This document shows positions 1 through 64,000 of a stretch of DNA of 64,000 nt, one piece after another. The translations under genes and the position numbers were made by a program. This DNA comes from Acidobacteriota bacterium (GTDB lineage: Bacteria; Acidobacteriota; UBA6911; JACQSX01), in assembly GCA_036507075.1 (NCBI GenBank), contig DASXQR010000003.1, positions 1 through 64,000 on the forward strand. Reading direction: 5' to 3'. The notes beneath the pieces are model-generated. The model was not told the DNA's origin. It made no database searches and saw only the letters and a list, made by a program, of their open reading frames with translations. The stretch's first letter is position 1; every line of letters starts with the position of its first letter.

Positions 1-121
1 TCCATCGTCGACCTCTCTGCCCAGGGCATCCTGTGATCTCCTCAAAGACCCCATTCTGCCCTGTTCAATTGTGTCAACGATGTTGTGAGGTTAAAGTGTC
101 AACGATGTTGTGAGGTTGTAC
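1..121 (-). mobile_element. Terminus of an IS481-family insertion sequence; the transposase starts at 29 (MPWAERSTM...) and runs off the window
   Basis: ATG at 29-27 encodes an MPW N-terminus typical of IS481 transposases, with a GAGGAG RBS upstream. Two exact 22-bp direct repeats GTGTCAACGATGTTGTGAGGTT (71-92, 96-117) resemble IS481 subterminal repeats. Confidence 0.7.
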
Positions 122-122
122 C

Positions 123-164
123 CTGACAACGGACAACTGACTACGGACAACTGAGCACGGACCA
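123..164. repeat. Degenerate heptamer tandem array (CTGACAA/CGGACAA)
   Basis: Six 7-nt units read directly from the sequence. Confidence 0.85.
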
Positions 165-167
165 ACT

Positions 168-956
168 TCATAATAACGCCCGCACGACGCCGCCATCTAC
201 GGCGATGGTCGTGCCGGTAATATAGGATGCGCGAGCCGAGCACAGGAATGCCACCAGAGCCGCCAGTTCTTCCGGCTCACCTATGCGCCTTGCCGGCGTG
301 TGCGCTTCCATTTCCCTGAAGATCGCTGCCCGATCTTTGCCTGCGGCATGAGCGCGTTTGTCGGCCAGTTCCACCAGCCTTTCGGTGCGCGTATAGCCGG
401 GACACACATTGTTGACCGTTATGTTATAGGCGGCAAGCTCGTTGGCCAATGATTTCGCCATGCCTATCACGGCGGGACGAAAGGCATTCGACAACACCAG
501 CCCGTCAATCGGTTGTTTGGCGGATACGGACGTAATGTTGACGATGCGGCCCCATCTGTTTTTTTTCATGTACGGAATCGTCTCGCGGCAGAAAATCACA
601 GCGCTCAATAGCGTGATGTGAAACGCGCGCTCCCAGTCGTCCGGTGTTGCATCCAGAAAGTTACCGGCGGGGGGGCCCCCGGCGTTGGTCACCAGGATTT
701 CAACATCGCCGAGCCCTGATGCGACACGTTTCACAAAGCTCGGAATGGAGTCGGTGCGGAGGACATCCAGTGGTTCAGCAAGCACGGGCACGCCCAGATT
801 CTTGAGCTCCTGCTCGGTCTTCTTCAAATCGTGTTCTCCCCGCGCGCATATTGCTATGGATGCTCCCTCCCTTGCCAGTTCCAGCGCCACGGCCTTTCCC
901 AGGCCCTTGCTGGAAGCCGCCACAATAGCCACCCTGTTCTTTATCCCCAGGTTCAT
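168..956 (-). CDS. SDR family oxidoreductase (3-oxoacyl-ACP reductase-like)
   Basis: Rossmann motif AASSKGLG, NAGG, NNVCPG, VDGG C-terminus. Confidence 0.85.
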   Translation of the reverse strand: MNLGIKNRVAIVAASSKGLGKAVALELAREGASIAICARGEHDLKKTEQELKNLGVPVLAEPLDVLRTDSIPSFVKRVASGLGDVEILVTNAGGPPAGNFLDATPDDWERAFHITLLSAVIFCRETIPYMKKNRWGRIVNITSVSAKQPIDGLVLSNAFRPAVIGMAKSLANELAAYNITVNNVCPGYTRTERLVELADKRAHAAGKDRAAIFREMEAHTPARRIGEPEELAALVAFLCSARASYITGTTIAVDGGVVRALL

Positions 957-971
957 TGGCGCCTCTCCACT

Positions 972-1421
972 TCACAGCAGACTCATTAATTCAAACATTT
1001 CATCATAATCGGCCGGCAGCTTTCGAATCATGGCCTGTCCAATCAACTGTCGCAGAAAAAAGGTGCGCAGGAAGCGCGGCAACAAACGACTGCGTTTGAT
1101 GCGCGAATGGGCATACGGATGTTTCACGTAGAAGATCAGAGCTTCCCGAAATGCATCATCGGGAAGATGGATGATGTTATGCAGCGATAATTCCTTCAAG
1201 ATCTTCCACTCGCTTCCGAAGAAGACCTTCTTGCTGTCCAGCCGTTGTTCAATGGCGTCGTGATTCAGCTTCTCGCCCTCGGCTTTCTTCCACATCAGTT
1301 CACGTGCCTGCTGGTAGGAGGTAATACCGGCTAGCACATTCTGTGCCGAAGCGTGGCACAGTTGAATATCAGGAAAGATTTGAAAAAACTCCCGGATCAT
1401 TTCCTTTTCGTTGCCAGCCAT
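972..1421 (-). CDS. Hypothetical protein (~149 aa)
   Basis: ORF fills the gap between ilvA and the SDR on the same strand with plausible composition; no motif recognised; ATG at 1421 chosen. Confidence 0.6.
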   Translation of the reverse strand: MAGNEKEMIREFFQIFPDIQLCHASAQNVLAGITSYQQARELMWKKAEGEKLNHDAIEQRLDSKKVFFGSEWKILKELSLHNIIHLPDDAFREALIFYVKHPYAHSRIKRSRLLPRFLRTFFLRQLIGQAMIRKLPADYDEMFELMSLL

Positions 1422-1437
1422 ACAAGCGTGAAAAGTC

Positions 1438-1532
1438 ACCGCGAAGGCGCGAAAGAAAAAATTGCCTTTACTTGGCTTTCACTTAAGTAGCCACGTAACG
1501 TCGCTCATTTCGCGCTTTCGCGCCTTCGCGGT
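1438..1532. repeat. Inverted-repeat cassette ACCGCGAAGGCGCGAAAG ... CTTTCGCGCCTTCGCGGT
   Basis: 18-bp perfect inverted repeat, 1438-1455 / 1515-1532. Confidence 0.85.
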
Positions 1533-1581
1533 TCGGGCTCTTTGATCGATTTCCAAGCCCTAAATTTATATTTCGTCCCGT

Positions 1582-2802
1582 CTAGATCGTGGCTGCGGGA
1601 TGATAACCCAGATTTTGAAGGTCCTGGAGAATCTCCTCGGCGTGCCGGCGGTTGCGGGTTTCCGCAATAATATCGATCTTTACATACCCGAGCGGCAGAT
1701 CGGGCGCCGTCCTGTTGTGCAGCACGTCGATGATATTCGCCTTCATGGCGGAAATCTCATCCACCAGCTTCTTGAGATTTCCGGGTGCATCGAGCACATT
1801 GACGGAAAACTGGAGAAATCTTCCAGATTTGGCCTGTCCGCGCGTGATGATAGTTGAAAGTGTCCGAAGGTCGATGTTCCCGCCGCTCAAGATTGCCACC
1901 ACTTGGCGGCCGTCTGAAGAAACGGGCACCTTTCCTGTCAGAAGGCCGGCCACTGCCGCGGCGCCTGCTCCTTCGCAAACCAGCTTTGTGCGTTCGAGCA
2001 GGTACAGGATGGCATCGGCGATTTCCGAGTCGGAAACCAGAATCATGTCGTCGACCATCTGCATAATGATTTCCAGGTTCAAATCCCCCGGTTTTTTTAT
2101 GGCGATACCCTCGGCAATCGTAGTTGCCGCCGTCCTTTCCACCGGCTCGCCTCGCTTGAAGGACTCAAACGCTGCCGGAGCGCTGTCGGCTTGAACGCCG
2201 ATGATTTTCACTGCCGGATTTAACTCCCTGGCTGCCAGAGCCACGCCCGAAATCAGACCGCCTCCCCCCACCGGGCACACGATGATTTCCGCATCCGGAC
2301 AGTCTTCAATTATTTCGAGGCCCACCGTGCCGGCACCGTAGATGATGTGCCAGTCATCGAAACCATGAATGTAGGTAAGCCGGTTCTGTTTCTGAAACTC
2401 TGTCGCTTCCCGGGAAGCGGCTTCAAAGGTATTACCTCTGAGCATTACCTGCGCGCCATAGTGGCGCGTTGCCTCGATCTTGGCCAGCGGCGTGCTTTCA
2501 GGCATAAAAACAAATGAAGGATACCCAAGCAAGTGTGCCGAGTGGGCAACCCCTTGGGCGTGGTTGCCCGCGGATGTCGTGACAACCCCGGCGCGCCCGC
2601 AATCAGGATCCAGTTGGGAAAGCTTGTTGAAGGCGCCGCGGATCTTAAATGAACCGGTGCGCTGAAAAATCTCCTGCTTCAAGCTCAGATTGCAGCCGGC
2701 CATCTGTGAGAGTGTGGTGTCGTGGATTTGCGGCGTTCTTTTTGCGATGTGGGAAATCCGTTGGCGCGCAGCGCGGATTTCAGCAAGATGGTTGCCGGGC
2801 AT
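1582..2802 (-). CDS. ilvA: Threonine ammonia-lyase with C-terminal ACT domain
   Basis: PLP-lysine motif TGSFKIRGA, SAGNHAQG, PVGGGGLISG, SGGNID, ACT-like C-terminus. Confidence 0.92.
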   Translation of the reverse strand: MPGNHLAEIRAARQRISHIAKRTPQIHDTTLSQMAGCNLSLKQEIFQRTGSFKIRGAFNKLSQLDPDCGRAGVVTTSAGNHAQGVAHSAHLLGYPSFVFMPESTPLAKIEATRHYGAQVMLRGNTFEAASREATEFQKQNRLTYIHGFDDWHIIYGAGTVGLEIIEDCPDAEIIVCPVGGGGLISGVALAARELNPAVKIIGVQADSAPAAFESFKRGEPVERTAATTIAEGIAIKKPGDLNLEIIMQMVDDMILVSDSEIADAILYLLERTKLVCEGAGAAAVAGLLTGKVPVSSDGRQVVAILSGGNIDLRTLSTIITRGQAKSGRFLQFSVNVLDAPGNLKKLVDEISAMKANIIDVLHNRTAPDLPLGYVKIDIIAETRNRRHAEEILQDLQNLGYHPAATI

Positions 2803-2820
2803 GGGAGCGAAGTCATGATA

Positions 2821-3312
2821 TCAAGGGTTATGAAGGGTTATGAAGGGGAATGAAGGGTTATGCAGGGGAATGAACCATCAGCAGAACCGCGCGCGTAAGC
2901 AAGCGGACCCGCGCAGTAACAATCACCGCCAAATCGACTCGAAGGGCCGCATCGAGGGTCCGCTTGCTTACCCGGATTATTCATAGACTGGACAACGAAC
3001 TGCGGCCCCAACCATGCCTGCAAGAGCGTGGTGCTTATATCTGCCGTCTGCCGATTCGTCATAGTGCTTTCACCGCAGAGTCGCCGAGATCGCCGAGGTC
3101 TCGCAGAGTTGCAGTCCAGCCTCTGCGAAATCTCAGCGTACTCTGCGCCTCGGCGGTGAATGCAATTGTGGTCGGCTTCCAGATATGTACTGGGGCGATA
3201 CGCCTACTTCTCGGTTTATGCATAATCCGGGCTTACGCGCGCGGTTCGGCTGGTGACTTCCTTCCCCTTCATAACCCTTCCTTCCCCTTCATAACCCTTC
3301 ATTTCCCTTCAT
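2821..3312. repeat. Nested repeat locus: decamer arms > REP-like palindrome > MITE > 9-mer hairpin
   Basis: TGAAGGGTTA/TGAAGGGGAA array 2821-2874 with its reverse complement 3257-3312; split palindrome 2883-2910 vs 2956-2970 plus 3236-3247. Confidence 0.85.
2971..3231. mobile_element. MITE (~261 bp) with terminal inverted repeats and a target-site duplication
   Basis: TIRs CCCGGATTATTCATA / TATGCATAATCCGGG, flanked by CTTA direct repeats (2967-2970, 3232-3235). Confidence 0.75.
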
Positions 3313-3360
3313 CCCAGGCTCCCCTGTTATAGAATTTCGTAACATTGGAGGCAGCCGCTT

Positions 3361-3954
3361 ATGGCCTTTAACAAAGAGCAGCTCCAGACGGGCGAAACAA
3401 TCGTAATCCAGACACATCCGCACATGGTCACCGTGTGGGCTCCACTGGTTTTGCTGTTTGTGGCGCTGATCGCCGCAAGCTGGATGGCCCAGCAGTGGGA
3501 GAGCTTCTGGTTTCTGCTGATTGCCGTTCCCTTTATCGTCTGGTTCTTGTGGAAATGGCTTTTGCGCGTGAGCAATGAATACATTGTGACCAGCAGTCGC
3601 GTAGTGAAGCAGCATGGCCTGTTTGTCCGGTCGACCCTGGATGCCCCGCTTGACAAGATCAACAACATCTTCCATGAGCAAAATTTCTTTCAAAGGATGA
3701 TTAATAACGGAAAAGTCGGGCTGGAAACCGCCAGCGAGCTGGGCATGGTGGAGTTTGCCAATGTGCCGCGCCCGCTCGCCTTCAAGAACGCCATCCTGTC
3801 GCAGCGCGAGCGCTACCGGTCAGGCTATTCTGCCCCGGCTGCATCGGACAGCCCCCTGTCCCGGCTCGAAAGGCTGGCCAAGCTCAAAGAACAGGGAGCG
3901 ATTACGGAAGAAGAGTTTCAGGCAAAGAAGAAAGCCCTGATGGGAGAGCTTTGA
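3361..3954 (+). CDS. Membrane protein with bacterial PH domain and C-terminal SHOCT domain
   Basis: Two TM helices; EYIVTSSRVV..GL..PLDKI (bPH_2-like); LERLAKLKEQGAITEEEFQAKKKALM (SHOCT). Confidence 0.85.
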   Translation: MAFNKEQLQTGETIVIQTHPHMVTVWAPLVLLFVALIAASWMAQQWESFWFLLIAVPFIVWFLWKWLLRVSNEYIVTSSRVVKQHGLFVRSTLDAPLDKINNIFHEQNFFQRMINNGKVGLETASELGMVEFANVPRPLAFKNAILSQRERYRSGYSAPAASDSPLSRLERLAKLKEQGAITEEEFQAKKKALMGEL

Positions 3955-4034
3955 GAAAATCTGCCGCAATGCCGCAAAGCCACAGAGATCAGGATAGGAA
4001 AAAGGGAACCTTGTGGCTTTGTGGCTGAGAACGC

Positions 4035-5165
4035 ATGTCAGACAACTTCGCCGCTCTGGTGTTGACCTGGTTTCGCACCCACAAACGCGACCTCCCCTGG
4101 CGCCGCAACCGCGATCCGTATCGCATCTGGGTTTCCGAAATCATGCTTCAGCAAACCCAGGTCAAGACGGTGGTGCCATACTTCGAGCGTTTTATCGCCA
4201 GATTTCCCGACATTGCTTCGCTGGCGCGAGCCGATGAAGCCGAAGTGGTGGCATACTGGTCGGGCCTGGGATACTATTCTCGCGCACGAAATCTTCACCG
4301 CGCCGCGCGGCTGATGTTGCAGAACGGCGGGCGGTTCCCGCAGAGATTCGACCAAATCCTTGACCTGCCCGGCATCGGCCGTTACACAGCCGGCGCCATC
4401 GCCAGTATTGCTTTTGGCACAGTTTGTCCTGTGGTGGACGGAAATGTGAGGCGTCTGCTGTCGCGCTATTACGGGCGGCCGCTCACACAAAGCGAGTGCT
4501 GGGAAAGAGCCGGGGACCTTTTGCCGCATCGACACACCGGCGATTACAACCAGGCCGTGATGGAAATCGGAGCCACCGTGTGCCGTACGGATCATCCGCT
4601 CTGCTGCCAATGCCCGCTCGAAAACAATTGCGCCAGCAGCGGCGGTCCCTTTCCTGCGCTGGGAAAGCAAGTGACGTCTGTCGCCGGATCAATGATCATG
4701 CTTGTGCTTTTCCGCCGCGGAAAGCTTTGGATTGAGCGGCGCGATTCTTCAGAACGGCTTTTGAAAAACTTGTGGTGCTTCCCTCTGGCGGCGGGCGACG
4801 GCTCTGTAGCAGAATTGCGCACCCGGCTGATGCGTCGGTATTCCCTCGAAAAGTTCAAAGACCATGGCAGCTTCAGGCACTCCATCATGCAATATCGCTT
4901 CCAAGTGCGCGTTTTTTCAGCGACTCCGTGGGAGCCTTTTCATCGTGACGGCTTGTGGGTATCCGAAGAAGAGCTCACTCAATACCCTCATTCTTCGCTG
5001 GTGGAAAAGACGCTGAAATGCCGGAGAGCGGAAAGCAGGAGGCAGGAGGCAGGAGGCGGAAGGCGGAAAGCGGAAGGCGGAAAGCGGAAGGTAGGAGGCG
5101 GGAGGCAGGAGGCAGAAGGTGGGAGGCAGGAGACAGGAGGTGGGAGGCAGAAAATCGTACATTAA
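4035..5165 (+). CDS. mutY: A/G-specific adenine glycosylase with a repeat-derived C-terminal tail
   Basis: RDLPWR, WVSEIMLQQT, GLGYYSRARNLH, HhH LPGIGRYTA, VDGNV, Fe-S motif Cx6Cx2Cx5C. Confidence 0.95.
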   Translation: MSDNFAALVLTWFRTHKRDLPWRRNRDPYRIWVSEIMLQQTQVKTVVPYFERFIARFPDIASLARADEAEVVAYWSGLGYYSRARNLHRAARLMLQNGGRFPQRFDQILDLPGIGRYTAGAIASIAFGTVCPVVDGNVRRLLSRYYGRPLTQSECWERAGDLLPHRHTGDYNQAVMEIGATVCRTDHPLCCQCPLENNCASSGGPFPALGKQVTSVAGSMIMLVLFRRGKLWIERRDSSERLLKNLWCFPLAAGDGSVAELRTRLMRRYSLEKFKDHGSFRHSIMQYRFQVRVFSATPWEPFHRDGLWVSEEELTQYPHSSLVEKTLKCRRAESRRQEAGGGRRKAEGGKRKVGGGRQEAEGGRQETGGGRQKIVH

Positions 5166-5244
5166 CAACGGGCAACGGACAACGGGCAACGGGCAACGGG
5201 CAACGGACAACGGACAACGGGCCACTGACCACTGACCACTGACT
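5028..5244. repeat. Two adjacent heptamer arrays (GGAGGCA/GGCGGAA, then ACAACGG/ACCACTG) between convergent mutY and typA
   Basis: Units read directly, ~5028-5151 and ~5165-5244. Confidence 0.9.
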
Positions 5245-7030
5245 ACCTTCGCTGATTCGATTTCAGGATTTTTTTTCGCAGCCGGATCGACTTTGGCGTG
5301 ACTTCAACCAGCTCATCGTCATTGATGAATTCAAGCGCTTGCTCGAGATTGAGGTTGCGACAGGGAATCAAGCGGATAGCCTCATCGGCTGTGGAGGCGC
5401 GCATATTGGTGAGCTTCTTTTCACGCACGATATTGACATCCAGATCGGCGGGGCGGGCATTTTCGCCCACGATCATCCCCTCGTAAACCGCTGTTCCCGG
5501 GCCGATAAACAATTCTCCACGCTCCTGCAGGTTGTACAAGGCGTAAGCGGTGCTTTGCCCCGGGCGGTCAGCCACCAGAACCCCGGTGGGCCTGGACGGC
5601 AGTTCTCCCTGCCACGGCATGTAGCCAAGGAATAGAGTGTTCATCACAGCGGTTCCGCGCGTGTCGGTCATCATCTCCGTTCGCAGTCCAATCAGCCCGC
5701 GGGAAGGAATTTCAAACTCGAGCCGCACTCTTCCGCTTCCATGGTTGATCATCCTCACCATTCGCGCTTTTCGCGCTCCAGTCTTTTCCATGATTACGCC
5801 CATGTAGGGTTCCGGACAATCCAGCACCAGCAACTCCTGCGGCTCGTGAACCGCTCCCTGGACATCCTTAAGAATGATTTCAGGCTTGCCCAAGTGGAGC
5901 TCGAATCCTTCGCGCCGCATCATTTCAATGAGAATGGCAAGCTGCAGCTCTCCCCGCCCCATTACTTTAAAAGATTCCGTTGTGTCGGTCGCCTCGATGC
6001 GGATGGAAACATTGGTGAGCAATTCCTTGTCCAAACGCTCCTTTAACTTCCGCGAGGTGACATGCTCTCCCTCCTGTCCTGCAAATGGAGAAGTGTTGAC
6101 CGAGAAAATCATCGCGATCGTCGGTTCATCTACCTGAATATGGGGAAGGGGCCGGGGGTTTTCGAAATCCGTGATGCTTTCGCCGATGGTTATTTCTTCC
6201 AGACCGGCCAGCGCCACAATGTCTCCTGCCTCCGCCTTTTCGATTTCGCGTCGTTTCAGTCCCTCAAAAGTGAAGATTTTGGCGATCTTGACGTCGTTCA
6301 GCTCGCCGTTCAGGCGCGATATCTTGTACTGCTGATTAACCTGGAGCGTGCCGTTGAAAATCCGTCCGATTGCCAGGCGCCCCAGATAGTCGCTGTAATC
6401 AAGATTGGAGGCAAGAAATTGCGCCGGCAAGGCAGGGTCGCCCGAAGCGGCGGGAAGGTGATTGAGGATCGCCTGAAACAATGGCTCCAGCAACTGGTCC
6501 TCCCCCTCGGGCTCTGTGCGCGAAACGCCGAGCTTGGCGTTGGTGTAGAGTATCGGGAATTCGAGCTGCTCCTCGGTGGCATCCAGATCGATGAACAGAT
6601 CGTAAATCTCATTGATTACTTCCTGGATGCGCGCATCAGGCCGATCGATCTTGTTGATAATTACCAGCAGCGGGAGCTTGCGTTCAAGCGCCTTTCGAAG
6701 CACGTAGCGCGTCTGCGGCAGCGGGCCTTCACTTGCGTCGACGAGCAGCATTGCTCCGTCGACGATCTCCAGGGTGCGTTCGACTTCTCCTCCGAAGTCA
6801 CTGTGACCGGGCGTGTCGACAATATTTATTTTCGTGCCGTTGTAAAAAATGGCCAGGTTCTTGGCCATGATGGTGATGCCGCGCTCCCGTTCGAGATCGA
6901 TGGAATCCATGATCCGTTCGCGCACGGCCTCATTGTTCCGGAAAACCCCGCTTTGCCTGAGCATGGCGTCCACCAGAGTCGTCTTGCCGTGATCGACGTG
7001 GGCGATGATGGCGATATTGCGGATCTGCAT
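5243..7030 (-). CDS. typA: Translational GTPase TypA/BipA
   Basis: [60 protein letters not shown]. Confidence 0.97.
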
Positions 7031-7294
7031 AAGCCTTCGGTTCAGATCAAAAAAATAATCTATTTTATCTGAAGGTTTGAGTATAAAGAAGTGTTACATC
7101 GAGGATCCGCTTGCTTTACGCGCCCGGCGCGGACTTGCTGCCTTGTGATATTTTGATAACACGGCGGCCTGGGGGCGCTTCGGAGCCGGCCGCGTTGACT
7201 GCAACTGGTTGACTCTTCCGGCTTGGTGTCTTGGTGGTTCAAAGAAAACTCAACCACAAAGGCACCAAGACACAAAGAAGGCGCAGGTATAAAG

Positions 7295-8671
7295 ATGAGC
7301 TCTGCAATTTTCGTATCTAGGTGGTTGCTGCTGTCCTGGATGGTGGTTCTCTTGACTTCCACGGGCGGCACAGCGCAGTCCAAGTCTCCGAGAACGCCCA
7401 ACGTCATCTTTATTCTTGCCGACGATCTCGGATATGGCGATTTGAGCAGCTATGGGCAGAAGAAATTTTCCACTCCGAACATCGATCGTTTGGCTGCTGA
7501 AGGGATGCGCTTCACGCAGTTTTATGCTGGCAGCACAGTATGCGCGCCATCTCGCTGCGCGTTGATGACAGGCCTGCATACGGGACACTGCCGTGTGCGC
7601 GGCAATGCCCCGGGTGGAGGTGTGCCGCTTCTTCCGGAGGATGTAACGGTAGCGGAGGTGTTAAAGCAGGCGGGCTATCGTACGGCTGCGTACGGTAAGT
7701 GGGGCCTGGGGCTGGCCGATACCAGCGGCGCCCCGACCAGACAGGGGTTCGATGAATGGTTCGGTTACCTGGACCAGACGCACGCTCACTTCTACTACAC
7801 CGACCATCTGTGGAAGAATCTGGACAAGGTTGCCGTCGACAAGAGCCAGTACACTCACGATTTATTTGCCCGGTCGGCGCTGCGATTCGTCGAGTCCAGT
7901 AAAGACAAACCCTTCTTTCTTTACCTTGCGTTTACCATCCCTCATGCTTCGCTGCAGGTCCCTGAAGACTCGCTTGCCCGGTATCGGGGCAAATACCCCG
8001 AGACTCCATTTCCCGAACAGCATTACACGGCGCAGCCAACGCCAAATGCGGCAGTGGCGGCGATGATCGATCGGATGGATTCCGATGTGGGAAGGCTGAT
8101 GGAACTTTTAAAGACGCTGGGAATCGACCGCAACACCGTTGTCTTTTTCAGCAGCGACAACGGCCCGCACAAAGAGGGAGGGCGCGATCCGGAATTCTTT
8201 CAAAGCTCCGGACCGCTGCGGGGAATCAAGCGGGATCTTTATGAAGGCGGCATTCGAGTCCCGATGATCGTTCGCTGGCCGGCAAAGATCAAACCCGGTT
8301 CGGTCAGCGATTTCGCAGGGGCGTTTTGGGATTTCCTGCCGACGGCGGCGGAAATTTCAGGCAGGCAATCTCCCAAAAAGCTGGACGGCATCTCGATTCT
8401 GCCTGTTCTTCTGGGGAAGACTCGAAAGCCCCATCCGCATCTTTACTGGGAGTTTCATGAGAAAGGGTTCCACCAGGCCATTCGCATGGGGAACTGGAAG
8501 GCTGTGCGTCACGGTCCGGGCAAACCGCTGGAGCTGTACGACCTGGTCAAGGACCTTGCGGAAAGAAATGATGTCGCCGATCGCCATCCGGATGTAGTGG
8601 CGAAGATGGAAAGCATTTTGCTGAACGTCCGAACCGAATCGGATCGTTTTCCGGTGCCCGTCGTGAAGTAA
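7295..8671 (+). CDS. Arylsulfatase (formylglycine-dependent, secreted)
   Basis: Signal peptide; PNVIFILADDLGYGD, CAPSR, SSDNG, K..LYEGGIRVP; ATG at 7295 chosen because the longer ORF start lies in a repeat. Confidence 0.92.
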   Translation: MSSAIFVSRWLLLSWMVVLLTSTGGTAQSKSPRTPNVIFILADDLGYGDLSSYGQKKFSTPNIDRLAAEGMRFTQFYAGSTVCAPSRCALMTGLHTGHCRVRGNAPGGGVPLLPEDVTVAEVLKQAGYRTAAYGKWGLGLADTSGAPTRQGFDEWFGYLDQTHAHFYYTDHLWKNLDKVAVDKSQYTHDLFARSALRFVESSKDKPFFLYLAFTIPHASLQVPEDSLARYRGKYPETPFPEQHYTAQPTPNAAVAAMIDRMDSDVGRLMELLKTLGIDRNTVVFFSSDNGPHKEGGRDPEFFQSSGPLRGIKRDLYEGGIRVPMIVRWPAKIKPGSVSDFAGAFWDFLPTAAEISGRQSPKKLDGISILPVLLGKTRKPHPHLYWEFHEKGFHQAIRMGNWKAVRHGPGKPLELYDLVKDLAERNDVADRHPDVVAKMESILLNVRTESDRFPVPVVK

Positions 8672-8673
8672 TA

Positions 8674-9717
8674 TCAACCACCAAGGCACCAAGCCATGTT
8701 GGTGGGCTTGGTGCCTTGGTGGTTAATCAAATTTCTGCCGCACCAGGCCTCTTGAACCACCGGTCCCCACCGATTCAAATCGAACTGCGTAACCAGGGAT
8801 AAACCTCCTTCTACGCAGCTCTCTGCTGTGTGCTGATCATCGAGCAGGCTGCGAATCGCCGTACACCACTGCTCATCCGTCGCTGCCGGAAGCGCGCCGC
8901 CGCTCTCAATGATCTGCCGCTGCGTCCCCACGGCAGAGGCGACGGACGGAACCCGGCAGGCAAGATACTGCAGCAGACGCAGCCCGCACTTGCCTCGAGT
9001 CCACCGATCATCCGGCAGCGGCGCCAGGCCGACACTCACCTGGCTCAGGTCTTGAACCTCCGTTTCAGAGTTCCAGGGTTTCCATTCGGTTCTAATTTCA
9101 GGCAAATCAGGCGGGCAATCACAGATCACTCGCAGTCTCAAATCAGGATAAGTCTTCGCCAGCCGATGTAAAACGTTTCGCAGGCGGTAGAGGTAGGGAA
9201 GTGTCGAATGGCAGCCAATCCAGCCAAGAAGACGAAGACGAACGCTGCCGGACGCGAATTGCACCGGATACTTTTTCAGATCAAGCGTGGTTGGCACGAT
9301 CACCACGTGATCGCGTGCGGTGTGTCGCGAAGCCAGATCTGCCAGATAAGCATTTCCGGCAGTCACGGTATGACAGCACCTCACGAGCTTTTTGAAACGC
9401 AGCCATCGATCAAGCAACAGCCGCGGTGTCCGGCGCGCCGAATCGGAGAAGATCACCGCATCGTCGAAGTCAAACACCATCCGGCCGGCGCGACTGGCCA
9501 GTTCACGAATAATGGCGGCAGATGGCAGCCGGCGCTGCAACACGACCACGTCGTTTGCAGTGATGGAGCGCGCGACAAGTTTTTGTGCGTGCCTCTCCCG
9601 CGGCCAGACAACGGTCTTCAACTGGCAGCCTTGCGCGAAAAAAAACGGCTGGTATTGCGTAATCCTGTAGCGCGTAGGCGCCTCCTCCATGTTTTGCGTT
9701 AGAGCCACGATTCTCAT
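8674..9717 (-). CDS. Glycosyltransferase, GT4-like
   Basis: VVLQRR, VFDFDDAV, GWIG, GKCGLRLLQY motifs; ATGA overlap with the waaA stop. Confidence 0.82.
   Translation of the reverse strand: MRIVALTQNMEEAPTRYRITQYQPFFFAQGCQLKTVVWPRERHAQKLVARSITANDVVVLQRRLPSAAIIRELASRAGRMVFDFDDAVIFSDSARRTPRLLLDRWLRFKKLVRCCHTVTAGNAYLADLASRHTARDHVVIVPTTLDLKKYPVQFASGSVRLRLLGWIGCHSTLPYLYRLRNVLHRLAKTYPDLRLRVICDCPPDLPEIRTEWKPWNSETEVQDLSQVSVGLAPLPDDRWTRGKCGLRLLQYLACRVPSVASAVGTQRQIIESGGALPAATDEQWCTAIRSLLDDQHTAESCVEGGLSLVTQFDLNRWGPVVQEAWCGRNLINHQGTKPTNMAWCLGG
8676..8724. repeat. Perfect 20-bp hairpin of the 9-mer repeat family; possible bidirectional terminator
   Basis: AACCACCAAGGCACCAAGCC (8676-8695) / GGCTTGGTGCCTTGGTGGTT (8705-8724) at a convergent gene junction. 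Confidence 0.8.
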
Positions 9718-11015
9718 CGCAGCTCCTGCGCCTGCCCGCATTGGACGTCAAGGATCCGAGCCAGCGCCTGAGCGCACAAACCGCTGCCTCCCCGCATTGT
9801 CTCCAATAGCAGCCGCGCATTCCGGGCCAGCTCGCGGCGAGCGAAGTCATCCTGAAAGAGGCGTACCAGCGCAGGGGTCAGGTTTTCCATTCGATTGAGC
9901 TGTAACAACCCCTGGCCGGCGCGGAATTGCTGCACCAGGTGTTCGAAGTTCGCCGTATGAGGACCCATCACGATGGCGCACTCGTGGGCTGCCGCCTCCA
10001 GGAAATTGTGGCCGCCGTGATGCGCAAAAGTGCCGCCGACGATGACAACGTCTGAGTGCGGATAGAACGCCGACAGCCGGCCGACTTCATCCAGGATCAT
10101 CACTTCCCAGTTCTGCCTGTAGGAAAGTCGCGAGCAGCAGACCCCATCAAACCCGTATCGGCGCGCCAGATTCTCGAGCACGGGGGCGCGGTTAACGTGC
10201 CGGGGAGCAAGAATCAGTTTCACATTCCCAAGAATGGCTTTAAGGTCGGCAAAAGTGCCCAGTATCAGTTTTTCTTCCGGCGCGTGAGTGCTGGCCGCTG
10301 CAAGCACGAATGCCGCACCATTGAACTGTTGTCTCCACGCACTCGGCGCCGCGCCGCGTAACCGCGGGTAATCGAGTTTCAAGTTGCCGCAGATTTCAAT
10401 CGATCCTGCGGGGGCGCCGATCTGAATAAAGCGTGTTTTTTCGGTCTCATCCTGCACGCCGATCCATGCAGCGCAGCTCAGGACTCTCCTGAAGAAAAAC
10501 TTCAGCAGCTTGTAGAACTTCATATCCTCCGCATAGATTCGTCCGTTGACGATGCAAACCGGAATTTTCAACTCGCTGCTTTCCAGGAAAAGATTCGGCC
10601 AAAGCTCGGTTTCTACCGTAATCACAAGGTCTGGTTGGCAATGCTGCAGCCAGCGGCGCATCGCAGCGCGACTGTCCCACGGAAGATATCCGATTACCTG
10701 AATCTCCGGATGTCGCCGCTGCAGTTGTTGGGCCACCTGCGCGCCTTCGCGTGTACCGGTTGTGACGACCAGCTCAACAGAAGGCCATCGTTTCGTGATT
10801 TCCGCCAACAATGGTTCGACCGAAAGAATTTCCCCCACGGAAACGCCGTGAACCACAAAGCGAAGCTGTGTGCGCCTGGGCATGGGATCCCATCGACCGA
10901 GTCGCTGGCGCAGCGCCTTGAGGTCCAATCGCCCGCGCAAAATTTGAATCACGTGCCAGGGCGCCAGCAGGCACCAGACCGCAATCAAAATGAGAACGCT
11001 GTAAAGAGCTGCCAT
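9714..11015 (-). CDS. waaA: Kdo transferase
   Basis: HGVSVGE, ETELWPN, VNGRI, GNLK.D, AASTH, LAPRH, GGHNFLEAA. Confidence 0.92.
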   Translation of the reverse strand: MAALYSVLILIAVWCLLAPWHVIQILRGRLDLKALRQRLGRWDPMPRRTQLRFVVHGVSVGEILSVEPLLAEITKRWPSVELVVTTGTREGAQVAQQLQRRHPEIQVIGYLPWDSRAAMRRWLQHCQPDLVITVETELWPNLFLESSELKIPVCIVNGRIYAEDMKFYKLLKFFFRRVLSCAAWIGVQDETEKTRFIQIGAPAGSIEICGNLKLDYPRLRGAAPSAWRQQFNGAAFVLAAASTHAPEEKLILGTFADLKAILGNVKLILAPRHVNRAPVLENLARRYGFDGVCCSRLSYRQNWEVMILDEVGRLSAFYPHSDVVIVGGTFAHHGGHNFLEAAAHECAIVMGPHTANFEHLVQQFRAGQGLLQLNRMENLTPALVRLFQDDFARRELARNARLLLETMRGGSGLCAQALARILDVQCGQAQELR

Positions 11016-11016
11016 A

Positions 11017-11814
11017 TCAAAGCATCAAGCTCATGCCGCCGTCGGCCACGATGGTCTGTCCATTGATCCACCCGGACAGCGGGCTGCAAAGAAACAGCAC
11101 AATCGAGGCGATATCTTCCGGCTTTCCGGCGCGTCCTGCCGTCGATTCCGTGCGCGCCTGCAGTTCGGGATAGCCGGGATGCCGCCTCACGGAAGGCGTA
11201 TCCACCAGGCCGGCAGACACGGCATTGACGTTGATGCGAAGGGGAGCCAATTCAGCAGCCAGATAGCGGGTCAGAGATTCCATGGCGGCCTTGGAAACTC
11301 CTATCGCTCCGTAGGAAGGAACGTACCGGCTGCTGCCCAGACTGGAGATGCTGACGATCTTTCCGCCTTCCTTCTGCATCAGCTTTGCGGCTTCCTGAGC
11401 GCACAGAAGGAGCGCGCGTGCATTGATGTTGAACGAAAGGTCCCACTGATTCGCCCTCAACTCCATTATCGGTTTAAACACGCCCATTGCCGCGCTGTGC
11501 ACCAGAACACCAAGAGGCCCGGATTCGCCGATGCGCTGAAACATTTCGCGGATTTCTTCCGGATGAACCAGATTGGCTTTGAGCAGCGTCGCCGATCCGC
11601 CGGCCGCTTCAATTTCATGCAATGTTGCCTGAGCGCTCCGGTCGTCATCCCTGTAGTTGACAAAAACATGAGCGCCGTGCGCGGCAAGAGATTTGGCGAT
11701 GGCTGCGCCGATTCCTCGAGAACCCCCCGTAACAAGAGCGCGCCTGCCGTGGAATGAAAAGCTTGCGGAATCCAATTTACCAGAACCAGAGCAGGCCAGG
11801 TTCGGAAGCGGCAT
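11017..11814 (-). CDS. fabL: SDR, enoyl-ACP reductase FabL-like
   Basis: TGGSRGIG; Yx6K active site (YGAIGVSK); segment CAQEAAKLM..GGKIVSISSLGS..VSKAA.E.LTRYLA.EL closely matches my recollection of Bacillus FabL. Confidence 0.75.
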   Translation of the reverse strand: MPLPNLACSGSGKLDSASFSFHGRRALVTGGSRGIGAAIAKSLAAHGAHVFVNYRDDDRSAQATLHEIEAAGGSATLLKANLVHPEEIREMFQRIGESGPLGVLVHSAAMGVFKPIMELRANQWDLSFNINARALLLCAQEAAKLMQKEGGKIVSISSLGSSRYVPSYGAIGVSKAAMESLTRYLAAELAPLRINVNAVSAGLVDTPSVRRHPGYPELQARTESTAGRAGKPEDIASIVLFLCSPLSGWINGQTIVADGGMSLML

Positions 11815-11831
11815 TTCGTTCGCTGCGGAAG

Positions 11832-12914
11832 CTAAAAGTCATCCTGTGTTCTCTGTGTCCCTGTGGTGAATCTTTTTACAGGGTCCAATCCCGGCGTCAT
11901 TCTTTGACAAACTCCAGCATTTTGTTTGGGATGAGTCTGGGGCTGCACGAAGCATGCGTTCAGGTCGCGGCGTGTATAGGTTTCTTCGCTGCCATCGGGG
12001 CGGTTTTTCCAGCGCCAGTGGATCCATCGCCACTGGAGCGGAGCGGCGCGCACCCAACCTTCGTAAACAGTCATGATTTGTTGCGTGATCTTCAGGATCG
12101 ATTCCGGTCCGGTAGGAAAGCAGCGCGGGTCGATCACGGCCAGTTTGAACAGAAATTTCACATCATCGCAGCCACGCACTGCCGCGCCCACTACAATCGG
12201 CGCGCCGGTACAAAGGGAAAGCAAGGCAGCCGTCTTCCTGGTCGAAGCCGGTCGACCGAAAAAATTGACGTATGAACCTCGCCACCCGCCATTCTCGTCC
12301 ATCAACAGAGCCACACTGTCGCCCGCCCCCAGCCTGCGCAGGCATTCAAATACGGCGCCTCTCTTGTCGATCCATCGGGAATGATGATCCATTCGCAGAA
12401 TTTGCACCACGGAATTCAAAAAAGGATTGTCCACGCGTCGCGCTATTACAGCACTGTTTGCTCCCACGCGGCGTGAAGCCATCATGATGGTCGCCTCCCA
12501 TGATCCCAGATGACCGGTGACGAAAATCTTTGGGCGCGGGTCGGCACGCACCCGGTGCTCCAACTCGGGGTCCTCAGGCCGATAGAGCCGCTCCCAGGCG
12601 GAGCCTCCTTTTAGAAATCGGCGGGAGAACTGGATTCCTTCGGCGATGCTTTGCCCAAGGTTCCCGAATACCTGGCGCGCGTTTGTCTTGGCCTTCCTGT
12701 AGTCCATCGACTCTCCGTAGGCGCGGCGCAAGTTGATCATTGCAACTCTTGTAGCCCGCGGCCAGACCAGGAAAGCGCAGTATCCATAGAATCGTCCCAT
12801 ATGAGCTGCTGCGTCCCATGGAAGAAACCAGAGAGGAACTCCGAGCAAGAGAGCCAGAAAGCACAGCAGCAGATCGGAGGCAAGAAGGAAGGGTTTAAGA
12901 ATGCGGGTCAACAC
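11832..12914 (-). CDS. Lipid A secondary acyltransferase, LpxL/HtrB family
   Basis: Hx4E motif (TGHLGSWE), NLRRAY, VNFFG.PA, P.QW.WIH.RWK. Confidence 0.88.
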   Translation of the reverse strand: MLTRILKPFLLASDLLLCFLALLLGVPLWFLPWDAAAHMGRFYGYCAFLVWPRATRVAMINLRRAYGESMDYRKAKTNARQVFGNLGQSIAEGIQFSRRFLKGGSAWERLYRPEDPELEHRVRADPRPKIFVTGHLGSWEATIMMASRRVGANSAVIARRVDNPFLNSVVQILRMDHHSRWIDKRGAVFECLRRLGAGDSVALLMDENGGWRGSYVNFFGRPASTRKTAALLSLCTGAPIVVGAAVRGCDDVKFLFKLAVIDPRCFPTGPESILKITQQIMTVYEGWVRAAPLQWRWIHWRWKNRPDGSEETYTRRDLNACFVQPQTHPKQNAGVCQRMTPGLDPVKRFTTGTQRTQDDF

Positions 12915-13412
12915 GGGTTAGCGGGTTGCGGGTTTGCGGGTTAGCGGGTTACGGGTTAGCGGGTTGTGTTTGAAAAATTGAAAATCGAACGCCGAGATAA
13001 AAATCAAAGGAGGCTGTCTCAAAACTCGTGTAGAGACGGCAGCGGCTCAGCCGCCTTCCCTCTGGCGGCGAAGCTCTGCTTTGCCGTTCAATCCATATTT
13101 CTCGAACTGCGAGGCTGTGCCTCGCAAGCGCATGAGGCACAGCCTCACGCGAAAAAACAAAGTGGAAGGCATCGTCCGGCGAAGCAGAGCTTCGCCGGGC
13201 GAAGCAGAGCTTCGCCGCCAGAGGGAAGGCGGCAGAGCCGCTGCTATCTCTGCACGAGTTTTGAGACAACTTCTTCCAATGGGCTTCACGGCTGGCTTGC
13301 GCAGTAATGGAGTTCTGACCTCGATAACCCGCAACTCGATAACCCGCAACTCGATAACTCGCAACTCGATAACTCGCAACTCGCAACTCGTCAACCCGCA
13401 ACTCGTAACCCG
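12915..13412. repeat. Inverted 7/8-mer arrays (GGGTTGC / AACCCGC-AACTCG) enclosing a palindromic MITE
   Basis: Arms at 12915-12966 and ~13320-13412. Confidence 0.85.
13010..13273. mobile_element. MITE with ~75-bp imperfect terminal inverted repeats
   Basis: GAGGCTGTCTCAAAACTCGTGTAGAGA... / ...TCTCTGCACGAGTTTTGAGACAACTTC; ends resemble IS1182/IS5-type TIRs (from recollection). Confidence 0.7.
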
Positions 13413-13413
13413 A

Positions 13414-15117
13414 CTATCTTCCGCTGAGCGAACTGACTGCTGGCCGCGCCGTGTAGAGACGCACTGTTTCCCAGCGGCCTTTCGAGTAGTTGTATCCGCG
13501 GATCGTTTCCAGAACTGCTGCCGAACCTTGCCGCTGGGTCAGGCTGTACCGGAAGGAAGCGTCCCATTCGTCCAGCACCACGCCAATGCGGCCGGGTTCT
13601 TCGCAAAGGAACTGGGCAGCCTGCTGCGGCCAGAGCAGTTTTGTGGCCGATCCGCCCAGGAAAATAAGACTCGGTTCCCAATACCCGGCGACTCCGATAT
13701 TGGCGCCGGATGAATCGTTGCTCACCGAGTTCTTCTGAACAGCCTGAAGGATTGAACGGCTCAGCCAGATGGAATCAAAACGGGGAAGAAGCGAACCAAA
13801 GACGGGGACAAAAAGAAATAAAGCGCCAAGTACGCAGACTGTGGCCGCTTGTCTGACCCTTTGCTGCTTTAAGGCTGCGGCGCAGCCGGAGATTATCAGC
13901 AGAACGGTTGCAGCCAAAGCGGCTGTTAAGACGGGAAAATCCAATTTGAAATACCGTTGGAGCAGAAATAGTCCGGCAAGCATGGCTATGCCCGCCGCAG
14001 TCCAGAGAATCAAAGCTGCTCGAAGTCGTCCATGTTGATCGATGTTGGAAGCAGAAAAAAGCGACGCCAACAGCAACCCCAACGCCGGGTAAACCGGCAG
14101 AATGTAATGCGGAAGCTTCGTGGGAACACATTCGAGAAGGAGCCAGCAGGGGATGATCCAGGCCAGACAAAAACGTTCCAGGGGCTCATGCCGCAGTCTC
14201 CACGCATGCGAGACGGCGGGCAAAAGAAACAGCGAGCCGGGCCAGAACGTGAACAGCGCAAGCAGAAGATAATATCCCGGGGGAAAACCGTGCGACTCTC
14301 GACCTGCCGTCAGCTTGGGCCAGAGGTCAGACGCGAAAGCTCTAAGAAAGAAATTCTCGCCGGTACTGCCCTGGACTGCAAAGATCCAGGGAAACACAAG
14401 GCAGGCCGTCAGCGGCAATCCCATTGCCGGATTCAAACGTTTCAGCCATCGCCATTCACGGTCCGCGACTGCAAGTGAAACTATGGTGACCAGGCTGCAG
14501 ACTGGAACAACGGGTCCCTTGAGCATAATGCCGGCAGCCTGTGCTCCCCAGAATACCAACGACGGAACAAGCCCCGTCACGCGGCCCTTCCGAAACTGGG
14601 TGTATAGGACCGCCAGACTTGCCTGGGCTGCAACCACAGCCGAAAGCAGGGCGGCATCGGCGGTTGCCAGATGCGCTTCAAAAACCAGGAGCGCCGAGCC
14701 CGCCAGCAGGGCAGTTCCCAGGAATGCGGGCCGCAAGGCATAGAATCGTGTCGCCATGAAGAAAGTGAGCATTACTGCCAGTAAAGCGCCGGCAAACGAC
14801 GGGAGGCGGTATGGCCAGATGCTGTTCCTGGAAGATCGGCCTGAAGCCAGTACGGCGGCCGATTGCAGCCAGTGAATTCCGGCAGGCTTCTTGTACCTAT
14901 GCTCCTGCTGGAAGCGGATTTGCACGAAATCTCCTGTTTCCAGCATCTGGCGCGTGGCCTGCGCGAATCGCGCCTCATCGCGGTCCACAGGAGGGATGGA
15001 CGAGAAACCCGGAAGATAAAGCAGCGCGCACAAAACAGCCAGAGTCAGGAAGCAAACTAAACGGTGAAAATGTTTCTCGCGCTCAGCTGCGACAAGTTGT
15101 TCCTGGTGTGCGATCAT
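13414..15117 (-). CDS. ArnT-like GT83 polyprenyl-phosphate-sugar glycosyltransferase
   Basis: DRDEARFAQATRQMLETGD, YKKP, YRLPS, KGP, TKLPHYILPVYP; many TM helices. Confidence 0.88.
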   Translation of the reverse strand: MIAHQEQLVAAEREKHFHRLVCFLTLAVLCALLYLPGFSSIPPVDRDEARFAQATRQMLETGDFVQIRFQQEHRYKKPAGIHWLQSAAVLASGRSSRNSIWPYRLPSFAGALLAVMLTFFMATRFYALRPAFLGTALLAGSALLVFEAHLATADAALLSAVVAAQASLAVLYTQFRKGRVTGLVPSLVFWGAQAAGIMLKGPVVPVCSLVTIVSLAVADREWRWLKRLNPAMGLPLTACLVFPWIFAVQGSTGENFFLRAFASDLWPKLTAGRESHGFPPGYYLLLALFTFWPGSLFLLPAVSHAWRLRHEPLERFCLAWIIPCWLLLECVPTKLPHYILPVYPALGLLLASLFSASNIDQHGRLRAALILWTAAGIAMLAGLFLLQRYFKLDFPVLTAALAATVLLIISGCAAALKQQRVRQAATVCVLGALFLFVPVFGSLLPRFDSIWLSRSILQAVQKNSVSNDSSGANIGVAGYWEPSLIFLGGSATKLLWPQQAAQFLCEEPGRIGVVLDEWDASFRYSLTQRQGSAAVLETIRGYNYSKGRWETVRLYTARPAVSSLSGR

Positions 15118-15152
15118 CGGAGAAAAAAGTCAGATTCCCTGTGTCCCCTGTG

Positions 15153-15385
15153 TAACAAGTTGGCAACCTCTTTTTTTTGGCAAAGTTTTTGAAAGCCGTC
15201 CACGTCCACGAGCACGTGCACGTCAACGTCCACGATTACGTTTACGGCTTCGGTCACTTCGTCACAGACTGCGCAGAATTGAGGGGTTGTCTGTATGTTG
15301 TCGTGATCGTGGACCTGAGACGTGATCGTTGACGTGCACGTGCTCGTGGACGTGGACGGCTTTCTGGTTGCGGCCTACGCCCGGG
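15153..15385 (+). mobile_element. Non-autonomous element with asymmetric ends and internal hexamer (GTCCAC/GTGGAC) inverted arrays, copy 1
   Basis: Left end TAACAAGTTGGCAAC, right end GGTTGCGGCCTACGCCCGGG; CTGTG direct repeats at 15148-15152 and 15386-15390; homologues at 16272 and 34159. Confidence 0.7.
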
Positions 15386-15439
15386 CTGTGCCTCTTAGTG
15401 AAAGAAGCATCACCACAGAGGCGCAGGGGACACAGGGAA

Positions 15440-16249
15440 TTATTCGAATCCTGATTGTTCATCTGTATCGGGTGACATCCGGCAAAAGCCGCGTTTTGAT
15501 TCATGAATGAACCGAACCAGATGCCGCACCGCATCCGAGTCAATCTCAGCCATCGTCGCCAGCTTCGTCTCCAGACTTTGACCGGGGCAAAACAGAATAC
15601 GAGAGGCCTGCTTCAGATTCCGAATTTCATCAGGGGCAAAGCCTGCGCGCCTTAATCCGACGAGGTTGAGGGATCGAACTTTCGCCGGTATTCCGTCGAC
15701 AAGTACGAACGGCAACACATCTTGTGTCACTTTGGCATGGCCGCCGACCATCGAATGCTTGCCGATGCGGCTGAATTGATGAATCATCACTCCGCCGGAA
15801 AGAAACGCGTGGTCTTCGATCGTGATGTGCCCGGCCAGTCCAACGTTATTTGCGAGAATAACATGGTTCCCCAGAAGACAATCGTGGGCGACGTGAGCGT
15901 TTACCATTAAGTAGTTGTAATTGCCGATCCGCGTCTCCCCTCCGGGAGTCGTTGCGCGGTGCACCGTGACGCCTTCGCGAAAAATGTTGGCGCTGCCGAT
16001 AGTGAGGTACGAGATCGCTCCGGAGAACTTCAAATCTTGCGGCACGCCGCCGAGGACTGCGCCCTCGAAGATCTGATTGTCCTCTCCCATCGACGTGAAA
16101 CGCTTAATCACCGCATGCGCGCCGATGCGGCAACGCGCGCCGATTACCACGCCTGCCTCGACTACCGCGTAAGGCCCGATTTCCGTTGAGGTTCCAAGAC
16201 GGGCGCCGGAATCAACAACGGCGGTGGTGTGAATCAGCGCTTCGGGCAT
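15440..16249 (-). CDS. lpxA: Acyl-ACP--UDP-N-acetylglucosamine acyltransferase, accessory paralogue
   Basis: Hexapeptide repeats; PQDLKF, REGVTVHRAT, HVAHDC, LAGH, HQF, LNLVGLRR; ATG at 16249 chosen. Confidence 0.93.
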   Translation of the reverse strand: MPEALIHTTAVVDSGARLGTSTEIGPYAVVEAGVVIGARCRIGAHAVIKRFTSMGEDNQIFEGAVLGGVPQDLKFSGAISYLTIGSANIFREGVTVHRATTPGGETRIGNYNYLMVNAHVAHDCLLGNHVILANNVGLAGHITIEDHAFLSGGVMIHQFSRIGKHSMVGGHAKVTQDVLPFVLVDGIPAKVRSLNLVGLRRAGFAPDEIRNLKQASRILFCPGQSLETKLATMAEIDSDAVRHLVRFIHESKRGFCRMSPDTDEQSGFE

Positions 16250-16271
16250 AAAAGAATGTGAGGGCGTTAGG

Positions 16272-16830
16272 TAGCAAGCTGGCAAAACTTCTTGTTTTTT
16301 AGCAAGCTTTTTCAAAATCGCTCAAGTCAACGACCACGTTTCACGTTCACGAGCTTACAGTGGCCGTTAGGCCACAACCAAAAGAAGTCGCATACGTGAC
16401 CAGTCTGGAAAAGGTCGACGTCTCGGTGCCGACGCTGAAGGCGTCAAAAAGTATAGCCGGGGGCAAGCGCGTTTTTTGCGCGCCGCCCCCGGGGAGCATC
16501 CCCAAATCGAATGCACCCCGAAGTGGTGCGACCGTCCTGCCCAGTTCATCGCCCTGCCAGATAACCACGACACCTTACGATGCTGGATCGCTTTGCCATC
16601 GTTCTTCTTCGACCCCTTCGGGTCGCTCGTTTTGGGGCGACTCGACCGGGGGCGGCGCGCAGAAAACGCGCTTGCCCCCGGCTATACTCTTTGACCGCTT
16701 CGCGGTGTACAGCCTGCAGAGAATCGAATCTGAATGTTGTCGTAATCGTTGACGTGGGCGTGCTCGTGGACGCCAGACGTGGTCGTTGACGTGTTCGTGG
16801 ACGGCCTTTTGGTCGCGGTCTACGGCCATG
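16272..16830 (+). mobile_element. Asymmetric-end element, copy 3, carrying a nested REP-like inverted pair
   Basis: Degenerate left end TAGCAAGCTGGCAAAACTTCTTG and right end GGTCGCGGTCTACGGCC; internal 50-bp inverted repeat 16443-16492 / 16646-16695. Confidence 0.65.
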
Positions 16831-16847
16831 CTGTCAGTCTGCGGTGC

Positions 16848-17513
16848 TTATGACACCGCAGTCTTGTCTCCGCCGGCCACTGCTGCTTCTGCTCTGGCCT
16901 GTTCGGCCAGCAAGCGATGCTCCAACTGACACGCGCATTCCTTCAGGCCGGTGCGGTTCGTGTTTGGGTTTACCAGGAGGGCATCACCGGCGCTGATAAC
17001 CACTTTGGAGAAGGGCAAGGGCAAAAAGATCCGGGACCACGTCCCGGGTATCACAATTCGCCAGCGTGCCGCAGTTGCGATCGGAATGATGGGGCGACCA
17101 CTGACCTGAGCGCAAAGCAGGACGCCTTGTTTCGCTCTGCCTTTGGGGCCGAGGGGGCCGTCCACACAGATAGCGACCGGTTTTCGAGTCGAAGAAAGCA
17201 GGCGGGTGAGGCCAACCATCGCGGCAAGACCGTCGCGCAGGCTCGATCCCCGGATCACCTGGCACCCGATTGATTCAAGAGCAGTCGTCGCGCGGTCGCC
17301 GTCGCGGCCGGGAGCGACAAGCACGGCGAAATGAGAGTAATCCGTAACGCAGGCGATAGCCAGAGCCTCTCTTTCGCTGTGCGCAAAGATGACGGGACCA
17401 TAGGAGTACTTCGCCAATGACACAAATTTTCCATCCGGAAGCAAGCCCCAGGTTCTCCAGGTGGAAAAATAGAGCCGGTAGAGACGAGCCAACCATCGCG
17501 GCCAGCAATTCAT
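16848..17513 (-). CDS. DUF374 / LpxJ-like lipid A acyltransferase
   Basis: GRDGD, IRGSS, DGPLGP, W.R..LPLPFSK motifs; TGATG coupling with fabF. Confidence 0.8.
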   Translation of the reverse strand: MNCWPRWLARLYRLYFSTWRTWGLLPDGKFVSLAKYSYGPVIFAHSEREALAIACVTDYSHFAVLVAPGRDGDRATTALESIGCQVIRGSSLRDGLAAMVGLTRLLSSTRKPVAICVDGPLGPKGRAKQGVLLCAQVSGRPIIPIATAARWRIVIPGTWSRIFLPLPFSKVVISAGDALLVNPNTNRTGLKECACQLEHRLLAEQARAEAAVAGGDKTAVS

Positions 17514-18796
17514 CAGCCTTCGTACCTCCTTAAAAGCAGGCTGGCGCATTGACCTCCGAACCCGAAGGAATTGCTGAGCGCATGCCGGATTTCCGCGATA
17601 CGAGGTCGATTGGGAACATAGTCCAAATCGCAATCCGGGTCGGGGTCGCAAAGATTAATTGTGGGATGAATCTGCTGGTGAAAAAGCGTCAACGCGGTGG
17701 TGATCGCCTCCACGGCGCCTGCCGCCACGGTCAGGTGCCCAATCATCGACTTGGTCGAGCTGACAGCGACTTTCTTTGCCGCATCTCCCAATACATTCTT
17801 GATGGCGAAAGTCTCAATCCTGTCGTTTGCCTGGGTGGAAGTACCATGAGCGTTGATATATTGGACTTCCCCGGCTGCAATTGAGGCATCCTTCAGGGCG
17901 CGGCGCATTGAAAGCACGGCGCCTGTTCCCAAAGGATGCGGATCGGTGACGCGATAAGCGTCGCACGCGGAGCCGAAGCCCGCCACTTCGGCGTAAATGC
18001 GGGCTCCGCGTTTCAGGGCGTGGCTACGCTCTTCCAGAATCGAGATCCCAGCCCCCTCTCCGATCACGAAGCCGTCACGCCGGGCGTCGAACGGACGGCT
18101 CGCCCCTGTAGGATCATGATTGCTCGTGGAAAGAGCACCCAGCATGCAAAAGGACGCGAGTCCCATCGGGTAGAGTTCTGAATCGGATCCGCCCGCGACA
18201 ACTACATCGGCCAGGCCAGACCTTATCCAGCGCGCCGCATCTCCAAGGGCCTGTGCGCCGGCGGCGCAGGCGGTCATTACCGTCATCACCGGGCCTTCAA
18301 AACCATGGCGATGCGCAATCAGCGAGGGCACAGTTCCCGGGCTGCGTCGTTCCAGCGACCGCGATTTCAACCGCTGGAGGACAGCCTTTGCGAAAGTTTC
18401 CCAGTCGAATTCTCCAGCGCGACGCGACCCCGCCGACGCGCAAGAGGCAAACACCTCTTCATGATCGTAACTTCCCAATCCTGCGGCAACCAGCACGCCG
18501 ATCCGGCTGCGGTCCGCCGGCTTGCTCAAAAGGCACGAGTCTTCAATTGCCGTGGCGGCGGCGGTCGCCGCGAAACGCGCGATCGTCCCGTAGTCGCGGA
18601 GATCCGGGGCGCAGTCTTCAAGAAGAGAGCCTGAAACTTCGGCTGCAATCCGGGTGGGATAAGAGGAAGGATCAAAGCGCTCGATGCGGCGGACCGCTGA
18701 ACGTCCGGCAATCAGGTGATCCCAAAAAGAATCGAGCTCGAGTCCCAAGGGAGTTACCAGGCCCATGCCCGTAATTACAACTCTTCTGCGCTGCAT
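17513..18796 (-). CDS. fabF: Beta-ketoacyl-ACP synthase II, catalytic triad intact
   Basis: RRVVITGMG, TACAAG, NAHGTST, KSMIGH, SNSFGFGG. Confidence 0.93.
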   Translation of the reverse strand: MQRRRVVITGMGLVTPLGLELDSFWDHLIAGRSAVRRIERFDPSSYPTRIAAEVSGSLLEDCAPDLRDYGTIARFAATAAATAIEDSCLLSKPADRSRIGVLVAAGLGSYDHEEVFASCASAGSRRAGEFDWETFAKAVLQRLKSRSLERRSPGTVPSLIAHRHGFEGPVMTVMTACAAGAQALGDAARWIRSGLADVVVAGGSDSELYPMGLASFCMLGALSTSNHDPTGASRPFDARRDGFVIGEGAGISILEERSHALKRGARIYAEVAGFGSACDAYRVTDPHPLGTGAVLSMRRALKDASIAAGEVQYINAHGTSTQANDRIETFAIKNVLGDAAKKVAVSSTKSMIGHLTVAAGAVEAITTALTLFHQQIHPTINLCDPDPDCDLDYVPNRPRIAEIRHALSNSFGFGGQCASLLLRRYEG

Positions 18797-19200
18797 TTTT
18801 TGGCGACGGTTTCCTTTTCGAATCGCCGCTTCAAATAATCGACAATCGTCCGGGTCGTGATCAGACGGGGAAGATCACCTTTTGAGATTCCATTCGGAAA
18901 CCGCTCCCATCGAAAATCGTTCATGCGCCGCTTCAGCAGCTCCATGCCTTCCGCGGTGATCCCTTGTTCGGAAATGAGCTCTGTGCCCTCGGCATACAGG
19001 GTGCCCTCCCAGAGCTCCTCATCGGTGACCTTGATCTTAAACTCGGTTTCAATGCGAAAACGGATGTCCAGAAAGTCGATCGATTCTGCGCCCAGGTCAT
19101 CGATAAGGGAATGACCCGGCTGGATCTCGGATGGATTTCTGTCGAGCGCCGCCGCCACAACGCTGACTACGCGCTGTTGCAGGTTTTCAGCATCCATCAT
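18775..19200 (-). CDS. Extended acyl carrier protein (141 aa)
   Basis: DDLGAESIDFLDI phosphopantetheine motif; long insertion before the final helix (TTRTIVDYL). Confidence 0.88.
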   Translation of the reverse strand: MMDAENLQQRVVSVVAAALDRNPSEIQPGHSLIDDLGAESIDFLDIRFRIETEFKIKVTDEELWEGTLYAEGTELISEQGITAEGMELLKRRMNDFRWERFPNGISKGDLPRLITTRTIVDYLKRRFEKETVAKKCSAEEL

Positions 19201-19215
19201 GAGCCGGATTGATGA

Positions 19216-20412
19216 TCAATTCACCGAGACCGCAACCGCCGCCGCCTGCCCCAAATATCCAAGAGAATTACATACGGCGCGCGCCGGTTTGCCGATTGCG
19301 TGTAAATGTTTTAGCAGCAGCGCGAGGTCCACTGCGCCGGAAGCCGCCAGAGTATGGCCCACCGCCGATTTGTACTCAACCAGAGGCAGAGTGCCGGCCC
19401 GGCTGTGAAAGGCCTTCTCCAATGCCGCCCTTTCTGCGTTCCGATGACGCTCGGAAAAAACCGAGGCGCAGCAGATCGCATCCAAATTTGCGGCATGCCA
19501 GCCGGCCTGTTGCAGCACATCCTCCAGCGCCGCTTCCAATGCGCTTCCAGGCTCTGGAGAATTCACGGGAAAACTTGCGCACGAATAGCCGTTCAGCTCC
19601 GCATAAATCCGGCCGCCGCGCTCTAAGGCGCGATCCCGCTCTTCCAGCAAGAGTACGGCGGCACCCTCGCCGATGGTGAATGGTGGAAGGTCGGCGCTCC
19701 CATCAAACAAGCCGGCCTGCTGGCAGCTTGCAAACGCCAGGGCGTACACACTGCTGTCTGCGCCTCCGGCCAGCATCAGATCGGCTTCGCCGGCCTCAAT
19801 TAACGCCGCCGCTTCTCCCACGGCCTGAGCCGCAGCAATCCAGTCAGTCATGATCGTGCTGTTGGGCCCGTGAGCTCCAATCTGAATGGCGATATGGGTG
19901 CTGACCATGTTTGGGAGATTTATCAGCAGCCAGAGCGGGTTGATGCCGGAAAGAACTTTCGAGGCGAAGAACGAAACGTCAAATGCGGAGCGCAGTTCGG
20001 GATCTTCGCCGATGGCGCGCGCCATGTCCTTCACATCCAGATCCGAAGCACCGGTGCCCATCAATACTCCCAGAGATTCAGAATGTGTAGAGCTTTCCGC
20101 GCGGAAGGTTCGATCCAGTGGTTGATTGTTGATGCCCAGGCCTGCATCGTCGAGGGCCATAGTCGCAGCGGCGACGGCCAACCGGGTCTTCCTGTCGGCA
20201 ATCTTAATAAGCTTGGTGAAGCGAAAGTAATTTCGCGGCTCAAAGTTTTTCACTTCGGCCGCCGACCGCTGTCTGAAACCGGAAGCGTCAAACAGCTTCG
20301 TTCTGGAAATTCCGCTCCTACCCTGCCGAATTGCTTCCCAGCAGCTGTTTAAGTCATTGCCAAGCGCGGTAAGCAATCCAATACCCGTGACTGCCACGCG
20401 GCGCGAACTCAT
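19216..20412 (-). CDS. Ketosynthase homologue lacking the catalytic Cys and first His (chain-length-factor-like)
   Basis: RRVAVTGIG, GEGAAVLLLEE; TAC replaced by TDW, NAHGT replaced by CCASV; KSAVGH retained. Confidence 0.85.
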   Translation of the reverse strand: MSSRRVAVTGIGLLTALGNDLNSCWEAIRQGRSGISRTKLFDASGFRQRSAAEVKNFEPRNYFRFTKLIKIADRKTRLAVAAATMALDDAGLGINNQPLDRTFRAESSTHSESLGVLMGTGASDLDVKDMARAIGEDPELRSAFDVSFFASKVLSGINPLWLLINLPNMVSTHIAIQIGAHGPNSTIMTDWIAAAQAVGEAAALIEAGEADLMLAGGADSSVYALAFASCQQAGLFDGSADLPPFTIGEGAAVLLLEERDRALERGGRIYAELNGYSCASFPVNSPEPGSALEAALEDVLQQAGWHAANLDAICCASVFSERHRNAERAALEKAFHSRAGTLPLVEYKSAVGHTLAASGAVDLALLLKHLHAIGKPARAVCNSLGYLGQAAAVAVSVN

Positions 20413-20413
20413 C

Positions 20414-21478
20414 TCATTCTTTGCCGGCCTCATCCCTTCGCTGCAGCCGCGCGATGATCTCTTCCAGCCGGGCACAGCGGTTCTGCAGGTCGCGAATTTC
20501 TTTCCGTTGCTCGGGGAGCCTCGCAAACAGCACCAGGGCAGGGCGGGCCTTGTCTGCCGCAATGGCGGGGGTTCCCAGCCATTCGCCCGCTTCCAGGCTG
20601 TGGATTACTCCTGACTGCGCGCCTATCACTACTCCGTCTGCGAGTCTGACGTGATCACTGATCCCGGCCTGGCCGGCCAGGATGCACGAGTTTCCGATCT
20701 GGACGCTCCCGGAAATCCCAACCTGAGAGATGATGACGCAGTCCTGGCCAATCTCGCTGTTGTGTCCGATCTGCACCAGGTTGTCGATTTTGGTGCCGGC
20801 GGCGATACTGGTGACGCCAAGAGTAGCGCGGTCAATGGCGCAGTTGGCGCCAATCTCCACATCGTCTCCGATCTCGACCCCTCCCACCTGAGGAATCTTT
20901 TTGTACTTTCCATCGGAGCGGCGGGCGTAGCCGAAGCCGTCGCTGCCCACCACCGTTCCGCTGTGAATGCGCACATTACGGCCGATGCGGGTTCCCGAGT
21001 AAAGCGTGACGTTGGGGAGAATTACCGTGTGATCGCCGATGCTGACTCCTTCACCCACGAAGACATTGGGAAAGATTTCCACGTCGGCCCCGATGAGCGC
21101 GTCCTTTTCGATGTAGGCTCCCGCGGCGACTGCTACACCGGGCCCGAGCCTGGCTTGGGGCGAGATAACGGCGCGTGGATCGATGCCCACTTCGCGTCTG
21201 TGCGGTGGATAAAACAATTCGAGCAATTGAATGAGCGCCAGCCTGGGATCACTAACGTGTATGAGATTCCTGCTATTGTTTCCGGTTCCCATCGGGACGA
21301 TGAACGCAGACGCGTTACTTTTGGCGAGCGCTTCTGCGCCCCGGGAATCCATCACCACGCTGATTTCCCCTTCGCGCGCGTCTTCCAGCGTCCTGACGCT
21401 GTGGATTTCCACTCCGGGATTTCCGAGTAGTTCCCCCTGCAGCCGGGTAGCGATGGTTTCAAGAGTGTAGCTGGACAT
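20414..21478 (-). CDS. lpxD: UDP-3-O-acylglucosamine N-acyltransferase, accessory paralogue
   Basis: GSDGFGY, KIPQVG, EIGAN..IDR, KIDNLVQIGHN. Confidence 0.94.
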   Translation of the reverse strand: MSSYTLETIATRLQGELLGNPGVEIHSVRTLEDAREGEISVVMDSRGAEALAKSNASAFIVPMGTGNNSRNLIHVSDPRLALIQLLELFYPPHRREVGIDPRAVISPQARLGPGVAVAAGAYIEKDALIGADVEIFPNVFVGEGVSIGDHTVILPNVTLYSGTRIGRNVRIHSGTVVGSDGFGYARRSDGKYKKIPQVGGVEIGDDVEIGANCAIDRATLGVTSIAAGTKIDNLVQIGHNSEIGQDCVIISQVGISGSVQIGNSCILAGQAGISDHVRLADGVVIGAQSGVIHSLEAGEWLGTPAIAADKARPALVLFARLPEQRKEIRDLQNRCARLEEIIARLQRRDEAGKE

Positions 21479-21479
21479 A

Positions 21480-22745
21480 TCAACGCCGCCCGTACACTTC
21501 AGTTGCGCTCTTGCTGTCCATATTTGATTCCTGCTGATGCGCCGCCGCCGGCCTTTGAGAAGTCTGTTTCAATACCAGCGACGCGGCCGCGCCAAGAGGA
21601 TCCTTTGCCGCCAGCAGGTCGGCTATCGAAGCGAGGCGCGTCGTAGTGCGGGCGAGATGGGTCCGATCCGACAACATGGACCAGGCAAGCTGTGCCGATT
21701 CGCGAGCGGTGGCGCGGGTCTGTCGCAGCTCCGGGACACATGTTTCGCGCAGAATAAGGTTTGGTAATCCGACTGTCTTGGACTGAAGAAGACCACACCA
21801 CAAAGCGATATTGGCGACCATCAATGTAACGGTGGAGACACGGTACAGTACGATCATTGGAACGCCCAGCAGAGCTGCTTCCAGCGACGCGGTGCCGGAG
21901 GCCAGCAGCGCCAGGTCACAAGCTCTCAACGCATCATGACTGTTCAGCGTGAGGATAACATTCTCCGACAGAGAGTGCCTTTGGATTTCTCTTTCAATAA
22001 AGCTTTGGAAGCAGGGCTCAGCCACCGGCAGCACGAACCTGAGGGAAGGATCTCTCGCCAATATCAGCCGGGCCGAATCGAGTAATGTTCCAGTCAGCCG
22101 CATCACTTCCTTGTTCCGGCTCCCGGGAAGAAGCGCTATTACGGTGGTTGTGGCATTGAGAGCGTGCAGGCGACGCGCCGCCGCTTTCTCCTGCGGGGTT
22201 GCGGGAGCGAGGACGTCGCACAGATAGTGCCCCACAAAGTGCGTCGACCCTCCCGCCGCCCGGTACACTTCCTGTTCCTCGGGAAATGATGTCAGAATCA
22301 GGTCGAAACTGCCGCAGATCAGGCGAGCCAGCGAACGCCACATCCAGATCTGTGGAGGAAAGAACGCCACAGTTGACACTTTTTGAAGCCTGAGCCACCG
22401 CGCCAGAAAGAAATTGAAGACGTCATTCCCGATCAACACGGCGACGTCGGGTCTCCTTTTTCGCACCTCACGACGGAGTCGCAGGAACCCCTGCAGCAGT
22501 CGGGGGAAAGTGACAAGCGCTTCGCTGATTCCCACAGTGCCGAGCCCGTTGGTGTCCAGATGCACGTGGACGCCCGCTTCGCGCATCCGGTGTCCTCCTA
22601 GCCCATGGAAGACGGCGGGATGACTGCACCGGATGGCGGACACAAGCCGTGCCCCTGCGATATCGCCCGAAACTTCTCCGGCGCTGATCAGTATTCTGAC
22701 CGGTCTCTCTGAAGAGCTGTCAGTCTGCGGGTCTTCAGTCGGCAT
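21480..22745 (-). CDS. lpxB: Lipid-A-disaccharide synthase
   Basis: SAGEVSGD, PPQIWMWR, FVGH, LLPGSR..E, ASGTASLEAAL..PM. Confidence 0.9.
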   Translation of the reverse strand: MPTEDPQTDSSSERPVRILISAGEVSGDIAGARLVSAIRCSHPAVFHGLGGHRMREAGVHVHLDTNGLGTVGISEALVTFPRLLQGFLRLRREVRKRRPDVAVLIGNDVFNFFLARWLRLQKVSTVAFFPPQIWMWRSLARLICGSFDLILTSFPEEQEVYRAAGGSTHFVGHYLCDVLAPATPQEKAAARRLHALNATTTVIALLPGSRNKEVMRLTGTLLDSARLILARDPSLRFVLPVAEPCFQSFIEREIQRHSLSENVILTLNSHDALRACDLALLASGTASLEAALLGVPMIVLYRVSTVTLMVANIALWCGLLQSKTVGLPNLILRETCVPELRQTRATARESAQLAWSMLSDRTHLARTTTRLASIADLLAAKDPLGAAASLVLKQTSQRPAAAHQQESNMDSKSATEVYGRR

Positions 22746-24609
22746 GAAAGTTGTCCAGCCTGCGTTTCATTTCCACAACACGGTCGGTCGATACGGAACT
22801 CGCTTCGGTTGGGCGGTCGCCGCTCCCGGAAGACGAGACGTCGACGATCTCACCGTCGGCCATAAGCACCACCAGATCGGCTTCAAACAACGAACTCTGC
22901 TGGTGCGAAGTAATAAAAATCGTCCGTTCCCCGCGCAACCGATTCAAAGCCTGTCGGATTTTGATCTGAGAATCAGAATCGACCTGGCTCGTCGCTTCGT
23001 CAAGGATAAGTATTGACGGATTCCTGAGGATTGCCCGCGCAACCGCGATGCGCTGCTTTTGGCCCGCTGAAAGACCCGCGCCGAATTCTCCCAGTTCGGT
23101 TTCGTAACCCTGCGGGAGCCCGCGAATGAAGTCGTCGGCATAGGCAGCGCGTGCCGCCTCGACGATCTTGGCGCGCGAAATATCGCGAAGCCCATAAGCG
23201 ATGTTGCCGGCAATGGTGGTCTGGAAGAGGGCGTTTTCCTGCGGAACGAGCGCAATTTGCCGGCGCAGGCTGCGCAAATCGACGCTTGCGATGTTGATGC
23301 CATCGATCAACACGCGTCCGGTATCCGGGTTCAGCAGTCGTGGAAGCATGCTCAGCAGCGTTGTTTTTCCCGCGCCATTACTTCCCACCAGGGCGACCAT
23401 CATTCCACGGAATACCTGAAGGTTGACGTCGCGTAGAGCCTGCCGGCTGCGGCCGGAGTAGCAGAAGGTGAGTGATTGGATCTGAATCTCGCGCCGGTGG
23501 CGGGACAATGGCGGTCTTTTCGGCTGCGATTGAATATCGTCTTCGTGTTCCGGCGGGAGACAACTGACCTCGATCACGCGGGCTGCAGCCGCGTCCGATT
23601 CTGCCAGCTCCTGCGAGAGTCGTGTGAGCGGCTTCAAGCTTTGCGCCGCGGCCATCAGCGCCGCCACAACCGTGACGAAACGCGCCGGTTCCACGCCTCT
23701 GCGAAGAATAAACCAGCCGGCAATAACTGTCAGCGCCGCGATGCAGCATAAAGCGATGGCTTCAACGGCAAACGATCCCAGAGCCTTGGCGTTGCCGATG
23801 CTTCGCTCTTCCCGGAACACGTCATTGTTGATCTTCGCAAAGCGGCGCTGTTCTTCCTGCTCGGCGTTATGCAGCTTTACCACGTGGATTCCAAGCAGCG
23901 AATGTTGAAGAGCTGAGACCAGCCGGGACCAGTGCCGGCGGGCGCTTTGCGAAGAGCGCCGGATCGAGATATTGGCCCGGTTCATCGAGGCGAAGATCAG
24001 AGGTGTGACCAGCAGCGCAACGCCGGCGATCCTCCAGTCCACCGCCAGAGCCACGCCGGCCGCAGCCACTCCTTTTAAAAGCTCCAATACCGGAGCTCCC
24101 GCGACCGCTTTGAAGCCGGTAAAGAGGACGCTGGTGTCGGAAACGAGGCGGCTGAGATTGTCCGCAGCGCCCAGACCTTTGACCGTTGCCAGCGGAGCAA
24201 GCATCAGTCGAGACGCGATCCGTTCGCGCCAAATCTTCACGCCGAGCGACACGACGTAAACGGCGCGCCGCTCGTGCAGATACCTGCAGCAACTTCCCAG
24301 CGTACCGGCGATTGCGATGACTGCCATCAGATTCACAAACCTTCGAAATGGATCGCTCTCATTGGGCAGCAGGCGCGCCGTAAAAGGCTGCAGAAACAAT
24401 GCGACTTTCTCAGCTCCGGGGGCCCTTGAAGGCAGGCGCGAAGCTGCTCCCCCGAGCAGAAGCTGCAGCGCCGGGTATGCCAGGCCCAGGCAGATTCCGA
24501 AGAGCGCGGCGGCCGCGAGCGCGGCCAGTGACGCCACCACCAGTTCGCGCCTGAAGCGAAGCATTACGGCGGCGGCTCGCCAAAAATTGGGATAAAAACG
24601 GGATCTCAT
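22735..24609 (-). CDS. MsbA-like ABC exporter (TMD plus NBD)
   Basis: Walker A GSNGAGKT, signature LSAGQKQR, ILILDEATS; ATGA coupling at 24609. Confidence 0.88.
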   Translation of the reverse strand: MRSRFYPNFWRAAAVMLRFRRELVVASLAALAAAALFGICLGLAYPALQLLLGGAASRLPSRAPGAEKVALFLQPFTARLLPNESDPFRRFVNLMAVIAIAGTLGSCCRYLHERRAVYVVSLGVKIWRERIASRLMLAPLATVKGLGAADNLSRLVSDTSVLFTGFKAVAGAPVLELLKGVAAAGVALAVDWRIAGVALLVTPLIFASMNRANISIRRSSQSARRHWSRLVSALQHSLLGIHVVKLHNAEQEEQRRFAKINNDVFREERSIGNAKALGSFAVEAIALCCIAALTVIAGWFILRRGVEPARFVTVVAALMAAAQSLKPLTRLSQELAESDAAAARVIEVSCLPPEHEDDIQSQPKRPPLSRHRREIQIQSLTFCYSGRSRQALRDVNLQVFRGMMVALVGSNGAGKTTLLSMLPRLLNPDTGRVLIDGINIASVDLRSLRRQIALVPQENALFQTTIAGNIAYGLRDISRAKIVEAARAAYADDFIRGLPQGYETELGEFGAGLSAGQKQRIAVARAILRNPSILILDEATSQVDSDSQIKIRQALNRLRGERTIFITSHQQSSLFEADLVVLMADGEIVDVSSSGSGDRPTEASSVSTDRVVEMKRRLDNFHAD

Positions 24610-25091
24610 CGGGATGGCGTCGGTTTCGACTTGTCGCGCAGCGCTTTCCATCCGTTAAAAAGAGACAGCACTACACGCTGCCAATGCCCCAGGGTAGCGA
24701 GCAGCAAACGCGCGGCCTCCCTCCGATCGCGGAAAACATTTGCGACGATGGCGCGATTTTTCTTGAAGTTGTTCCGCAGTTGAATACATTGATCCAGCAG
24801 AAAGCGCCGCGGGGTCCAGACTTCCACCAGGATGGCAGGAGCTCCAAAACTTCGGTAAGCGTTGAAGCGCTTGTGACCGTCGGCGATAATCCACCGTCCT
24901 CCCAGGGGAATGACAGAGACAGGCGGGAAAAGGTCTCCTCGAAGCATGCTCCGGCGGTACTGATCGATCCGTCCAGCAGCATGGGTTACTTCGAGCAGAT
25001 CCTGCACTTGATCCAGGGAAACTATCCGCGTCGGATACTCCGCAAGCGAAGGATCAAAGACGGGCAGATGGGTTTGGTGACCGGAGCTCAT
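24606..25091 (-). CDS. Small ParB/Sulfiredoxin-like domain protein
   Basis: FPPVSV..IIADGHKRFNAY motif; no HTH region; ATGA coupling on both sides. Confidence 0.72.
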   Translation of the reverse strand: MSSGHQTHLPVFDPSLAEYPTRIVSLDQVQDLLEVTHAAGRIDQYRRSMLRGDLFPPVSVIPLGGRWIIADGHKRFNAYRSFGAPAILVEVWTPRRFLLDQCIQLRNNFKKNRAIVANVFRDRREAARLLLATLGHWQRVVLSLFNGWKALRDKSKPTPSR

Positions 25092-25915
25092 GTGAGCCTC
25101 TGCCGATTTCGGTTCGGCAGCGATAGTGCCATACCCAGGAAAGTCAGCGCTGGAATGGCCAGGGTGGATACGATCCGAGCGGAGGCCGCATCCAACGCCG
25201 GCGTTCTGGCATAAATCGAGCTTAAGACGAGCGCTGCGGGCGCCAGCAGCAGCCATGCGGCGGCAAGACAGGATTCACCTGCGGGTGAAATGTTGCGCAA
25301 AACCGCATAGAGCCTTGCCGCCACCAGCGCGGAAACCGCCATCAACAGAATCACGACAAATCGCGATATGGAATCCGGCAGCAGGCAAGTGACTCCCGCG
25401 CCGACAAGGCAAGCCACGGTCGCAGATTGGAGACCGCGGTGAGATGTCGCGGCATCCCGCCCTTTGATCAGCAGCAGCGCCGCGGCGGAGCCGAGCAGGA
25501 CCGACTTTACCGCAAAGGAATAACGCGCGAACCAGGCCAGTCCGGCCTGTGATGCCTGCATGCGCCAAATAACGATCAGAAATGCGGCGTCGACTGCCGC
25601 TGGAAGCCAAAGCCATGGGCTTCGGAGCAGAGTCTTGTCCAGCAAACTTGAAACCGAGGCCAGCAGCCGGCCGAGGAAGAAAACCATGACGGTCTGAAAG
25701 AGAGGTATCACGAGAATGAAGACCCAGGTCGGAGCGTTGAATTCAATGAATCCTGAAACCAGATAACTGATGGAAAAAGAAGCCGCAATAAAAACCACGA
25801 GAAGGACTGCCAGAATTTTTGGAAAACCGGAGGGTGAGACGGAAAACACGGATTGATGTGTGCTTTTCAAGACTGCCAAGTTGAGGCGGCCCTCAGGCCG
25901 TCTCTCCACTTCCAA
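25088..25915 (-). CDS. Multi-pass membrane protein of unknown function
   Basis: About 7-8 hydrophobic segments; tightly coupled within the operon. Confidence 0.7.
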   Translation of the reverse strand: MEVERRPEGRLNLAVLKSTHQSVFSVSPSGFPKILAVLLVVFIAASFSISYLVSGFIEFNAPTWVFILVIPLFQTVMVFFLGRLLASVSSLLDKTLLRSPWLWLPAAVDAAFLIVIWRMQASQAGLAWFARYSFAVKSVLLGSAAALLLIKGRDAATSHRGLQSATVACLVGAGVTCLLPDSISRFVVILLMAVSALVAARLYAVLRNISPAGESCLAAAWLLLAPAALVLSSIYARTPALDAASARIVSTLAIPALTFLGMALSLPNRNRQRLT

Positions 25916-25922
25916 AAGATGC

Positions 25923-26978
25923 TCAGGCGCGTATCGCCTGCTGCGCCGCAGAGCGTATCGACATTACCGTCTGAGTGACCGCACACGGGTAGAGCAGTTT
26001 CATGCAGCCGCGACTGCAATGGGGCATTCGGCATTGTCCACAGCCGGGAGCGGTAATCACTTCGGCTCTGCCGGGAGGCCAGGGTCCTGTTCTGAGCGGA
26101 TCCGTGGGCCCATAGAGCGCCACCAGAGGTGTTCGGGTCGCCGCCGCGATGTGCAAAGGCCCGGTGTCACCGCTGACCACCAGCACCGACAAATCGAGGA
26201 GATGATACAACTCGCGCAGACTTAAAGAACCAAATGCGGAAAAAACACCGGCAGCATCCTCCAGCAACGAAGTTATTCGCGTTCCAAGAGCGGCTTCCGC
26301 TCGAGAGCCGGCAAGCACGACATCGAGCTTTTCCATTCGGAGCCACTGAGAAAGCTCTGCCCAATGCCGGGCCGGCCAGCGTTTTGAGGGCCAGGTGCCT
26401 CCCGGCAGCAATACGGCAAAATCCCGGCGGATTCCAAGTTCGCTCAAAAAGTTTTCCACTCGCGCTCGATCGGCGGCGACCGCCGGCAGGGTTAACGCGG
26501 GCCGTTCAGGGACGGGAACATTAAGCAACTCCAAAGCTTCCAGATTTGTCTCGACTGCGTGCCGCTGAATATGACGGCTGTGTGGAATCGTCCGAGCTAA
26601 CAGCGGAAAGCTTCCCCGGCCGATCTTGATCCGTGCGCGGGCCAGCTTTAACACAAGATAGCTGCGACCGCGACCTTGAAGATCTATCGCCACATCGAAG
26701 CGTTCGCGCCGCAGGTTTCCGAAGAGCCGCGCCGCTTTGGGCAACACTTGAAATGGATCGAAGGTTACGAAGCGGAATGGGTCGCGCGGAAAGAGAAGAA
26801 GTTGATCGATGTCGGGGTGGCCGCGGAGCAGTGGTGCGATGCCTTCATCAACAGCCCAGACGATGCGCGCTCCGGTATGCCGCTTCAGCTGGCGCACAGC
26901 GGGCGTTGCCATGACGACGTCACCCACTGAAGAGAGCTTGATTATGAGAACGGAAGGACGGGTCACGCCCGATATCAA
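25923..26978 (-). CDS. GT9 heptosyltransferase-like (WaaC/WaaF family)
   Basis: IIKLSSVGDVVMATP, AIDLQG, SKRWP, DTGPLHIAAA, LYGPT. Confidence 0.9.
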   Translation of the reverse strand: MISGVTRPSVLIIKLSSVGDVVMATPAVRQLKRHTGARIVWAVDEGIAPLLRGHPDIDQLLLFPRDPFRFVTFDPFQVLPKAARLFGNLRRERFDVAIDLQGRGRSYLVLKLARARIKIGRGSFPLLARTIPHSRHIQRHAVETNLEALELLNVPVPERPALTLPAVAADRARVENFLSELGIRRDFAVLLPGGTWPSKRWPARHWAELSQWLRMEKLDVVLAGSRAEAALGTRITSLLEDAAGVFSAFGSLSLRELYHLLDLSVLVVSGDTGPLHIAAATRTPLVALYGPTDPLRTGPWPPGRAEVITAPGCGQCRMPHCSRGCMKLLYPCAVTQTVMSIRSAAQQAIRA

Positions 26979-27206
26979 TCAGCGTAGTTCTGGTTAAGTC
27001 GGTGGCTGGTTCTTCGGGCGGGTATGCTTCGCCCCTGTCACTTACAGTCTCCACATACCACGGTGAGGCCGTTTGTCGTGTTCTCTGCAGCGTCGAAAAT
27101 CTCCGATGCGGCGTCCTTGTCACTTTATCGCCACATCAGTAACTCTTTTTGGCCGTTGCTCTTTTTTGGGTCAAAGCTTACGTTAAAAGTGGAAGAGCGG
27201 AAAGCC

Positions 27207-27461
27207 AAAAGTCTGAACATCAAGTCTGAAGACTCGGCGAAACCTCAGCGATCTTTGCGCCTCTGCGGTGAATTCCGACGTCTTTCACCGCAGAGCCGCA
27301 GAACACGCTGAGTTTACGCCGAGAAGTCCGCTTGTATAAAAGGCGAAACTGACCCACTACCGACTTTTTTCCAACATTGCATTTGATCCCGTAGCTCACT
27401 AAATTATTAACTTTTTGGAACTCTTTCGACTTTTAGGTCTTCGACTTTCAGACCTTTCGAG
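27207..27461. repeat. 8-mer arms (AAGTCTGA / TTCGACTT-TCAGAC) around a 9-mer-family hairpin (27233-27323)
   Basis: CTCTGCGGTGAA ... TTCACCGCAGAG inverted pair; degenerate flanking arrays. Confidence 0.65.
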
Positions 27462-27479
27462 TTTAAGGCACTCAAGCGT

Positions 27480-28046
27480 ATGCAGTTGCAGATGACCTCG
27501 GCCAATCAGATCACCATTCTCAGGATGGCGATGATCCCGCTTTTTCTGGTGCTGATTGTTTATCGCTATTTCACCTGGGGATTTGTCGTGTTCGTGGTTG
27601 CCGGCATATCCGACGCGCTCGACGGGTTGATCGCCAGAAGATTCGGCCAGAAGACCGCCTTGGGAGCGTTTCTTGATCCACTGGCCGACAAATTGCTCCT
27701 CAGCTCCGCTTTCGTAATCCTCTCGTTTGATACCCTCGGGCTGTTTGTACGAATTCCTCTCTGGTTCACGATCGCTGCCATCAGCCGGGACGTCGTAATC
27801 GTGCTGACGGTCTTGGCCGTAAATTTGACCGGGGGACGCCGGGTCTTTCCGCCCACCATATTGGGAAAGCTGACCACTTTCGTGCAGCTGGTAGTTGTTT
27901 TGGCGGCTCTGGTCGGCAATGTGGTGCAGTATGCGCCTCCTTATTATGAGCCACTACTGGCGGCGGCACTTGGGGTCACCGTGGCGTCTGCGATACACTA
28001 CCTCGTGCGTACCATGAAGACGCTGAATCAGAGTAATGAGGAGTAG
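27480..28046 (+). CDS. CDP-alcohol phosphatidyltransferase (PgsA-like)
   Basis: ANQITILR, SDALDGLIARR..QKT.LGAFLDPLADK. Confidence 0.9.
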   Translation: MQLQMTSANQITILRMAMIPLFLVLIVYRYFTWGFVVFVVAGISDALDGLIARRFGQKTALGAFLDPLADKLLLSSAFVILSFDTLGLFVRIPLWFTIAAISRDVVIVLTVLAVNLTGGRRVFPPTILGKLTTFVQLVVVLAALVGNVVQYAPPYYEPLLAAALGVTVASAIHYLVRTMKTLNQSNEE

Positions 28047-28129
28047 GAGCCCGTCCGTTCCTTGCCGCTCTTCGCGGCTAAGTTTTCTTGAATAATCCGG
28101 GGCTTCCAATTATTTGCTGCAAGTGACCT

Positions 28130-29551
28130 ATGGGTGTACGAATCACTCAAGTAGAGGAACGTTCCATCGCGGCGGAACTGGGAATTCATGCGAACGATGA
28201 AATCGTTTCCATTAATGACCGTCCGATCCGGGACATCATTGATTACCGGTTTCACTCCTCCCAGGACAGCTTTGTCCTGAGGCTGAAAAAACCAGGCCAG
28301 AATGGCGACCAGCTCTGGGATCTTGACCTGGAGCTGGAGGGCGAAGATCTCGGGTTGGAGATCGAAGATTTCAAGAATAAGGGCTGCAACAACAAATGCG
28401 TATTTTGTTTTATCGACCAGCTTCCCGACTCCGCCCGGGTCGCCATGAAGTTCCGCGATGATGACTTCCGTCTATCCTTTCTTCACGGCAACTACATCAC
28501 TTTGACAAACATGCGCATCAAAGAGATCGAGCGCGTCGTGGAGCAGAGGCTGAGCCCGCTTTACGTATCGGTCCATGCGACGGACCTGGCGGTTCGGAAT
28601 CGGATGCTGGGCCGCGCCGACGACGGAGGTTTCTGGGAGAAATTTGAAAGGCTGGTAAACGGAGGCATCACTCTCCACACGCAAGTAGTGTTATGCCCAA
28701 CATACAATGATGGTCCCATTCTGAAGCAGACGATCTTTGATCTCTACCGCTACTATCCCGGAGTGGCGACAGTTTCCATTGTGCCATTGGGCCTGTCAAA
28801 GCATCGTGCTGCCTCCGACGGGCTGGTGGCGGTAACGCCTGAGTTCTGCAAGCAGGTGATCGACCAGGTTACACCTTACCAGGAGGATTTCAGACGGCGT
28901 AGTGGCGCTACATTCGTTCATCTGGCTGACGAGTTTTATCTCGTCACTGGGCGGCCTATTCCTCCTGCCGCGCATTACGGCGAATTTCCGCTGACGGAAG
29001 ACGGGATCGGAATGGTGCGACTGTTCGCCCGGGACTTTCAGCACAACCTGAAGGTTTTGGGCGCGGGGAACGGTTCCGGTAAGAAAAAGCGCGCTGCGGT
29101 TAAGAGTTCATTTGCCGCCAGGGAAGGTACGGGGAGTGCCATATTTGGCCGGCTGCGGGGATCGATCGCTACCAGTACCCTTTTTGAAGAATCATTGCGG
29201 CGCCACATCGATTGCCTGAATCTGGAAACGGGAAGCCGGCTCGAAGTGTTCTCCGTGCCCAATGCCTTTCTAGGCGAGAGTATCACGGTGGCCGGCTTGC
29301 TGGCGGGACGGGATATTGCGGCTGAGGCGCGGCAAAAAATGAGCGGGGGTTTCCTGATCGTGCCATCCGAGGCCGTTTCCAACAGCAGCAGGCTTTTCAT
29401 TGACGGCTATACCACCGCCAGAATTTCCGAGGAAGCAGGTATTCCTGTTTTCGAGGGCGGACTGACGGTCGATTCCTTTTTCGATTTGTTGCAGAAGCTT
29501 TCATGCGAATGCGGAATGCAGAATGCGGAATGCGGAATATGCAAAACTTAG
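28130..29551 (+). CDS. PDZ plus radical-SAM-like Fe-S protein (DUF512 family)
   Basis: N-terminal PDZ-like segment; CNNKCVFCFIDQ; DDD.RLSFL.GNYITLTN; ADEFY; ITVAGLL. Confidence 0.88.
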   Translation: MGVRITQVEERSIAAELGIHANDEIVSINDRPIRDIIDYRFHSSQDSFVLRLKKPGQNGDQLWDLDLELEGEDLGLEIEDFKNKGCNNKCVFCFIDQLPDSARVAMKFRDDDFRLSFLHGNYITLTNMRIKEIERVVEQRLSPLYVSVHATDLAVRNRMLGRADDGGFWEKFERLVNGGITLHTQVVLCPTYNDGPILKQTIFDLYRYYPGVATVSIVPLGLSKHRAASDGLVAVTPEFCKQVIDQVTPYQEDFRRRSGATFVHLADEFYLVTGRPIPPAAHYGEFPLTEDGIGMVRLFARDFQHNLKVLGAGNGSGKKKRAAVKSSFAAREGTGSAIFGRLRGSIATSTLFEESLRRHIDCLNLETGSRLEVFSVPNAFLGESITVAGLLAGRDIAAEARQKMSGGFLIVPSEAVSNSSRLFIDGYTTARISEEAGIPVFEGGLTVDSFFDLLQKLSCECGMQNAECGICKT

Positions 29552-29611
29552 TTTCTAAACGGAGAGTAAAATCGCTTTCTATTCCGCATTCCGCATTCCG
29601 AAATCCGCATT
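29503..29611. repeat. Inverted heptamer arrays GAATGCG / ATTCCGC
   Basis: Read directly; the left arm lies inside the end of the DUF512 ORF. Confidence 0.88.
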
Positions 29612-29672
29612 TTGAGGACGGCTTTCGCTGCACGCTGTGACTGTACATCTGCGTTGAAATTCTCCTAATTGT

Positions 29673-30560
29673 ATGAAGATTGAAAAGGTCGGCGTGGTCG
29701 GTTTTGGTTTGATGGGTTCCGGAATTGCGCAGGTTTGCGCGACGGCCGGGCTGGAGACCTACAGCTGTGAGGTCTCCGACGAACTGCTGAAAAAGGGCCG
29801 TTCATCCGTCGAGAAATCCCTCACAAAGCTGGAAGAAAAGGGGAAGCTTCCCGCCGGACGTAAAGACGGGGTTCTGGCACGCCTCCACTGCAGCACGGAC
29901 CTGGGTTCGCTGTCGGAGTGCGATCTGGTCATTGAGGCGATTACGGAAAACCTGCAGGCGAAGAGGGAACTGTTTGGGCGCCTGGATTCGATGGTGAATG
30001 ACAAGGCGATTTTTGCCAGCAATACTTCCTCGCTTTCAATTACCGAGATGATGATGGCGACTCATCGTCCGGATCGCTTCATCGGGATGCATTTTTTTAA
30101 TCCCGTGCCCCTGATGCCGCTGGTGGAAATCGTAAAAACCCTCGCTACCGACGTTTCGGTGATCGATGCTGCGGTCGCTTTTGCCGTAAAAATCGGGAAG
30201 ACGCCGATCCGAACCTCGGACCGCGCGGGATTCATCGTCAACCGGCTGCTTGTTCCCTACCTGCTGGACGCAGTGCGGGCCCTGGAGGAAGGGGTGGGAA
30301 CGGTCGAAGACATCGACGACGGCATGAAACTCGGGTGCGGCTATCCAATGGGTCCGTTTACGCTGCTCGATTTTGTAGGGCTTGATACCACTTATTACGT
30401 TGCCAACATCATGTTTGAAGAGTTTCGCGAAAGGCGCTTCGCTCCTCCTTCGCTTCTCAAGCGCATGGTCATAGCAGGTCGTCTGGGGAGGAAGTCGGGC
30501 AAGGGTTTTTATGATTACTCGTCGGGAGTCCCGCAAGGCGACAAGCAGAGGAAGAGCTAA
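29673..30560 (+). CDS. hbd: 3-hydroxybutyryl-CoA dehydrogenase
   Basis: G.GLMGSGIAQ, ASNTSS, GMHFFNPVP, GFIVNRLL, PMGP, GRKSGKGFY. Confidence 0.92.
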   Translation: MKIEKVGVVGFGLMGSGIAQVCATAGLETYSCEVSDELLKKGRSSVEKSLTKLEEKGKLPAGRKDGVLARLHCSTDLGSLSECDLVIEAITENLQAKRELFGRLDSMVNDKAIFASNTSSLSITEMMMATHRPDRFIGMHFFNPVPLMPLVEIVKTLATDVSVIDAAVAFAVKIGKTPIRTSDRAGFIVNRLLVPYLLDAVRALEEGVGTVEDIDDGMKLGCGYPMGPFTLLDFVGLDTTYYVANIMFEEFRERRFAPPSLLKRMVIAGRLGRKSGKGFYDYSSGVPQGDKQRKS

Positions 30561-30585
30561 CACACTGTACATTTGGATCGACACT

Positions 30586-30639
30586 GTAGAGACGCGACAT
30601 GTCGCGTCTGAGTTCTGACGCGGCATGCCGCGTCTTTAC
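30586..30639. repeat. GTAG-type REP doublet
   Basis: GTAGAGACGCGACATGTCGCGTCT followed by inverted GACGCGGCATGCCGCGTCTTTAC. Confidence 0.8.
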
Positions 30640-30689
30640 GCCCTTCGTGTCTTTGTGGTGAGAAAATTCAAAGCCTCCCCGGGAGCACT

Positions 30690-31475
30690 ATGGCAAATTT
30701 TGAATTTTTGAAGGTTGAGATTTCAGACCGCATCGCCACCGTAACGATTAACCGCGAGAATGCGCTGAATGCGCTGAATGCAACTGTTGTTGATGAGCTT
30801 CGGCAGGCATTTCTGGCTCTGAGGCACGATGATTCCGCAGGCGGAGTGATCTTGACGGGCGCCGGTGAGAAGGCCTTTGTTGCGGGCGCCGACATTAAAG
30901 AAATGTCTGACTATCAGTCACTGCAGGCGCGGGACTTTTCGCAACGCACCCAGCATGTCTTCAACCTGATTGAAGGCCTGGGCAAACCTGTGGTCGCCGC
31001 CATCAATGGCTTTGCGCTGGGAGGAGGCTGTGAGCTGGCGCTGGCCTGCCATATGAGGATTGCTTCGGTCAATGCGCGGATCGGCCAGCCTGAAGTGAAA
31101 CTTGGCATCATGGCAGGTGCAGCCGGCACACAACGCCTCCCCCGGCTGGTGGGGAAAGGCCTGGCGCTGGAGCTTTTGCTCACCGGGGAGATGATTTCGG
31201 CCGAAGAGAGCCAGCGCATCGGCCTGGTAAATCGCGTGGTCGCGCCCGCGGAATTGCTGCACGTATGCCGCGGTCTGCTGCAGCAGATCCTGAAGAATGG
31301 TCCGCTGGCCGTGCGCTACACAATTGAAGCGGTCCAGAACGGGCTGGAAATGTCGCTCGAACAGGGCTCCTTTCTCGAGTCCACGCTGTTTGGCATGTGC
31401 TTTGCCACCGAAGACATGAAAGAGGGAACTCGCGCATTCGTCGAAAAAAGGCCTGCTGTGTTCAAGGGACGCTGA
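30690..31475 (+). CDS. crt: Enoyl-CoA hydratase (crotonase)
   Basis: AFVAGADI, NGFALGGGCELA, GQPEVKLG, TQRLPRLVG. Confidence 0.9.
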   Translation: MANFEFLKVEISDRIATVTINRENALNALNATVVDELRQAFLALRHDDSAGGVILTGAGEKAFVAGADIKEMSDYQSLQARDFSQRTQHVFNLIEGLGKPVVAAINGFALGGGCELALACHMRIASVNARIGQPEVKLGIMAGAAGTQRLPRLVGKGLALELLLTGEMISAEESQRIGLVNRVVAPAELLHVCRGLLQQILKNGPLAVRYTIEAVQNGLEMSLEQGSFLESTLFGMCFATEDMKEGTRAFVEKRPAVFKGR

Positions 31476-31480
31476 AAAAC

Positions 31481-31675
31481 GGTCTGTGGTCAGTAGTCCG
31501 TTGTCAGTGGTCAGTCGCCCGTTGTCAGTTGTCCATTGTCAATTGTCCATTGTCGTTTGCGCTTAGTCTTCGAGTGATCAAACTGATGAGAGCCCGTTGC
31601 TTCAGCCGTCATAAAAGGGGCTCATCGGGCTGAAACAGAAACTAGCAACGGACCACCGACTACCGACTACTGACA
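31481..31675. repeat. Inverted heptamer arrays (GGTCAGT/TGTCCAT ... ACCGACT/ACTGACA)
   Basis: Arms at 31481-31554 and ~31640-31675. Confidence 0.85.
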
Positions 31676-31679
31676 AAAA

Positions 31680-32186
31680 GTGATGCCGAAAATAATCGAA
31701 GGCGATCTTAAATCGAGCGGATTTCGCTTCGCGCTGATTATCTCGCGATTTAACAGTCTGCTGACTTCTCAACTGGAGCAGGGCGCATTGGATGCGCTCA
31801 GGAGAACCGGTGCTCAGGAACAAGACATTGAAATCGTTCGTGTTCCCGGGTCATTCGAGATTCCTCAGGCTGCCAGGAAAGCTGCCAATGCCGGTGTATT
31901 CGATGCCGTGGTCTGTCTCGGCGTATTGATCCGCGGAGAGACGCCTCACTTTGATCAGATTGCGACTGAAGTGAGCCGCGCGATCGCAAATCTGACGCTG
32001 GAGTATGACATTCCAATCATCTATGGAATCATTACCGCCGATACCGTCGAGCAGGCAATCAATCGCGCAGGCGTGAAGCATGGAAACAAGGGATTCGACG
32101 CCGCCATGGCCGCCGTTGAACTGGCCAACGCTTACAAGACTTGGCCCGCGGCAAGCAGAAAGTCCGCCAGGAAAGATTTGAAATAA
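31680..32186 (+). CDS. ribH: 6,7-dimethyl-8-ribityllumazine synthase
   Basis: [25 protein letters not shown]. Confidence 0.96.
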
Positions 32187-32590
32187 TGGGCTCACGCAGA
32201 CACTCACGCGAATGCGCGCTCCAGATGTTGTTCCAGCGGGACCTGACGGGAGATCCGGTTGGGGAAATTGCGAGCAATTTCTGGGAAGGCAAGAAGGAAT
32301 CCGAAGACACCCGGCTGTTCGCGGAGTCTCTGGTCAGCGGCACTGTAGAGGGGCAGGATCGCATCGATCCCATCATCAAGAAGCAGGCGGAACACTGGAG
32401 GCTTGAGAGAATGGCTGCTGTGGATCGAAACATCCTGCGGCTGGCGGTCTACGAAATGCTGGAAGGCGTGACTCCACCGGCGGTGGTGATCAATGAAGCG
32501 ATTGAAATTGCGCGCAAATTTTCTACTGACGAATCCACGCAGTTTGTTAACGGCATCCTCGACGGCATTCGAAAAGAACTCGACAAATAA
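32186..32590 (+). CDS. nusB: Transcription antitermination factor NusB
   Basis: [40 protein letters not shown] coupling with ribH. Confidence 0.95.
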
Positions 32591-32601
32591 GATATAGCGG
32601 A

Positions 32602-34110
32602 ATGAACGAGACGGATCCGATCGTACAACGAAAGAAAAAATTGGAAGAGATCATACAGAAGGGTTTCGACCCTTATCCGCACAAATACGACTACACCCAC
32701 ACCATCGCCGGAGTGATTCAGGAGTTTTCCTCCAAAAGTCATGAAGACCTGGAGTCGAGTCCCATCCACGTGCGTGTTTGCGGGCGATTGATCGCCCTGC
32801 GGGCGCACGGCAAGGCGGCATTTGCGCATCTGACGGACGGTGAGGCCAAGGTTCAAATTTACATAAAGAAGGATAAAGTCGGCGACCGCTTGTTCGACTT
32901 GTACCAACTGCTTGACGTGGGAGACATCCTGGGAGCATCCGGGCAGATCTTCCGGACCCGAACCGGCGAGTTGACGGTTTTTGTCGCGGAAATGGAATTG
33001 CTGGCCAAGTCGCTCCTGCCGTTGCCTGAGAAATGGCATGGTTTGACCGACACGGAAGCCCGGTATCGCCAGCGCTACGTCGATCTGATCGCCAACCCCG
33101 AGGTGCGCGAGATCTTTAAGCGACGCGCTGCCATTGTTCGTGAAATTCGCACCTTTTTCGACGAGCGCGGTTATATCGAAGTCGAAACGCCGATGATGCA
33201 ATTAATGGCAGGAGGGGCAACCGCCCGTCCTTTCCAGACTTTCCACAAGGCGCTCGGAATTCCTCTGTATCTGCGGATCGCGCCCGAACTCTTTCTAAAG
33301 CGGCTCACAGTGGGAGGGTTTCCCCGGGTCTATGAGATAAATCGGAATTTCCGCAACGAAGGAATTTCCACCATGCACAATCCCGAGTTCACCATGCTCG
33401 AGTTTTACCAGGCATATAGCAATTATCGGGATTTGATGGACCTTTCCGAAGAACTGCTCACGCGCGTGGCCGAGCGGGTCGGCGGGTCGCGGCAGCTGCA
33501 ATACCAGGGCACGGTAATCGACTTTGGGCGCTGGCAACGATTCACCTTATACGAATCAATTCTGCATTTCTGGAATCTTCCTGCTGAAAAGCCGGAGCTT
33601 TCGGACCTGAAGAACCCGGAAAAACTGCGTAACCTGCTGGAAGGTCACAATATTGCCTATCTTCGATCGATGGGCCAGGGAGCCATGCTGGGTCAGCTTT
33701 TCGAAGCGGTAGTGGAGCATCAATTGATCCAGCCCACCATTATTTATGACTACCCGGTCGAGTTGTCGCCACTTTCAAAGACGCGGGACGATGACACTTC
33801 GCTCGTGGAACGGTTCGAGCTGTTTGTCGGCGGCATGGAAATTGCCAATGCGTACAGTGAGCTGAATGATCCCGAGGAGCAGCGCCGGCGGTTCGAGGAG
33901 CAGTTGCGCAAGAAGGCCGCGGGTGACGACGAAGCACACGGGATGGACGAAGACTATATCCGCGCCCTGTCCTACGGCATGCCTCCCACGGCAGGCGAGG
34001 GAATCGGCATCGATCGGCTGACCATGATATTGACCAACACGCGTTCAATCCGTGAAGTAATTCTCTTTCCCCACCTCCGCCCCGAACGGATCGAGGCGGA
34101 TACCCCCTGA
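32602..34110 (+). CDS. lysS: Lysine--tRNA ligase (class II)
   Basis: [43 protein letters not shown]. Confidence 0.97.
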
Positions 34111-34158
34111 AGTCAACGGTTGAAGATTGCCTCAAAGAGATTCACCACAGAGGCACAG

Positions 34159-34483
34159 TCCGGCCGCAGGCCGCAACCAAAAAGCCGTCTACGAAAACGT
34201 CAACCACTACGTCTACGAGCACGATCACGACAACCTCCACGTCCTGCGTTCACGAGCACGAGCACGTCAACGTCTTCGTCCCAGGTCCACGCTTACGACA
34301 AGATGATCAGCTTCAATTCTCTGCAGCCCAGGCTGCACCCCACGAGATTGTAGACATTATCGTAGACGTGGCCGACCCCCGTGGACGTTGGACGTGGTCG
34401 TGCTCGTGAACCTGAGACGTAGTCGTGGACGTAGGCGGCTTTGAAAAATGTTGCCAAAAAAACAAGAAGTTACCAACTTGTTA
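34159..34483 (-). mobile_element. Asymmetric-end element, copy 2 (reverse orientation), inserted in a 9-mer hairpin spanning 34141-34624
   Basis: CCGGCCGCAGGCCGCAACC at the left, GTTACCAACTTGTTA at the right; interior homologous to 15153-15385. Confidence 0.72.
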
Positions 34484-34809
34484 CTTAGCGAAGCCGCAAC
34501 TAAAGAGCGGGGGCGGTCCAGCATGGCCGACCGTTGATAATTTGCGCAAGCCCCGAAAACTCCCGCGGTTAGTAGTACAGAGGACACAGGGGATTTCCTG
34601 TGTCCTCTGTGCCTCTGTGGTGACTCTCCTTTGCAACGGTTTTGTAGCAGGATTAAACGATTCCTACATGTTTGTCCTGCCGCCAGAGATTCGGCTCAGC
34701 TCGCGACTGGTCGACTGCAAACCTGTAAACCACATTGTGGCATAGGCTAAGCACGGCTCAGGTGCTGCCTTTCAACGTTCCTCTTTATGGTGCTAAGATT
34801 GCTTAGCTC

Positions 34810-36234
34810 ATGAAAAAACAGGTTGCCCGGATGCCGGCAGATTCAAAAAAAAACTCACCCACCCAGCGCGCTGTCAAGGTGCTCGATCGAATTTCCGCCG
34901 GAAGGGAGCCTGGACAATCGCGTTTTCAAAAAGTATTTCGGACAATTTCTGACCCTGTTCCGATGTATCTGGCGCTGGTGCTCCATGACGCTGGGAAAAA
35001 ACATCGACGCTTGGTTCCCCCAGAAGGCGCGCCCGCAGCCCGGAGCGCCCGCAGTCAATTGGAGAGCAGTTCCGAGCGCGCTGCGGCTGTAGATTTCCTG
35101 GTGAGACACTCGTTGTTAATGCCGGCACTGTCGCAGCGTCGTGATTTGTCCGATCCGGCCCTGATTGAAGATTTCGCGCGCACCGTCCAGACACTGGATC
35201 GCCTCAACATGCTGGTGCTTTTCACCTACGCGCAGGCCAGCAGCGCCGGGCTTGGCGACTGGAATTCCTGGAAAGCGGAGCTTCTTTGGGAATTGTACAG
35301 TCTTGCGCGATCGCATCTTGAGGGCAAACCCGCCAGGTGGGACCAACACCGGACCGACCTGGTCAAACAACGAATCATCCGGCATCTCCTGTCTGAGCAT
35401 TTGCCTGTCTCAGCGCAGCACAGGTTTGCTTTTCGCCGGTCAGAATGGTGGGTCGGGATTTTCGCGGAGTTTCTGCCTGTTGAAGTGGAGCGCCACTTTG
35501 CCATGCTGCCGGAGCGTTATCTCCGCTCTACAGAGCCGGACCAGATTACCCAGCAACTGCGCTTGATCCGCCAGTTGTCCGACAGGCCATTGGCCACCAG
35601 TTGGGAGAACCTGGGAGACGGCCATACCACGCGGCTGACCGTTTGTACACGTGACAGCACCGGACTGTTCGCCCGGCTGGCCGGAGTGCTGACTTCTCAC
35701 GCGATCAACATACTGAGCGCGGTTTTGTATACGCGCGAGGACGGAGTGGTCGTTGATGTCTTCAAATTGTGCGAGATCGACGGACAGCAGCCTGTGGCTC
35801 TGGAGCACCGTTCGAGGGTAGATCTGACATTGAGCGACGCCGTCGAGGGAAAACTCGACGTGGCAGGCGTGGTCAATCGCTGGCTCTCGCGGACGACGGG
35901 CCCGCGCCAGCGGCCGTACTGGAAACCGACCTTCCCCAGTGTGAATTTCGATTCCGAGGTCAGCGCCACCAGTACGGTTATTGAGGTTCACGCCGAGGAT
36001 GAGCCGGGTGTCGCCTACAAGATTGCGCACACGTTGTCGGAAATGGGGCTCAACATCAACTTTGCCAAGATTTCTACCGAGAACAGTCAGGTTCTGGATG
36101 TTCTTTATGCCACCAGTGAGTCGGGCAAGAAGCTGACCCGGGCGGAAATGACAGCCGTCGAACAGAGGCTGGTGGAAGCGCTGGCCCCGAGCCGTGGCGC
36201 GTTGACCAAAGCTGCCAGTGCGCGACAGCAATGA
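34810..36234 (+). CDS. GlnD-like protein lacking the N-terminal nucleotidyltransferase (partial HD domain plus two ACT domains)
   Basis: LHDAGK, QRRDLSDP, WNSWKA.LL.ELY, ACT1 (DSTGLFARLAG), ACT2 (DEPGVAYKIA). Confidence 0.78.
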   Translation: MKKQVARMPADSKKNSPTQRAVKVLDRISAGREPGQSRFQKVFRTISDPVPMYLALVLHDAGKKHRRLVPPEGAPAARSARSQLESSSERAAAVDFLVRHSLLMPALSQRRDLSDPALIEDFARTVQTLDRLNMLVLFTYAQASSAGLGDWNSWKAELLWELYSLARSHLEGKPARWDQHRTDLVKQRIIRHLLSEHLPVSAQHRFAFRRSEWWVGIFAEFLPVEVERHFAMLPERYLRSTEPDQITQQLRLIRQLSDRPLATSWENLGDGHTTRLTVCTRDSTGLFARLAGVLTSHAINILSAVLYTREDGVVVDVFKLCEIDGQQPVALEHRSRVDLTLSDAVEGKLDVAGVVNRWLSRTTGPRQRPYWKPTFPSVNFDSEVSATSTVIEVHAEDEPGVAYKIAHTLSEMGLNINFAKISTENSQVLDVLYATSESGKKLTRAEMTAVEQRLVEALAPSRGALTKAASARQQ

Positions 36235-36331
36235 CGCCGGCACCCACAGGGCCCCGACCGGGAGGGAGCATCTGTCCAAATTAGCTTTTTGGATTACAGA
36301 AGAGAGATTCGTCAAATAGCAGCGGCGCACC

Positions 36332-36447
36332 AGCCCGCCGCTTTTTGGCGGGCGACAGCCTGTAGCCCACGGCGTAGCGCCAGCGAAGCCGTGGGAACGC
36401 GAAGCAGTCAAATCCGCCAAGCCCGCCGCTTTTTGGCGGGCGGCAGC
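36332..36447. repeat. REP-like cluster: two AGCCCGCCGCTTTTTGGCGGGCG hairpins around CCCACGG...CCGTGGG
   Basis: Direct repeats starting at 36332 and 36420, each self-complementary. Confidence 0.75.
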
Positions 36448-36507
36448 AGCCGATGTTTTTAACCGACAAGAGCGGCCACGAATGTAAGTAATGCGCCACG
36501 GAGGGGG

Positions 36508-39500
36508 TCAAAAGTAAAACTTAACTCCCAGTTGAGTGACCCGCGTTGTGATGCCCTGTACGCCACCGCCGATTTTGCCAAAGTTGACAGAACGGATGTT
36601 ACGGTCAAGCGAGCCGGGATCGGGATTGAAATGATTGAACAGGTTGAAAATCTCGGCTCGGAATTGCAACTGTCGGGTTTCCTGGAAGCGAATGGACTTG
36701 GAAAGCGAGAAATCCACGTTGTTCAGCCCCGGTAGTCGAATCGCGGCGGTTCGAGACGACGTGCCAAAGCGACCGAAGGCAGCAGGCTCGAAAGCTGCCG
36801 TGTTAAACCAGCGCTGGTAGGTTCGCTCGCCGCGAGGAAGATTGGCCTTTTGACCGGGGACAAGGTCGGGCCGGGAACTAATGCCGGTGCCGGTGGTATC
36901 GACGTTATTAGTGACCGGAGCGGGAAAGCCGCTCTGTTCGGTAATGATAGTGCTGAGTTGCCAACCATCTAACAGGTACTTGACCGCGCCCTGGGTGGAC
37001 TTAAAAAATGGCACGTCGTAAATCACGGTTTGTACGAAGCGCTGCGTCAAATCGAAGCCGGAGGCAGACCGGTCACCCCGAAGATAAAAGATATCCTGCG
37101 GCGCCCCGATGAAGTTGCCGCCACCCACCTGACCGCCGATGTCGTTGGGTCCGGAAATCGCCTTCGACCAGGTATAAGCAGTCAGGAAGGTCAATCCCCT
37201 GGCCAGGCGGCGTTCCGCTTTCAACTGCAGAGAATGGTAAATAGAGTTCCCAATGGACTTGTCCGATCGCACATTTCGGGCGTAGGCCTGATTGGGACGT
37301 CGAGCGTTGAGCGAAGGGAGACCGGGTGTCCGCGGGTCTACCAAAGCAATGGGCCGGTTCATGTCTTCGAAGGTGACGATCAAACGAGTTCCTTTGGAAC
37401 CGACGTAGCCTGCGTCGATGATTATGTTTCCAGGCAATTCATGCTGGACATTCAAATTCCATTGCTGGATGTAAGAGTCGCGCAGGTTCTGGTCCAGGCT
37501 GACGGCAAAGTTGAGCGCGCCACTGGTTACAGCCGAGGAAAAAGGATCATTGAAGAAGACGTTGGGCGCACCGGTGATATTCCCGTTCACCGTGGCCCCG
37601 GCTGTGGCCTGCGCGCCCTCCACCATGGCAAAGACAGCATTGGAAATCTGGGGAGTGAAATAGACGCCGTAACCGCCCCGGATCACTGTCTCGCCAAAAC
37701 GGGCGGGCCGATAGGCGAAACCGAAGCGCGGCCCAAAATTATTTCGATCCGGTGCAATAAGGGAGCGGCCATAACGAGAAGTTTGCGGTGTCACCAGGCC
37801 GGCAACTACAAAGCCATTTTGTTCTATGTTGACAATCTTGTCGTCCGACTGCTTGTAAGGTTGGAAATAGTCATAGCGCAAGCCCAGGTTCAGAGTGAGA
37901 CGCGGTAAAATCTTCCAGTCGTCCTGCACGAAGTAGGCATGCCAGAAATTGTTCAAATCTGTGGAAGTATGCGCCGGATTGATACTGGCATTGCGCACGT
38001 ACCCGAGCATGAAGTCAGCCAGCGCAGAACCCGTATAGGTGCCATCGAAACTAAAGGATCCGCGCGGCGCCCGAGCCTGCTCGAAAGTGACGTTGCGGCG
38101 TGTGATCTCGGCGCCAAACTTCATGTAGTGTTGGCCACGCTGCCAGGAAAGGATGTCGCTAAACTCCCAGATCTGGTTGGAGCGATCGCGAGGACCAATC
38201 TGTCGCTGCAGATTGTACACTTGAAAAGATCCGTCGGGACCATTGATGCTGATCGTCGGCGGGCCGAACTCGGCAGGCAGCCGTGAAACCAGGGGCAACT
38301 TCATACGCCCGACTACATCGAAGGCTGGGTCGTTGGTTGTGCCAAAAATCTCGCTTTCGAAAAACCGGTGCCAACCTCCGCGGAGTTCATTCAGCAAGCG
38401 GGCATTGAACGTATGCAGCCAGGACGAAGCCACAAGTTGGGTGCGACCCAAATTGTTGCGCTCGTCGTGACCCCAGAAAGGGATGCCGGCTTCATACGTA
38501 TCATTGAAGACATAGCGGCCGGAAATCGAGTCCCGAATCGAAAAGTTGTGATCCACGCGAGCGGTGTAGTTGTCCTGTGTCGAGGTGGCGCCAAAAGAGC
38601 CAGAGCTGTAGTTAAAAGAGCCCTCGCGGGTGTTGGGCTGCGCAACAAATTCAAGAAAGGCCAGCGCCTGGGGACTGAGGGCGGAACGGGGGATCACGTT
38701 GTTGCTGATCCCCACGTTGAGTGGATCGCGCAGCACAATCGGCTGGTTGGTTCGTGGGTTGATCAGATTGCGAAAGTCTCCGCTGCGTATCTCGCTGGGA
38801 GGAATCAGCGCCAGACTGCTGGGGTTGGCCTGGAGCTGGCGACCGCTTTCCCAGTTGAAAAAGAAAAAAGTGCTTTCGCGCCCGTTGAAAAGCTTGGGCA
38901 GCCAGACAGGACCGCCGATGTTGGCGCCGAACTGGTTGCGATTCAGGCGCGGCGGGTCGACTTTTTTCCTGGCAATGGCGTCGTAAGTTTGGGTCAGCGC
39001 GTCGTTGCGATTAAACTCCCAGACCGTGCCGCGATAGGCCGACCCGCCGGACCGCGTGACCATGTTGACCTGCCCGCCCGGAGCTCCACCCAACTCGGCC
39101 GAGTATGTGCTGGTCTCGACCTTGAATTCCGCCAGGGAATCGACCGAGGGAGAGAAGCTGTAAGTCATCGCGTCGTAGTCCATCATTTCCAGGCCGTCAA
39201 TGAAAAAACGGTTGGCGGTGTCGCGCGAACCGTTGGCCGACATGCCGGTGGAGCCAAAGGGGGAATCCTGTTGCCCGATGGAGCCACGACCGCGGCGCAC
39301 CGTGATGCTTCCCGGCGTGCCTGCCTGAACACCGGGAATCAGTTGGGCCAATTGGACAAAGTTGCGACCGTTGAGAGGAAGTTCCACGATCTTGGTTGAA
39401 TCAATCACGGTACCGACGGTGGAGGTTTCGGTTTGCAGCAATATCACTCCGCCCTCGACGCTTATCGTCTGCGTGACCTCGCCTACGGTAAGCTGGAAGT

Positions 39501-39822
39501 CCACTCGACCCGTCTGCTGCACGCCCAGAATAACCCGATCCACTTTCTGAATCTTGAATCCTACCAGGCTCGCGCTGACCGCATATTCCCCCGCCGTCAG
39601 GAATGGAAAGGAGTAGGCTCCGCTGTCATCGGTGATCGCTTCTCGCGAAACACCGGTGGCCAGATTGGTGGCCCGAACCGTGGCCCCCGGCACCACCGCG
39701 TTGGAGCTGTCGGTCACTGTGCCGACAAGAGTTGCCGTCGTTTGTTGAGCATTCAGTGTCAGGCAATGAAAAGCCGCTATAAGAGTCAGGAAAATAACCA
39801 TCAACCAGCAACGCCATTGCAT
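36508..39822 (-). CDS. TonB-dependent receptor, Oar-like, with carboxypeptidase-regulatory-like N-domain
   Basis: Signal peptide; GTVTDSS..VPGATV; ELPLNGRNF; NRNQFG; QDDWK; LNLGLRYD; RAEIFNLFNH; C-terminal F. Confidence 0.93.
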   Translation of the reverse strand: MQWRCWLMVIFLTLIAAFHCLTLNAQQTTATLVGTVTDSSNAVVPGATVRATNLATGVSREAITDDSGAYSFPFLTAGEYAVSASLVGFKIQKVDRVILGVQQTGRVDFQLTVGEVTQTISVEGGVILLQTETSTVGTVIDSTKIVELPLNGRNFVQLAQLIPGVQAGTPGSITVRRGRGSIGQQDSPFGSTGMSANGSRDTANRFFIDGLEMMDYDAMTYSFSPSVDSLAEFKVETSTYSAELGGAPGGQVNMVTRSGGSAYRGTVWEFNRNDALTQTYDAIARKKVDPPRLNRNQFGANIGGPVWLPKLFNGRESTFFFFNWESGRQLQANPSSLALIPPSEIRSGDFRNLINPRTNQPIVLRDPLNVGISNNVIPRSALSPQALAFLEFVAQPNTREGSFNYSSGSFGATSTQDNYTARVDHNFSIRDSISGRYVFNDTYEAGIPFWGHDERNNLGRTQLVASSWLHTFNARLLNELRGGWHRFFESEIFGTTNDPAFDVVGRMKLPLVSRLPAEFGPPTISINGPDGSFQVYNLQRQIGPRDRSNQIWEFSDILSWQRGQHYMKFGAEITRRNVTFEQARAPRGSFSFDGTYTGSALADFMLGYVRNASINPAHTSTDLNNFWHAYFVQDDWKILPRLTLNLGLRYDYFQPYKQSDDKIVNIEQNGFVVAGLVTPQTSRYGRSLIAPDRNNFGPRFGFAYRPARFGETVIRGGYGVYFTPQISNAVFAMVEGAQATAGATVNGNITGAPNVFFNDPFSSAVTSGALNFAVSLDQNLRDSYIQQWNLNVQHELPGNIIIDAGYVGSKGTRLIVTFEDMNRPIALVDPRTPGLPSLNARRPNQAYARNVRSDKSIGNSIYHSLQLKAERRLARGLTFLTAYTWSKAISGPNDIGGQVGGGNFIGAPQDIFYLRGDRSASGFDLTQRFVQTVIYDVPFFKSTQGAVKYLLDGWQLSTIITEQSGFPAPVTNNVDTTGTGISSRPDLVPGQKANLPRGERTYQRWFNTAAFEPAAFGRFGTSSRTAAIRLPGLNNVDFSLSKSIRFQETRQLQFRAEIFNLFNHFNPDPGSLDRNIRSVNFGKIGGGVQGITTRVTQLGVKFYF

Positions 39823-40023
39823 AGTTTTGCCGCTCCCCTTCTGCGAAGGTTTGGATCGATAAGTTGAACTCGGTCTAACTGATTTTTGAGAGGTAACCTC
39901 AACACGTCTGGAAAATTTCCAGTCGGTGAAACCAAGGTCTGCGAGCCCCGAAAAGGGTCACACGCCATAGATAAGCAGAGCACTGACCGGAAAGAAGAGT
40001 CAAGAGTTTGTTGGGAGTGTGTG

Positions 40024-40111
40024 GGGTCAGGTCTTCAGAATTCATTTTTTAGTTGGATTTTGAGATCAAGTTCAATTGGAGTGCAAAAAATGAATTTTGA
40101 AGACCTGACCC
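40024..40111. repeat. 27-bp inverted repeat GGGTCAGGTCTTCAGAATTCATTTTTT / AAAAAATGAATTTTGAAGACCTGACCC
   Basis: One mismatch; arms at 40024-40050 and 40085-40111. Confidence 0.82.
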
Positions 40112-40223
40112 TATGATCCGATAATTCCGACTTTTCCTGGCGCGGCTGATGCCGAGCGTCGGAGTCCCACCGGAGAATCATTTTCAGCTCGACATATTCG
40201 ACGAGTAAAATAGGTCTGTGAAT

Positions 40224-40364
40224 TACAAGTTGGCAACTTCTCGCTTTTTTGCAAAGTTTTGTCTGGCATCTGCATTCCTTCACCGCAGAGGACGCAGAGA
40301 GTGCGCAGAGTTTCGTTTGCATGTCTCTGCGCAACCTCTGCGTTCTCTGCGCCTCTGCGGTGAA
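40224..40364. repeat. Isolated left end of the asymmetric element followed by a 9-mer-family hairpin
   Basis: TACAAGTTGGCAACTTCT; TTCACCGCAGAGGACGCAGAG ... CTCTGCGCCTCTGCGGTGAA. Confidence 0.7.
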
Positions 40365-40442
40365 GGAATGTGACTTTCCACATCAGCATATGACGATCAG
40401 GCTGCCAAGCGGGAACATCATGTTCTTCAGGAGGCACGCAGA

Positions 40443-41106
40443 ATGAATCGTCTTCGGTTACTGAGTATGTGTCTCACTGCCAGTGTCGCGCTGAGTGTTG
40501 CGGGATGTAAACATCGACATGCCGCCGTGCTTCCTCCCGGTCCAGCCGAATCCTCTCGCGGGGAGGCCTCTTTTACCACTCTGACGGATCCAGCCTCAAA
40601 CGCAGATGAGCTTCCAAAAAACCAGAGCTATCAGGGCGAGGACCAAAGGTGAACTTGGCATACCGGTTTATCCGGCGGATGCGCTTAAAAGCAAGATCAG
40701 TGAATCCACAGTGGCGGTGCGAATTCTCATCAGCACGGACGGCAAGGTTACTGAAATAAGCGATAGTCCGCTGATGGCGTCGAGCACCGGGCCTTTTGCC
40801 GGTGAATTCAGAGCAGCCACCGAAGAAGCGATCAAGACATGGTTGTTTGAACCAGCCGAAATTCAAACCCTCGAGGATGGCAAAGACCTGGACGGCGATG
40901 GGAAACCCGATTATAGGATTGTGGTTGCTACACAGAAAATACCGATTTACCGCGATCTCCATTTTGACTTCAAGGTCGTAGTGTCAGAAGGGAAGGTTCG
41001 GGCCACTGTGACGACATCTTCTTTCCAGGGACAGCAGGCCGGATCAAAAGAGAAAGAAAAAGAAAGAAACAAAGATCCGAAAAAGAGTAAGACAAAACCA
41101 TATTGA
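40443..41106 (+). pseudogene. TonB C-terminal-domain lipoprotein split by a frameshift near 40635
   Basis: Frame 1 carries the signal peptide and lipobox VAGC and stops at 40652; the overlapping frame carries PVYP..A....V.V.ILISTDGKV...W.FEPA. Confidence 0.6.
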
Positions 41107-41140
41107 CCATGATGCGGCGCGGAGTGAGACAAGTGCAGGT

Positions 41141-41521
41141 ATGAAAGCGAAGCGAAGTTTCCCCCGCGACATCCTGGCCGCCATCCGCGACAGTAAGATC
41201 CTGGGTATCCGGGCCGGCACGCAGCCACATCGTTTCATCGGCATCTGGGTTGTGGTGGTGGAAGGACGCGTCTTTGTGCGTTCGTGGAGCCTGAAGCAGC
41301 GAAGCTGGTACCGGACATTCCTCACGGAGGCACGCGGAGTTGTGCAGGTTGATGGCCGGCAGATCCCCGTCCGTGCCGTGCGCACCAGGAGCGAGCGCTT
41401 GAAGGATGCTGTCGACCGGGCCTACCTTGAGAAATACAACACTCCAGGGTCCATCAAGTACGCTCGAGGCCTGGGACGCGCAAAGTCCAGGGCCACCACG
41501 ATAGAACTCGTGCGCCGATGA
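41141..41521 (+). CDS. DUF2255-like protein
   Basis: IWVVVV..RVFVRS, SWYR, AVD.AY..KY pattern. Confidence 0.65.
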   Translation: MKAKRSFPRDILAAIRDSKILGIRAGTQPHRFIGIWVVVVEGRVFVRSWSLKQRSWYRTFLTEARGVVQVDGRQIPVRAVRTRSERLKDAVDRAYLEKYNTPGSIKYARGLGRAKSRATTIELVRR

Positions 41522-42114
41522 ATCACGATCAGACTTTCCGGGTGATTCTTATTGTTGGCTCTCTGATTCTCCTTCCAATCGCTCTTTACCACCGTCTTAA
41601 GTCGCAGGCGACAGGTGAGAAGCTCGATCGGCGCCAGGAGGGGCTTTTCATCTTGTTTACGCTGCGGCCTGTCGGCATCGCCTGTATGCTGGGACTTGTC
41701 ACCTACATGGTAAACCCGTCATGGATGGCCTGGTCGTCAGTGCCATTGCCGGATTCTTTTCGGTGGATTGGCGTCGCTGTCGCCGCAGTAGCCGGCGCGC
41801 TGTTGATCTGGACCCTCCACAGCCTGGGAAAGAATCTAACGGATACAGTTGTCACCAGGCGAGAGCACACTCTGGTGACGATTGGCCCCTATCGCTGGAT
41901 CCGCCACCCATTCTACGATTCTGTGGCTCTGTGCATCTTCGCCAACTCTCTGATTGCAGCCAACTGGTTTCTCTTCTTGACCGGCGGCTTGGCGCTTGTT
42001 TTGATCGTCGTTCGAACACGGAAGGAAGAAGAGAAACTCCTGGCTCGCTTTGGCGATGCCTATCGAGCGTACATGCAGCGGACCGGGCGCTTCTTGCCTA
42101 GAATCAGGGCGTGA
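41518..42114 (+). CDS. Isoprenylcysteine carboxyl methyltransferase / PEMT family membrane protein
   Basis: H.LVT.GPYRWIRHPFY; EE..L..RFG.AY..Y..RT.RFLP. Confidence 0.88.
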   Translation: MNHDQTFRVILIVGSLILLPIALYHRLKSQATGEKLDRRQEGLFILFTLRPVGIACMLGLVTYMVNPSWMAWSSVPLPDSFRWIGVAVAAVAGALLIWTLHSLGKNLTDTVVTRREHTLVTIGPYRWIRHPFYDSVALCIFANSLIAANWFLFLTGGLALVLIVVRTRKEEEKLLARFGDAYRAYMQRTGRFLPRIRA

Positions 42115-42279
42115 TGTGGCGCAGCTTGCCGGCGCTGACTTGGTTTGTGTTCTTTGTGCCTTTGTGGTGGATTGAAATACCTTCCGCAGATTAGGGGCAA
42201 AAAATAGCCGGCGTGGTTTAGAATTGGTCACCTTATCAACGTGTCCATCATTAGCCCGATTTGTATAAGGAGTTTCCTT

Positions 42280-43116
42280 ATGATTTCCAGACGCTCATTC
42301 ATCTCCAGTGTGGCCATGGCCTCGGCGCTGGCGCCAGTCATGGCGAAGCGCAAGTCGATACCGGTAGGCCTCGAGCTTTACTCGGTACGAAACGAACTCG
42401 CAAAAGATCTGATGGGCACAGTGCGTGCCGTTGCCAAAATAGGCTACGGAAACGTGGAGTTTTACGCCCCTTACTTCTCATGGACGCCGGACTACGCGAA
42501 GGAGGTTCGCAAGCTTCTCGATGATCTCGGCATCACCTGCCTGTCCACGCACAACGGCGCGAATTCTTTTGCGCCCGAAAATCTCGATAAGGCGATCGAG
42601 TTGAATTCGATTCTGGGCTGCAAGTACGTTGTTATGGCAAGCGCCGGGCGTGTGGAGGGCCTGGACGGCTGGAAAGAAGTTGCGGAGAAGCTCAATCGAG
42701 GCGCCGAAAAGATGAAGGCCGCGCAACTGGGCGCAGGTTATCACAACCACCAGGTCGAGTTCAGACCGATCGACGGCACGCGGCCGATGGAAGTGATCGC
42801 AAAAAACACCGACAAAGGCGTAATGCTGCAGCTCGATGTCGGCACCTGTATCGAAGCCGGTTCTGATCCGGTAGCTTGGATTCGACAAAACCCGGGCCGA
42901 ATCAAGTCCATGCACTGCAAGGACTGGTCACCCGATCCTGCCAAGGGATACAAGGTCTTGTTCGGCGAAGGTGCGGCGAAGTGGAAGGACATCTTCGCTG
43001 CCGCGGAGAAGACCGGAGGCATCGAGTACTACCTGATCGAGCAGGAGGGGAGCGTCTATCCTGCTCTCGAAACGGTGGAGCGCTGCCTGGCCAACTTTCG
43101 GAAAATACATAAGTGA
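42280..43116 (+). CDS. Sugar phosphate isomerase/epimerase TIM barrel with Tat signal
   Basis: SRRSFI Tat motif; GLELYSVR; YHNH..EF; LD.G; H.KD; IEQE. Confidence 0.87.
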   Translation: MISRRSFISSVAMASALAPVMAKRKSIPVGLELYSVRNELAKDLMGTVRAVAKIGYGNVEFYAPYFSWTPDYAKEVRKLLDDLGITCLSTHNGANSFAPENLDKAIELNSILGCKYVVMASAGRVEGLDGWKEVAEKLNRGAEKMKAAQLGAGYHNHQVEFRPIDGTRPMEVIAKNTDKGVMLQLDVGTCIEAGSDPVAWIRQNPGRIKSMHCKDWSPDPAKGYKVLFGEGAAKWKDIFAAAEKTGGIEYYLIEQEGSVYPALETVERCLANFRKIHK

Positions 43117-43123
43117 TGGAAAT

Positions 43124-43251
43124 TGTCCATGGTCCGTGGTCTGTTGTCAGTGGTCCGTTGTCAGTTGTCCATGGTTAGGCTGATATTTCAGCGGAGACCA
43201 CAAGGACACAAAGAACACGAAGAAGCTTTGTGTCCTTTGTGTCTTTGTGGT
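43124..43251. repeat. Heptamer array (TGTCCAT/GGTCCGT) plus 9-mer hairpin between convergent genes
   Basis: Array 43124-43175; hairpin 43197-43251. Confidence 0.85.
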
Positions 43252-43261
43252 GGATTCACCC

Positions 43262-44470
43262 TTATGCGGGCTGCAGTTCCACCTTCTTGCCCGCAATCGA
43301 AAGATTTTCCTTCACGAAGTTCTCATCCCAGAGGTTGGAGATAACGGCGGAGATGTTCGGGTTCTGCAACGCCCACAGGTAGGCCTTCACTGGTGGTTTC
43401 CATTCGCCCGGGACGATGCGGTTGACTTTCTGCACTCGCCAATCCGGAACCGGCTGCAGCGGTTTGTGGTGCGTGGCCACGGCGTGCGCCACTTTCATGG
43501 CGATCACGCCGATATTCTTTGCGGCGGCCTGACGGATGGCATCTTCCAGGTAACCGCCGTTGATCACGTTGTACGCCATCATCACAACATCATAGTGGCC
43601 CGCTTCGGTTGCCGCTCTCAAAATGCCGGCCGGATCGTTGTGCGACGTCACGCCCAGGAACCTCACCTTGCCCTGCTTTTTCAAATCCAGGAAAGTTTCC
43701 ACTATTTCGGGGCACTGCAGATCCTCCGGCGTGTCGGCTCCATGCGGACACATGAGAATGTCAAAGTGGTCGGTCCCTACGCGCTTAAGACTTTCTTCCA
43801 CTGATTCGATGATCGACTGGCGAAAGCTCGGACTTGCTTCAACCTTGTGGCGGTATTCCGGCATCATGGCGACTCGCAGGTAAGCCAGATCGAAAGCCCT
43901 CTGCTGGCCAGGATAGTAAGTGAGGAAGTAACCGGGTTTTTCCACTCCGCGTTGATCGCGCAGCTCCCGGGCGCGCTTCAGAATTGCTTCCTGCCTGGAG
44001 GCTGGCAGCTCGTCGAAGATCTGTTTGTATAGCCGCCTGCGCAGGCCGTTAAAGCTGCTGACCTTGGTCGTCAGGAAGACCTTCTGGCGCTTCGCCGACG
44101 AACCGGCGAGCAGTTTGCCGTAGGCGCGCTCGGTGTCGCCCCGGTTATAGGCGGGCGCCATATCGAGGTAATTCAAACCCATGTCGAGTGCCTGCTCGAG
44201 ATGCGTGTAGTTGTCGAGCGTAATGGGATCGCCACCGCTGATGACCTCCGAAATCATCATTCCGGTGCGTCCCAGCCGGCGGTAAGCCATGCTTGACTGC
44301 CTGTTGCGCCATTCCAGATCGGCACTGACAGCTCCTCTGGCTGCTTCGGCCGCACCAAGTCCGGCGAACGTGCTCGCTCCGCTCAAGAAGACAACACTTG
44401 CACCGGCTCGCACGAAGTCTCGCCGGTTCATCATTGTTCTTTCACGCGACAGAGATTGATCTGAAGGCAT
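43262..44470 (-). CDS. Aldo/keto reductase with Tat signal
   Basis: NRRDFV; YRRLGRTG; NYLDMAPAY; ESLKR..TDHFD; GKVRFLGVTSH; GVIAMK. Confidence 0.85.
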   Translation of the reverse strand: MPSDQSLSRERTMMNRRDFVRAGASVVFLSGASTFAGLGAAEAARGAVSADLEWRNRQSSMAYRRLGRTGMMISEVISGGDPITLDNYTHLEQALDMGLNYLDMAPAYNRGDTERAYGKLLAGSSAKRQKVFLTTKVSSFNGLRRRLYKQIFDELPASRQEAILKRARELRDQRGVEKPGYFLTYYPGQQRAFDLAYLRVAMMPEYRHKVEASPSFRQSIIESVEESLKRVGTDHFDILMCPHGADTPEDLQCPEIVETFLDLKKQGKVRFLGVTSHNDPAGILRAATEAGHYDVVMMAYNVINGGYLEDAIRQAAAKNIGVIAMKVAHAVATHHKPLQPVPDWRVQKVNRIVPGEWKPPVKAYLWALQNPNISAVISNLWDENFVKENLSIAGKKVELQPA

Positions 44471-44556
44471 AGCATCCTCCTTTGCGGAGCTGTTACTTTA
44501 TCACCGCCTGCCGTCATTGACGATTGTTTACGTTTCCCAAACGGAATGCGCCCACC

Positions 44557-44823
44557 GAGCCGCGACGCGTGAGCGAGCGGCACTCCATATGATCACTTCG
44601 GTGACGCCAGGTTCACACTTCTGCAGCGGCCTCAATGGGTGCTGAAACGTAAGAGGGGCTGATCTGACTTGTCAGTCTGGAGTGCCGCTCGCTTACACTT
44701 CGCGGCTCCATTGTTGGTGCACAGTTGCAAACAGCGGATTGCGGAATGCGGAATGCGGAATATAGTCAAACTTAATTCTTCAAAGCAAACCAGATTGGCT
44801 CACTATTCCGCATTCCGCATTCG
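44557..44823. repeat. REP-like palindrome (44557-44587 / 44678-44708) followed by inverted GAATGCG heptamers
   Basis: GAGCCGCG..TGAGCGAGCGGCACTCCA / TGGAGTGCCGCTCGCTTAC..CGCGGCTC. Confidence 0.8.
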
Positions 44824-44872
44824 AGTCGGGAGTCGCGGACCATTAACTCTCTGTGCGACAATGGTGCGGCGC

Positions 44873-46099
44873 ATGAGATTCGAGCTTTTTGTCGCGCTTC
44901 GCTATCTGAAGGCAAAGCGCAAACAGGCGGTCATCTCCGTGATTACGGCGATCTCGGTCCTTGGAGTCGCTGCCGGAGTAATGGCACTGGTCATCGCGCT
45001 CGCGTTGAACACCGGCTTTCAGGTGGAATTGCAAGCGAAAATTCTGGGCGCCACTTCTCATATCACGGTGCTGCAAAGCGACGGCCGCCCGCTTAAAGAG
45101 TTCAGAGCTGTCGTCGAGAAAATAAGGAACATCAGCGGAGTTCAGGCGATCACGCCCACTATTTACGGGCAAGTGTTCTTTGTGGGAGGCCTTCAAAACC
45201 AGGGGGTACAGCTCAAAGGGATTGATCTCGGAAACGCCCAGGTGCCTGAAATTCTAAAAACCGTCGTGAGCGGGAATTTGAGCGCGCTTTCTTCCGATTC
45301 AGCCGTGCCGGGCATCATTATCGGCAGAGAACTTGCGCGCAAGACCGGAACGGGACTGAATTCCGTGGTGCGCGCGATTTCCTCTGAAGGCGAGCTCTCA
45401 CCGGTGGGGAAGTTGCCGCGCAGCCAGACCTTCAAAGTGGTAGCGGTGTTCGAGTCTGGCTTATGGGACTTTGATGCCAACTGGGTGTTCGTCACTCTGG
45501 ACTCGGCACGGCGGCTGTTCCATCTTTCCCCCGAACAGGTCACGGCGCTCGAAGTCAACCTGCGCGATATTTATCAGGCTGGCCAGGCAGGGCGCGCCGT
45601 GGAAGAGAAACTGGGAGAAGGTTACCAGGCACTTACATGGATTGAATTGAATCGCCCTCTCTTTTCCGCCCTCCGCCTGGAGAAGCTTGCCATGTTTATC
45701 GCCATCGGTCTGATCGTGCTGGTGGCTTCGTTAAACGTTGTTACCACGCTGACGATGATGGTGATCGAAAAGCAGAAGGACATCGCCATCCTTTCCGCGA
45801 TGGGCAGCGACAGCAGAATCATCATGTGGATCTTCATGCTGCAGGGAATCATTATCGGAATCATTGGAACCGTCATCGGCATGGGGGTGGGGGTGACGGC
45901 GAGCTGGTGGCTGAATCGATATAAGGTCATCCATCTGCAGCCGGACGTTTACTCGATTCCATTCGTTCCGTTTCACACGCGCTGGGAAGATGTACTGGCG
46001 ATCGCAATGGTGGCCATGTTAATCACTTTTCTGGCAACCCTGCATCCGGCCAGAGCCGCCTCGCGCCTCGATCCGGTAGAGGCGCTGCGCTACGAATAA
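44873..46099 (+). CDS. Lipoprotein-releasing ABC transporter permease (LolC/E family)
   Basis: FELFVALRYL, LFSALRLEK, IAIL.AMG, PARAASRLDPVEALRYE; ATG at 44873 chosen. Confidence 0.92.
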   Translation: MRFELFVALRYLKAKRKQAVISVITAISVLGVAAGVMALVIALALNTGFQVELQAKILGATSHITVLQSDGRPLKEFRAVVEKIRNISGVQAITPTIYGQVFFVGGLQNQGVQLKGIDLGNAQVPEILKTVVSGNLSALSSDSAVPGIIIGRELARKTGTGLNSVVRAISSEGELSPVGKLPRSQTFKVVAVFESGLWDFDANWVFVTLDSARRLFHLSPEQVTALEVNLRDIYQAGQAGRAVEEKLGEGYQALTWIELNRPLFSALRLEKLAMFIAIGLIVLVASLNVVTTLTMMVIEKQKDIAILSAMGSDSRIIMWIFMLQGIIIGIIGTVIGMGVGVTASWWLNRYKVIHLQPDVYSIPFVPFHTRWEDVLAIAMVAMLITFLATLHPARAASRLDPVEALRYE

Positions 46100-46106
46100 A
46101 GGTTCC

Positions 46107-46350
46107 GGGTTTGCGGGTTGACGGGTTTAAGGTTGGCGAGTTGGAGAAAGGTTGCGAGTTTGCGGGTTGGAAAAAGGTTGCGAGTTTGCGGGTTAACGGG
46201 TTTCGAGTTGGCTGATTCAAAAATTGAAGATTCAAAATTAATAACGCCGAAATCTCGCAACCCGTAACCCGCAAACCCGTAAACCCGCAACCCGTAACCG
46301 AAAACTCGTAACCCGAAACCCGAAAACCCGAAAACTCGAAAACTCGTAAC
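46107..46350. repeat. Inverted 7/8-mer arrays GGGTTTGC/GAGTT ... AACCCGT/AACTCGT
   Basis: Read directly; fills the lolCE-lolD gap. Confidence 0.87.
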
Positions 46351-46360
46351 TTGGCTGCCG

Positions 46361-47035
46361 ATGCCGTTTCTGAAAGTTCGGAACCTGAATAAGAGCTACC
46401 CTTCCGGACGCACACAGCTGCATGTGTTGCGCGACCTGTCGCTGGACGTGGAAAAGGGGGATTTGATCGCCGTTTTAGGGGCATCCGGCTCGGGCAAGAG
46501 CACTCTGCTGCATATGATCGGTGGAATGGAATGTCCCGATTCCGGCTCCATTCAATATGGTGATCTGGAACTGGTCTCACTCGCTCGAGAAGAGCTTGCC
46601 CGCTTTCGAAATTCCAGAGTTGGATTCATTTTTCAATTTCACCACCTGCTGCCTGAATTCAGCGCGCTTGAGAATGTGATGTTTCCGTTGTTGATTGGCA
46701 GGCAACCGGCGGCGCGCTGCCGTTCACTGGCGATGGAGCTGCTCGCCGCGGTGGGATTGTCAGAACGGCAGAGTCACAAACCGGGAGAATTGTCGGGTGG
46801 AGAACAGCAGCGGGTGGCCATCGCTCGGGCGCTGGTGGGGAGTCCCGATATCGTGCTGGCGGATGAGCCGACCGGCAACCTGGATGCGCACACGGCCGAG
46901 TCGGTGCACCTGTTGCTGCAGCAACTCCATCAGCAAAGGCAGTTCACCGCCATCGTGGTGACCCATAATCCGGCCCTGGCTGAGATCTGCCGGGCGAGGA
47001 AATACATGCGAGACGGGCAACTTGTTGATCCCTAG
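46361..47035 (+). CDS. lolD: Lipoprotein-releasing ABC transporter ATPase
   Basis: [45 protein letters not shown]. Confidence 0.93.
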
Positions 47036-47142
47036 GGCATCTTAATGCGTACGGACTCGAACGGAGATGAAAATAGTTTTCTAAGTTCGCTGAAACCAAG
47101 CGTTAAATTGAATTTAAGGGTCATTTCTGGTACAAAAGGACC

Positions 47143-49590
47143 ATGTTTGAGAAATACACGGAGAAGGCGCGGCGCGTGATCTTTTTTGCGCGCTATGAGG
47201 CCAGCCAGTTCGGAAGCCGTTACATTGAAACCGAACATATTCTGCTGGGTCTGATCCGTGAGGACAAGGCGCTCACCAGCCGATTTTTCCCGCGAGCTGA
47301 GTCCACCATCGAAACCATCCGAAAAGAGATTGAGGGACGCACCGTCATACACGACAAGGTCTCTACCTCCGTAGAGCTGCCTTTGAGTGATGAGTCAAAA
47401 CGCGTTCTCCAGTACGCCAACGAGGAATCAGAACGGCTCCTCTGCAACTACATCGGGACCGAGCACATTCTCCTGGGGCTTCTGAGAGAAGAAAAATCAG
47501 TGGCTGCGGAAATCCTCCATGAAAAAGGCTTGCGCCTGGCCAAGGTACGTGAGGAAATCGCCGGCGCTACCACCGAGAAACAAAGCAATCCGAAGAGCAA
47601 GGACAGTCTCATCCTGGCCGAGTTCAGCCGGGATCTGACCGATGCGGCCTCCAACCGGACGCTGGACCCGCTGGTGGGACGCGAGCGAGAAATTGAAAGA
47701 GTGATCCAGATCCTGTGCCGAAGAACCAAGAACAATCCCGTCCTGATCGGGGAACCAGGGGTGGGTAAGACAGCCATTGTTGAAGGTCTGGCTCAGAAGA
47801 TCGTGCAGGGCGAAGTTCCCAGCATGCTGCTGGACAAGCGGATCCTGGCGCTGGACATTTCCCTGATCGTCGCAGGAACGAAATATCGCGGGCAGTTTGA
47901 AGAGCGTCTCAAGGCGATCATGAAGGAATTGCTGGAGAATCCGAACTTCATCATCTTTATAGATGAGCTGCACACGCTGGTGGGAGCAGGTTCCGCCGAA
48001 GGCTCTCTTGACGCCGCCAACATCCTGAAACCGGCCCTGTCGCGCGGGGAATTGCAGTGCGTCGGGGCCACCACTCCTTATGAATACCGCCGCTCCATTG
48101 AAAAGGATCGCTCTCTGGAACGCCGCTTCCAGGCAGTGAAAGTCAATCCACCGACCGAAGCGGAGACTATCGAAATCATCCGGGGCATCAGGGATCGGTA
48201 CGAATCGTTTCACCAGGTTTCCTACATCGAGGACGCGATTACTTCGTCGGTGCTGCAGTCGAATCGCTATATTCCGGACCGTTTTCTGCCCGACAAGGCC
48301 ATCGACGTGCTTGACGAGGCAGGAGCAAGGGTCAAGCTTCGCAGCACGGCCGTCCCCGACGAAGTGATCAATCTGCAGAAGAAAATCAAAGTCATCATGG
48401 GGCGGATTGAAACCGCCATTTCGCTGAAGGAATTCGAGAAAGCTGCCAAGTACAAGGACGAAGAACTTCTGGAGCGCGAAAACCTGCAGATCATCAAGGA
48501 GCGCTGGAAACTGCGCAACAAGCTTCCCATCCAGGTAACGCGCGATGATATCGATGACGTGATCTCGCGATGGACCGGCATCCCCGTCAACTCTTTGAAG
48601 GAAGAAGAATCGCAGAAGCTGCTCCGCATGGAAGACGAGCTGCACAGGCGCATCGTGAGCCAGAAAAAAGCGATTTCCGCGCTGGCCCGGGCCATCCGTC
48701 GCAGCCGCGCCGGCATGAAGAATCCCAACCGCCCGGTCGGGTCGTTCCTGTTTCTGGGACCGACGGGCGTGGGAAAGACAGAAGTGGCCAAGGGCTTGAC
48801 GGAATTTCTCTTTGGAAGCGAGAAGGCCCTGGTGCGCTTCGACATGTCCGAGTATATGGAGAAGCACTCGGTCTCAAAACTGATCGGATCTCCTCCCGGC
48901 TATGTCGGTCATGAAGAAGGCGGGCAACTGACCGAAAGGATCAAGCGCAATCCCTATTCGGTTCTGCTGTTGGACGAAATCGAAAAGGCGCACGCCGACA
49001 TCTTCAATATCCTGTTGCAGGTGTTCGAAGACGGCCAGCTTACCGATTCGCACGGAAATCAGATCGATTTCAAGAATACTATCATCATAATGACGTCAAA
49101 CATCGGAGCCCGTTACCTGTCGCAAAAAGGCGCTCTGGGATTCCAGGCTTCCGTCGATAAGAGCCAGCAGAAAGTTCACGATCTGGTGCTCAATGAAGTA
49201 AAGCATCTGTTTAATCCGGAATTCCTCAACCGTCTGGACGAAATCATCATTTTTGACTCCCTCACCGACGAGGATCTGCGCCAGATTGTCGATCTGCTTA
49301 TGATGCAGGTGAACAAGAACCTGGAGCAGAAGAACATTCGCATCCGGCTCGAGTCGGATGTGGCGGAATGGATCATTTCGCAGACCTGCAAGGATCGATC
49401 TTATGGCGCCCGGCCGCTTCGCCGCGCCATCCAGAAATACATCGAAGACCCCGTATCCGAGCTGCTGATTCAGGGTAAGTTGAACCGCGACCGCACCATA
49501 TCCATCTATATGAGGGATGGGCAATTGTTCTATCGTCCCACAGACGCCGAAGCAGACCAGGGGATGCAACTGCAGGTCAGCGTCTTCTGA
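47143..49590 (+). CDS. clpC: ATP-dependent Clp protease ATP-binding subunit
   Basis: Clp N-repeats; [11 protein letters not shown]-like M domain; [13 protein letters not shown] ClpP-docking loop. Confidence 0.94.
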
Positions 49591-49847
49591 CATTGCGCGT
49601 TTGCGCGGACATTCTCCCCGATCACTTATTTCCTAACTGGTTCTCACAGGTACGCCGGAGCGCATCGAGACGTCTTGGGAACGTTTGCGAAGAATCGCCG
49701 TTTTTGTATAAGGCGGAAATGGCTGTGTTATAATCATCGCTTTTTTGGATTGCCGTCTTTATAACATTGATACTGCTGCAATTAGCGGAAACCGGGGAAC
49801 AACAAACAGCGCCTTGATCCGGCGCGTATCTCTGGCGACTCGGAGAC

Positions 49848-52481
49848 TTGATGCATTTTCTCAGTAAAGTCGTGGCAAACCATTCCGGGTTTGGCCGCAA
49901 CCGCGTAGTGACCAGAACATCGATCTTTATCCTTTTTCTTCTGATCGGATCTTCACTGTCAGCGGCGCAACAGGTCCGGGTTATTGAAGATGTGCGGTTG
50001 GTCGGGAATCGCCGCATCCCTGAAGATACCATTCGGTTTTACATCCAGAGCAAAAAAGGCGATCAGTACAGCGAAGATCGCATCAAGCTGGATTTCCGCA
50101 GTCTTTGGAATACCGGCTTTTTCAGGGACGTTCAGGTCATCGAGGAGGAGGGAAAGGCCGGCCCGATCATTATCTTCAGGGTGGTTGAACGGCCGCTGGT
50201 GCGGGTCATTAAATACGAAGGGTTCAAGTCTTTTAAGGAATCCGACATCCTGGAGGAATTCAAAAAGCGACGCGTCGGTTTGTCGGTCGATTCCGCTTTT
50301 GACGAAGCGAAGCTTCCCGCGGCAAGACGAGCCATAGAAGAACTATTAAAGCAGAATGGCAAGCCCCTGGGCAACGTTACCTATCAGGTCGAAGATCTAT
50401 CGCAGACCTCGATGAAGATCACCTTCAATATTGAAGAAGGTCCCAAGGTGCGCATTGGCGACATTTCTTTCGAAGGAAACAGCGTTTTTACCGATGACAA
50501 GCTGCGTGACGCGCTCAAGCTCACCAAAGAGCGAAGTTTGATGCCGATCTTCAAAGGAACCGACAAGTATCATGAAGAAAAGCTGGAGTACGACGCCAAT
50601 GTAAACATGCTCGACTTGTACCGCGAAAAAGGCTACGTCAACGCCCGTATTGGCAAGCCGACCGTGGAGATCAAGGAAGGGCCGCGGGGCGTCACCCCCA
50701 TGTTCCGCAAGACCAGGCAGCAGTTCTATATCCGCATCCCCATTCAGGAAGGCGAGCAGTACAAATTCTCCAGTTTTGATATCAAGGGCGTGCAGCAGTT
50801 TCGCAAGGAAGACATCGTCAGGTTTTTTGGCTTCAAGCCGGGAGACCTGGTCAACATAAAGCACTGGCGCAAGCAGGAAGAAGAATTGAAGAAACTTTAT
50901 GAGGCGCGCGGATTTCTCGATATGGAATCCGTGCCCGAATTTGACCCCGACCCGGTCAAGAAGACCGTAACGCTCAACATCACCATCAATGAAGGCCGCG
51001 CGTACGTTGTCAACCGCATCGATTTTTTGGGGAACACCAAGACCAAAGACAAGGTGCTGCGGCGTGAAATGTTTCTGGAGGAGCAGCAGGTTTTTAACGG
51101 GAAGCTGCTGGAGTTGAGCGTGGTGCGCCTCAACCAGCTCGGGTTTTTCCAGAAGATTGAAGAAAAGGACTATGAGGTCAAGAAGGATCCTGCCGCCGGC
51201 GAAGTGGATCTGACCGTGAAAGTGAAAGAACAAAGCCAGCAGTCCATCGGCGTAACCGGCGGCGTGAGCGGGATCTCGGGAAGCTTTATCGGAATCAACT
51301 ACAGCACCAATAATTTCCGGGGCCTGGGTCAGCGCATCGACGTGGAAATTCTGACCGGCACGCGCACCACCAATTACACCTTTGCGTTCACCGAGCCTTA
51401 CTTTCGTGACACCAAGCTGAGTCTCGGCCTCACTCTCTTTGACACACGACTGCGCTATGACACATTCAGCACGTTTCTTACCTTCAATCCGAACGACAAT
51501 ATTTCGCTCTTCACGCGCAAGAGCGCAGGTGTGACTGTCAACGGGAGCTATCCGGTAGGGAACTTCACCCGCCTGGGGCTTGGCTATTCGATTCAGAATA
51601 TTTCCATCAGCGATATCAACGCGAATTTCAGCAACTTCGCATTGAACCAGTTCATATTTTTTGCGCCCGGCGGCGAGCGCGAGCGCGCGCTTTCAGGGAT
51701 TATTCGCAGTGAGGTGACGCCGACTTACATCCTGAATACCAAGAATGCGTATTTTAACGCCACCAGCGGCACTTCGCTTACCGTTTCAGTTCCGGTCGCG
51801 GGCGGACCGCTGGGCGGAGACTTTGATATTTTGCGACCCAGCCTCGAGTACCAGAAGTTCTGGTGCGTGAGAAACTGCGGACCCGGCGGGCGACGTCACG
51901 TGTTTGCTTTTCGCGGGCTGGGTGAAATGGTGATGCCGTACTCGTCCACGCCGGCAGTGCCGTTCTTTGAGCGGCTTTATTCGGGCGGTGAAAACCTGTT
52001 GCGCGGTTTCGACATTCGCTCGGTGACTCCGTTTGCGATCTCGTCAACACCCAGGGTCGATCCCAACGGATTCCCGGTGATCGATCCGAACACCGGATTG
52101 CCCCAGATCGACATCTCGCCTACGTTTATCGGAGGTGATACTTTGATAAACTTAACGGGCGAGTACCGTATTCCGGTCGTGGGCCCGCTCAACGTGGCGC
52201 TGTTCGCCGATGTGGGTACCAGCACTATCTTTCTGAAGAGCAAGCTGGGCTTGTTCGGCAAGGGAACAAAGATAAACCTGCTCAGTCAGACCAATAACGT
52301 GATCCGTGCGTCGACCGGCGCAGAAATTCAGTTTTTGCTGCCTGTGATTAATGCCCCGTTTCGCCTGATCTTTGCGTACAACCCTCTGATCATGAACACC
52401 ACGGCCATCATTAGCGGTCAGTTGATCCCATTTCGGGAACAAAGGAGAGGCATTAAATTTACCATCGGCCAGACGTTCTAG
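49848..52481 (+). CDS. bamA: Outer membrane protein assembly factor BamA
   Basis: POTRA repeats, LRGF loop motif, C-terminal F; start uncertain. Confidence 0.93.
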   Translation: MMHFLSKVVANHSGFGRNRVVTRTSIFILFLLIGSSLSAAQQVRVIEDVRLVGNRRIPEDTIRFYIQSKKGDQYSEDRIKLDFRSLWNTGFFRDVQVIEEEGKAGPIIIFRVVERPLVRVIKYEGFKSFKESDILEEFKKRRVGLSVDSAFDEAKLPAARRAIEELLKQNGKPLGNVTYQVEDLSQTSMKITFNIEEGPKVRIGDISFEGNSVFTDDKLRDALKLTKERSLMPIFKGTDKYHEEKLEYDANVNMLDLYREKGYVNARIGKPTVEIKEGPRGVTPMFRKTRQQFYIRIPIQEGEQYKFSSFDIKGVQQFRKEDIVRFFGFKPGDLVNIKHWRKQEEELKKLYEARGFLDMESVPEFDPDPVKKTVTLNITINEGRAYVVNRIDFLGNTKTKDKVLRREMFLEEQQVFNGKLLELSVVRLNQLGFFQKIEEKDYEVKKDPAAGEVDLTVKVKEQSQQSIGVTGGVSGISGSFIGINYSTNNFRGLGQRIDVEILTGTRTTNYTFAFTEPYFRDTKLSLGLTLFDTRLRYDTFSTFLTFNPNDNISLFTRKSAGVTVNGSYPVGNFTRLGLGYSIQNISISDINANFSNFALNQFIFFAPGGERERALSGIIRSEVTPTYILNTKNAYFNATSGTSLTVSVPVAGGPLGGDFDILRPSLEYQKFWCVRNCGPGGRRHVFAFRGLGEMVMPYSSTPAVPFFERLYSGGENLLRGFDIRSVTPFAISSTPRVDPNGFPVIDPNTGLPQIDISPTFIGGDTLINLTGEYRIPVVGPLNVALFADVGTSTIFLKSKLGLFGKGTKINLLSQTNNVIRASTGAEIQFLLPVINAPFRLIFAYNPLIMNTTAIISGQLIPFREQRRGIKFTIGQTF

Positions 52482-52618
52482 CACCCAATTGTTTTGTGTC
52501 CTTTGTGTCTTTGTGGTGAAAAAACTCTTATCAGGGCCGTTGGAACAGAAACGTTTTCTTTGCCGTATAAGAATTCTGGGTCTAAAATACAAGGTTTCGT
52601 AAAGGAGATTCAAGTTAC

Positions 52619-53224
52619 ATGATCAGAAGAATATCCACTTTTTGCGCCGCGGTCACATTGCTGACGGGTCTTTTGCTGGCGCAAGCCCCGGGCCCCTCCG
52701 CCACCCAGGCGTCCCCGAAGCCTGCCGGACCGGCGCCAACGAAGATCGGCTTTATCGACTCGCTGCGAATCGTTTATGAAACCGATGAAGGAAAAAACGA
52801 AATCTCCAAAGTCCAGGAGTTCATCAACAAAAAGCAGTCAGAGTACGACACCAAAAAAACAGACCTGGATAAGTTAAGCGAGCAGTATCAGAATCAGCAG
52901 CGCACTCTTAATCCCGAAACTCGCGGTGAGATGGAGAAGGCTATTCAGTCCCGGGAAACAGAGCTAAAGCGATTCCAGGAAGACACGCAGGCGGAGATTG
53001 ATCGCCAGCGTGACGGCATCCTGGGAAAGCTGGGCCAGAAGATTCAGACTCTGATTGACGATTATGCGCGAGAGAATGGCTTTGCGGCCATTTTTGTCCG
53101 TTCTCAAAACCAGACTTACGTGGCTCCCAGCCTGGATATCACCGACGAAGTAATCCGGCGCTACAATACAAAGTTCCCTGCTGCAAAATCACCGGTCGCT
53201 CCCGCACCGGCAAAGAAGCCCTGA
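52619..53224 (+). CDS. skp: Periplasmic chaperone Skp/OmpH
   Basis: Signal peptide; KIGFID; coiled coil; DITDEVIRRYN; lies between bamA and lpxD. Confidence 0.9.
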   Translation: MIRRISTFCAAVTLLTGLLLAQAPGPSATQASPKPAGPAPTKIGFIDSLRIVYETDEGKNEISKVQEFINKKQSEYDTKKTDLDKLSEQYQNQQRTLNPETRGEMEKAIQSRETELKRFQEDTQAEIDRQRDGILGKLGQKIQTLIDDYARENGFAAIFVRSQNQTYVAPSLDITDEVIRRYNTKFPAAKSPVAPAPAKKP

Positions 53225-53227
53225 TCC

Positions 53228-53348
53228 GGAAAGCAGAAAGCAGGAGGCAGGAAGCAGGAGGCAGGAAGCAGGAGGCCTGCTTCCTGCCTCCTGCCTCCTG
53301 CCTCCTGCCTCCTGTCTCCTGCTTCCTGCTTTCCGCCTTCCGCCTTCC
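53228..53348. repeat. Heptamer hairpin (GGAGGCA/GGAAGCA)n - (CTGCCTC/CTGCTTC)n
   Basis: Inverted arrays abut with almost no loop. Confidence 0.9.
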
Positions 53349-53364
53349 GGCCTCACGGTTTAAT

Positions 53365-54411
53365 ATGGAGCGCGAAATGGAGAACACGCTTCAGGAACTT
53401 GCAGAGATCACAGGTGGTTCGGTAGTGGGCGACGCTTCGGCTTTGATCAGCGGGATCGCGTCGCTCGAAGAGGCAAGTCCGTCGGACCTTGTCCTGATAG
53501 CGAACCGAAAATTCCTGAGGAAGGCAGCTCAGACCTCGGCGGGCGGGTTCCTGGTCGGAGCGAATATGGAGATAAAGGACCGGAACCTGCTTCGAGTAGA
53601 GAATCCGAAACTCGCATTCGCGCAATTACTATCTCACTTTTACCCGCCGGAGACTCTCCCGCCGGGAATTCATCCAACTGCCCTGGTGGATTCGCGGGCT
53701 TCGGTCGACCCGACGGCCAGTGTCGGAGCCCTGGTTTTCATCGGGCCGGGATGTCGGATCCAGGCGGATTGCCGCATTTTTCCCGGGAGCGTGCTGCTGC
53801 GCGATGTCACGGTGGGTCCCCGCACTGTCATTTACTGCAATGTGTCGATTTATTCGCTGGTGGAGATAGGCAGCGATGTGACCATTCACTCCGGCAGCGT
53901 TATCGGGAGCGACGGATATGGTTTCGTGTTCGACGGAAAGGAACACCGGAAGATCCCCCAGGTCGGGGGCGTAAGAATTGGAAACAAAGTGGAGATCGGC
54001 GCAAACTGCTGCATTGATCGCGCCACTCTGGGAATGACCCTCCTGGGAGACGGCGTAAAGCTGGATAATTCAGTTCACATTGGACATAATTGCGTCATTG
54101 GTGAACATTCGCTGTTGGTTGCACAGGTGGGACTGTCTGGTGGAACGCGCGTCGGAAAGCACGTGACGCTGGCCGGGCAGGTGGGTACCAATCCGCAGGT
54201 AGAGATCGGCGATGGCGCCGTTGTAACCGGCAAAGCGGGAGTATCCCGCAATGTCCCCGCCAACACAAAAGTCTCCGGAATGCCGCCCCTCGAGCATGAC
54301 CGCTGGGTGCGGGCGCAAATTCTATATGCGCGCCTGCCCGAGATTTATGAAACCTTGAAGACCGTGGAGAGGGAAGTCAAAGAGCTGAAATCCAATCGCG
54401 GGCAGAAATGA
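53365..54411 (+). CDS. lpxD: UDP-3-O-acylglucosamine N-acyltransferase (canonical locus)
   Basis: [32 protein letters not shown]; bamA-skp synteny. Confidence 0.95.
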
Positions 54412-54896
54412 GCCGGGACCGGTTGAAAAATCAAATGCAGATGGGCGATTCCAAAGTCGAAGTGCCCTCGCTGGAGGAGATTTTCAAGCTGCTCCCTCAT
54501 CGCTACCCATTCCTTCTGGTGGACCGGATTCTTGAATGGGAGCCGGGAAAAAGGATCGTCGGTTTGAAGAACGTTACCATTAATGAACCATTTTTCAGCG
54601 GCCACTTTCCCGGCAAGCCGATCATGCCGGGAGTTTTGATTATCGAGGCGATGGCTCAGGTCGGAGGTGTCTTGCTACTGCATGCCGCGGGCGCCGAGGC
54701 GCAGAACAGGCTCGTATACTTCACATCGATTGAATCGGCGAGATTCCGCAAGCCGGTAGTGCCTGGAGATCAACTCCGATTGGAAGTCGAGGTATTGAAA
54801 TACAAAATGCGAGTCTGCCGCATTCAGGGAAAAGCCTTCGTGGACGGCCAGCGTGTCGCCGAAGGGATTCTGATGTCATCCCTGGTGGATCGTTGA
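54408..54896 (+). CDS. fabZ: 3-hydroxyacyl-ACP dehydratase
   Basis: [30 protein letters not shown]. Confidence 0.96.
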
Positions 54897-55678
54897 ACCC
54901 GAAAGTTCATCCCACTGCTCTGATTGATCCGGGGGCCCGGCTTGCGCCGGGTGTCAAAATCGGACCGTACTGCGTAGTCGCAAACGACGTGATAATCGGC
55001 CCCGGCACTGAGATCGGTCCCCATGTCATCATCCACGGTCCGACCGAGATTGGATCGGACTGCCGAATTCATTCACACTGCTCGATCGGCTCGGATGCTC
55101 AGGATCTGAAGTTTCGCGGAGAGACGGCCCTGCTGCGGATCGGGAACAACAATCTCATTCGCGAATTCGTAACCATCAATCGCGGTACTGCCGGCGGCGG
55201 CGCCCAGACGGCTTTGGGGGATCACAATTACCTGATGACCGGTGTACACGTGGCGCACGACTGCATTCTTGGCAATCATATTATTCTTGCAAATGCCGCT
55301 ACGCTGGCGGGACACGTGGTGATTCAGGACTATGCGACGGTGGGAGCGTTCTCCGGAGTGCATCAATTCTGCCGCGTCGGAACACATGCTTACATCGGCG
55401 GATATTCGGTGATCACGCGCGACGCTTTGCCGTTCATCAAGACTGTAGGGAATCGAAACGAGGCCAAAACCTACGGCATTAACACACTGGGGCTGGAAAG
55501 AAGGAATTTCAAAAAGGAGGAGGTCCAGGTGTTGAAAAAGGCGTATCGGACTCTTGTTCAGTCGAAATTGCAGTTAAAGGAAGCGCTGGATCAATTGCAG
55601 GCCCAATTTCCAGATGACCAGAATGTGCAGGTGCTGATCCGGTTCGCGTCGGAGTCTGATCGGAGCTTTATACGATAA
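54893..55678 (+). CDS. lpxA: Acyl-ACP--UDP-N-acetylglucosamine acyltransferase (canonical locus)
   Basis: [34 protein letters not shown]. Confidence 0.95.
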
Positions 55679-55682
55679 AGAA

Positions 55683-55803
55683 TGAACCGCAAAGGGCGCC
55701 AAGACCGCTAAGGGTTTTAATTTGCACTTAGGCGAGTCACGGTACGGTGACGCCGCCTGAGATAGATGAAAAGCTTCGCGTTCTTGGCGCTCTTCGCGGT
55801 TCA
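55683..55803. repeat. Inverted-repeat cassette TGAACCGCAAAGGGCGCCAAGA ... TCTTGGCGCTCTTCGCGGTTCA
   Basis: Imperfect inverted arms between lpxA and lpxI. Confidence 0.8.
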
Positions 55804-55826
55804 GCGTTTTGGGCGGGTCAACTTTC

Positions 55827-56636
55827 ATGGATCGTTATGGACTAATCGCCGGAAACGGCAAATTCCCTTTTCTGGTTCTTGAGGCGGCGCGTTCCCGCAA
55901 TATTTCCATGGTCGTTGCCGCTGTCAAGGACGAAGCTTCGCCGCAGATAGACGACGCGGCCGAGACCGTCTGCTGGATGGGAATCGGCCAGCTCGGCAAA
56001 CTGATTGATTACTTCAAACGTGAAGGCGTCCGCAAAGCGCTGATGGCGGGACAAGTCAAGCACGTGCAGATATTCGGCAGCGCCACGCCCGATTGGCGCA
56101 TGATTCGCATGCTGGCCAGGCTTCCACGAAAGAATACGGACACGCTTATCGGAGCGGTGGCTGAGGAACTGGGTCGTGAAGGCATCGAGCTTGTGGACTC
56201 CACGGCGTTCCTCGAGCCGCTGCTGGCGCCCGCCGGATTGATTGCAGGACCTGAGCCGAGCGGGCAGAAGAAAAAGGACATTGCCTACGGGCATGCCGTT
56301 GCAAGGGAGGTTGCCAGGCTCGATATCGGGCAGACGATTGTCGTGAAGGATCAGGCGGTGGTGGCGGTTGAGGCGATGGAGGGAACCGATGCGGTTATCC
56401 GACGCGCCGCGGAATTGTGCGGCGGCGACTTCTGCGTGATCAAAGTCGCCAAGCCGGGTCAGGATATGCGCTTTGATGTGCCAGTCGTGGGAGTGGGAAC
56501 CATCGATACAATGATTGCGGCTCGCGCAGCCTTGCTTGTAATGGACGCGCGCAAAACACTGTTGCTCGATCGCGAGATTATTTCCGAGCGGGCCAACCGG
56601 CATGGAATAACCATTCTGGGAGCAGAACCTGAATGA
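55827..56636 (+). CDS. lpxI: UDP-2,3-diacylglucosamine diphosphatase LpxI
   Basis: GLIAGNGKFP, DIGQT, AVEAMEGTD, KPGQDMRFDVP. Confidence 0.93.
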   Translation: MDRYGLIAGNGKFPFLVLEAARSRNISMVVAAVKDEASPQIDDAAETVCWMGIGQLGKLIDYFKREGVRKALMAGQVKHVQIFGSATPDWRMIRMLARLPRKNTDTLIGAVAEELGREGIELVDSTAFLEPLLAPAGLIAGPEPSGQKKKDIAYGHAVAREVARLDIGQTIVVKDQAVVAVEAMEGTDAVIRRAAELCGGDFCVIKVAKPGQDMRFDVPVVGVGTIDTMIAARAALLVMDARKTLLLDREIISERANRHGITILGAEPE

Positions 56637-57622
56637 TTTCGCTGGCGGTGATCGGCGTTGGCGCTCTGGGTGAGCATCATGCCCGTCACCTTGCTTCCTT
56701 GCCCAACGCTCGCCTTGCAGCCGTGGTCGACATCCAACCACAGCGCGCAAACCAGGTAGCGCAGAGTCTCGGCGTGGAAGCAGCGACCGATTATCGCGTC
56801 CTGCTCGATCGCGTCCAGGCCGTGAGTCTCGCCGCTCCCACACGCCACCACGCCGACATCGCCGTCGATCTGCTGCGGCGCGGAATTCACGTGATGGTGG
56901 AAAAACCGATGGCGGATTCCTTGGCGCAGGCGGATCGCATGGTTGAGGCGGCCGCGCAAGGAGGCGCAATTCTTCAGGTCGGGCACTCGGAGCGCTTCAA
57001 TCCCGCGCTGCGGGCCGTCCGGCCCTATGTCAAAGATCCACGTTTCTTTGAGGCGCATCGCCTGGGAATTTTTGCGCGGCGCAGCCTGGACATCGACGTT
57101 GTGCTCGATCTGATGATTCATGACCTGGATATCATCCGCTCGCTGGTTGACTCCCCCGTCCGGTCGGTGCATGCGGTCGGTATTCCTATTCTCAGCTCCC
57201 GCATCGACATCGCCAATGCGCGGCTCGAATTTGAAAACGGATGCGTCGCCAATGTCACCGCCAGCCGGGTTTCCAGCGAGAAGGTAAGGAAGCTCCGTTT
57301 CTTTCAACCGCATGATTATGCCAGCGTTGATTTCGCTGAACAGAAAGTTTCCTTTTACAGTCTCATGGAGAAGGAGGGTCAGAGGGCGATTGTGGATCGC
57401 AGGATTCAAGTGGTTACTGATGAGCCTCTGCGGCTGGAACTGGCGGCATTTGTGGATGTGGTTCAAAACGGCACACAACCCGAATGCGGTGGCAGAGAAG
57501 GTCGTGCTGCCCTGGAACTGGGACTGATGGTGGTAGAGGCGATGAAGACCCATTCGAATGCGGATTTCGGAATGCGGAATGGGCCCTCGAATGGGGAATG
57601 CGGAATGCGGAATGCGGAATAG
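56633..57622 (+). CDS. Gfo/Idh/MocA oxidoreductase, GnnA-like (UDP-GlcNAc 3-dehydrogenase candidate)
   Basis: G.GALG, VEKP, VGHSERFNPA, DVVLDLMIHDLD, TASRVS; position after lpxA-lpxI. Confidence 0.78.
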   Translation: MISLAVIGVGALGEHHARHLASLPNARLAAVVDIQPQRANQVAQSLGVEAATDYRVLLDRVQAVSLAAPTRHHADIAVDLLRRGIHVMVEKPMADSLAQADRMVEAAAQGGAILQVGHSERFNPALRAVRPYVKDPRFFEAHRLGIFARRSLDIDVVLDLMIHDLDIIRSLVDSPVRSVHAVGIPILSSRIDIANARLEFENGCVANVTASRVSSEKVRKLRFFQPHDYASVDFAEQKVSFYSLMEKEGQRAIVDRRIQVVTDEPLRLELAAFVDVVQNGTQPECGGREGRAALELGLMVVEAMKTHSNADFGMRNGPSNGECGMRNAE

Positions 57623-57694
57623 AAAGGTGATTGGTTCCGGTTGCGAAGAGTTGAACAGAATATATTCCGCATTCCGCATTCCGAATTCCGCATT
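57556..57694. repeat. Inverted heptamer arrays GAATGCG / ATTCCGC
   Basis: Left arm is translated as the gene tail GMRNG..ECGMRNAE. Confidence 0.87.
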
Positions 57695-57781
57695 TGGAAG
57701 TCGAATCTTCAACGAATCCTAAGGCAAACGTTGTAAAATGGCTCCTGGACGTGAGATCCGGTCGCTGAAGGAATACCAGAT

Positions 57782-60208
57782 TTGAAGGGATCGATTCAGT
57801 GCAGAGTCGCTGTCCGGAGCGCACTTGATGCGTTCGGCCGGAGGCGACTTCATTTTTTTCACCACCAAGGCACCAAGCCACTCCCTTTCATTCCCTTTCA
57901 TTGCCGGGCTTTACTCCTGTCGCTTCTGCTGTCGCTCGCGCTGTCGGCATGCGGGGGAAAGAAAACCCGAATTCAGGCCCCCACGCCGGCGCCGTCTACC
58001 ACTCAAACTTCAACCCGGGGGGAAACTCCGCCCGCCTCAACTGCAGGCAAGACACCTGATTCCAAGCGCACGCAGCCGCCCCGGGACCAGCGCGCCGGGA
58101 ATCTGCCCCCGGCTGCGCGACCTCGAGATCAACTGCCTTATCCGGCAATTCCTCCAGCGGCGCGCCCCGGCGGCCCCATTTTCCTGCGCGTAGCTCTGGA
58201 CGTCGACCAGGCGGCTGTAGCTTTCAACGCGCCTGCGGAAACCGAACTTTGGGACCAGGAGAAACGGCTGGGCAGCATCACAGGACAGGCCGAGGTTTTG
58301 ATTCCGGTGATGGGTGCCGTTCCGGAAAAGTTCTGGGTGCAGGTAGCCGCACCGGACACGGAAGATGAGGCGGATTCGGTCCTTAGTGATTTCAGAAGGA
58401 AAGGCTACTCCGGTTTATCACGCTGGAATGAAAGGCTGCAACGCTACCAGATAAGACTGGGACCTTATCAAAGCCGCAGCCGCGCCGAACAGGTTCGTTC
58501 GCAGACTACGCCGGACGCGTTCATCGTATCCGAATCGATGGAAACTTCCAGCACAGCCAGCCTGCAGTCCGAGTCAGACCAGTGGTACGGCGCGCGCTTC
58601 CAGTTGCGACCGGCAGAGGGACGGCTGCTGCGCTTTAAAGGGCGCAGTTATCGTGGGTGGTTCGAAGTTTTTGTAAATCGCAAAGGAAGTCTCACACTGG
58701 TTAATGTGGTCGAGCTGGAAGATTATCTGCGAGGCGTCGTTCCCAATGAACTGAGCCCCTATTTGTTTCCCCAGGTTGAGGCTTTGAAAGCGCAGGCGAT
58801 AGCGGCCCGCACCTATGCGCTGCGCAACCGTGGGCAATTTGGCGCGGATGGTTTCGATCTTTTTTCCACAATCCGTTCTCAGGTATACGGAGGCCGTGAA
58901 AGCGAGCGGCCGCTCAGCGATGAAGCCATCCAACTGACTCAAGGATTGATCGCCACTTATCAGGGCCAGCCCATTGAAGCTCTTTATTCGGCCACCTGTG
59001 GAGGACACACAGAAGATTCATCAAATGTCTTTTCATCCAGGGAAGTTCCTTACCTGAAGGGCGTTCCCTGCATGGGTGAGCAGTTGGCGGAAGAAGGCGG
59101 CGAGGGTCTCACAATTCCGGCGGAACTCACCGTGGATTTCAGTCTCGGTTTGGTGTCTCTCAGCGGCATCGATCTGTTTGCTGAAGAAATCGAATACTCG
59201 CGGCGCATTTCCGCAGCCGAAATGCAGTCCTGGACGCGCCGCAGCGCCATGCTGGCCGGTCTGTCGGCGCCGGCGCTTTCCAGCACCGACGTGGAAGGAT
59301 TTTTCTTGTGGCTCAGCAGGACAGCCGGCGCAAGTGAAGCGGAGGCGCGTTATACACCGCGTGATGCCTCCCTGGCATTGAAGGATTTTGAAGATCTGGA
59401 CCTTCTCGACCTGAGACTGAGGCCGCACGTGGCCTGGCTGCTGGAAAAAGGAATTCTTCAGGCGGAAGGAAAGCGGCTCATTCCAGTGCTTCCTTTGCGA
59501 AGAGGTTACGTCTTGCAGGCGTTGGGCCGAATGCTGCAGCTTTATCAGCAGCATTTCGTGCGCCAGGGAAGGATTACCAAACTGGCAGATGGATCCGTTC
59601 AGATTGCCGAGTCTCAGAATGCGGGCAGCTATTCATTCTTGCCTTCGCTGCTTTTGTATCGGCGAGACGGCCGCTCCTTGTCGCCGCTGAGCAGCCTTCG
59701 TCTTCAGGGCGGCGAACCGGTCTGGTTCTTTGCCGATGACCAGGGCTTGAAGCTCCTGATGGTAGAAAACGGAAAGGGGCCGGCCGCAGGCGCGCTCGCA
59801 CCTTCGGCAACCTGGGAGTATCGCATCTCACGCGCCGATCTCTCCAAGCGCATCAACTCGCTGCTGCCGGTCGGGCCGGTGCGGGATATCGAACCAGTCT
59901 CCTACGGCGTATCCGGAAGAGTCCTCAAGCTGCGTGTAGCCAGCAGCCGCGGCGAGACGGTCCTGTCGGGAGCACGCCTGCGCACCGCGCTCGGTCTGCG
60001 CGACACTCTCTTCACGCTCGAGAGATCATTAAACGATGACGGCGTGGTTGAACGATTCATCTTTCGCGGACGCGGCTGGGGACACGGAGTGGGGCTTTGC
60101 CAGATTGGATCTGTCGGTTTGGCCCGCCAGGGAAAGAACTTTGTGGAAATCCTCAAAAGCTACTACTCGGGAATCGAGATCGAACCGATTGCTGTAGAAG
60201 GAAAATAA
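57782..60208 (+). CDS. SpoIID/LytB-domain lytic transglycosylase-like lipoprotein with SPOR domain
   Basis: Lipobox LSAC; SPOR-like WVQVAA..YQIRLGPY; LEDYLRGVVPNE, EALKAQAIAARTYA, GWGHGVGLCQ; start uncertain. Confidence 0.87.
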   Translation: MKGSIQCRVAVRSALDAFGRRRLHFFHHQGTKPLPFIPFHCRALLLSLLLSLALSACGGKKTRIQAPTPAPSTTQTSTRGETPPASTAGKTPDSKRTQPPRDQRAGNLPPAARPRDQLPYPAIPPAARPGGPIFLRVALDVDQAAVAFNAPAETELWDQEKRLGSITGQAEVLIPVMGAVPEKFWVQVAAPDTEDEADSVLSDFRRKGYSGLSRWNERLQRYQIRLGPYQSRSRAEQVRSQTTPDAFIVSESMETSSTASLQSESDQWYGARFQLRPAEGRLLRFKGRSYRGWFEVFVNRKGSLTLVNVVELEDYLRGVVPNELSPYLFPQVEALKAQAIAARTYALRNRGQFGADGFDLFSTIRSQVYGGRESERPLSDEAIQLTQGLIATYQGQPIEALYSATCGGHTEDSSNVFSSREVPYLKGVPCMGEQLAEEGGEGLTIPAELTVDFSLGLVSLSGIDLFAEEIEYSRRISAAEMQSWTRRSAMLAGLSAPALSSTDVEGFFLWLSRTAGASEAEARYTPRDASLALKDFEDLDLLDLRLRPHVAWLLEKGILQAEGKRLIPVLPLRRGYVLQALGRMLQLYQQHFVRQGRITKLADGSVQIAESQNAGSYSFLPSLLLYRRDGRSLSPLSSLRLQGGEPVWFFADDQGLKLLMVENGKGPAAGALAPSATWEYRISRADLSKRINSLLPVGPVRDIEPVSYGVSGRVLKLRVASSRGETVLSGARLRTALGLRDTLFTLERSLNDDGVVERFIFRGRGWGHGVGLCQIGSVGLARQGKNFVEILKSYYSGIEIEPIAVEGK

Positions 60209-60331
<123 letters not shown>

Positions 60332-60343
60332 AGAATTACGAAT

Positions 60344-61288
60344 TTGCTACACAAAAGCCAAACCAAGCCCGCTCTCATCTCCATTGTCGGTCCCACAGCC
60401 TCGGGAAAGTCGTCGTTGGCCCTGGAAATCGCCAAACATGTCGGTGGTGAGATCATCAGTTGCGACTCGCTGCAGGTGTATCGCGACTTGACGGTAGGAA
60501 CGGGGAAGCCTTCGGTCGCCGAGCTGTCGCGTGTGAAACATCACCTGATCGGGATCCTGAAATTGGACGAGATTTTTTCCGCCGGCGATATGCAGCAGCG
60601 CGGCCGGGGCGTGATCGAAGAACTGGCGGCAAGAGGAGTTCCAGCGGTCGTCGCGGGTGGAACCGGCTTCTACTACCGCGCTCTGCTGTATGGTTTGTCG
60701 TCCGCGCCGGCCCGGTCGCAAGCGTTGCGCCGGCGCCTCCAACACATCGCGACGCGCAGGGGTGGTGACTTTCTGGTTCGCATGCTCGAGCGCGTCGATC
60801 CGCAAAGCGCCGCCCGCATCATGCCGCGTGATCGAATGCGAATCGTGCGGGCGCTGGAGGTATTTTTCGCCAGTGGAATCCCGTTTTCCCGCTTCGCCGG
60901 CGGGCAAGACCAATGGCTGGATCAGTTTTGCTGGATCGGCTTGGGGCTGAATCCGGATCGAAAATCTCTTTATGATAAGATCAACTGTCGCGTGGAGCGG
61001 ATGTTGCGCGGAGGCTGGCTGGAAGAGGTAAGCGATCTACTGGCGCAGGGAGCAAATCCGGAATGGAAGGCCTTTGAGGCGATCGGCTACCGGCAGGTGG
61101 TTGATTATCTGCGCCAGGGGGGCGATATCGACGCTCTGGTGGAGCTCATCCGGCAGCAGACCCGCAATTACGCCAAGCGTCAGTGGACCTGGTTTCGCAG
61201 AGAGCCCGGGATCCGTTGGCTGCCCGGATTTGGAGAACAGCCCGAAATCATCGCGACAGCTCTAGAACACATTGACAGGTCACGTTGA
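60344..61288 (+). CDS. miaA: tRNA dimethylallyltransferase
   Basis: GPTASGKS, DSLQVYR, GGTGFY, RALEV, AIGY, YAKRQ.TWF. Confidence 0.95.
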   Translation: MLHKSQTKPALISIVGPTASGKSSLALEIAKHVGGEIISCDSLQVYRDLTVGTGKPSVAELSRVKHHLIGILKLDEIFSAGDMQQRGRGVIEELAARGVPAVVAGGTGFYYRALLYGLSSAPARSQALRRRLQHIATRRGGDFLVRMLERVDPQSAARIMPRDRMRIVRALEVFFASGIPFSRFAGGQDQWLDQFCWIGLGLNPDRKSLYDKINCRVERMLRGGWLEEVSDLLAQGANPEWKAFEAIGYRQVVDYLRQGGDIDALVELIRQQTRNYAKRQWTWFRREPGIRWLPGFGEQPEIIATALEHIDRSR

Positions 61289-61289
61289 A

Positions 61290-61498
61290 GAGTTCACGAG
61301 TTACGGGTTTACGGGTTTGCGAGTTACGGGTTGCGGGTTTACGGGTTGCGGTTAGCTTGTTGACTTTATTAATATTCGGAGCCCGCTTGTGGCGATACTG
61401 AACCTAAACCCGTAACTCGCAAACTCGTAACCCGCAAACTCGTAACCCGTAAACTCGTAAACCCGTAACTCGTAAACCCGTAACTCGTAAACCCGCAA
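61290..61498. repeat. Inverted 7/8-mer arrays GGGTTAC/GAGTTAC ... AACCCGT/AACTCGT
   Basis: Read directly. Confidence 0.87.
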
Positions 61499-61504
61499 CG
61501 CAAG

Positions 61505-62968
61505 ATGGTTGACTTTGAGCCCGTTATTGGTTTGGAGGTTCACGCCCAACTGCTTACGCAGTCGAAAATTTTTTGCGGCTGCAGCACGCGATTCGGCGGC
61601 GAACCAAATACTCGCACCTGTCCGGTGTGCCTGGGGCTCCCTGGCGCGCTTCCGGTGTTGAATCGCGAAGCCGTCACCATGTCCATCAAGACAGCGCTCG
61701 CTTTGAATTGCCGTCTCAATCAGCGATCCGTGTTCGCGCGCAAGAACTATTTTTATCCCGACCTTCCGAAGGGATACCAGATTTCCCAGTTTGATCTACC
61801 CCTGGCCGAGGACGGATGCGTCGAATTGCTCACCGGGGAGAGATCGGAAGCCGGAAACATCGTAAATTACAAGAAGAAAAAATTCGGCATTATCCGTCTT
61901 CACCTGGAAGAAGACGCGGGAAAATCGATTCACGACGCAGGCGATACCACTTACGTTAATCTCAATCGCAGCGGCGTTCCGTTGATCGAAATTGTTTCCC
62001 GGCCGGACTTCCGTTCTTCTCAGGAAGCATACGATTACGTCAGTTACCTGCGCCGCGTCCTTCTTTATCTTGGTGTAAGCGATGGCAACATGGAGGAAGG
62101 GAGCCTTCGCTGCGACGCAAACGTCTCGGTAAGACCGAAAGGCCGGGAAAAATTCGGGACTAAAACCGAGATCAAGAATTTGAACTCGTTCCGCTTTCTG
62201 CAAAAGGCGCTTGATTACGAGATCAAGCGGCAGGTTAGCGAAATCGAGGCCGGCAGGGACATTTCGCAGGAGACGCGCCTGTGGGACCCGGATCGCGAAC
62301 AGACATTCGTGATGCGCTCGAAGGAGGAAGCTCATGATTATCGTTATTTTCCCGAGCCGGACCTTCCCCCGCTGGAGGTCTCCGATGATTGGCTGCAGGA
62401 GGCCAGGAACTCGATTCTTGAATTGCCGGAGGCAAAAAGAGAGCGTTTTTGCGCCCGTTTCGGCTTGAGTGATGTGGATGCTCTGCTGATCTGCTCGTCC
62501 AGGGAATCTGCCGATTATTACGAAAAAGCAGCCGTCAGGAGCAAGAATCCTGGTGGAGTGGCCCGCTGGTTCATCGGAGATTTTTCCGCTCTGTTGAAGC
62601 GCGACGGCGGCGATCTCTCGCAAGTTAAGATTCGACCCGAGCACCTGGCTGAAATGGTCGAGATGATTGATTCGGGCGAGATAAGTGGAAAGATCGCGAA
62701 ACAGATTTTCGAGGAGATCTGGTCGACGGGGGAATCCCCTCAGGATGCGGCACGCCGGCTGGGTATGCGCCAGATCAGCGACAGCGCGGCGCTCGGCCAG
62801 ATCGTGGAATCCGTAATTGCATCCAATCCCGGGCAGGTTGCAGACTATCGAGCCGGCAAGACAAAGCTGCTGGCATTCTTCGTCGGCCAGGTGATGAAGG
62901 AAACCAGGGGCCAGGCGAACCCGCACTTGTTAAACGAGCTGCTGAGGAGAAAACTGGGGCAAGTCTAG
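61505..62968 (+). CDS. gatB: Asp-tRNA(Asn)/Glu-tRNA(Gln) amidotransferase subunit B
   Basis: [46 protein letters not shown]. Confidence 0.97.
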
Positions 62969-63098
62969 AAGGCGGCGGAAGGCTGGAGGCAGGAAGCAGG
63001 AGGCAGGAGGCGGAAGGCAGGAAGCAGGAGGCGGAAGGCAGGACGCAGGAGGCAGGAAGCAGGAGACTGCCTCCTGCCTCCTGCCTTCCGCTTTCCGC
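62968..63098. repeat. Heptamer hairpin GGAGGCA/GGAAGCA ... CTGCCTC
   Basis: Read directly. Confidence 0.87.
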
Positions 63099-63176
63099 GT
63101 TGTCTTTACCGGTGATTGTCTCTAAAATACGCGCGTAACCGGGGCCCGTTCACTTAACCAATAGCTAAGGAGAACC

Positions 63177-63566
63177 ATGAGCAATCCAAACTACACACCT
63201 CCGCCGCCCACTCCGCCGCCCACTACGAATCCGCCTTCGAGCGGCGACTCGAACCGTGCCATAATGGTCGTGCTCAGTTATCTTTGGCTGCTTGCGCTGA
63301 TCCCGTTGCTCGTGGAAAAGAACGACAACGAGGTGCGGTGGCATGCCAAAAATGGCTTGGTGCTGACCGCAGCGGAATTCATTGTGTGGATCGTGCTGAC
63401 GGTGGTCAGCGCCGTAGTACCCGTTCTTGGGGCGCTGGCAGGCTGTGCGGTGATGCCATTTGTCTGGCTGGGCTTCCTTATTCTCCATATCGTCGCTATG
63501 GTGAAGGGATTACAGGGAGGCCGTTTCTATATTCCAGGCCTTTCCCAGTATGCGGACAAGTTTTAA
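63177..63566 (+). CDS. DUF4870-like small membrane protein
   Basis: Pro-rich N-terminus; LSYL..L.LIPLL.EK....VRWHA..GL; AAGGAG RBS. Confidence 0.8.
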   Translation: MSNPNYTPPPPTPPPTTNPPSSGDSNRAIMVVLSYLWLLALIPLLVEKNDNEVRWHAKNGLVLTAAEFIVWIVLTVVSAVVPVLGALAGCAVMPFVWLGFLILHIVAMVKGLQGGRFYIPGLSQYADKF

Positions 63567-63888
63567 GCTGGTATTTCTGCTGTTTTTAACCGCTGTTCTG
63601 GCGGTTCATTCGGGCCTGGCTCTGAGGACGGAATTGGCAGGTTTCCGCCTCTACCAGGCCACTCTCTCGCCTGTTTTTGCGAAGACGGGAGTGATCCACT
63701 GTCGTTTTCAGCCGACCTGTTCGGCTTACGCCGACCGTGTGCTCAGAGCCAACGGTTTCTACAAGGGAAACGTCGAAATCGCGCGACGACTGGCAGCCTG
63801 TTCCCCAGCCGGTTATCTTTACGAAAAAATCACCACAAAGGCACAAAGGACACAAAGAATATTCGTGTTCTTCGTGCCTTTGTGGTGA
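63550..63888 (+). CDS. yidD: Membrane protein insertion efficiency factor YidD-like
   Basis: YQ..LSP, CRFQPTCSAY, RL..CSP. Confidence 0.72.
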   Translation: MRTSFKLVFLLFLTAVLAVHSGLALRTELAGFRLYQATLSPVFAKTGVIHCRFQPTCSAYADRVLRANGFYKGNVEIARRLAACSPAGYLYEKITTKAQRTQRIFVFFVPLW

Positions 63889-63892
63889 TTTT
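63826..63892. repeat. 9-mer-family hairpin overlapping the yidD 3' end
   Basis: AAAATCACCACAAAGGCAC ... GTGCCTTTGTGGTGATTTT. Confidence 0.85.
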
Positions 63893-64000
63893 CCCCCTTT
63901 CTAAGGACAAGGCCTCGTCGCTCCTCTCGGAACGTCAAAAAACTGTCGCTTCTGACGCTTCGAAATACTTCTTTTCTAAGAAGTTACAGGGCTCACAGAA

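What the first reader, a model, noticed from the sequence alone, without database searches (positions are those of the whole stretch)
8674..26978. Second, largely self-contained lipid A/LOS-like glycolipid operon with its own fatty-acyl assembly module
Seen: 16 co-oriented genes in the order GT9, membrane protein, ParB-like, msbA-like, lpxB, lpxD, dead KS, ACP, fabF, lpxJ-like, lpxA, arnT-like, lpxL-like, fabL, waaA, GT4. Most junctions are ATGA/TGATG overlaps or very short gaps, and the only three large gaps are filled by repeat elements. Separate canonical lpxD-fabZ-lpxA-lpxI genes sit about 26 kb away in the same window. Known: Raetz-pathway genes are usually single-copy, and a dedicated ACP/KS module feeding lipid A is characterised mainly in the rhizobial AcpXL/LpxXL system, which does not include lpxA/D/B, waaA or msbA. 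Inference: the operon builds, decorates and flips an alternative Kdo-lipid A-type glycolipid with a specialised acyl chain, borrowing LpxC, LpxI, FabZ and FabG in trans. I do not recognise this architecture as described.
Basis: partly seen in the sequence, partly recalled or inferred. Interest (0 to 1): 0.9.

Follow-up and report, generated by a model that had tools for sequence, protein, structure and literature searches.

The report
Second, ancient lipid A-type pathway
This soil bacterium carries, besides its ordinary lipid A genes, a separate 16-gene set conserved in distant relatives that likely builds a second outer-membrane glycolipid with a specially made, probably long, fatty chain, using a lipid A synthase whose usual catalytic residue has been replaced.

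Summary
Observation confirmed: 16 co-oriented genes, labels correct, three repeat-filled gaps. The genome holds separate housekeeping lpxB, waaA-lpxK, lpxL and lpxD-fabZ-lpxA-lpxI. The operon's LpxB, LpxD and WaaA form their own clades (SH-aLRT 99/99/98); in-family duplication of LpxB is rejected (AU p=2e-10). The core lpxB2-lpxD2-dead KS-long ACP-fabF-DUF374-lpxL recurs in six other genomes, and a fuller version in a second phylum. It is rare: 5/401 and 11/251 genomes sampled. New here: LpxB2 lacks the predicted catalytic Asp98 (Gly/Ala in 120/120 homologues; Asp in 178/178 other LpxBs) and has Asp/Glu two residues on. A ParB/sulfiredoxin-fold family tracks it (5 of 5 carriers, 1 of 396 others). 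'Self-contained' is overstated: LpxC, LpxK, LpxI and FabZ are single-copy elsewhere, lpxA2 is optional, and the KS/ACP cassette also occurs without lipid A genes. Best reading: an auxiliary lipid A-type branch with a rhizobial-XL-like acyl module. No product or expression data. New variant of a known kind; interest 0.72.

The parts
25923..26978 (-). GT9 heptosyltransferase-like glycosyltransferase
   Evidence: PF01075 E 8e-41; WaaC/F models below cut-off
25088..25915 (-). Membrane protein, about 6 hydrophobic segments; probably a divergent member of a family found in most related clusters
   Evidence: No Pfam hit; full-length but weak match, E 0.09, to a profile of 10 family members; hydropathy. 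Start uncertain.
24606..25091 (-). ParB/sulfiredoxin-fold protein, 161 aa, DGHKR motif, basic amphipathic C-terminal helices
   Evidence: Model pLDDT 87; Srx Z 9.4, SbnI Z 9.2, free serine kinase Z 9.0; 66 representatives at E<=1e-30, fused to MsbA-like, kinase, ArnT-like, LpxL, GT2, GT4
22735..24609 (-). MsbA-like ABC exporter
   Evidence: Best NCBIfam MsbA 343 bits, cut-off 602; Walker A, signature and Walker B present
21480..22745 (-). LpxB2, lipid A disaccharide synthase paralogue; Gly106 at E. coli Asp98, Asp108 at Pro100
   Evidence: TIGR00215 over cut-off; alignment to 5W8N; motif counts; tree and AU test
20414..21478 (-). LpxD2 N-acyltransferase
   Evidence: TIGR01853 over cut-off; catalytic His motif kept; own clade
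19216..20412 (-). Non-catalytic ketosynthase KS* (chain-length-factor-like)
   Evidence: Cys replaced in 9 of 9 cluster copies, Trp in 8
18775..19197 (-). Long ACP, 140 aa, with an insertion of about 50 residues and an SIDFLD motif
   Evidence: PF00550; 530 homologues; nearest Atlas cluster auto-named AcpXL family
17513..18796 (-). Active FabF-like ketosynthase (Cys-His-His)
   Evidence: clade apart from the housekeeping FabF
16848..17513 (-). DUF374 (LpxJ-like) acyltransferase; the only DUF374 gene in the genome
   Evidence: PF04028; a His at the presumed catalytic region in only 3 of 11 cluster copies
16250..16847 (.). Gap filled with genome-wide palindromic repeats
15440..16249 (-). LpxA2 acyltransferase (accessory; not in most related clusters)
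   Evidence: TIGR01852 over cut-off; active-site His/Lys/Gln kept against 1LXA
15118..15439 (.). Gap filled with repeats
13414..15117 (-). ArnT/GT83-like polyprenyl-phosphate-sugar transferase
   Evidence: PF13231; ArnT 86 bits, cut-off 567
12912..13413 (.). Gap filled with repeats
11832..12911 (-). LpxL2 late acyltransferase, HX4E motif
   Evidence: PF03279; motifs and 7-row clade
11017..11814 (-). FabL-like enoyl-ACP reductase (Tyr-x6-Lys)
   Evidence: PRK08063 284 bits, cut-off 328; motif
9714..11015 (-). WaaA2 Kdo transferase
   Evidence: PF04413; active-site residues kept against 2XCI; own clade
8674..9717 (-). GT4 glycosyltransferase
   Evidence: PF13692 E 1e-5; 34% homologue in the G771 cluster
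53365..57622 (+). Housekeeping lpxD-fabZ-lpxA-lpxI plus a Gfo/Idh/MocA oxidoreductase; context, and likely supplier of FabZ and LpxI in trans

Best explanation
The operon encodes a second, anciently diverged set of lipid A enzymes plus a fatty-acyl elongation module, and likely works as an auxiliary branch that makes a second Kdo-lipid A-type glycolipid carrying specially made, probably long, acyl chains. Shown: gene content, separate clades, conserved order, intact active sites in LpxA2, LpxD2, WaaA2, LpxL2 and FabF, a dead KS, and the Asp98 replacement in LpxB2. Inferred steps: (1) FabF/KS* act as a heterodimer that elongates chains on the long ACP; FabL-like reduces the enoyl; FabG and FabZ are borrowed here, though relatives encode them in the cluster. 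(2) LpxD2, and LpxA2 where present, load 3-hydroxyacyl chains; LpxC and LpxI are borrowed. (3) LpxB2 joins these precursors using the shifted Asp108 as base. (4) WaaA2 adds Kdo, LpxL2 adds the fully reduced special chain, GT9/GT4 add a short core. (5) MsbA2 flips the product, ArnT-like caps a phosphate position with a sugar, and the common Lpt system exports it. The ParB/Srx protein is probably a membrane-surface nucleotide-dependent phosphotransferase in this branch.
For: Second copies of lpxB/waaA/lpxL/lpxA and a third lpxD in a 95.7%-complete genome. Two lpxB in 9 of 9 carriers tested; two waaA in 12 of 12 carriers against 1, 1, 0 in three non-carriers. Clades: LpxB2 99, LpxD2 99, WaaA2 98 SH-aLRT; AU p=1.75e-10 against in-family duplication. 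Order lpxB2-lpxD2-KS*-ACP-fabF-DUF374-lpxL in G093, G416, G433, G517, G521, G529. G771, in another phylum, has lpxB2-lpxD2-lpxA2 joined to long ACP, two active and two dead KS, FabG-like, FabL-like, two FabZ-like, lpxL and msbA. The S. meliloti VLCFA module has the same active+dead KS pair and a DFLDI ACP (PMC11901934). GC3 and tetranucleotides match the genome.
Against: No lipid, RNA or enzyme data. lpxK, lpxC, lpxI and fabZ are single-copy, so intermediates must be shared and could simply mix into one lipid A pool. The close-type long ACP is in 5 genomes without LpxB2, and three inspected had no lipid A genes near it. 4 of 11 LpxB2 genomes in that sample lack it, and several clusters have only one FabF. 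G001's cluster lpxD and G417's second waaA fall outside the clades. LpxL2 is no closer to LpxXL than the housekeeping LpxL is (67 vs 87 bits), and the KS link to XL is weak, 80/81. Chain length is not predictable: LpxA2/LpxD2 and the housekeeping copies share Gly at the presumed ruler positions (ruler positions recalled). Several carriers are close kin.
Confidence: 0.55

Rival explanations
1. Conditional isoenzymes: the operon remodels the single LPS. Its products swap acyl chains and caps on the shared lipid A pool under some condition, as Francisella LpxD1/LpxD2 do with temperature, without making a separate molecule.
For: LpxC, LpxK, LpxI and FabZ must be shared. lpxA2 is optional. Francisella precedent (PMC4402001 passage). 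Leptospira lpxB1/B2 and lpxD1/D2.
Against: Simple remodelling does not need a second LpxB, WaaA, MsbA and GT9, yet these co-occur and form old separate clades. LpxB2 has a rebuilt active site.
Confidence: 0.22
2. New backbone: LpxB2, with its base moved two residues, makes a linkage other than beta-1',6 or uses another acceptor. The ParB/Srx protein supplies a phosphorylation or pyrophosphatase step in place of LpxK or LpxH/I, giving a second class of outer-membrane glycolipid.
For: Asp98 absent in 120/120 homologues and 21/23 cluster loci, Asp/Glu at +2 in all; a sister clade has both, D-x-E. No second lpxK in 6 of 6 carriers. The ParB/Srx family resembles the SbnI/serine kinase fold and tracks LpxB2.
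Against: Other LpxB residues (Glu15, Ser17, Pro-Gly-Ser-Arg201) are kept. A nearby Asp could do the same chemistry. A shared fold shows no function. The ParB-like gene was not found beside lpxB2 in G433, G517, G511, G583 or G771, and G414 has it without LpxB2.
Confidence: 0.15
3. Specialised-metabolite cluster: lipid A enzymes were recruited to make a secreted or pigment-anchoring glycolipid, such as a lipid A mimic or a polyene-bearing lipid, rather than a bulk membrane lipid.
For: Patchy range. Related long ACPs sit in Streptomyces multi-KS clusters. One cluster has a type I PKS (G252).
Against: An enoyl reductase points to saturated chains. WaaA, GT9, ArnT-like and MsbA-like genes are LPS machinery. 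No thioesterase or aromatase was seen in the operon.
Confidence: 0.05
4. Artefact or decaying recent acquisition (misassembly, contaminant, pseudogenes).
For: Draft genome of 233 contigs; run contigs break at the repeat-filled gaps.
Against: Even depth and host-like composition; all 16 frames intact; same order in other genomes.
Confidence: 0.03

Closest known systems
Raetz Kdo-lipid A pathway (LpxA/C/D/H-I/B/K, WaaA, LpxL, MsbA)
   Same: Homologues of LpxA, LpxD, LpxB, WaaA, LpxL and MsbA, with catalytic residues kept in A, D, WaaA and L.
   Different: It is a second set beside a complete housekeeping one; no lpxC, lpxH/I or lpxK in the operon; LpxB lacks Asp98; own ACP/KS module and ParB/Srx protein.
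Rhizobial VLCFA module acpXL-fabZXL-fabF2XL-fabF1XL-adhA2XL-lpxXL (PMC11901934, passages)
   Same: Specialised DFLDI-type ACP, one active plus one Cys-less KS, a reductase and an LpxL-family transferase; FabZ-like gene in eight related clusters.
   Different: ACP is 140 vs 95 aa; reductase is an SDR (FabL-like), not a zinc dehydrogenase; dead KS has Trp, not Glu; orthology is weak; XL only edits the one lipid A and has no lpxA/B/D, waaA or msbA.
Legionella and Leptospira paralogous lipid A genes (Albers 2005 and 2007, titles only; PMC4758666 passage)
   Same: Second lpxB (and lpxD) in one genome is on record.
   Different: Their sequences could not be obtained, so clade membership and Asp98 status are unknown. 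I saw no report of one operon joining them to waaA, msbA and an ACP/KS module.
Francisella LpxD1/LpxD2 (PMC4402001 passage)
   Same: Paralogous LpxD choosing different chain lengths.
   Different: A single-gene switch, not a parallel branch.
ParB/Srx-fold phosphotransferases (sulfiredoxin, SbnI, free serine kinase)
   Same: Fold over residues 15-104, Z 9.0-9.4, and a D-G-H-x-R type motif.
   Different: 14-20% identity; amphipathic tail; lipid A gene context; substrate unknown.

Membership tests
LpxB (GT19) | Family profile over the curated cut-off | tested here: met
   TIGR00215 211 bits vs 190; PF02684 232 vs 22.6
LpxB (GT19) | Predicted catalytic base Asp98 (PMC5785501) | tested here: not met
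   Gly106; Gly/Ala in 120/120 homologues; Asp in 178/178 other LpxBs from fetched loci
LpxB (GT19) | Glu15, Ser17, Pro-Gly-Ser-Arg201 and ribose-binding Glu281 | tested here: met
   Invariant or nearly so in alignment A1 and against 5W8N
LpxB (GT19) | Forms the beta-1',6 disaccharide 1-phosphate | not testable with these tools
   Needs an enzyme assay
Complete Raetz pathway in one locus | lpxA, lpxD, lpxB, waaA, late acyltransferase and msbA present | tested here: met
Complete Raetz pathway in one locus | lpxC, lpxH/I/G and lpxK present | tested here: not met
   None in the operon; single copies at C152, window 55809 and C15
Rhizobial XL VLCFA module | Specialised ACP + two FabF (one dead) + dehydratase + reductase + LpxL-type transferase | tested here: met
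   All but FabZ in this operon; FabZ-like in relatives
Rhizobial XL VLCFA module | Orthology to AcpXL, FabF1/2XL and LpxXL | tested here: inconclusive
   ACP 43% over 49 aa; active KS grouping 80/81; LpxL2 not closer than the housekeeping LpxL; the PRK06508, PRK06501, PRK06519 and PRK06553 models (recalled as the XL-type ones) all below cut-off
Rhizobial XL VLCFA module | Zinc-dependent AdhA2XL | tested here: not met
   FabL-like SDR instead
Rhizobial XL VLCFA module | C26-C34 (omega-1)-hydroxy chain on lipid A | not testable with these tools
   Needs lipid MS
Legionella/Leptospira lpxB paralogue groups | Same clade and active-site motif as their second LpxB | not testable with these tools
   No sequence retrieved; primary paper not held
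WaaA (GT30) | Glu31, Arg212, Glu276 of the Aquifex enzyme | tested here: met
   Alignment to 2XCI; residues named in PMC5785501 Table 3
LpxJ (DUF374) acyltransferase | Conserved catalytic His (motif recalled) | tested here: inconclusive
   His in 3 of 11 cluster copies; RG and DGPxGP-type motifs kept
ParB/Srx phosphotransferases | ParB/Srx core fold | tested here: met
   Z 9.4, rmsd 3.3, 85 aligned; Z 9.2, rmsd 2.0, 78 aligned
ParB/Srx phosphotransferases | Nucleotide-dependent phosphoryl transfer | not testable with these tools
   Needs an assay

The most novel reading that the evidence does not exclude
Some Acidobacteriota and Deltaproteobacteria-type bacteria make two chemically different outer-membrane glycolipids. 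The second is built by an LpxB subfamily with a relocated catalytic base that forms a non-canonical backbone, bears very long chains from its own ACP, is phosphorylated by a new ParB/Srx-fold lipid kinase instead of LpxK, and has its own Kdo transferase and flippase.
Probability: 0.17. Interest if true: 0.92.

Novelty: new variant of a known kind. Interest (0 to 1): 0.72.

Why it matters
LpxB is among the most conserved lipid A enzymes, and Asp98 is its predicted catalytic base (PMC5785501). A natural subfamily of hundreds of sequences that replaces it, with a D-x-E sister clade as a possible intermediate, gives a direct test of the mechanism. A parallel LpxD/LpxB/WaaA/LpxL/MsbA branch would show how one cell keeps two lipid A-type species apart while sharing LpxC and LpxI. 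It ties an orphan long-ACP/KS-KS* module and an unannotated ParB/Srx family to envelope lipids in an abundant, poorly cultured soil phylum. The enzymes are also candidate tools for making defined lipid A analogues in vitro.

Tried and rejected
No RNA holder was listed. Complex prediction for FabF with KS* was not available, so the heterodimer is untested. The long-ACP model had not finished, and the Foldseek pdb search was never run. No LpxB2 match covering the clade was seen on plasmids (best 36%; 15 of 40 rows listed). An unguided iterative profile for the membrane protein drifted into low-complexity frames and was redone with trimmed seeds. G349 and G054 passed the loose threshold (335 and 323 bits) but score like non-clade LpxBs; they were not placed in a tree and are not counted as carriers. 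The careful LpxB tree did not finish; the quick tree is used. The AU test used 64 of 82 rows and LG+G4. The Fisher values overstate because kin are not independent and are not relied on. Recent horizontal arrival was rejected on composition. The Kdo-kinase-like gene of 8 related clusters is absent from this genome. Literature: nine searches listed no paper on this operon type, an Asp98-less LpxB, or a ParB/Srx protein in lipid A clusters; the library lacks most subscription papers, and no supplements were read. Four look-ups of earlier findings returned nothing.

Full report
Observation. The 16 ORFs are present on the - strand at 8674-26978 in the order given. Family scans support 14 labels. 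The ParB-like label holds at fold level; the membrane protein has no family hit. Twelve of 15 junctions overlap or are at most 18 nt. The three long gaps are 91-98% covered by repeats that recur on 55-74 contigs. GC3 (0.60-0.70) matches housekeeping genes, and 12.6% of 222 genomic windows deviate as much in tetranucleotides, so the region is long resident. Depth is even outside the repeats in two DNA runs that may be the source samples.

These are second copies. The 6.1 Mb genome (95.7% complete) holds another lpxB (C213, 30% identical), waaA next to lpxK (C15, 26%), lpxL (C60, 27%), lpxA (window, 42%) and two more lpxD. lpxC, lpxK, lpxI, fabZ and DUF374 are single. Of 41 genomes including this one, 4 have two lpxB. 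Two lpxD are normal in this class (three relatives without LpxB2 have two), so the operon's is a third.

Trees. In an 82-row LpxB tree the C213 copy groups with its family (100) inside the class, while the operon copy sits in a separate 21-row clade (99) with a 5-row sister that includes a Bacteroidota MAG (joint support 100, quick tree). Forcing the operon copy into the family clade is rejected (p-AU 1.75e-10; 64 of 82 rows). Cluster LpxD (13 rows, 99) and WaaA (14 rows, 98) also form clades. Exceptions: G001's cluster lpxD and both G417 waaA lie outside. Every carrier tested has two lpxB (9 of 9) and two waaA (12 of 12, against 1, 1 and 0 in three non-carriers). lpxK is single in 6 of 6; lpxA is doubled in 1 of 5.

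Range and synteny. LpxB2 was found in 5 of 401 phylum genomes (two borderline hits not counted), 11 of 251 in a second class and 2 of 301 in the phylum of a Deltaproteobacteria MAG. The order lpxB2-lpxD2-KS*-long ACP-fabF-DUF374-(membrane)-lpxL recurs in G093, G416 (a Holophagales MAG), G433, G517, G521 and G529; fabL follows in five, waaA2 lies near in all six, and a fabZ-like gene precedes lpxB2 in eight loci. Several are close kin; they span three families with this genome. G771 joins lpxL, lpxB2, lpxD2, lpxA2, long ACP, two active and two dead KS, FabG-like and FabL-like reductases, two FabZ-like genes and msbA. A second type lacks ACP and KS* and has one FabF (G001, G252, G336, G511, G571, G583), with a type I PKS in G252 and arnB/C-like genes in G001. 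The exact 16-gene order was seen only here.

LpxB2 active site. Against E. coli LpxB (5W8N), Gly106 aligns without gaps to Asp98 and Asp108 to Pro100. Asp98 is the predicted catalytic base (PMC5785501, passages). All 120 listed homologues have Gly or Ala there and Asp or Glu at +2; all 178 other LpxBs extracted from my loci (many Betaproteobacteria) have Asp98. Among 23 cluster loci, 21 lack it; the other two, and three more sister-clade rows, have both, D-x-E. Glu15, Ser17, Arg201 and Glu281 are kept. Inference: the base has moved, so substrates or regiochemistry may differ.

Other enzymes. LpxA2, LpxD2, WaaA2 and LpxL2 keep their catalytic motifs (E. coli LpxA/LpxD residue roles recalled). 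FabF keeps Cys-His-His. KS* has lost the Cys in 9 of 9 copies. The reductase has the Tyr-x6-Lys spacing of enoyl reductases (motif meaning recalled). DUF374 keeps a His in only 3 of 11 copies.

Acyl module. The S. meliloti XL cluster, fetched here, also pairs an active KS with a Cys-less one and has a DFLDI-type ACP (gene set as in PMC11901934, passages). So the module works like XL by composition. Orthology is weak: KS support 80/81, and LpxL2 is no closer to LpxXL than the housekeeping LpxL. The close-type long ACP is in 12 of 251 genomes, 7 of them LpxB2 carriers. In three non-carriers inspected, KS*-ACP-fabF stood without lipid A genes, and more distant long ACPs occur in Streptomyces multi-KS clusters. 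The cassette is therefore portable and its chain length unknown.

ParB/Srx protein. Its model (pLDDT 87) matches sulfiredoxin, SbnI and a free serine kinase at Z 9.0-9.4, close to the range the tool calls middling, and ends in basic amphipathic helices. It forms a discrete family (66 representatives at E<=1e-30). Of 20 longer members examined, 5 are fused to MsbA-like transporters, 3 to kinase-like domains, and one each to ArnT-like, LpxL, GT2 and GT4. In the 401-genome sample it occurs in all 5 carriers and 1 other genome, where it precedes an msbA-like gene among glycosyltransferases. It was not found beside lpxB2 in five clusters. A phosphotransferase role is a guess from fold and from the missing lpxK and lpxH/I.

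Mechanism and rivals. Best reading (0.55): an auxiliary branch making a second Kdo-lipid A-type glycolipid with special chains, borrowing LpxC, LpxI, probably LpxK, CMP-Kdo, FabG and FabZ. Rivals: conditional remodelling of one lipid A pool (0.22), a new backbone (0.15), a specialised metabolite (0.05), artefact (0.03). Nothing here shows expression or product.

Known systems. Paralogous lpx genes are on record for Leptospira (PMC4758666, one passage), Francisella (PMC4402001, passages), scattered lineages (PMC3087551, passages) and Legionella (Albers 2005 and 2007, titles in reference lists only). I could not test whether those second LpxBs belong to this clade; if Legionella's does, novelty falls. 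Nine literature searches listed nothing on this operon type or on an Asp98-less LpxB, within a library that lacks most subscription journals. No supplements were read; that of PMC3087551 lists duplications and may bear on this.

Verdict. Real, conserved, rare and apparently undescribed: a new variant of a known kind, interest 0.72. The most novel reading not excluded, a second glycolipid class with a non-canonical backbone and a ParB/Srx lipid kinase, has probability about 0.17 and would merit 0.92.

Noticed in passing
window 56633-57622 (+): A Gfo/Idh/MocA oxidoreductase directly follows lpxI in the housekeeping locus. It may be GnnA (recalled), which would imply a 2,3-diamino-glucose lipid A; seven DegT-family aminotransferases exist, GnnB not identified.
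   Followed up: partly
G000 C216:15452-16450 and window 53365-54411: Two housekeeping-type lpxD paralogues, a state shared by relatives lacking LpxB2.
   Followed up: partly
G000 C233:40149-41036: A closer member of the cluster membrane-protein family lies elsewhere in this genome, before a GT4-like gene.
   Followed up: partly
L285:129-1439 (G771): A further, very divergent LpxB-like protein (437 aa, PF02684 31 bits) sits directly upstream of lpxB2.
   Followed up: no
L007:2347-3021; L177:14002-14697; L178:10528-12273: An unannotated kinase-like family occurs in 8 clusters, next to or fused with WaaA2 or the ParB/Srx domain; a candidate Kdo kinase, absent from this genome.
   Followed up: partly
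L009, L090, L091, L093: A sister LpxB clade with a D-x-E motif next to msbA and lpxL-like genes, in a Bacteroidota MAG that also has a canonical lpxB.
   Followed up: partly
L282 and L283 (Streptomyces plasmids NZ_CP108708, NZ_CP106799): Long-insert ACP with two active/dead KS pairs, FabD, FabH-like and a monooxygenase: an uncharacterised type II cluster.
   Followed up: no
L294 (G598), L295 (G580), L296 (G608): Stand-alone KS*-ACP-fabF cassettes; in G598 near a sulfotransferase and a PlsC-type acyltransferase, in G580 near an aminoglycoside acetyltransferase-family gene.
   Followed up: partly
window 12912-13413, 15118-15439, 16250-16847 and many other contigs: Several abundant palindromic and short tandem repeat families, up to about 140 matches per position genome-wide.
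   Followed up: no
window 34810-36234 (+): An ACT-domain protein resembling the C-terminal half of GlnD (resemblance recalled), apparently without the N-terminal catalytic part.
   Followed up: no
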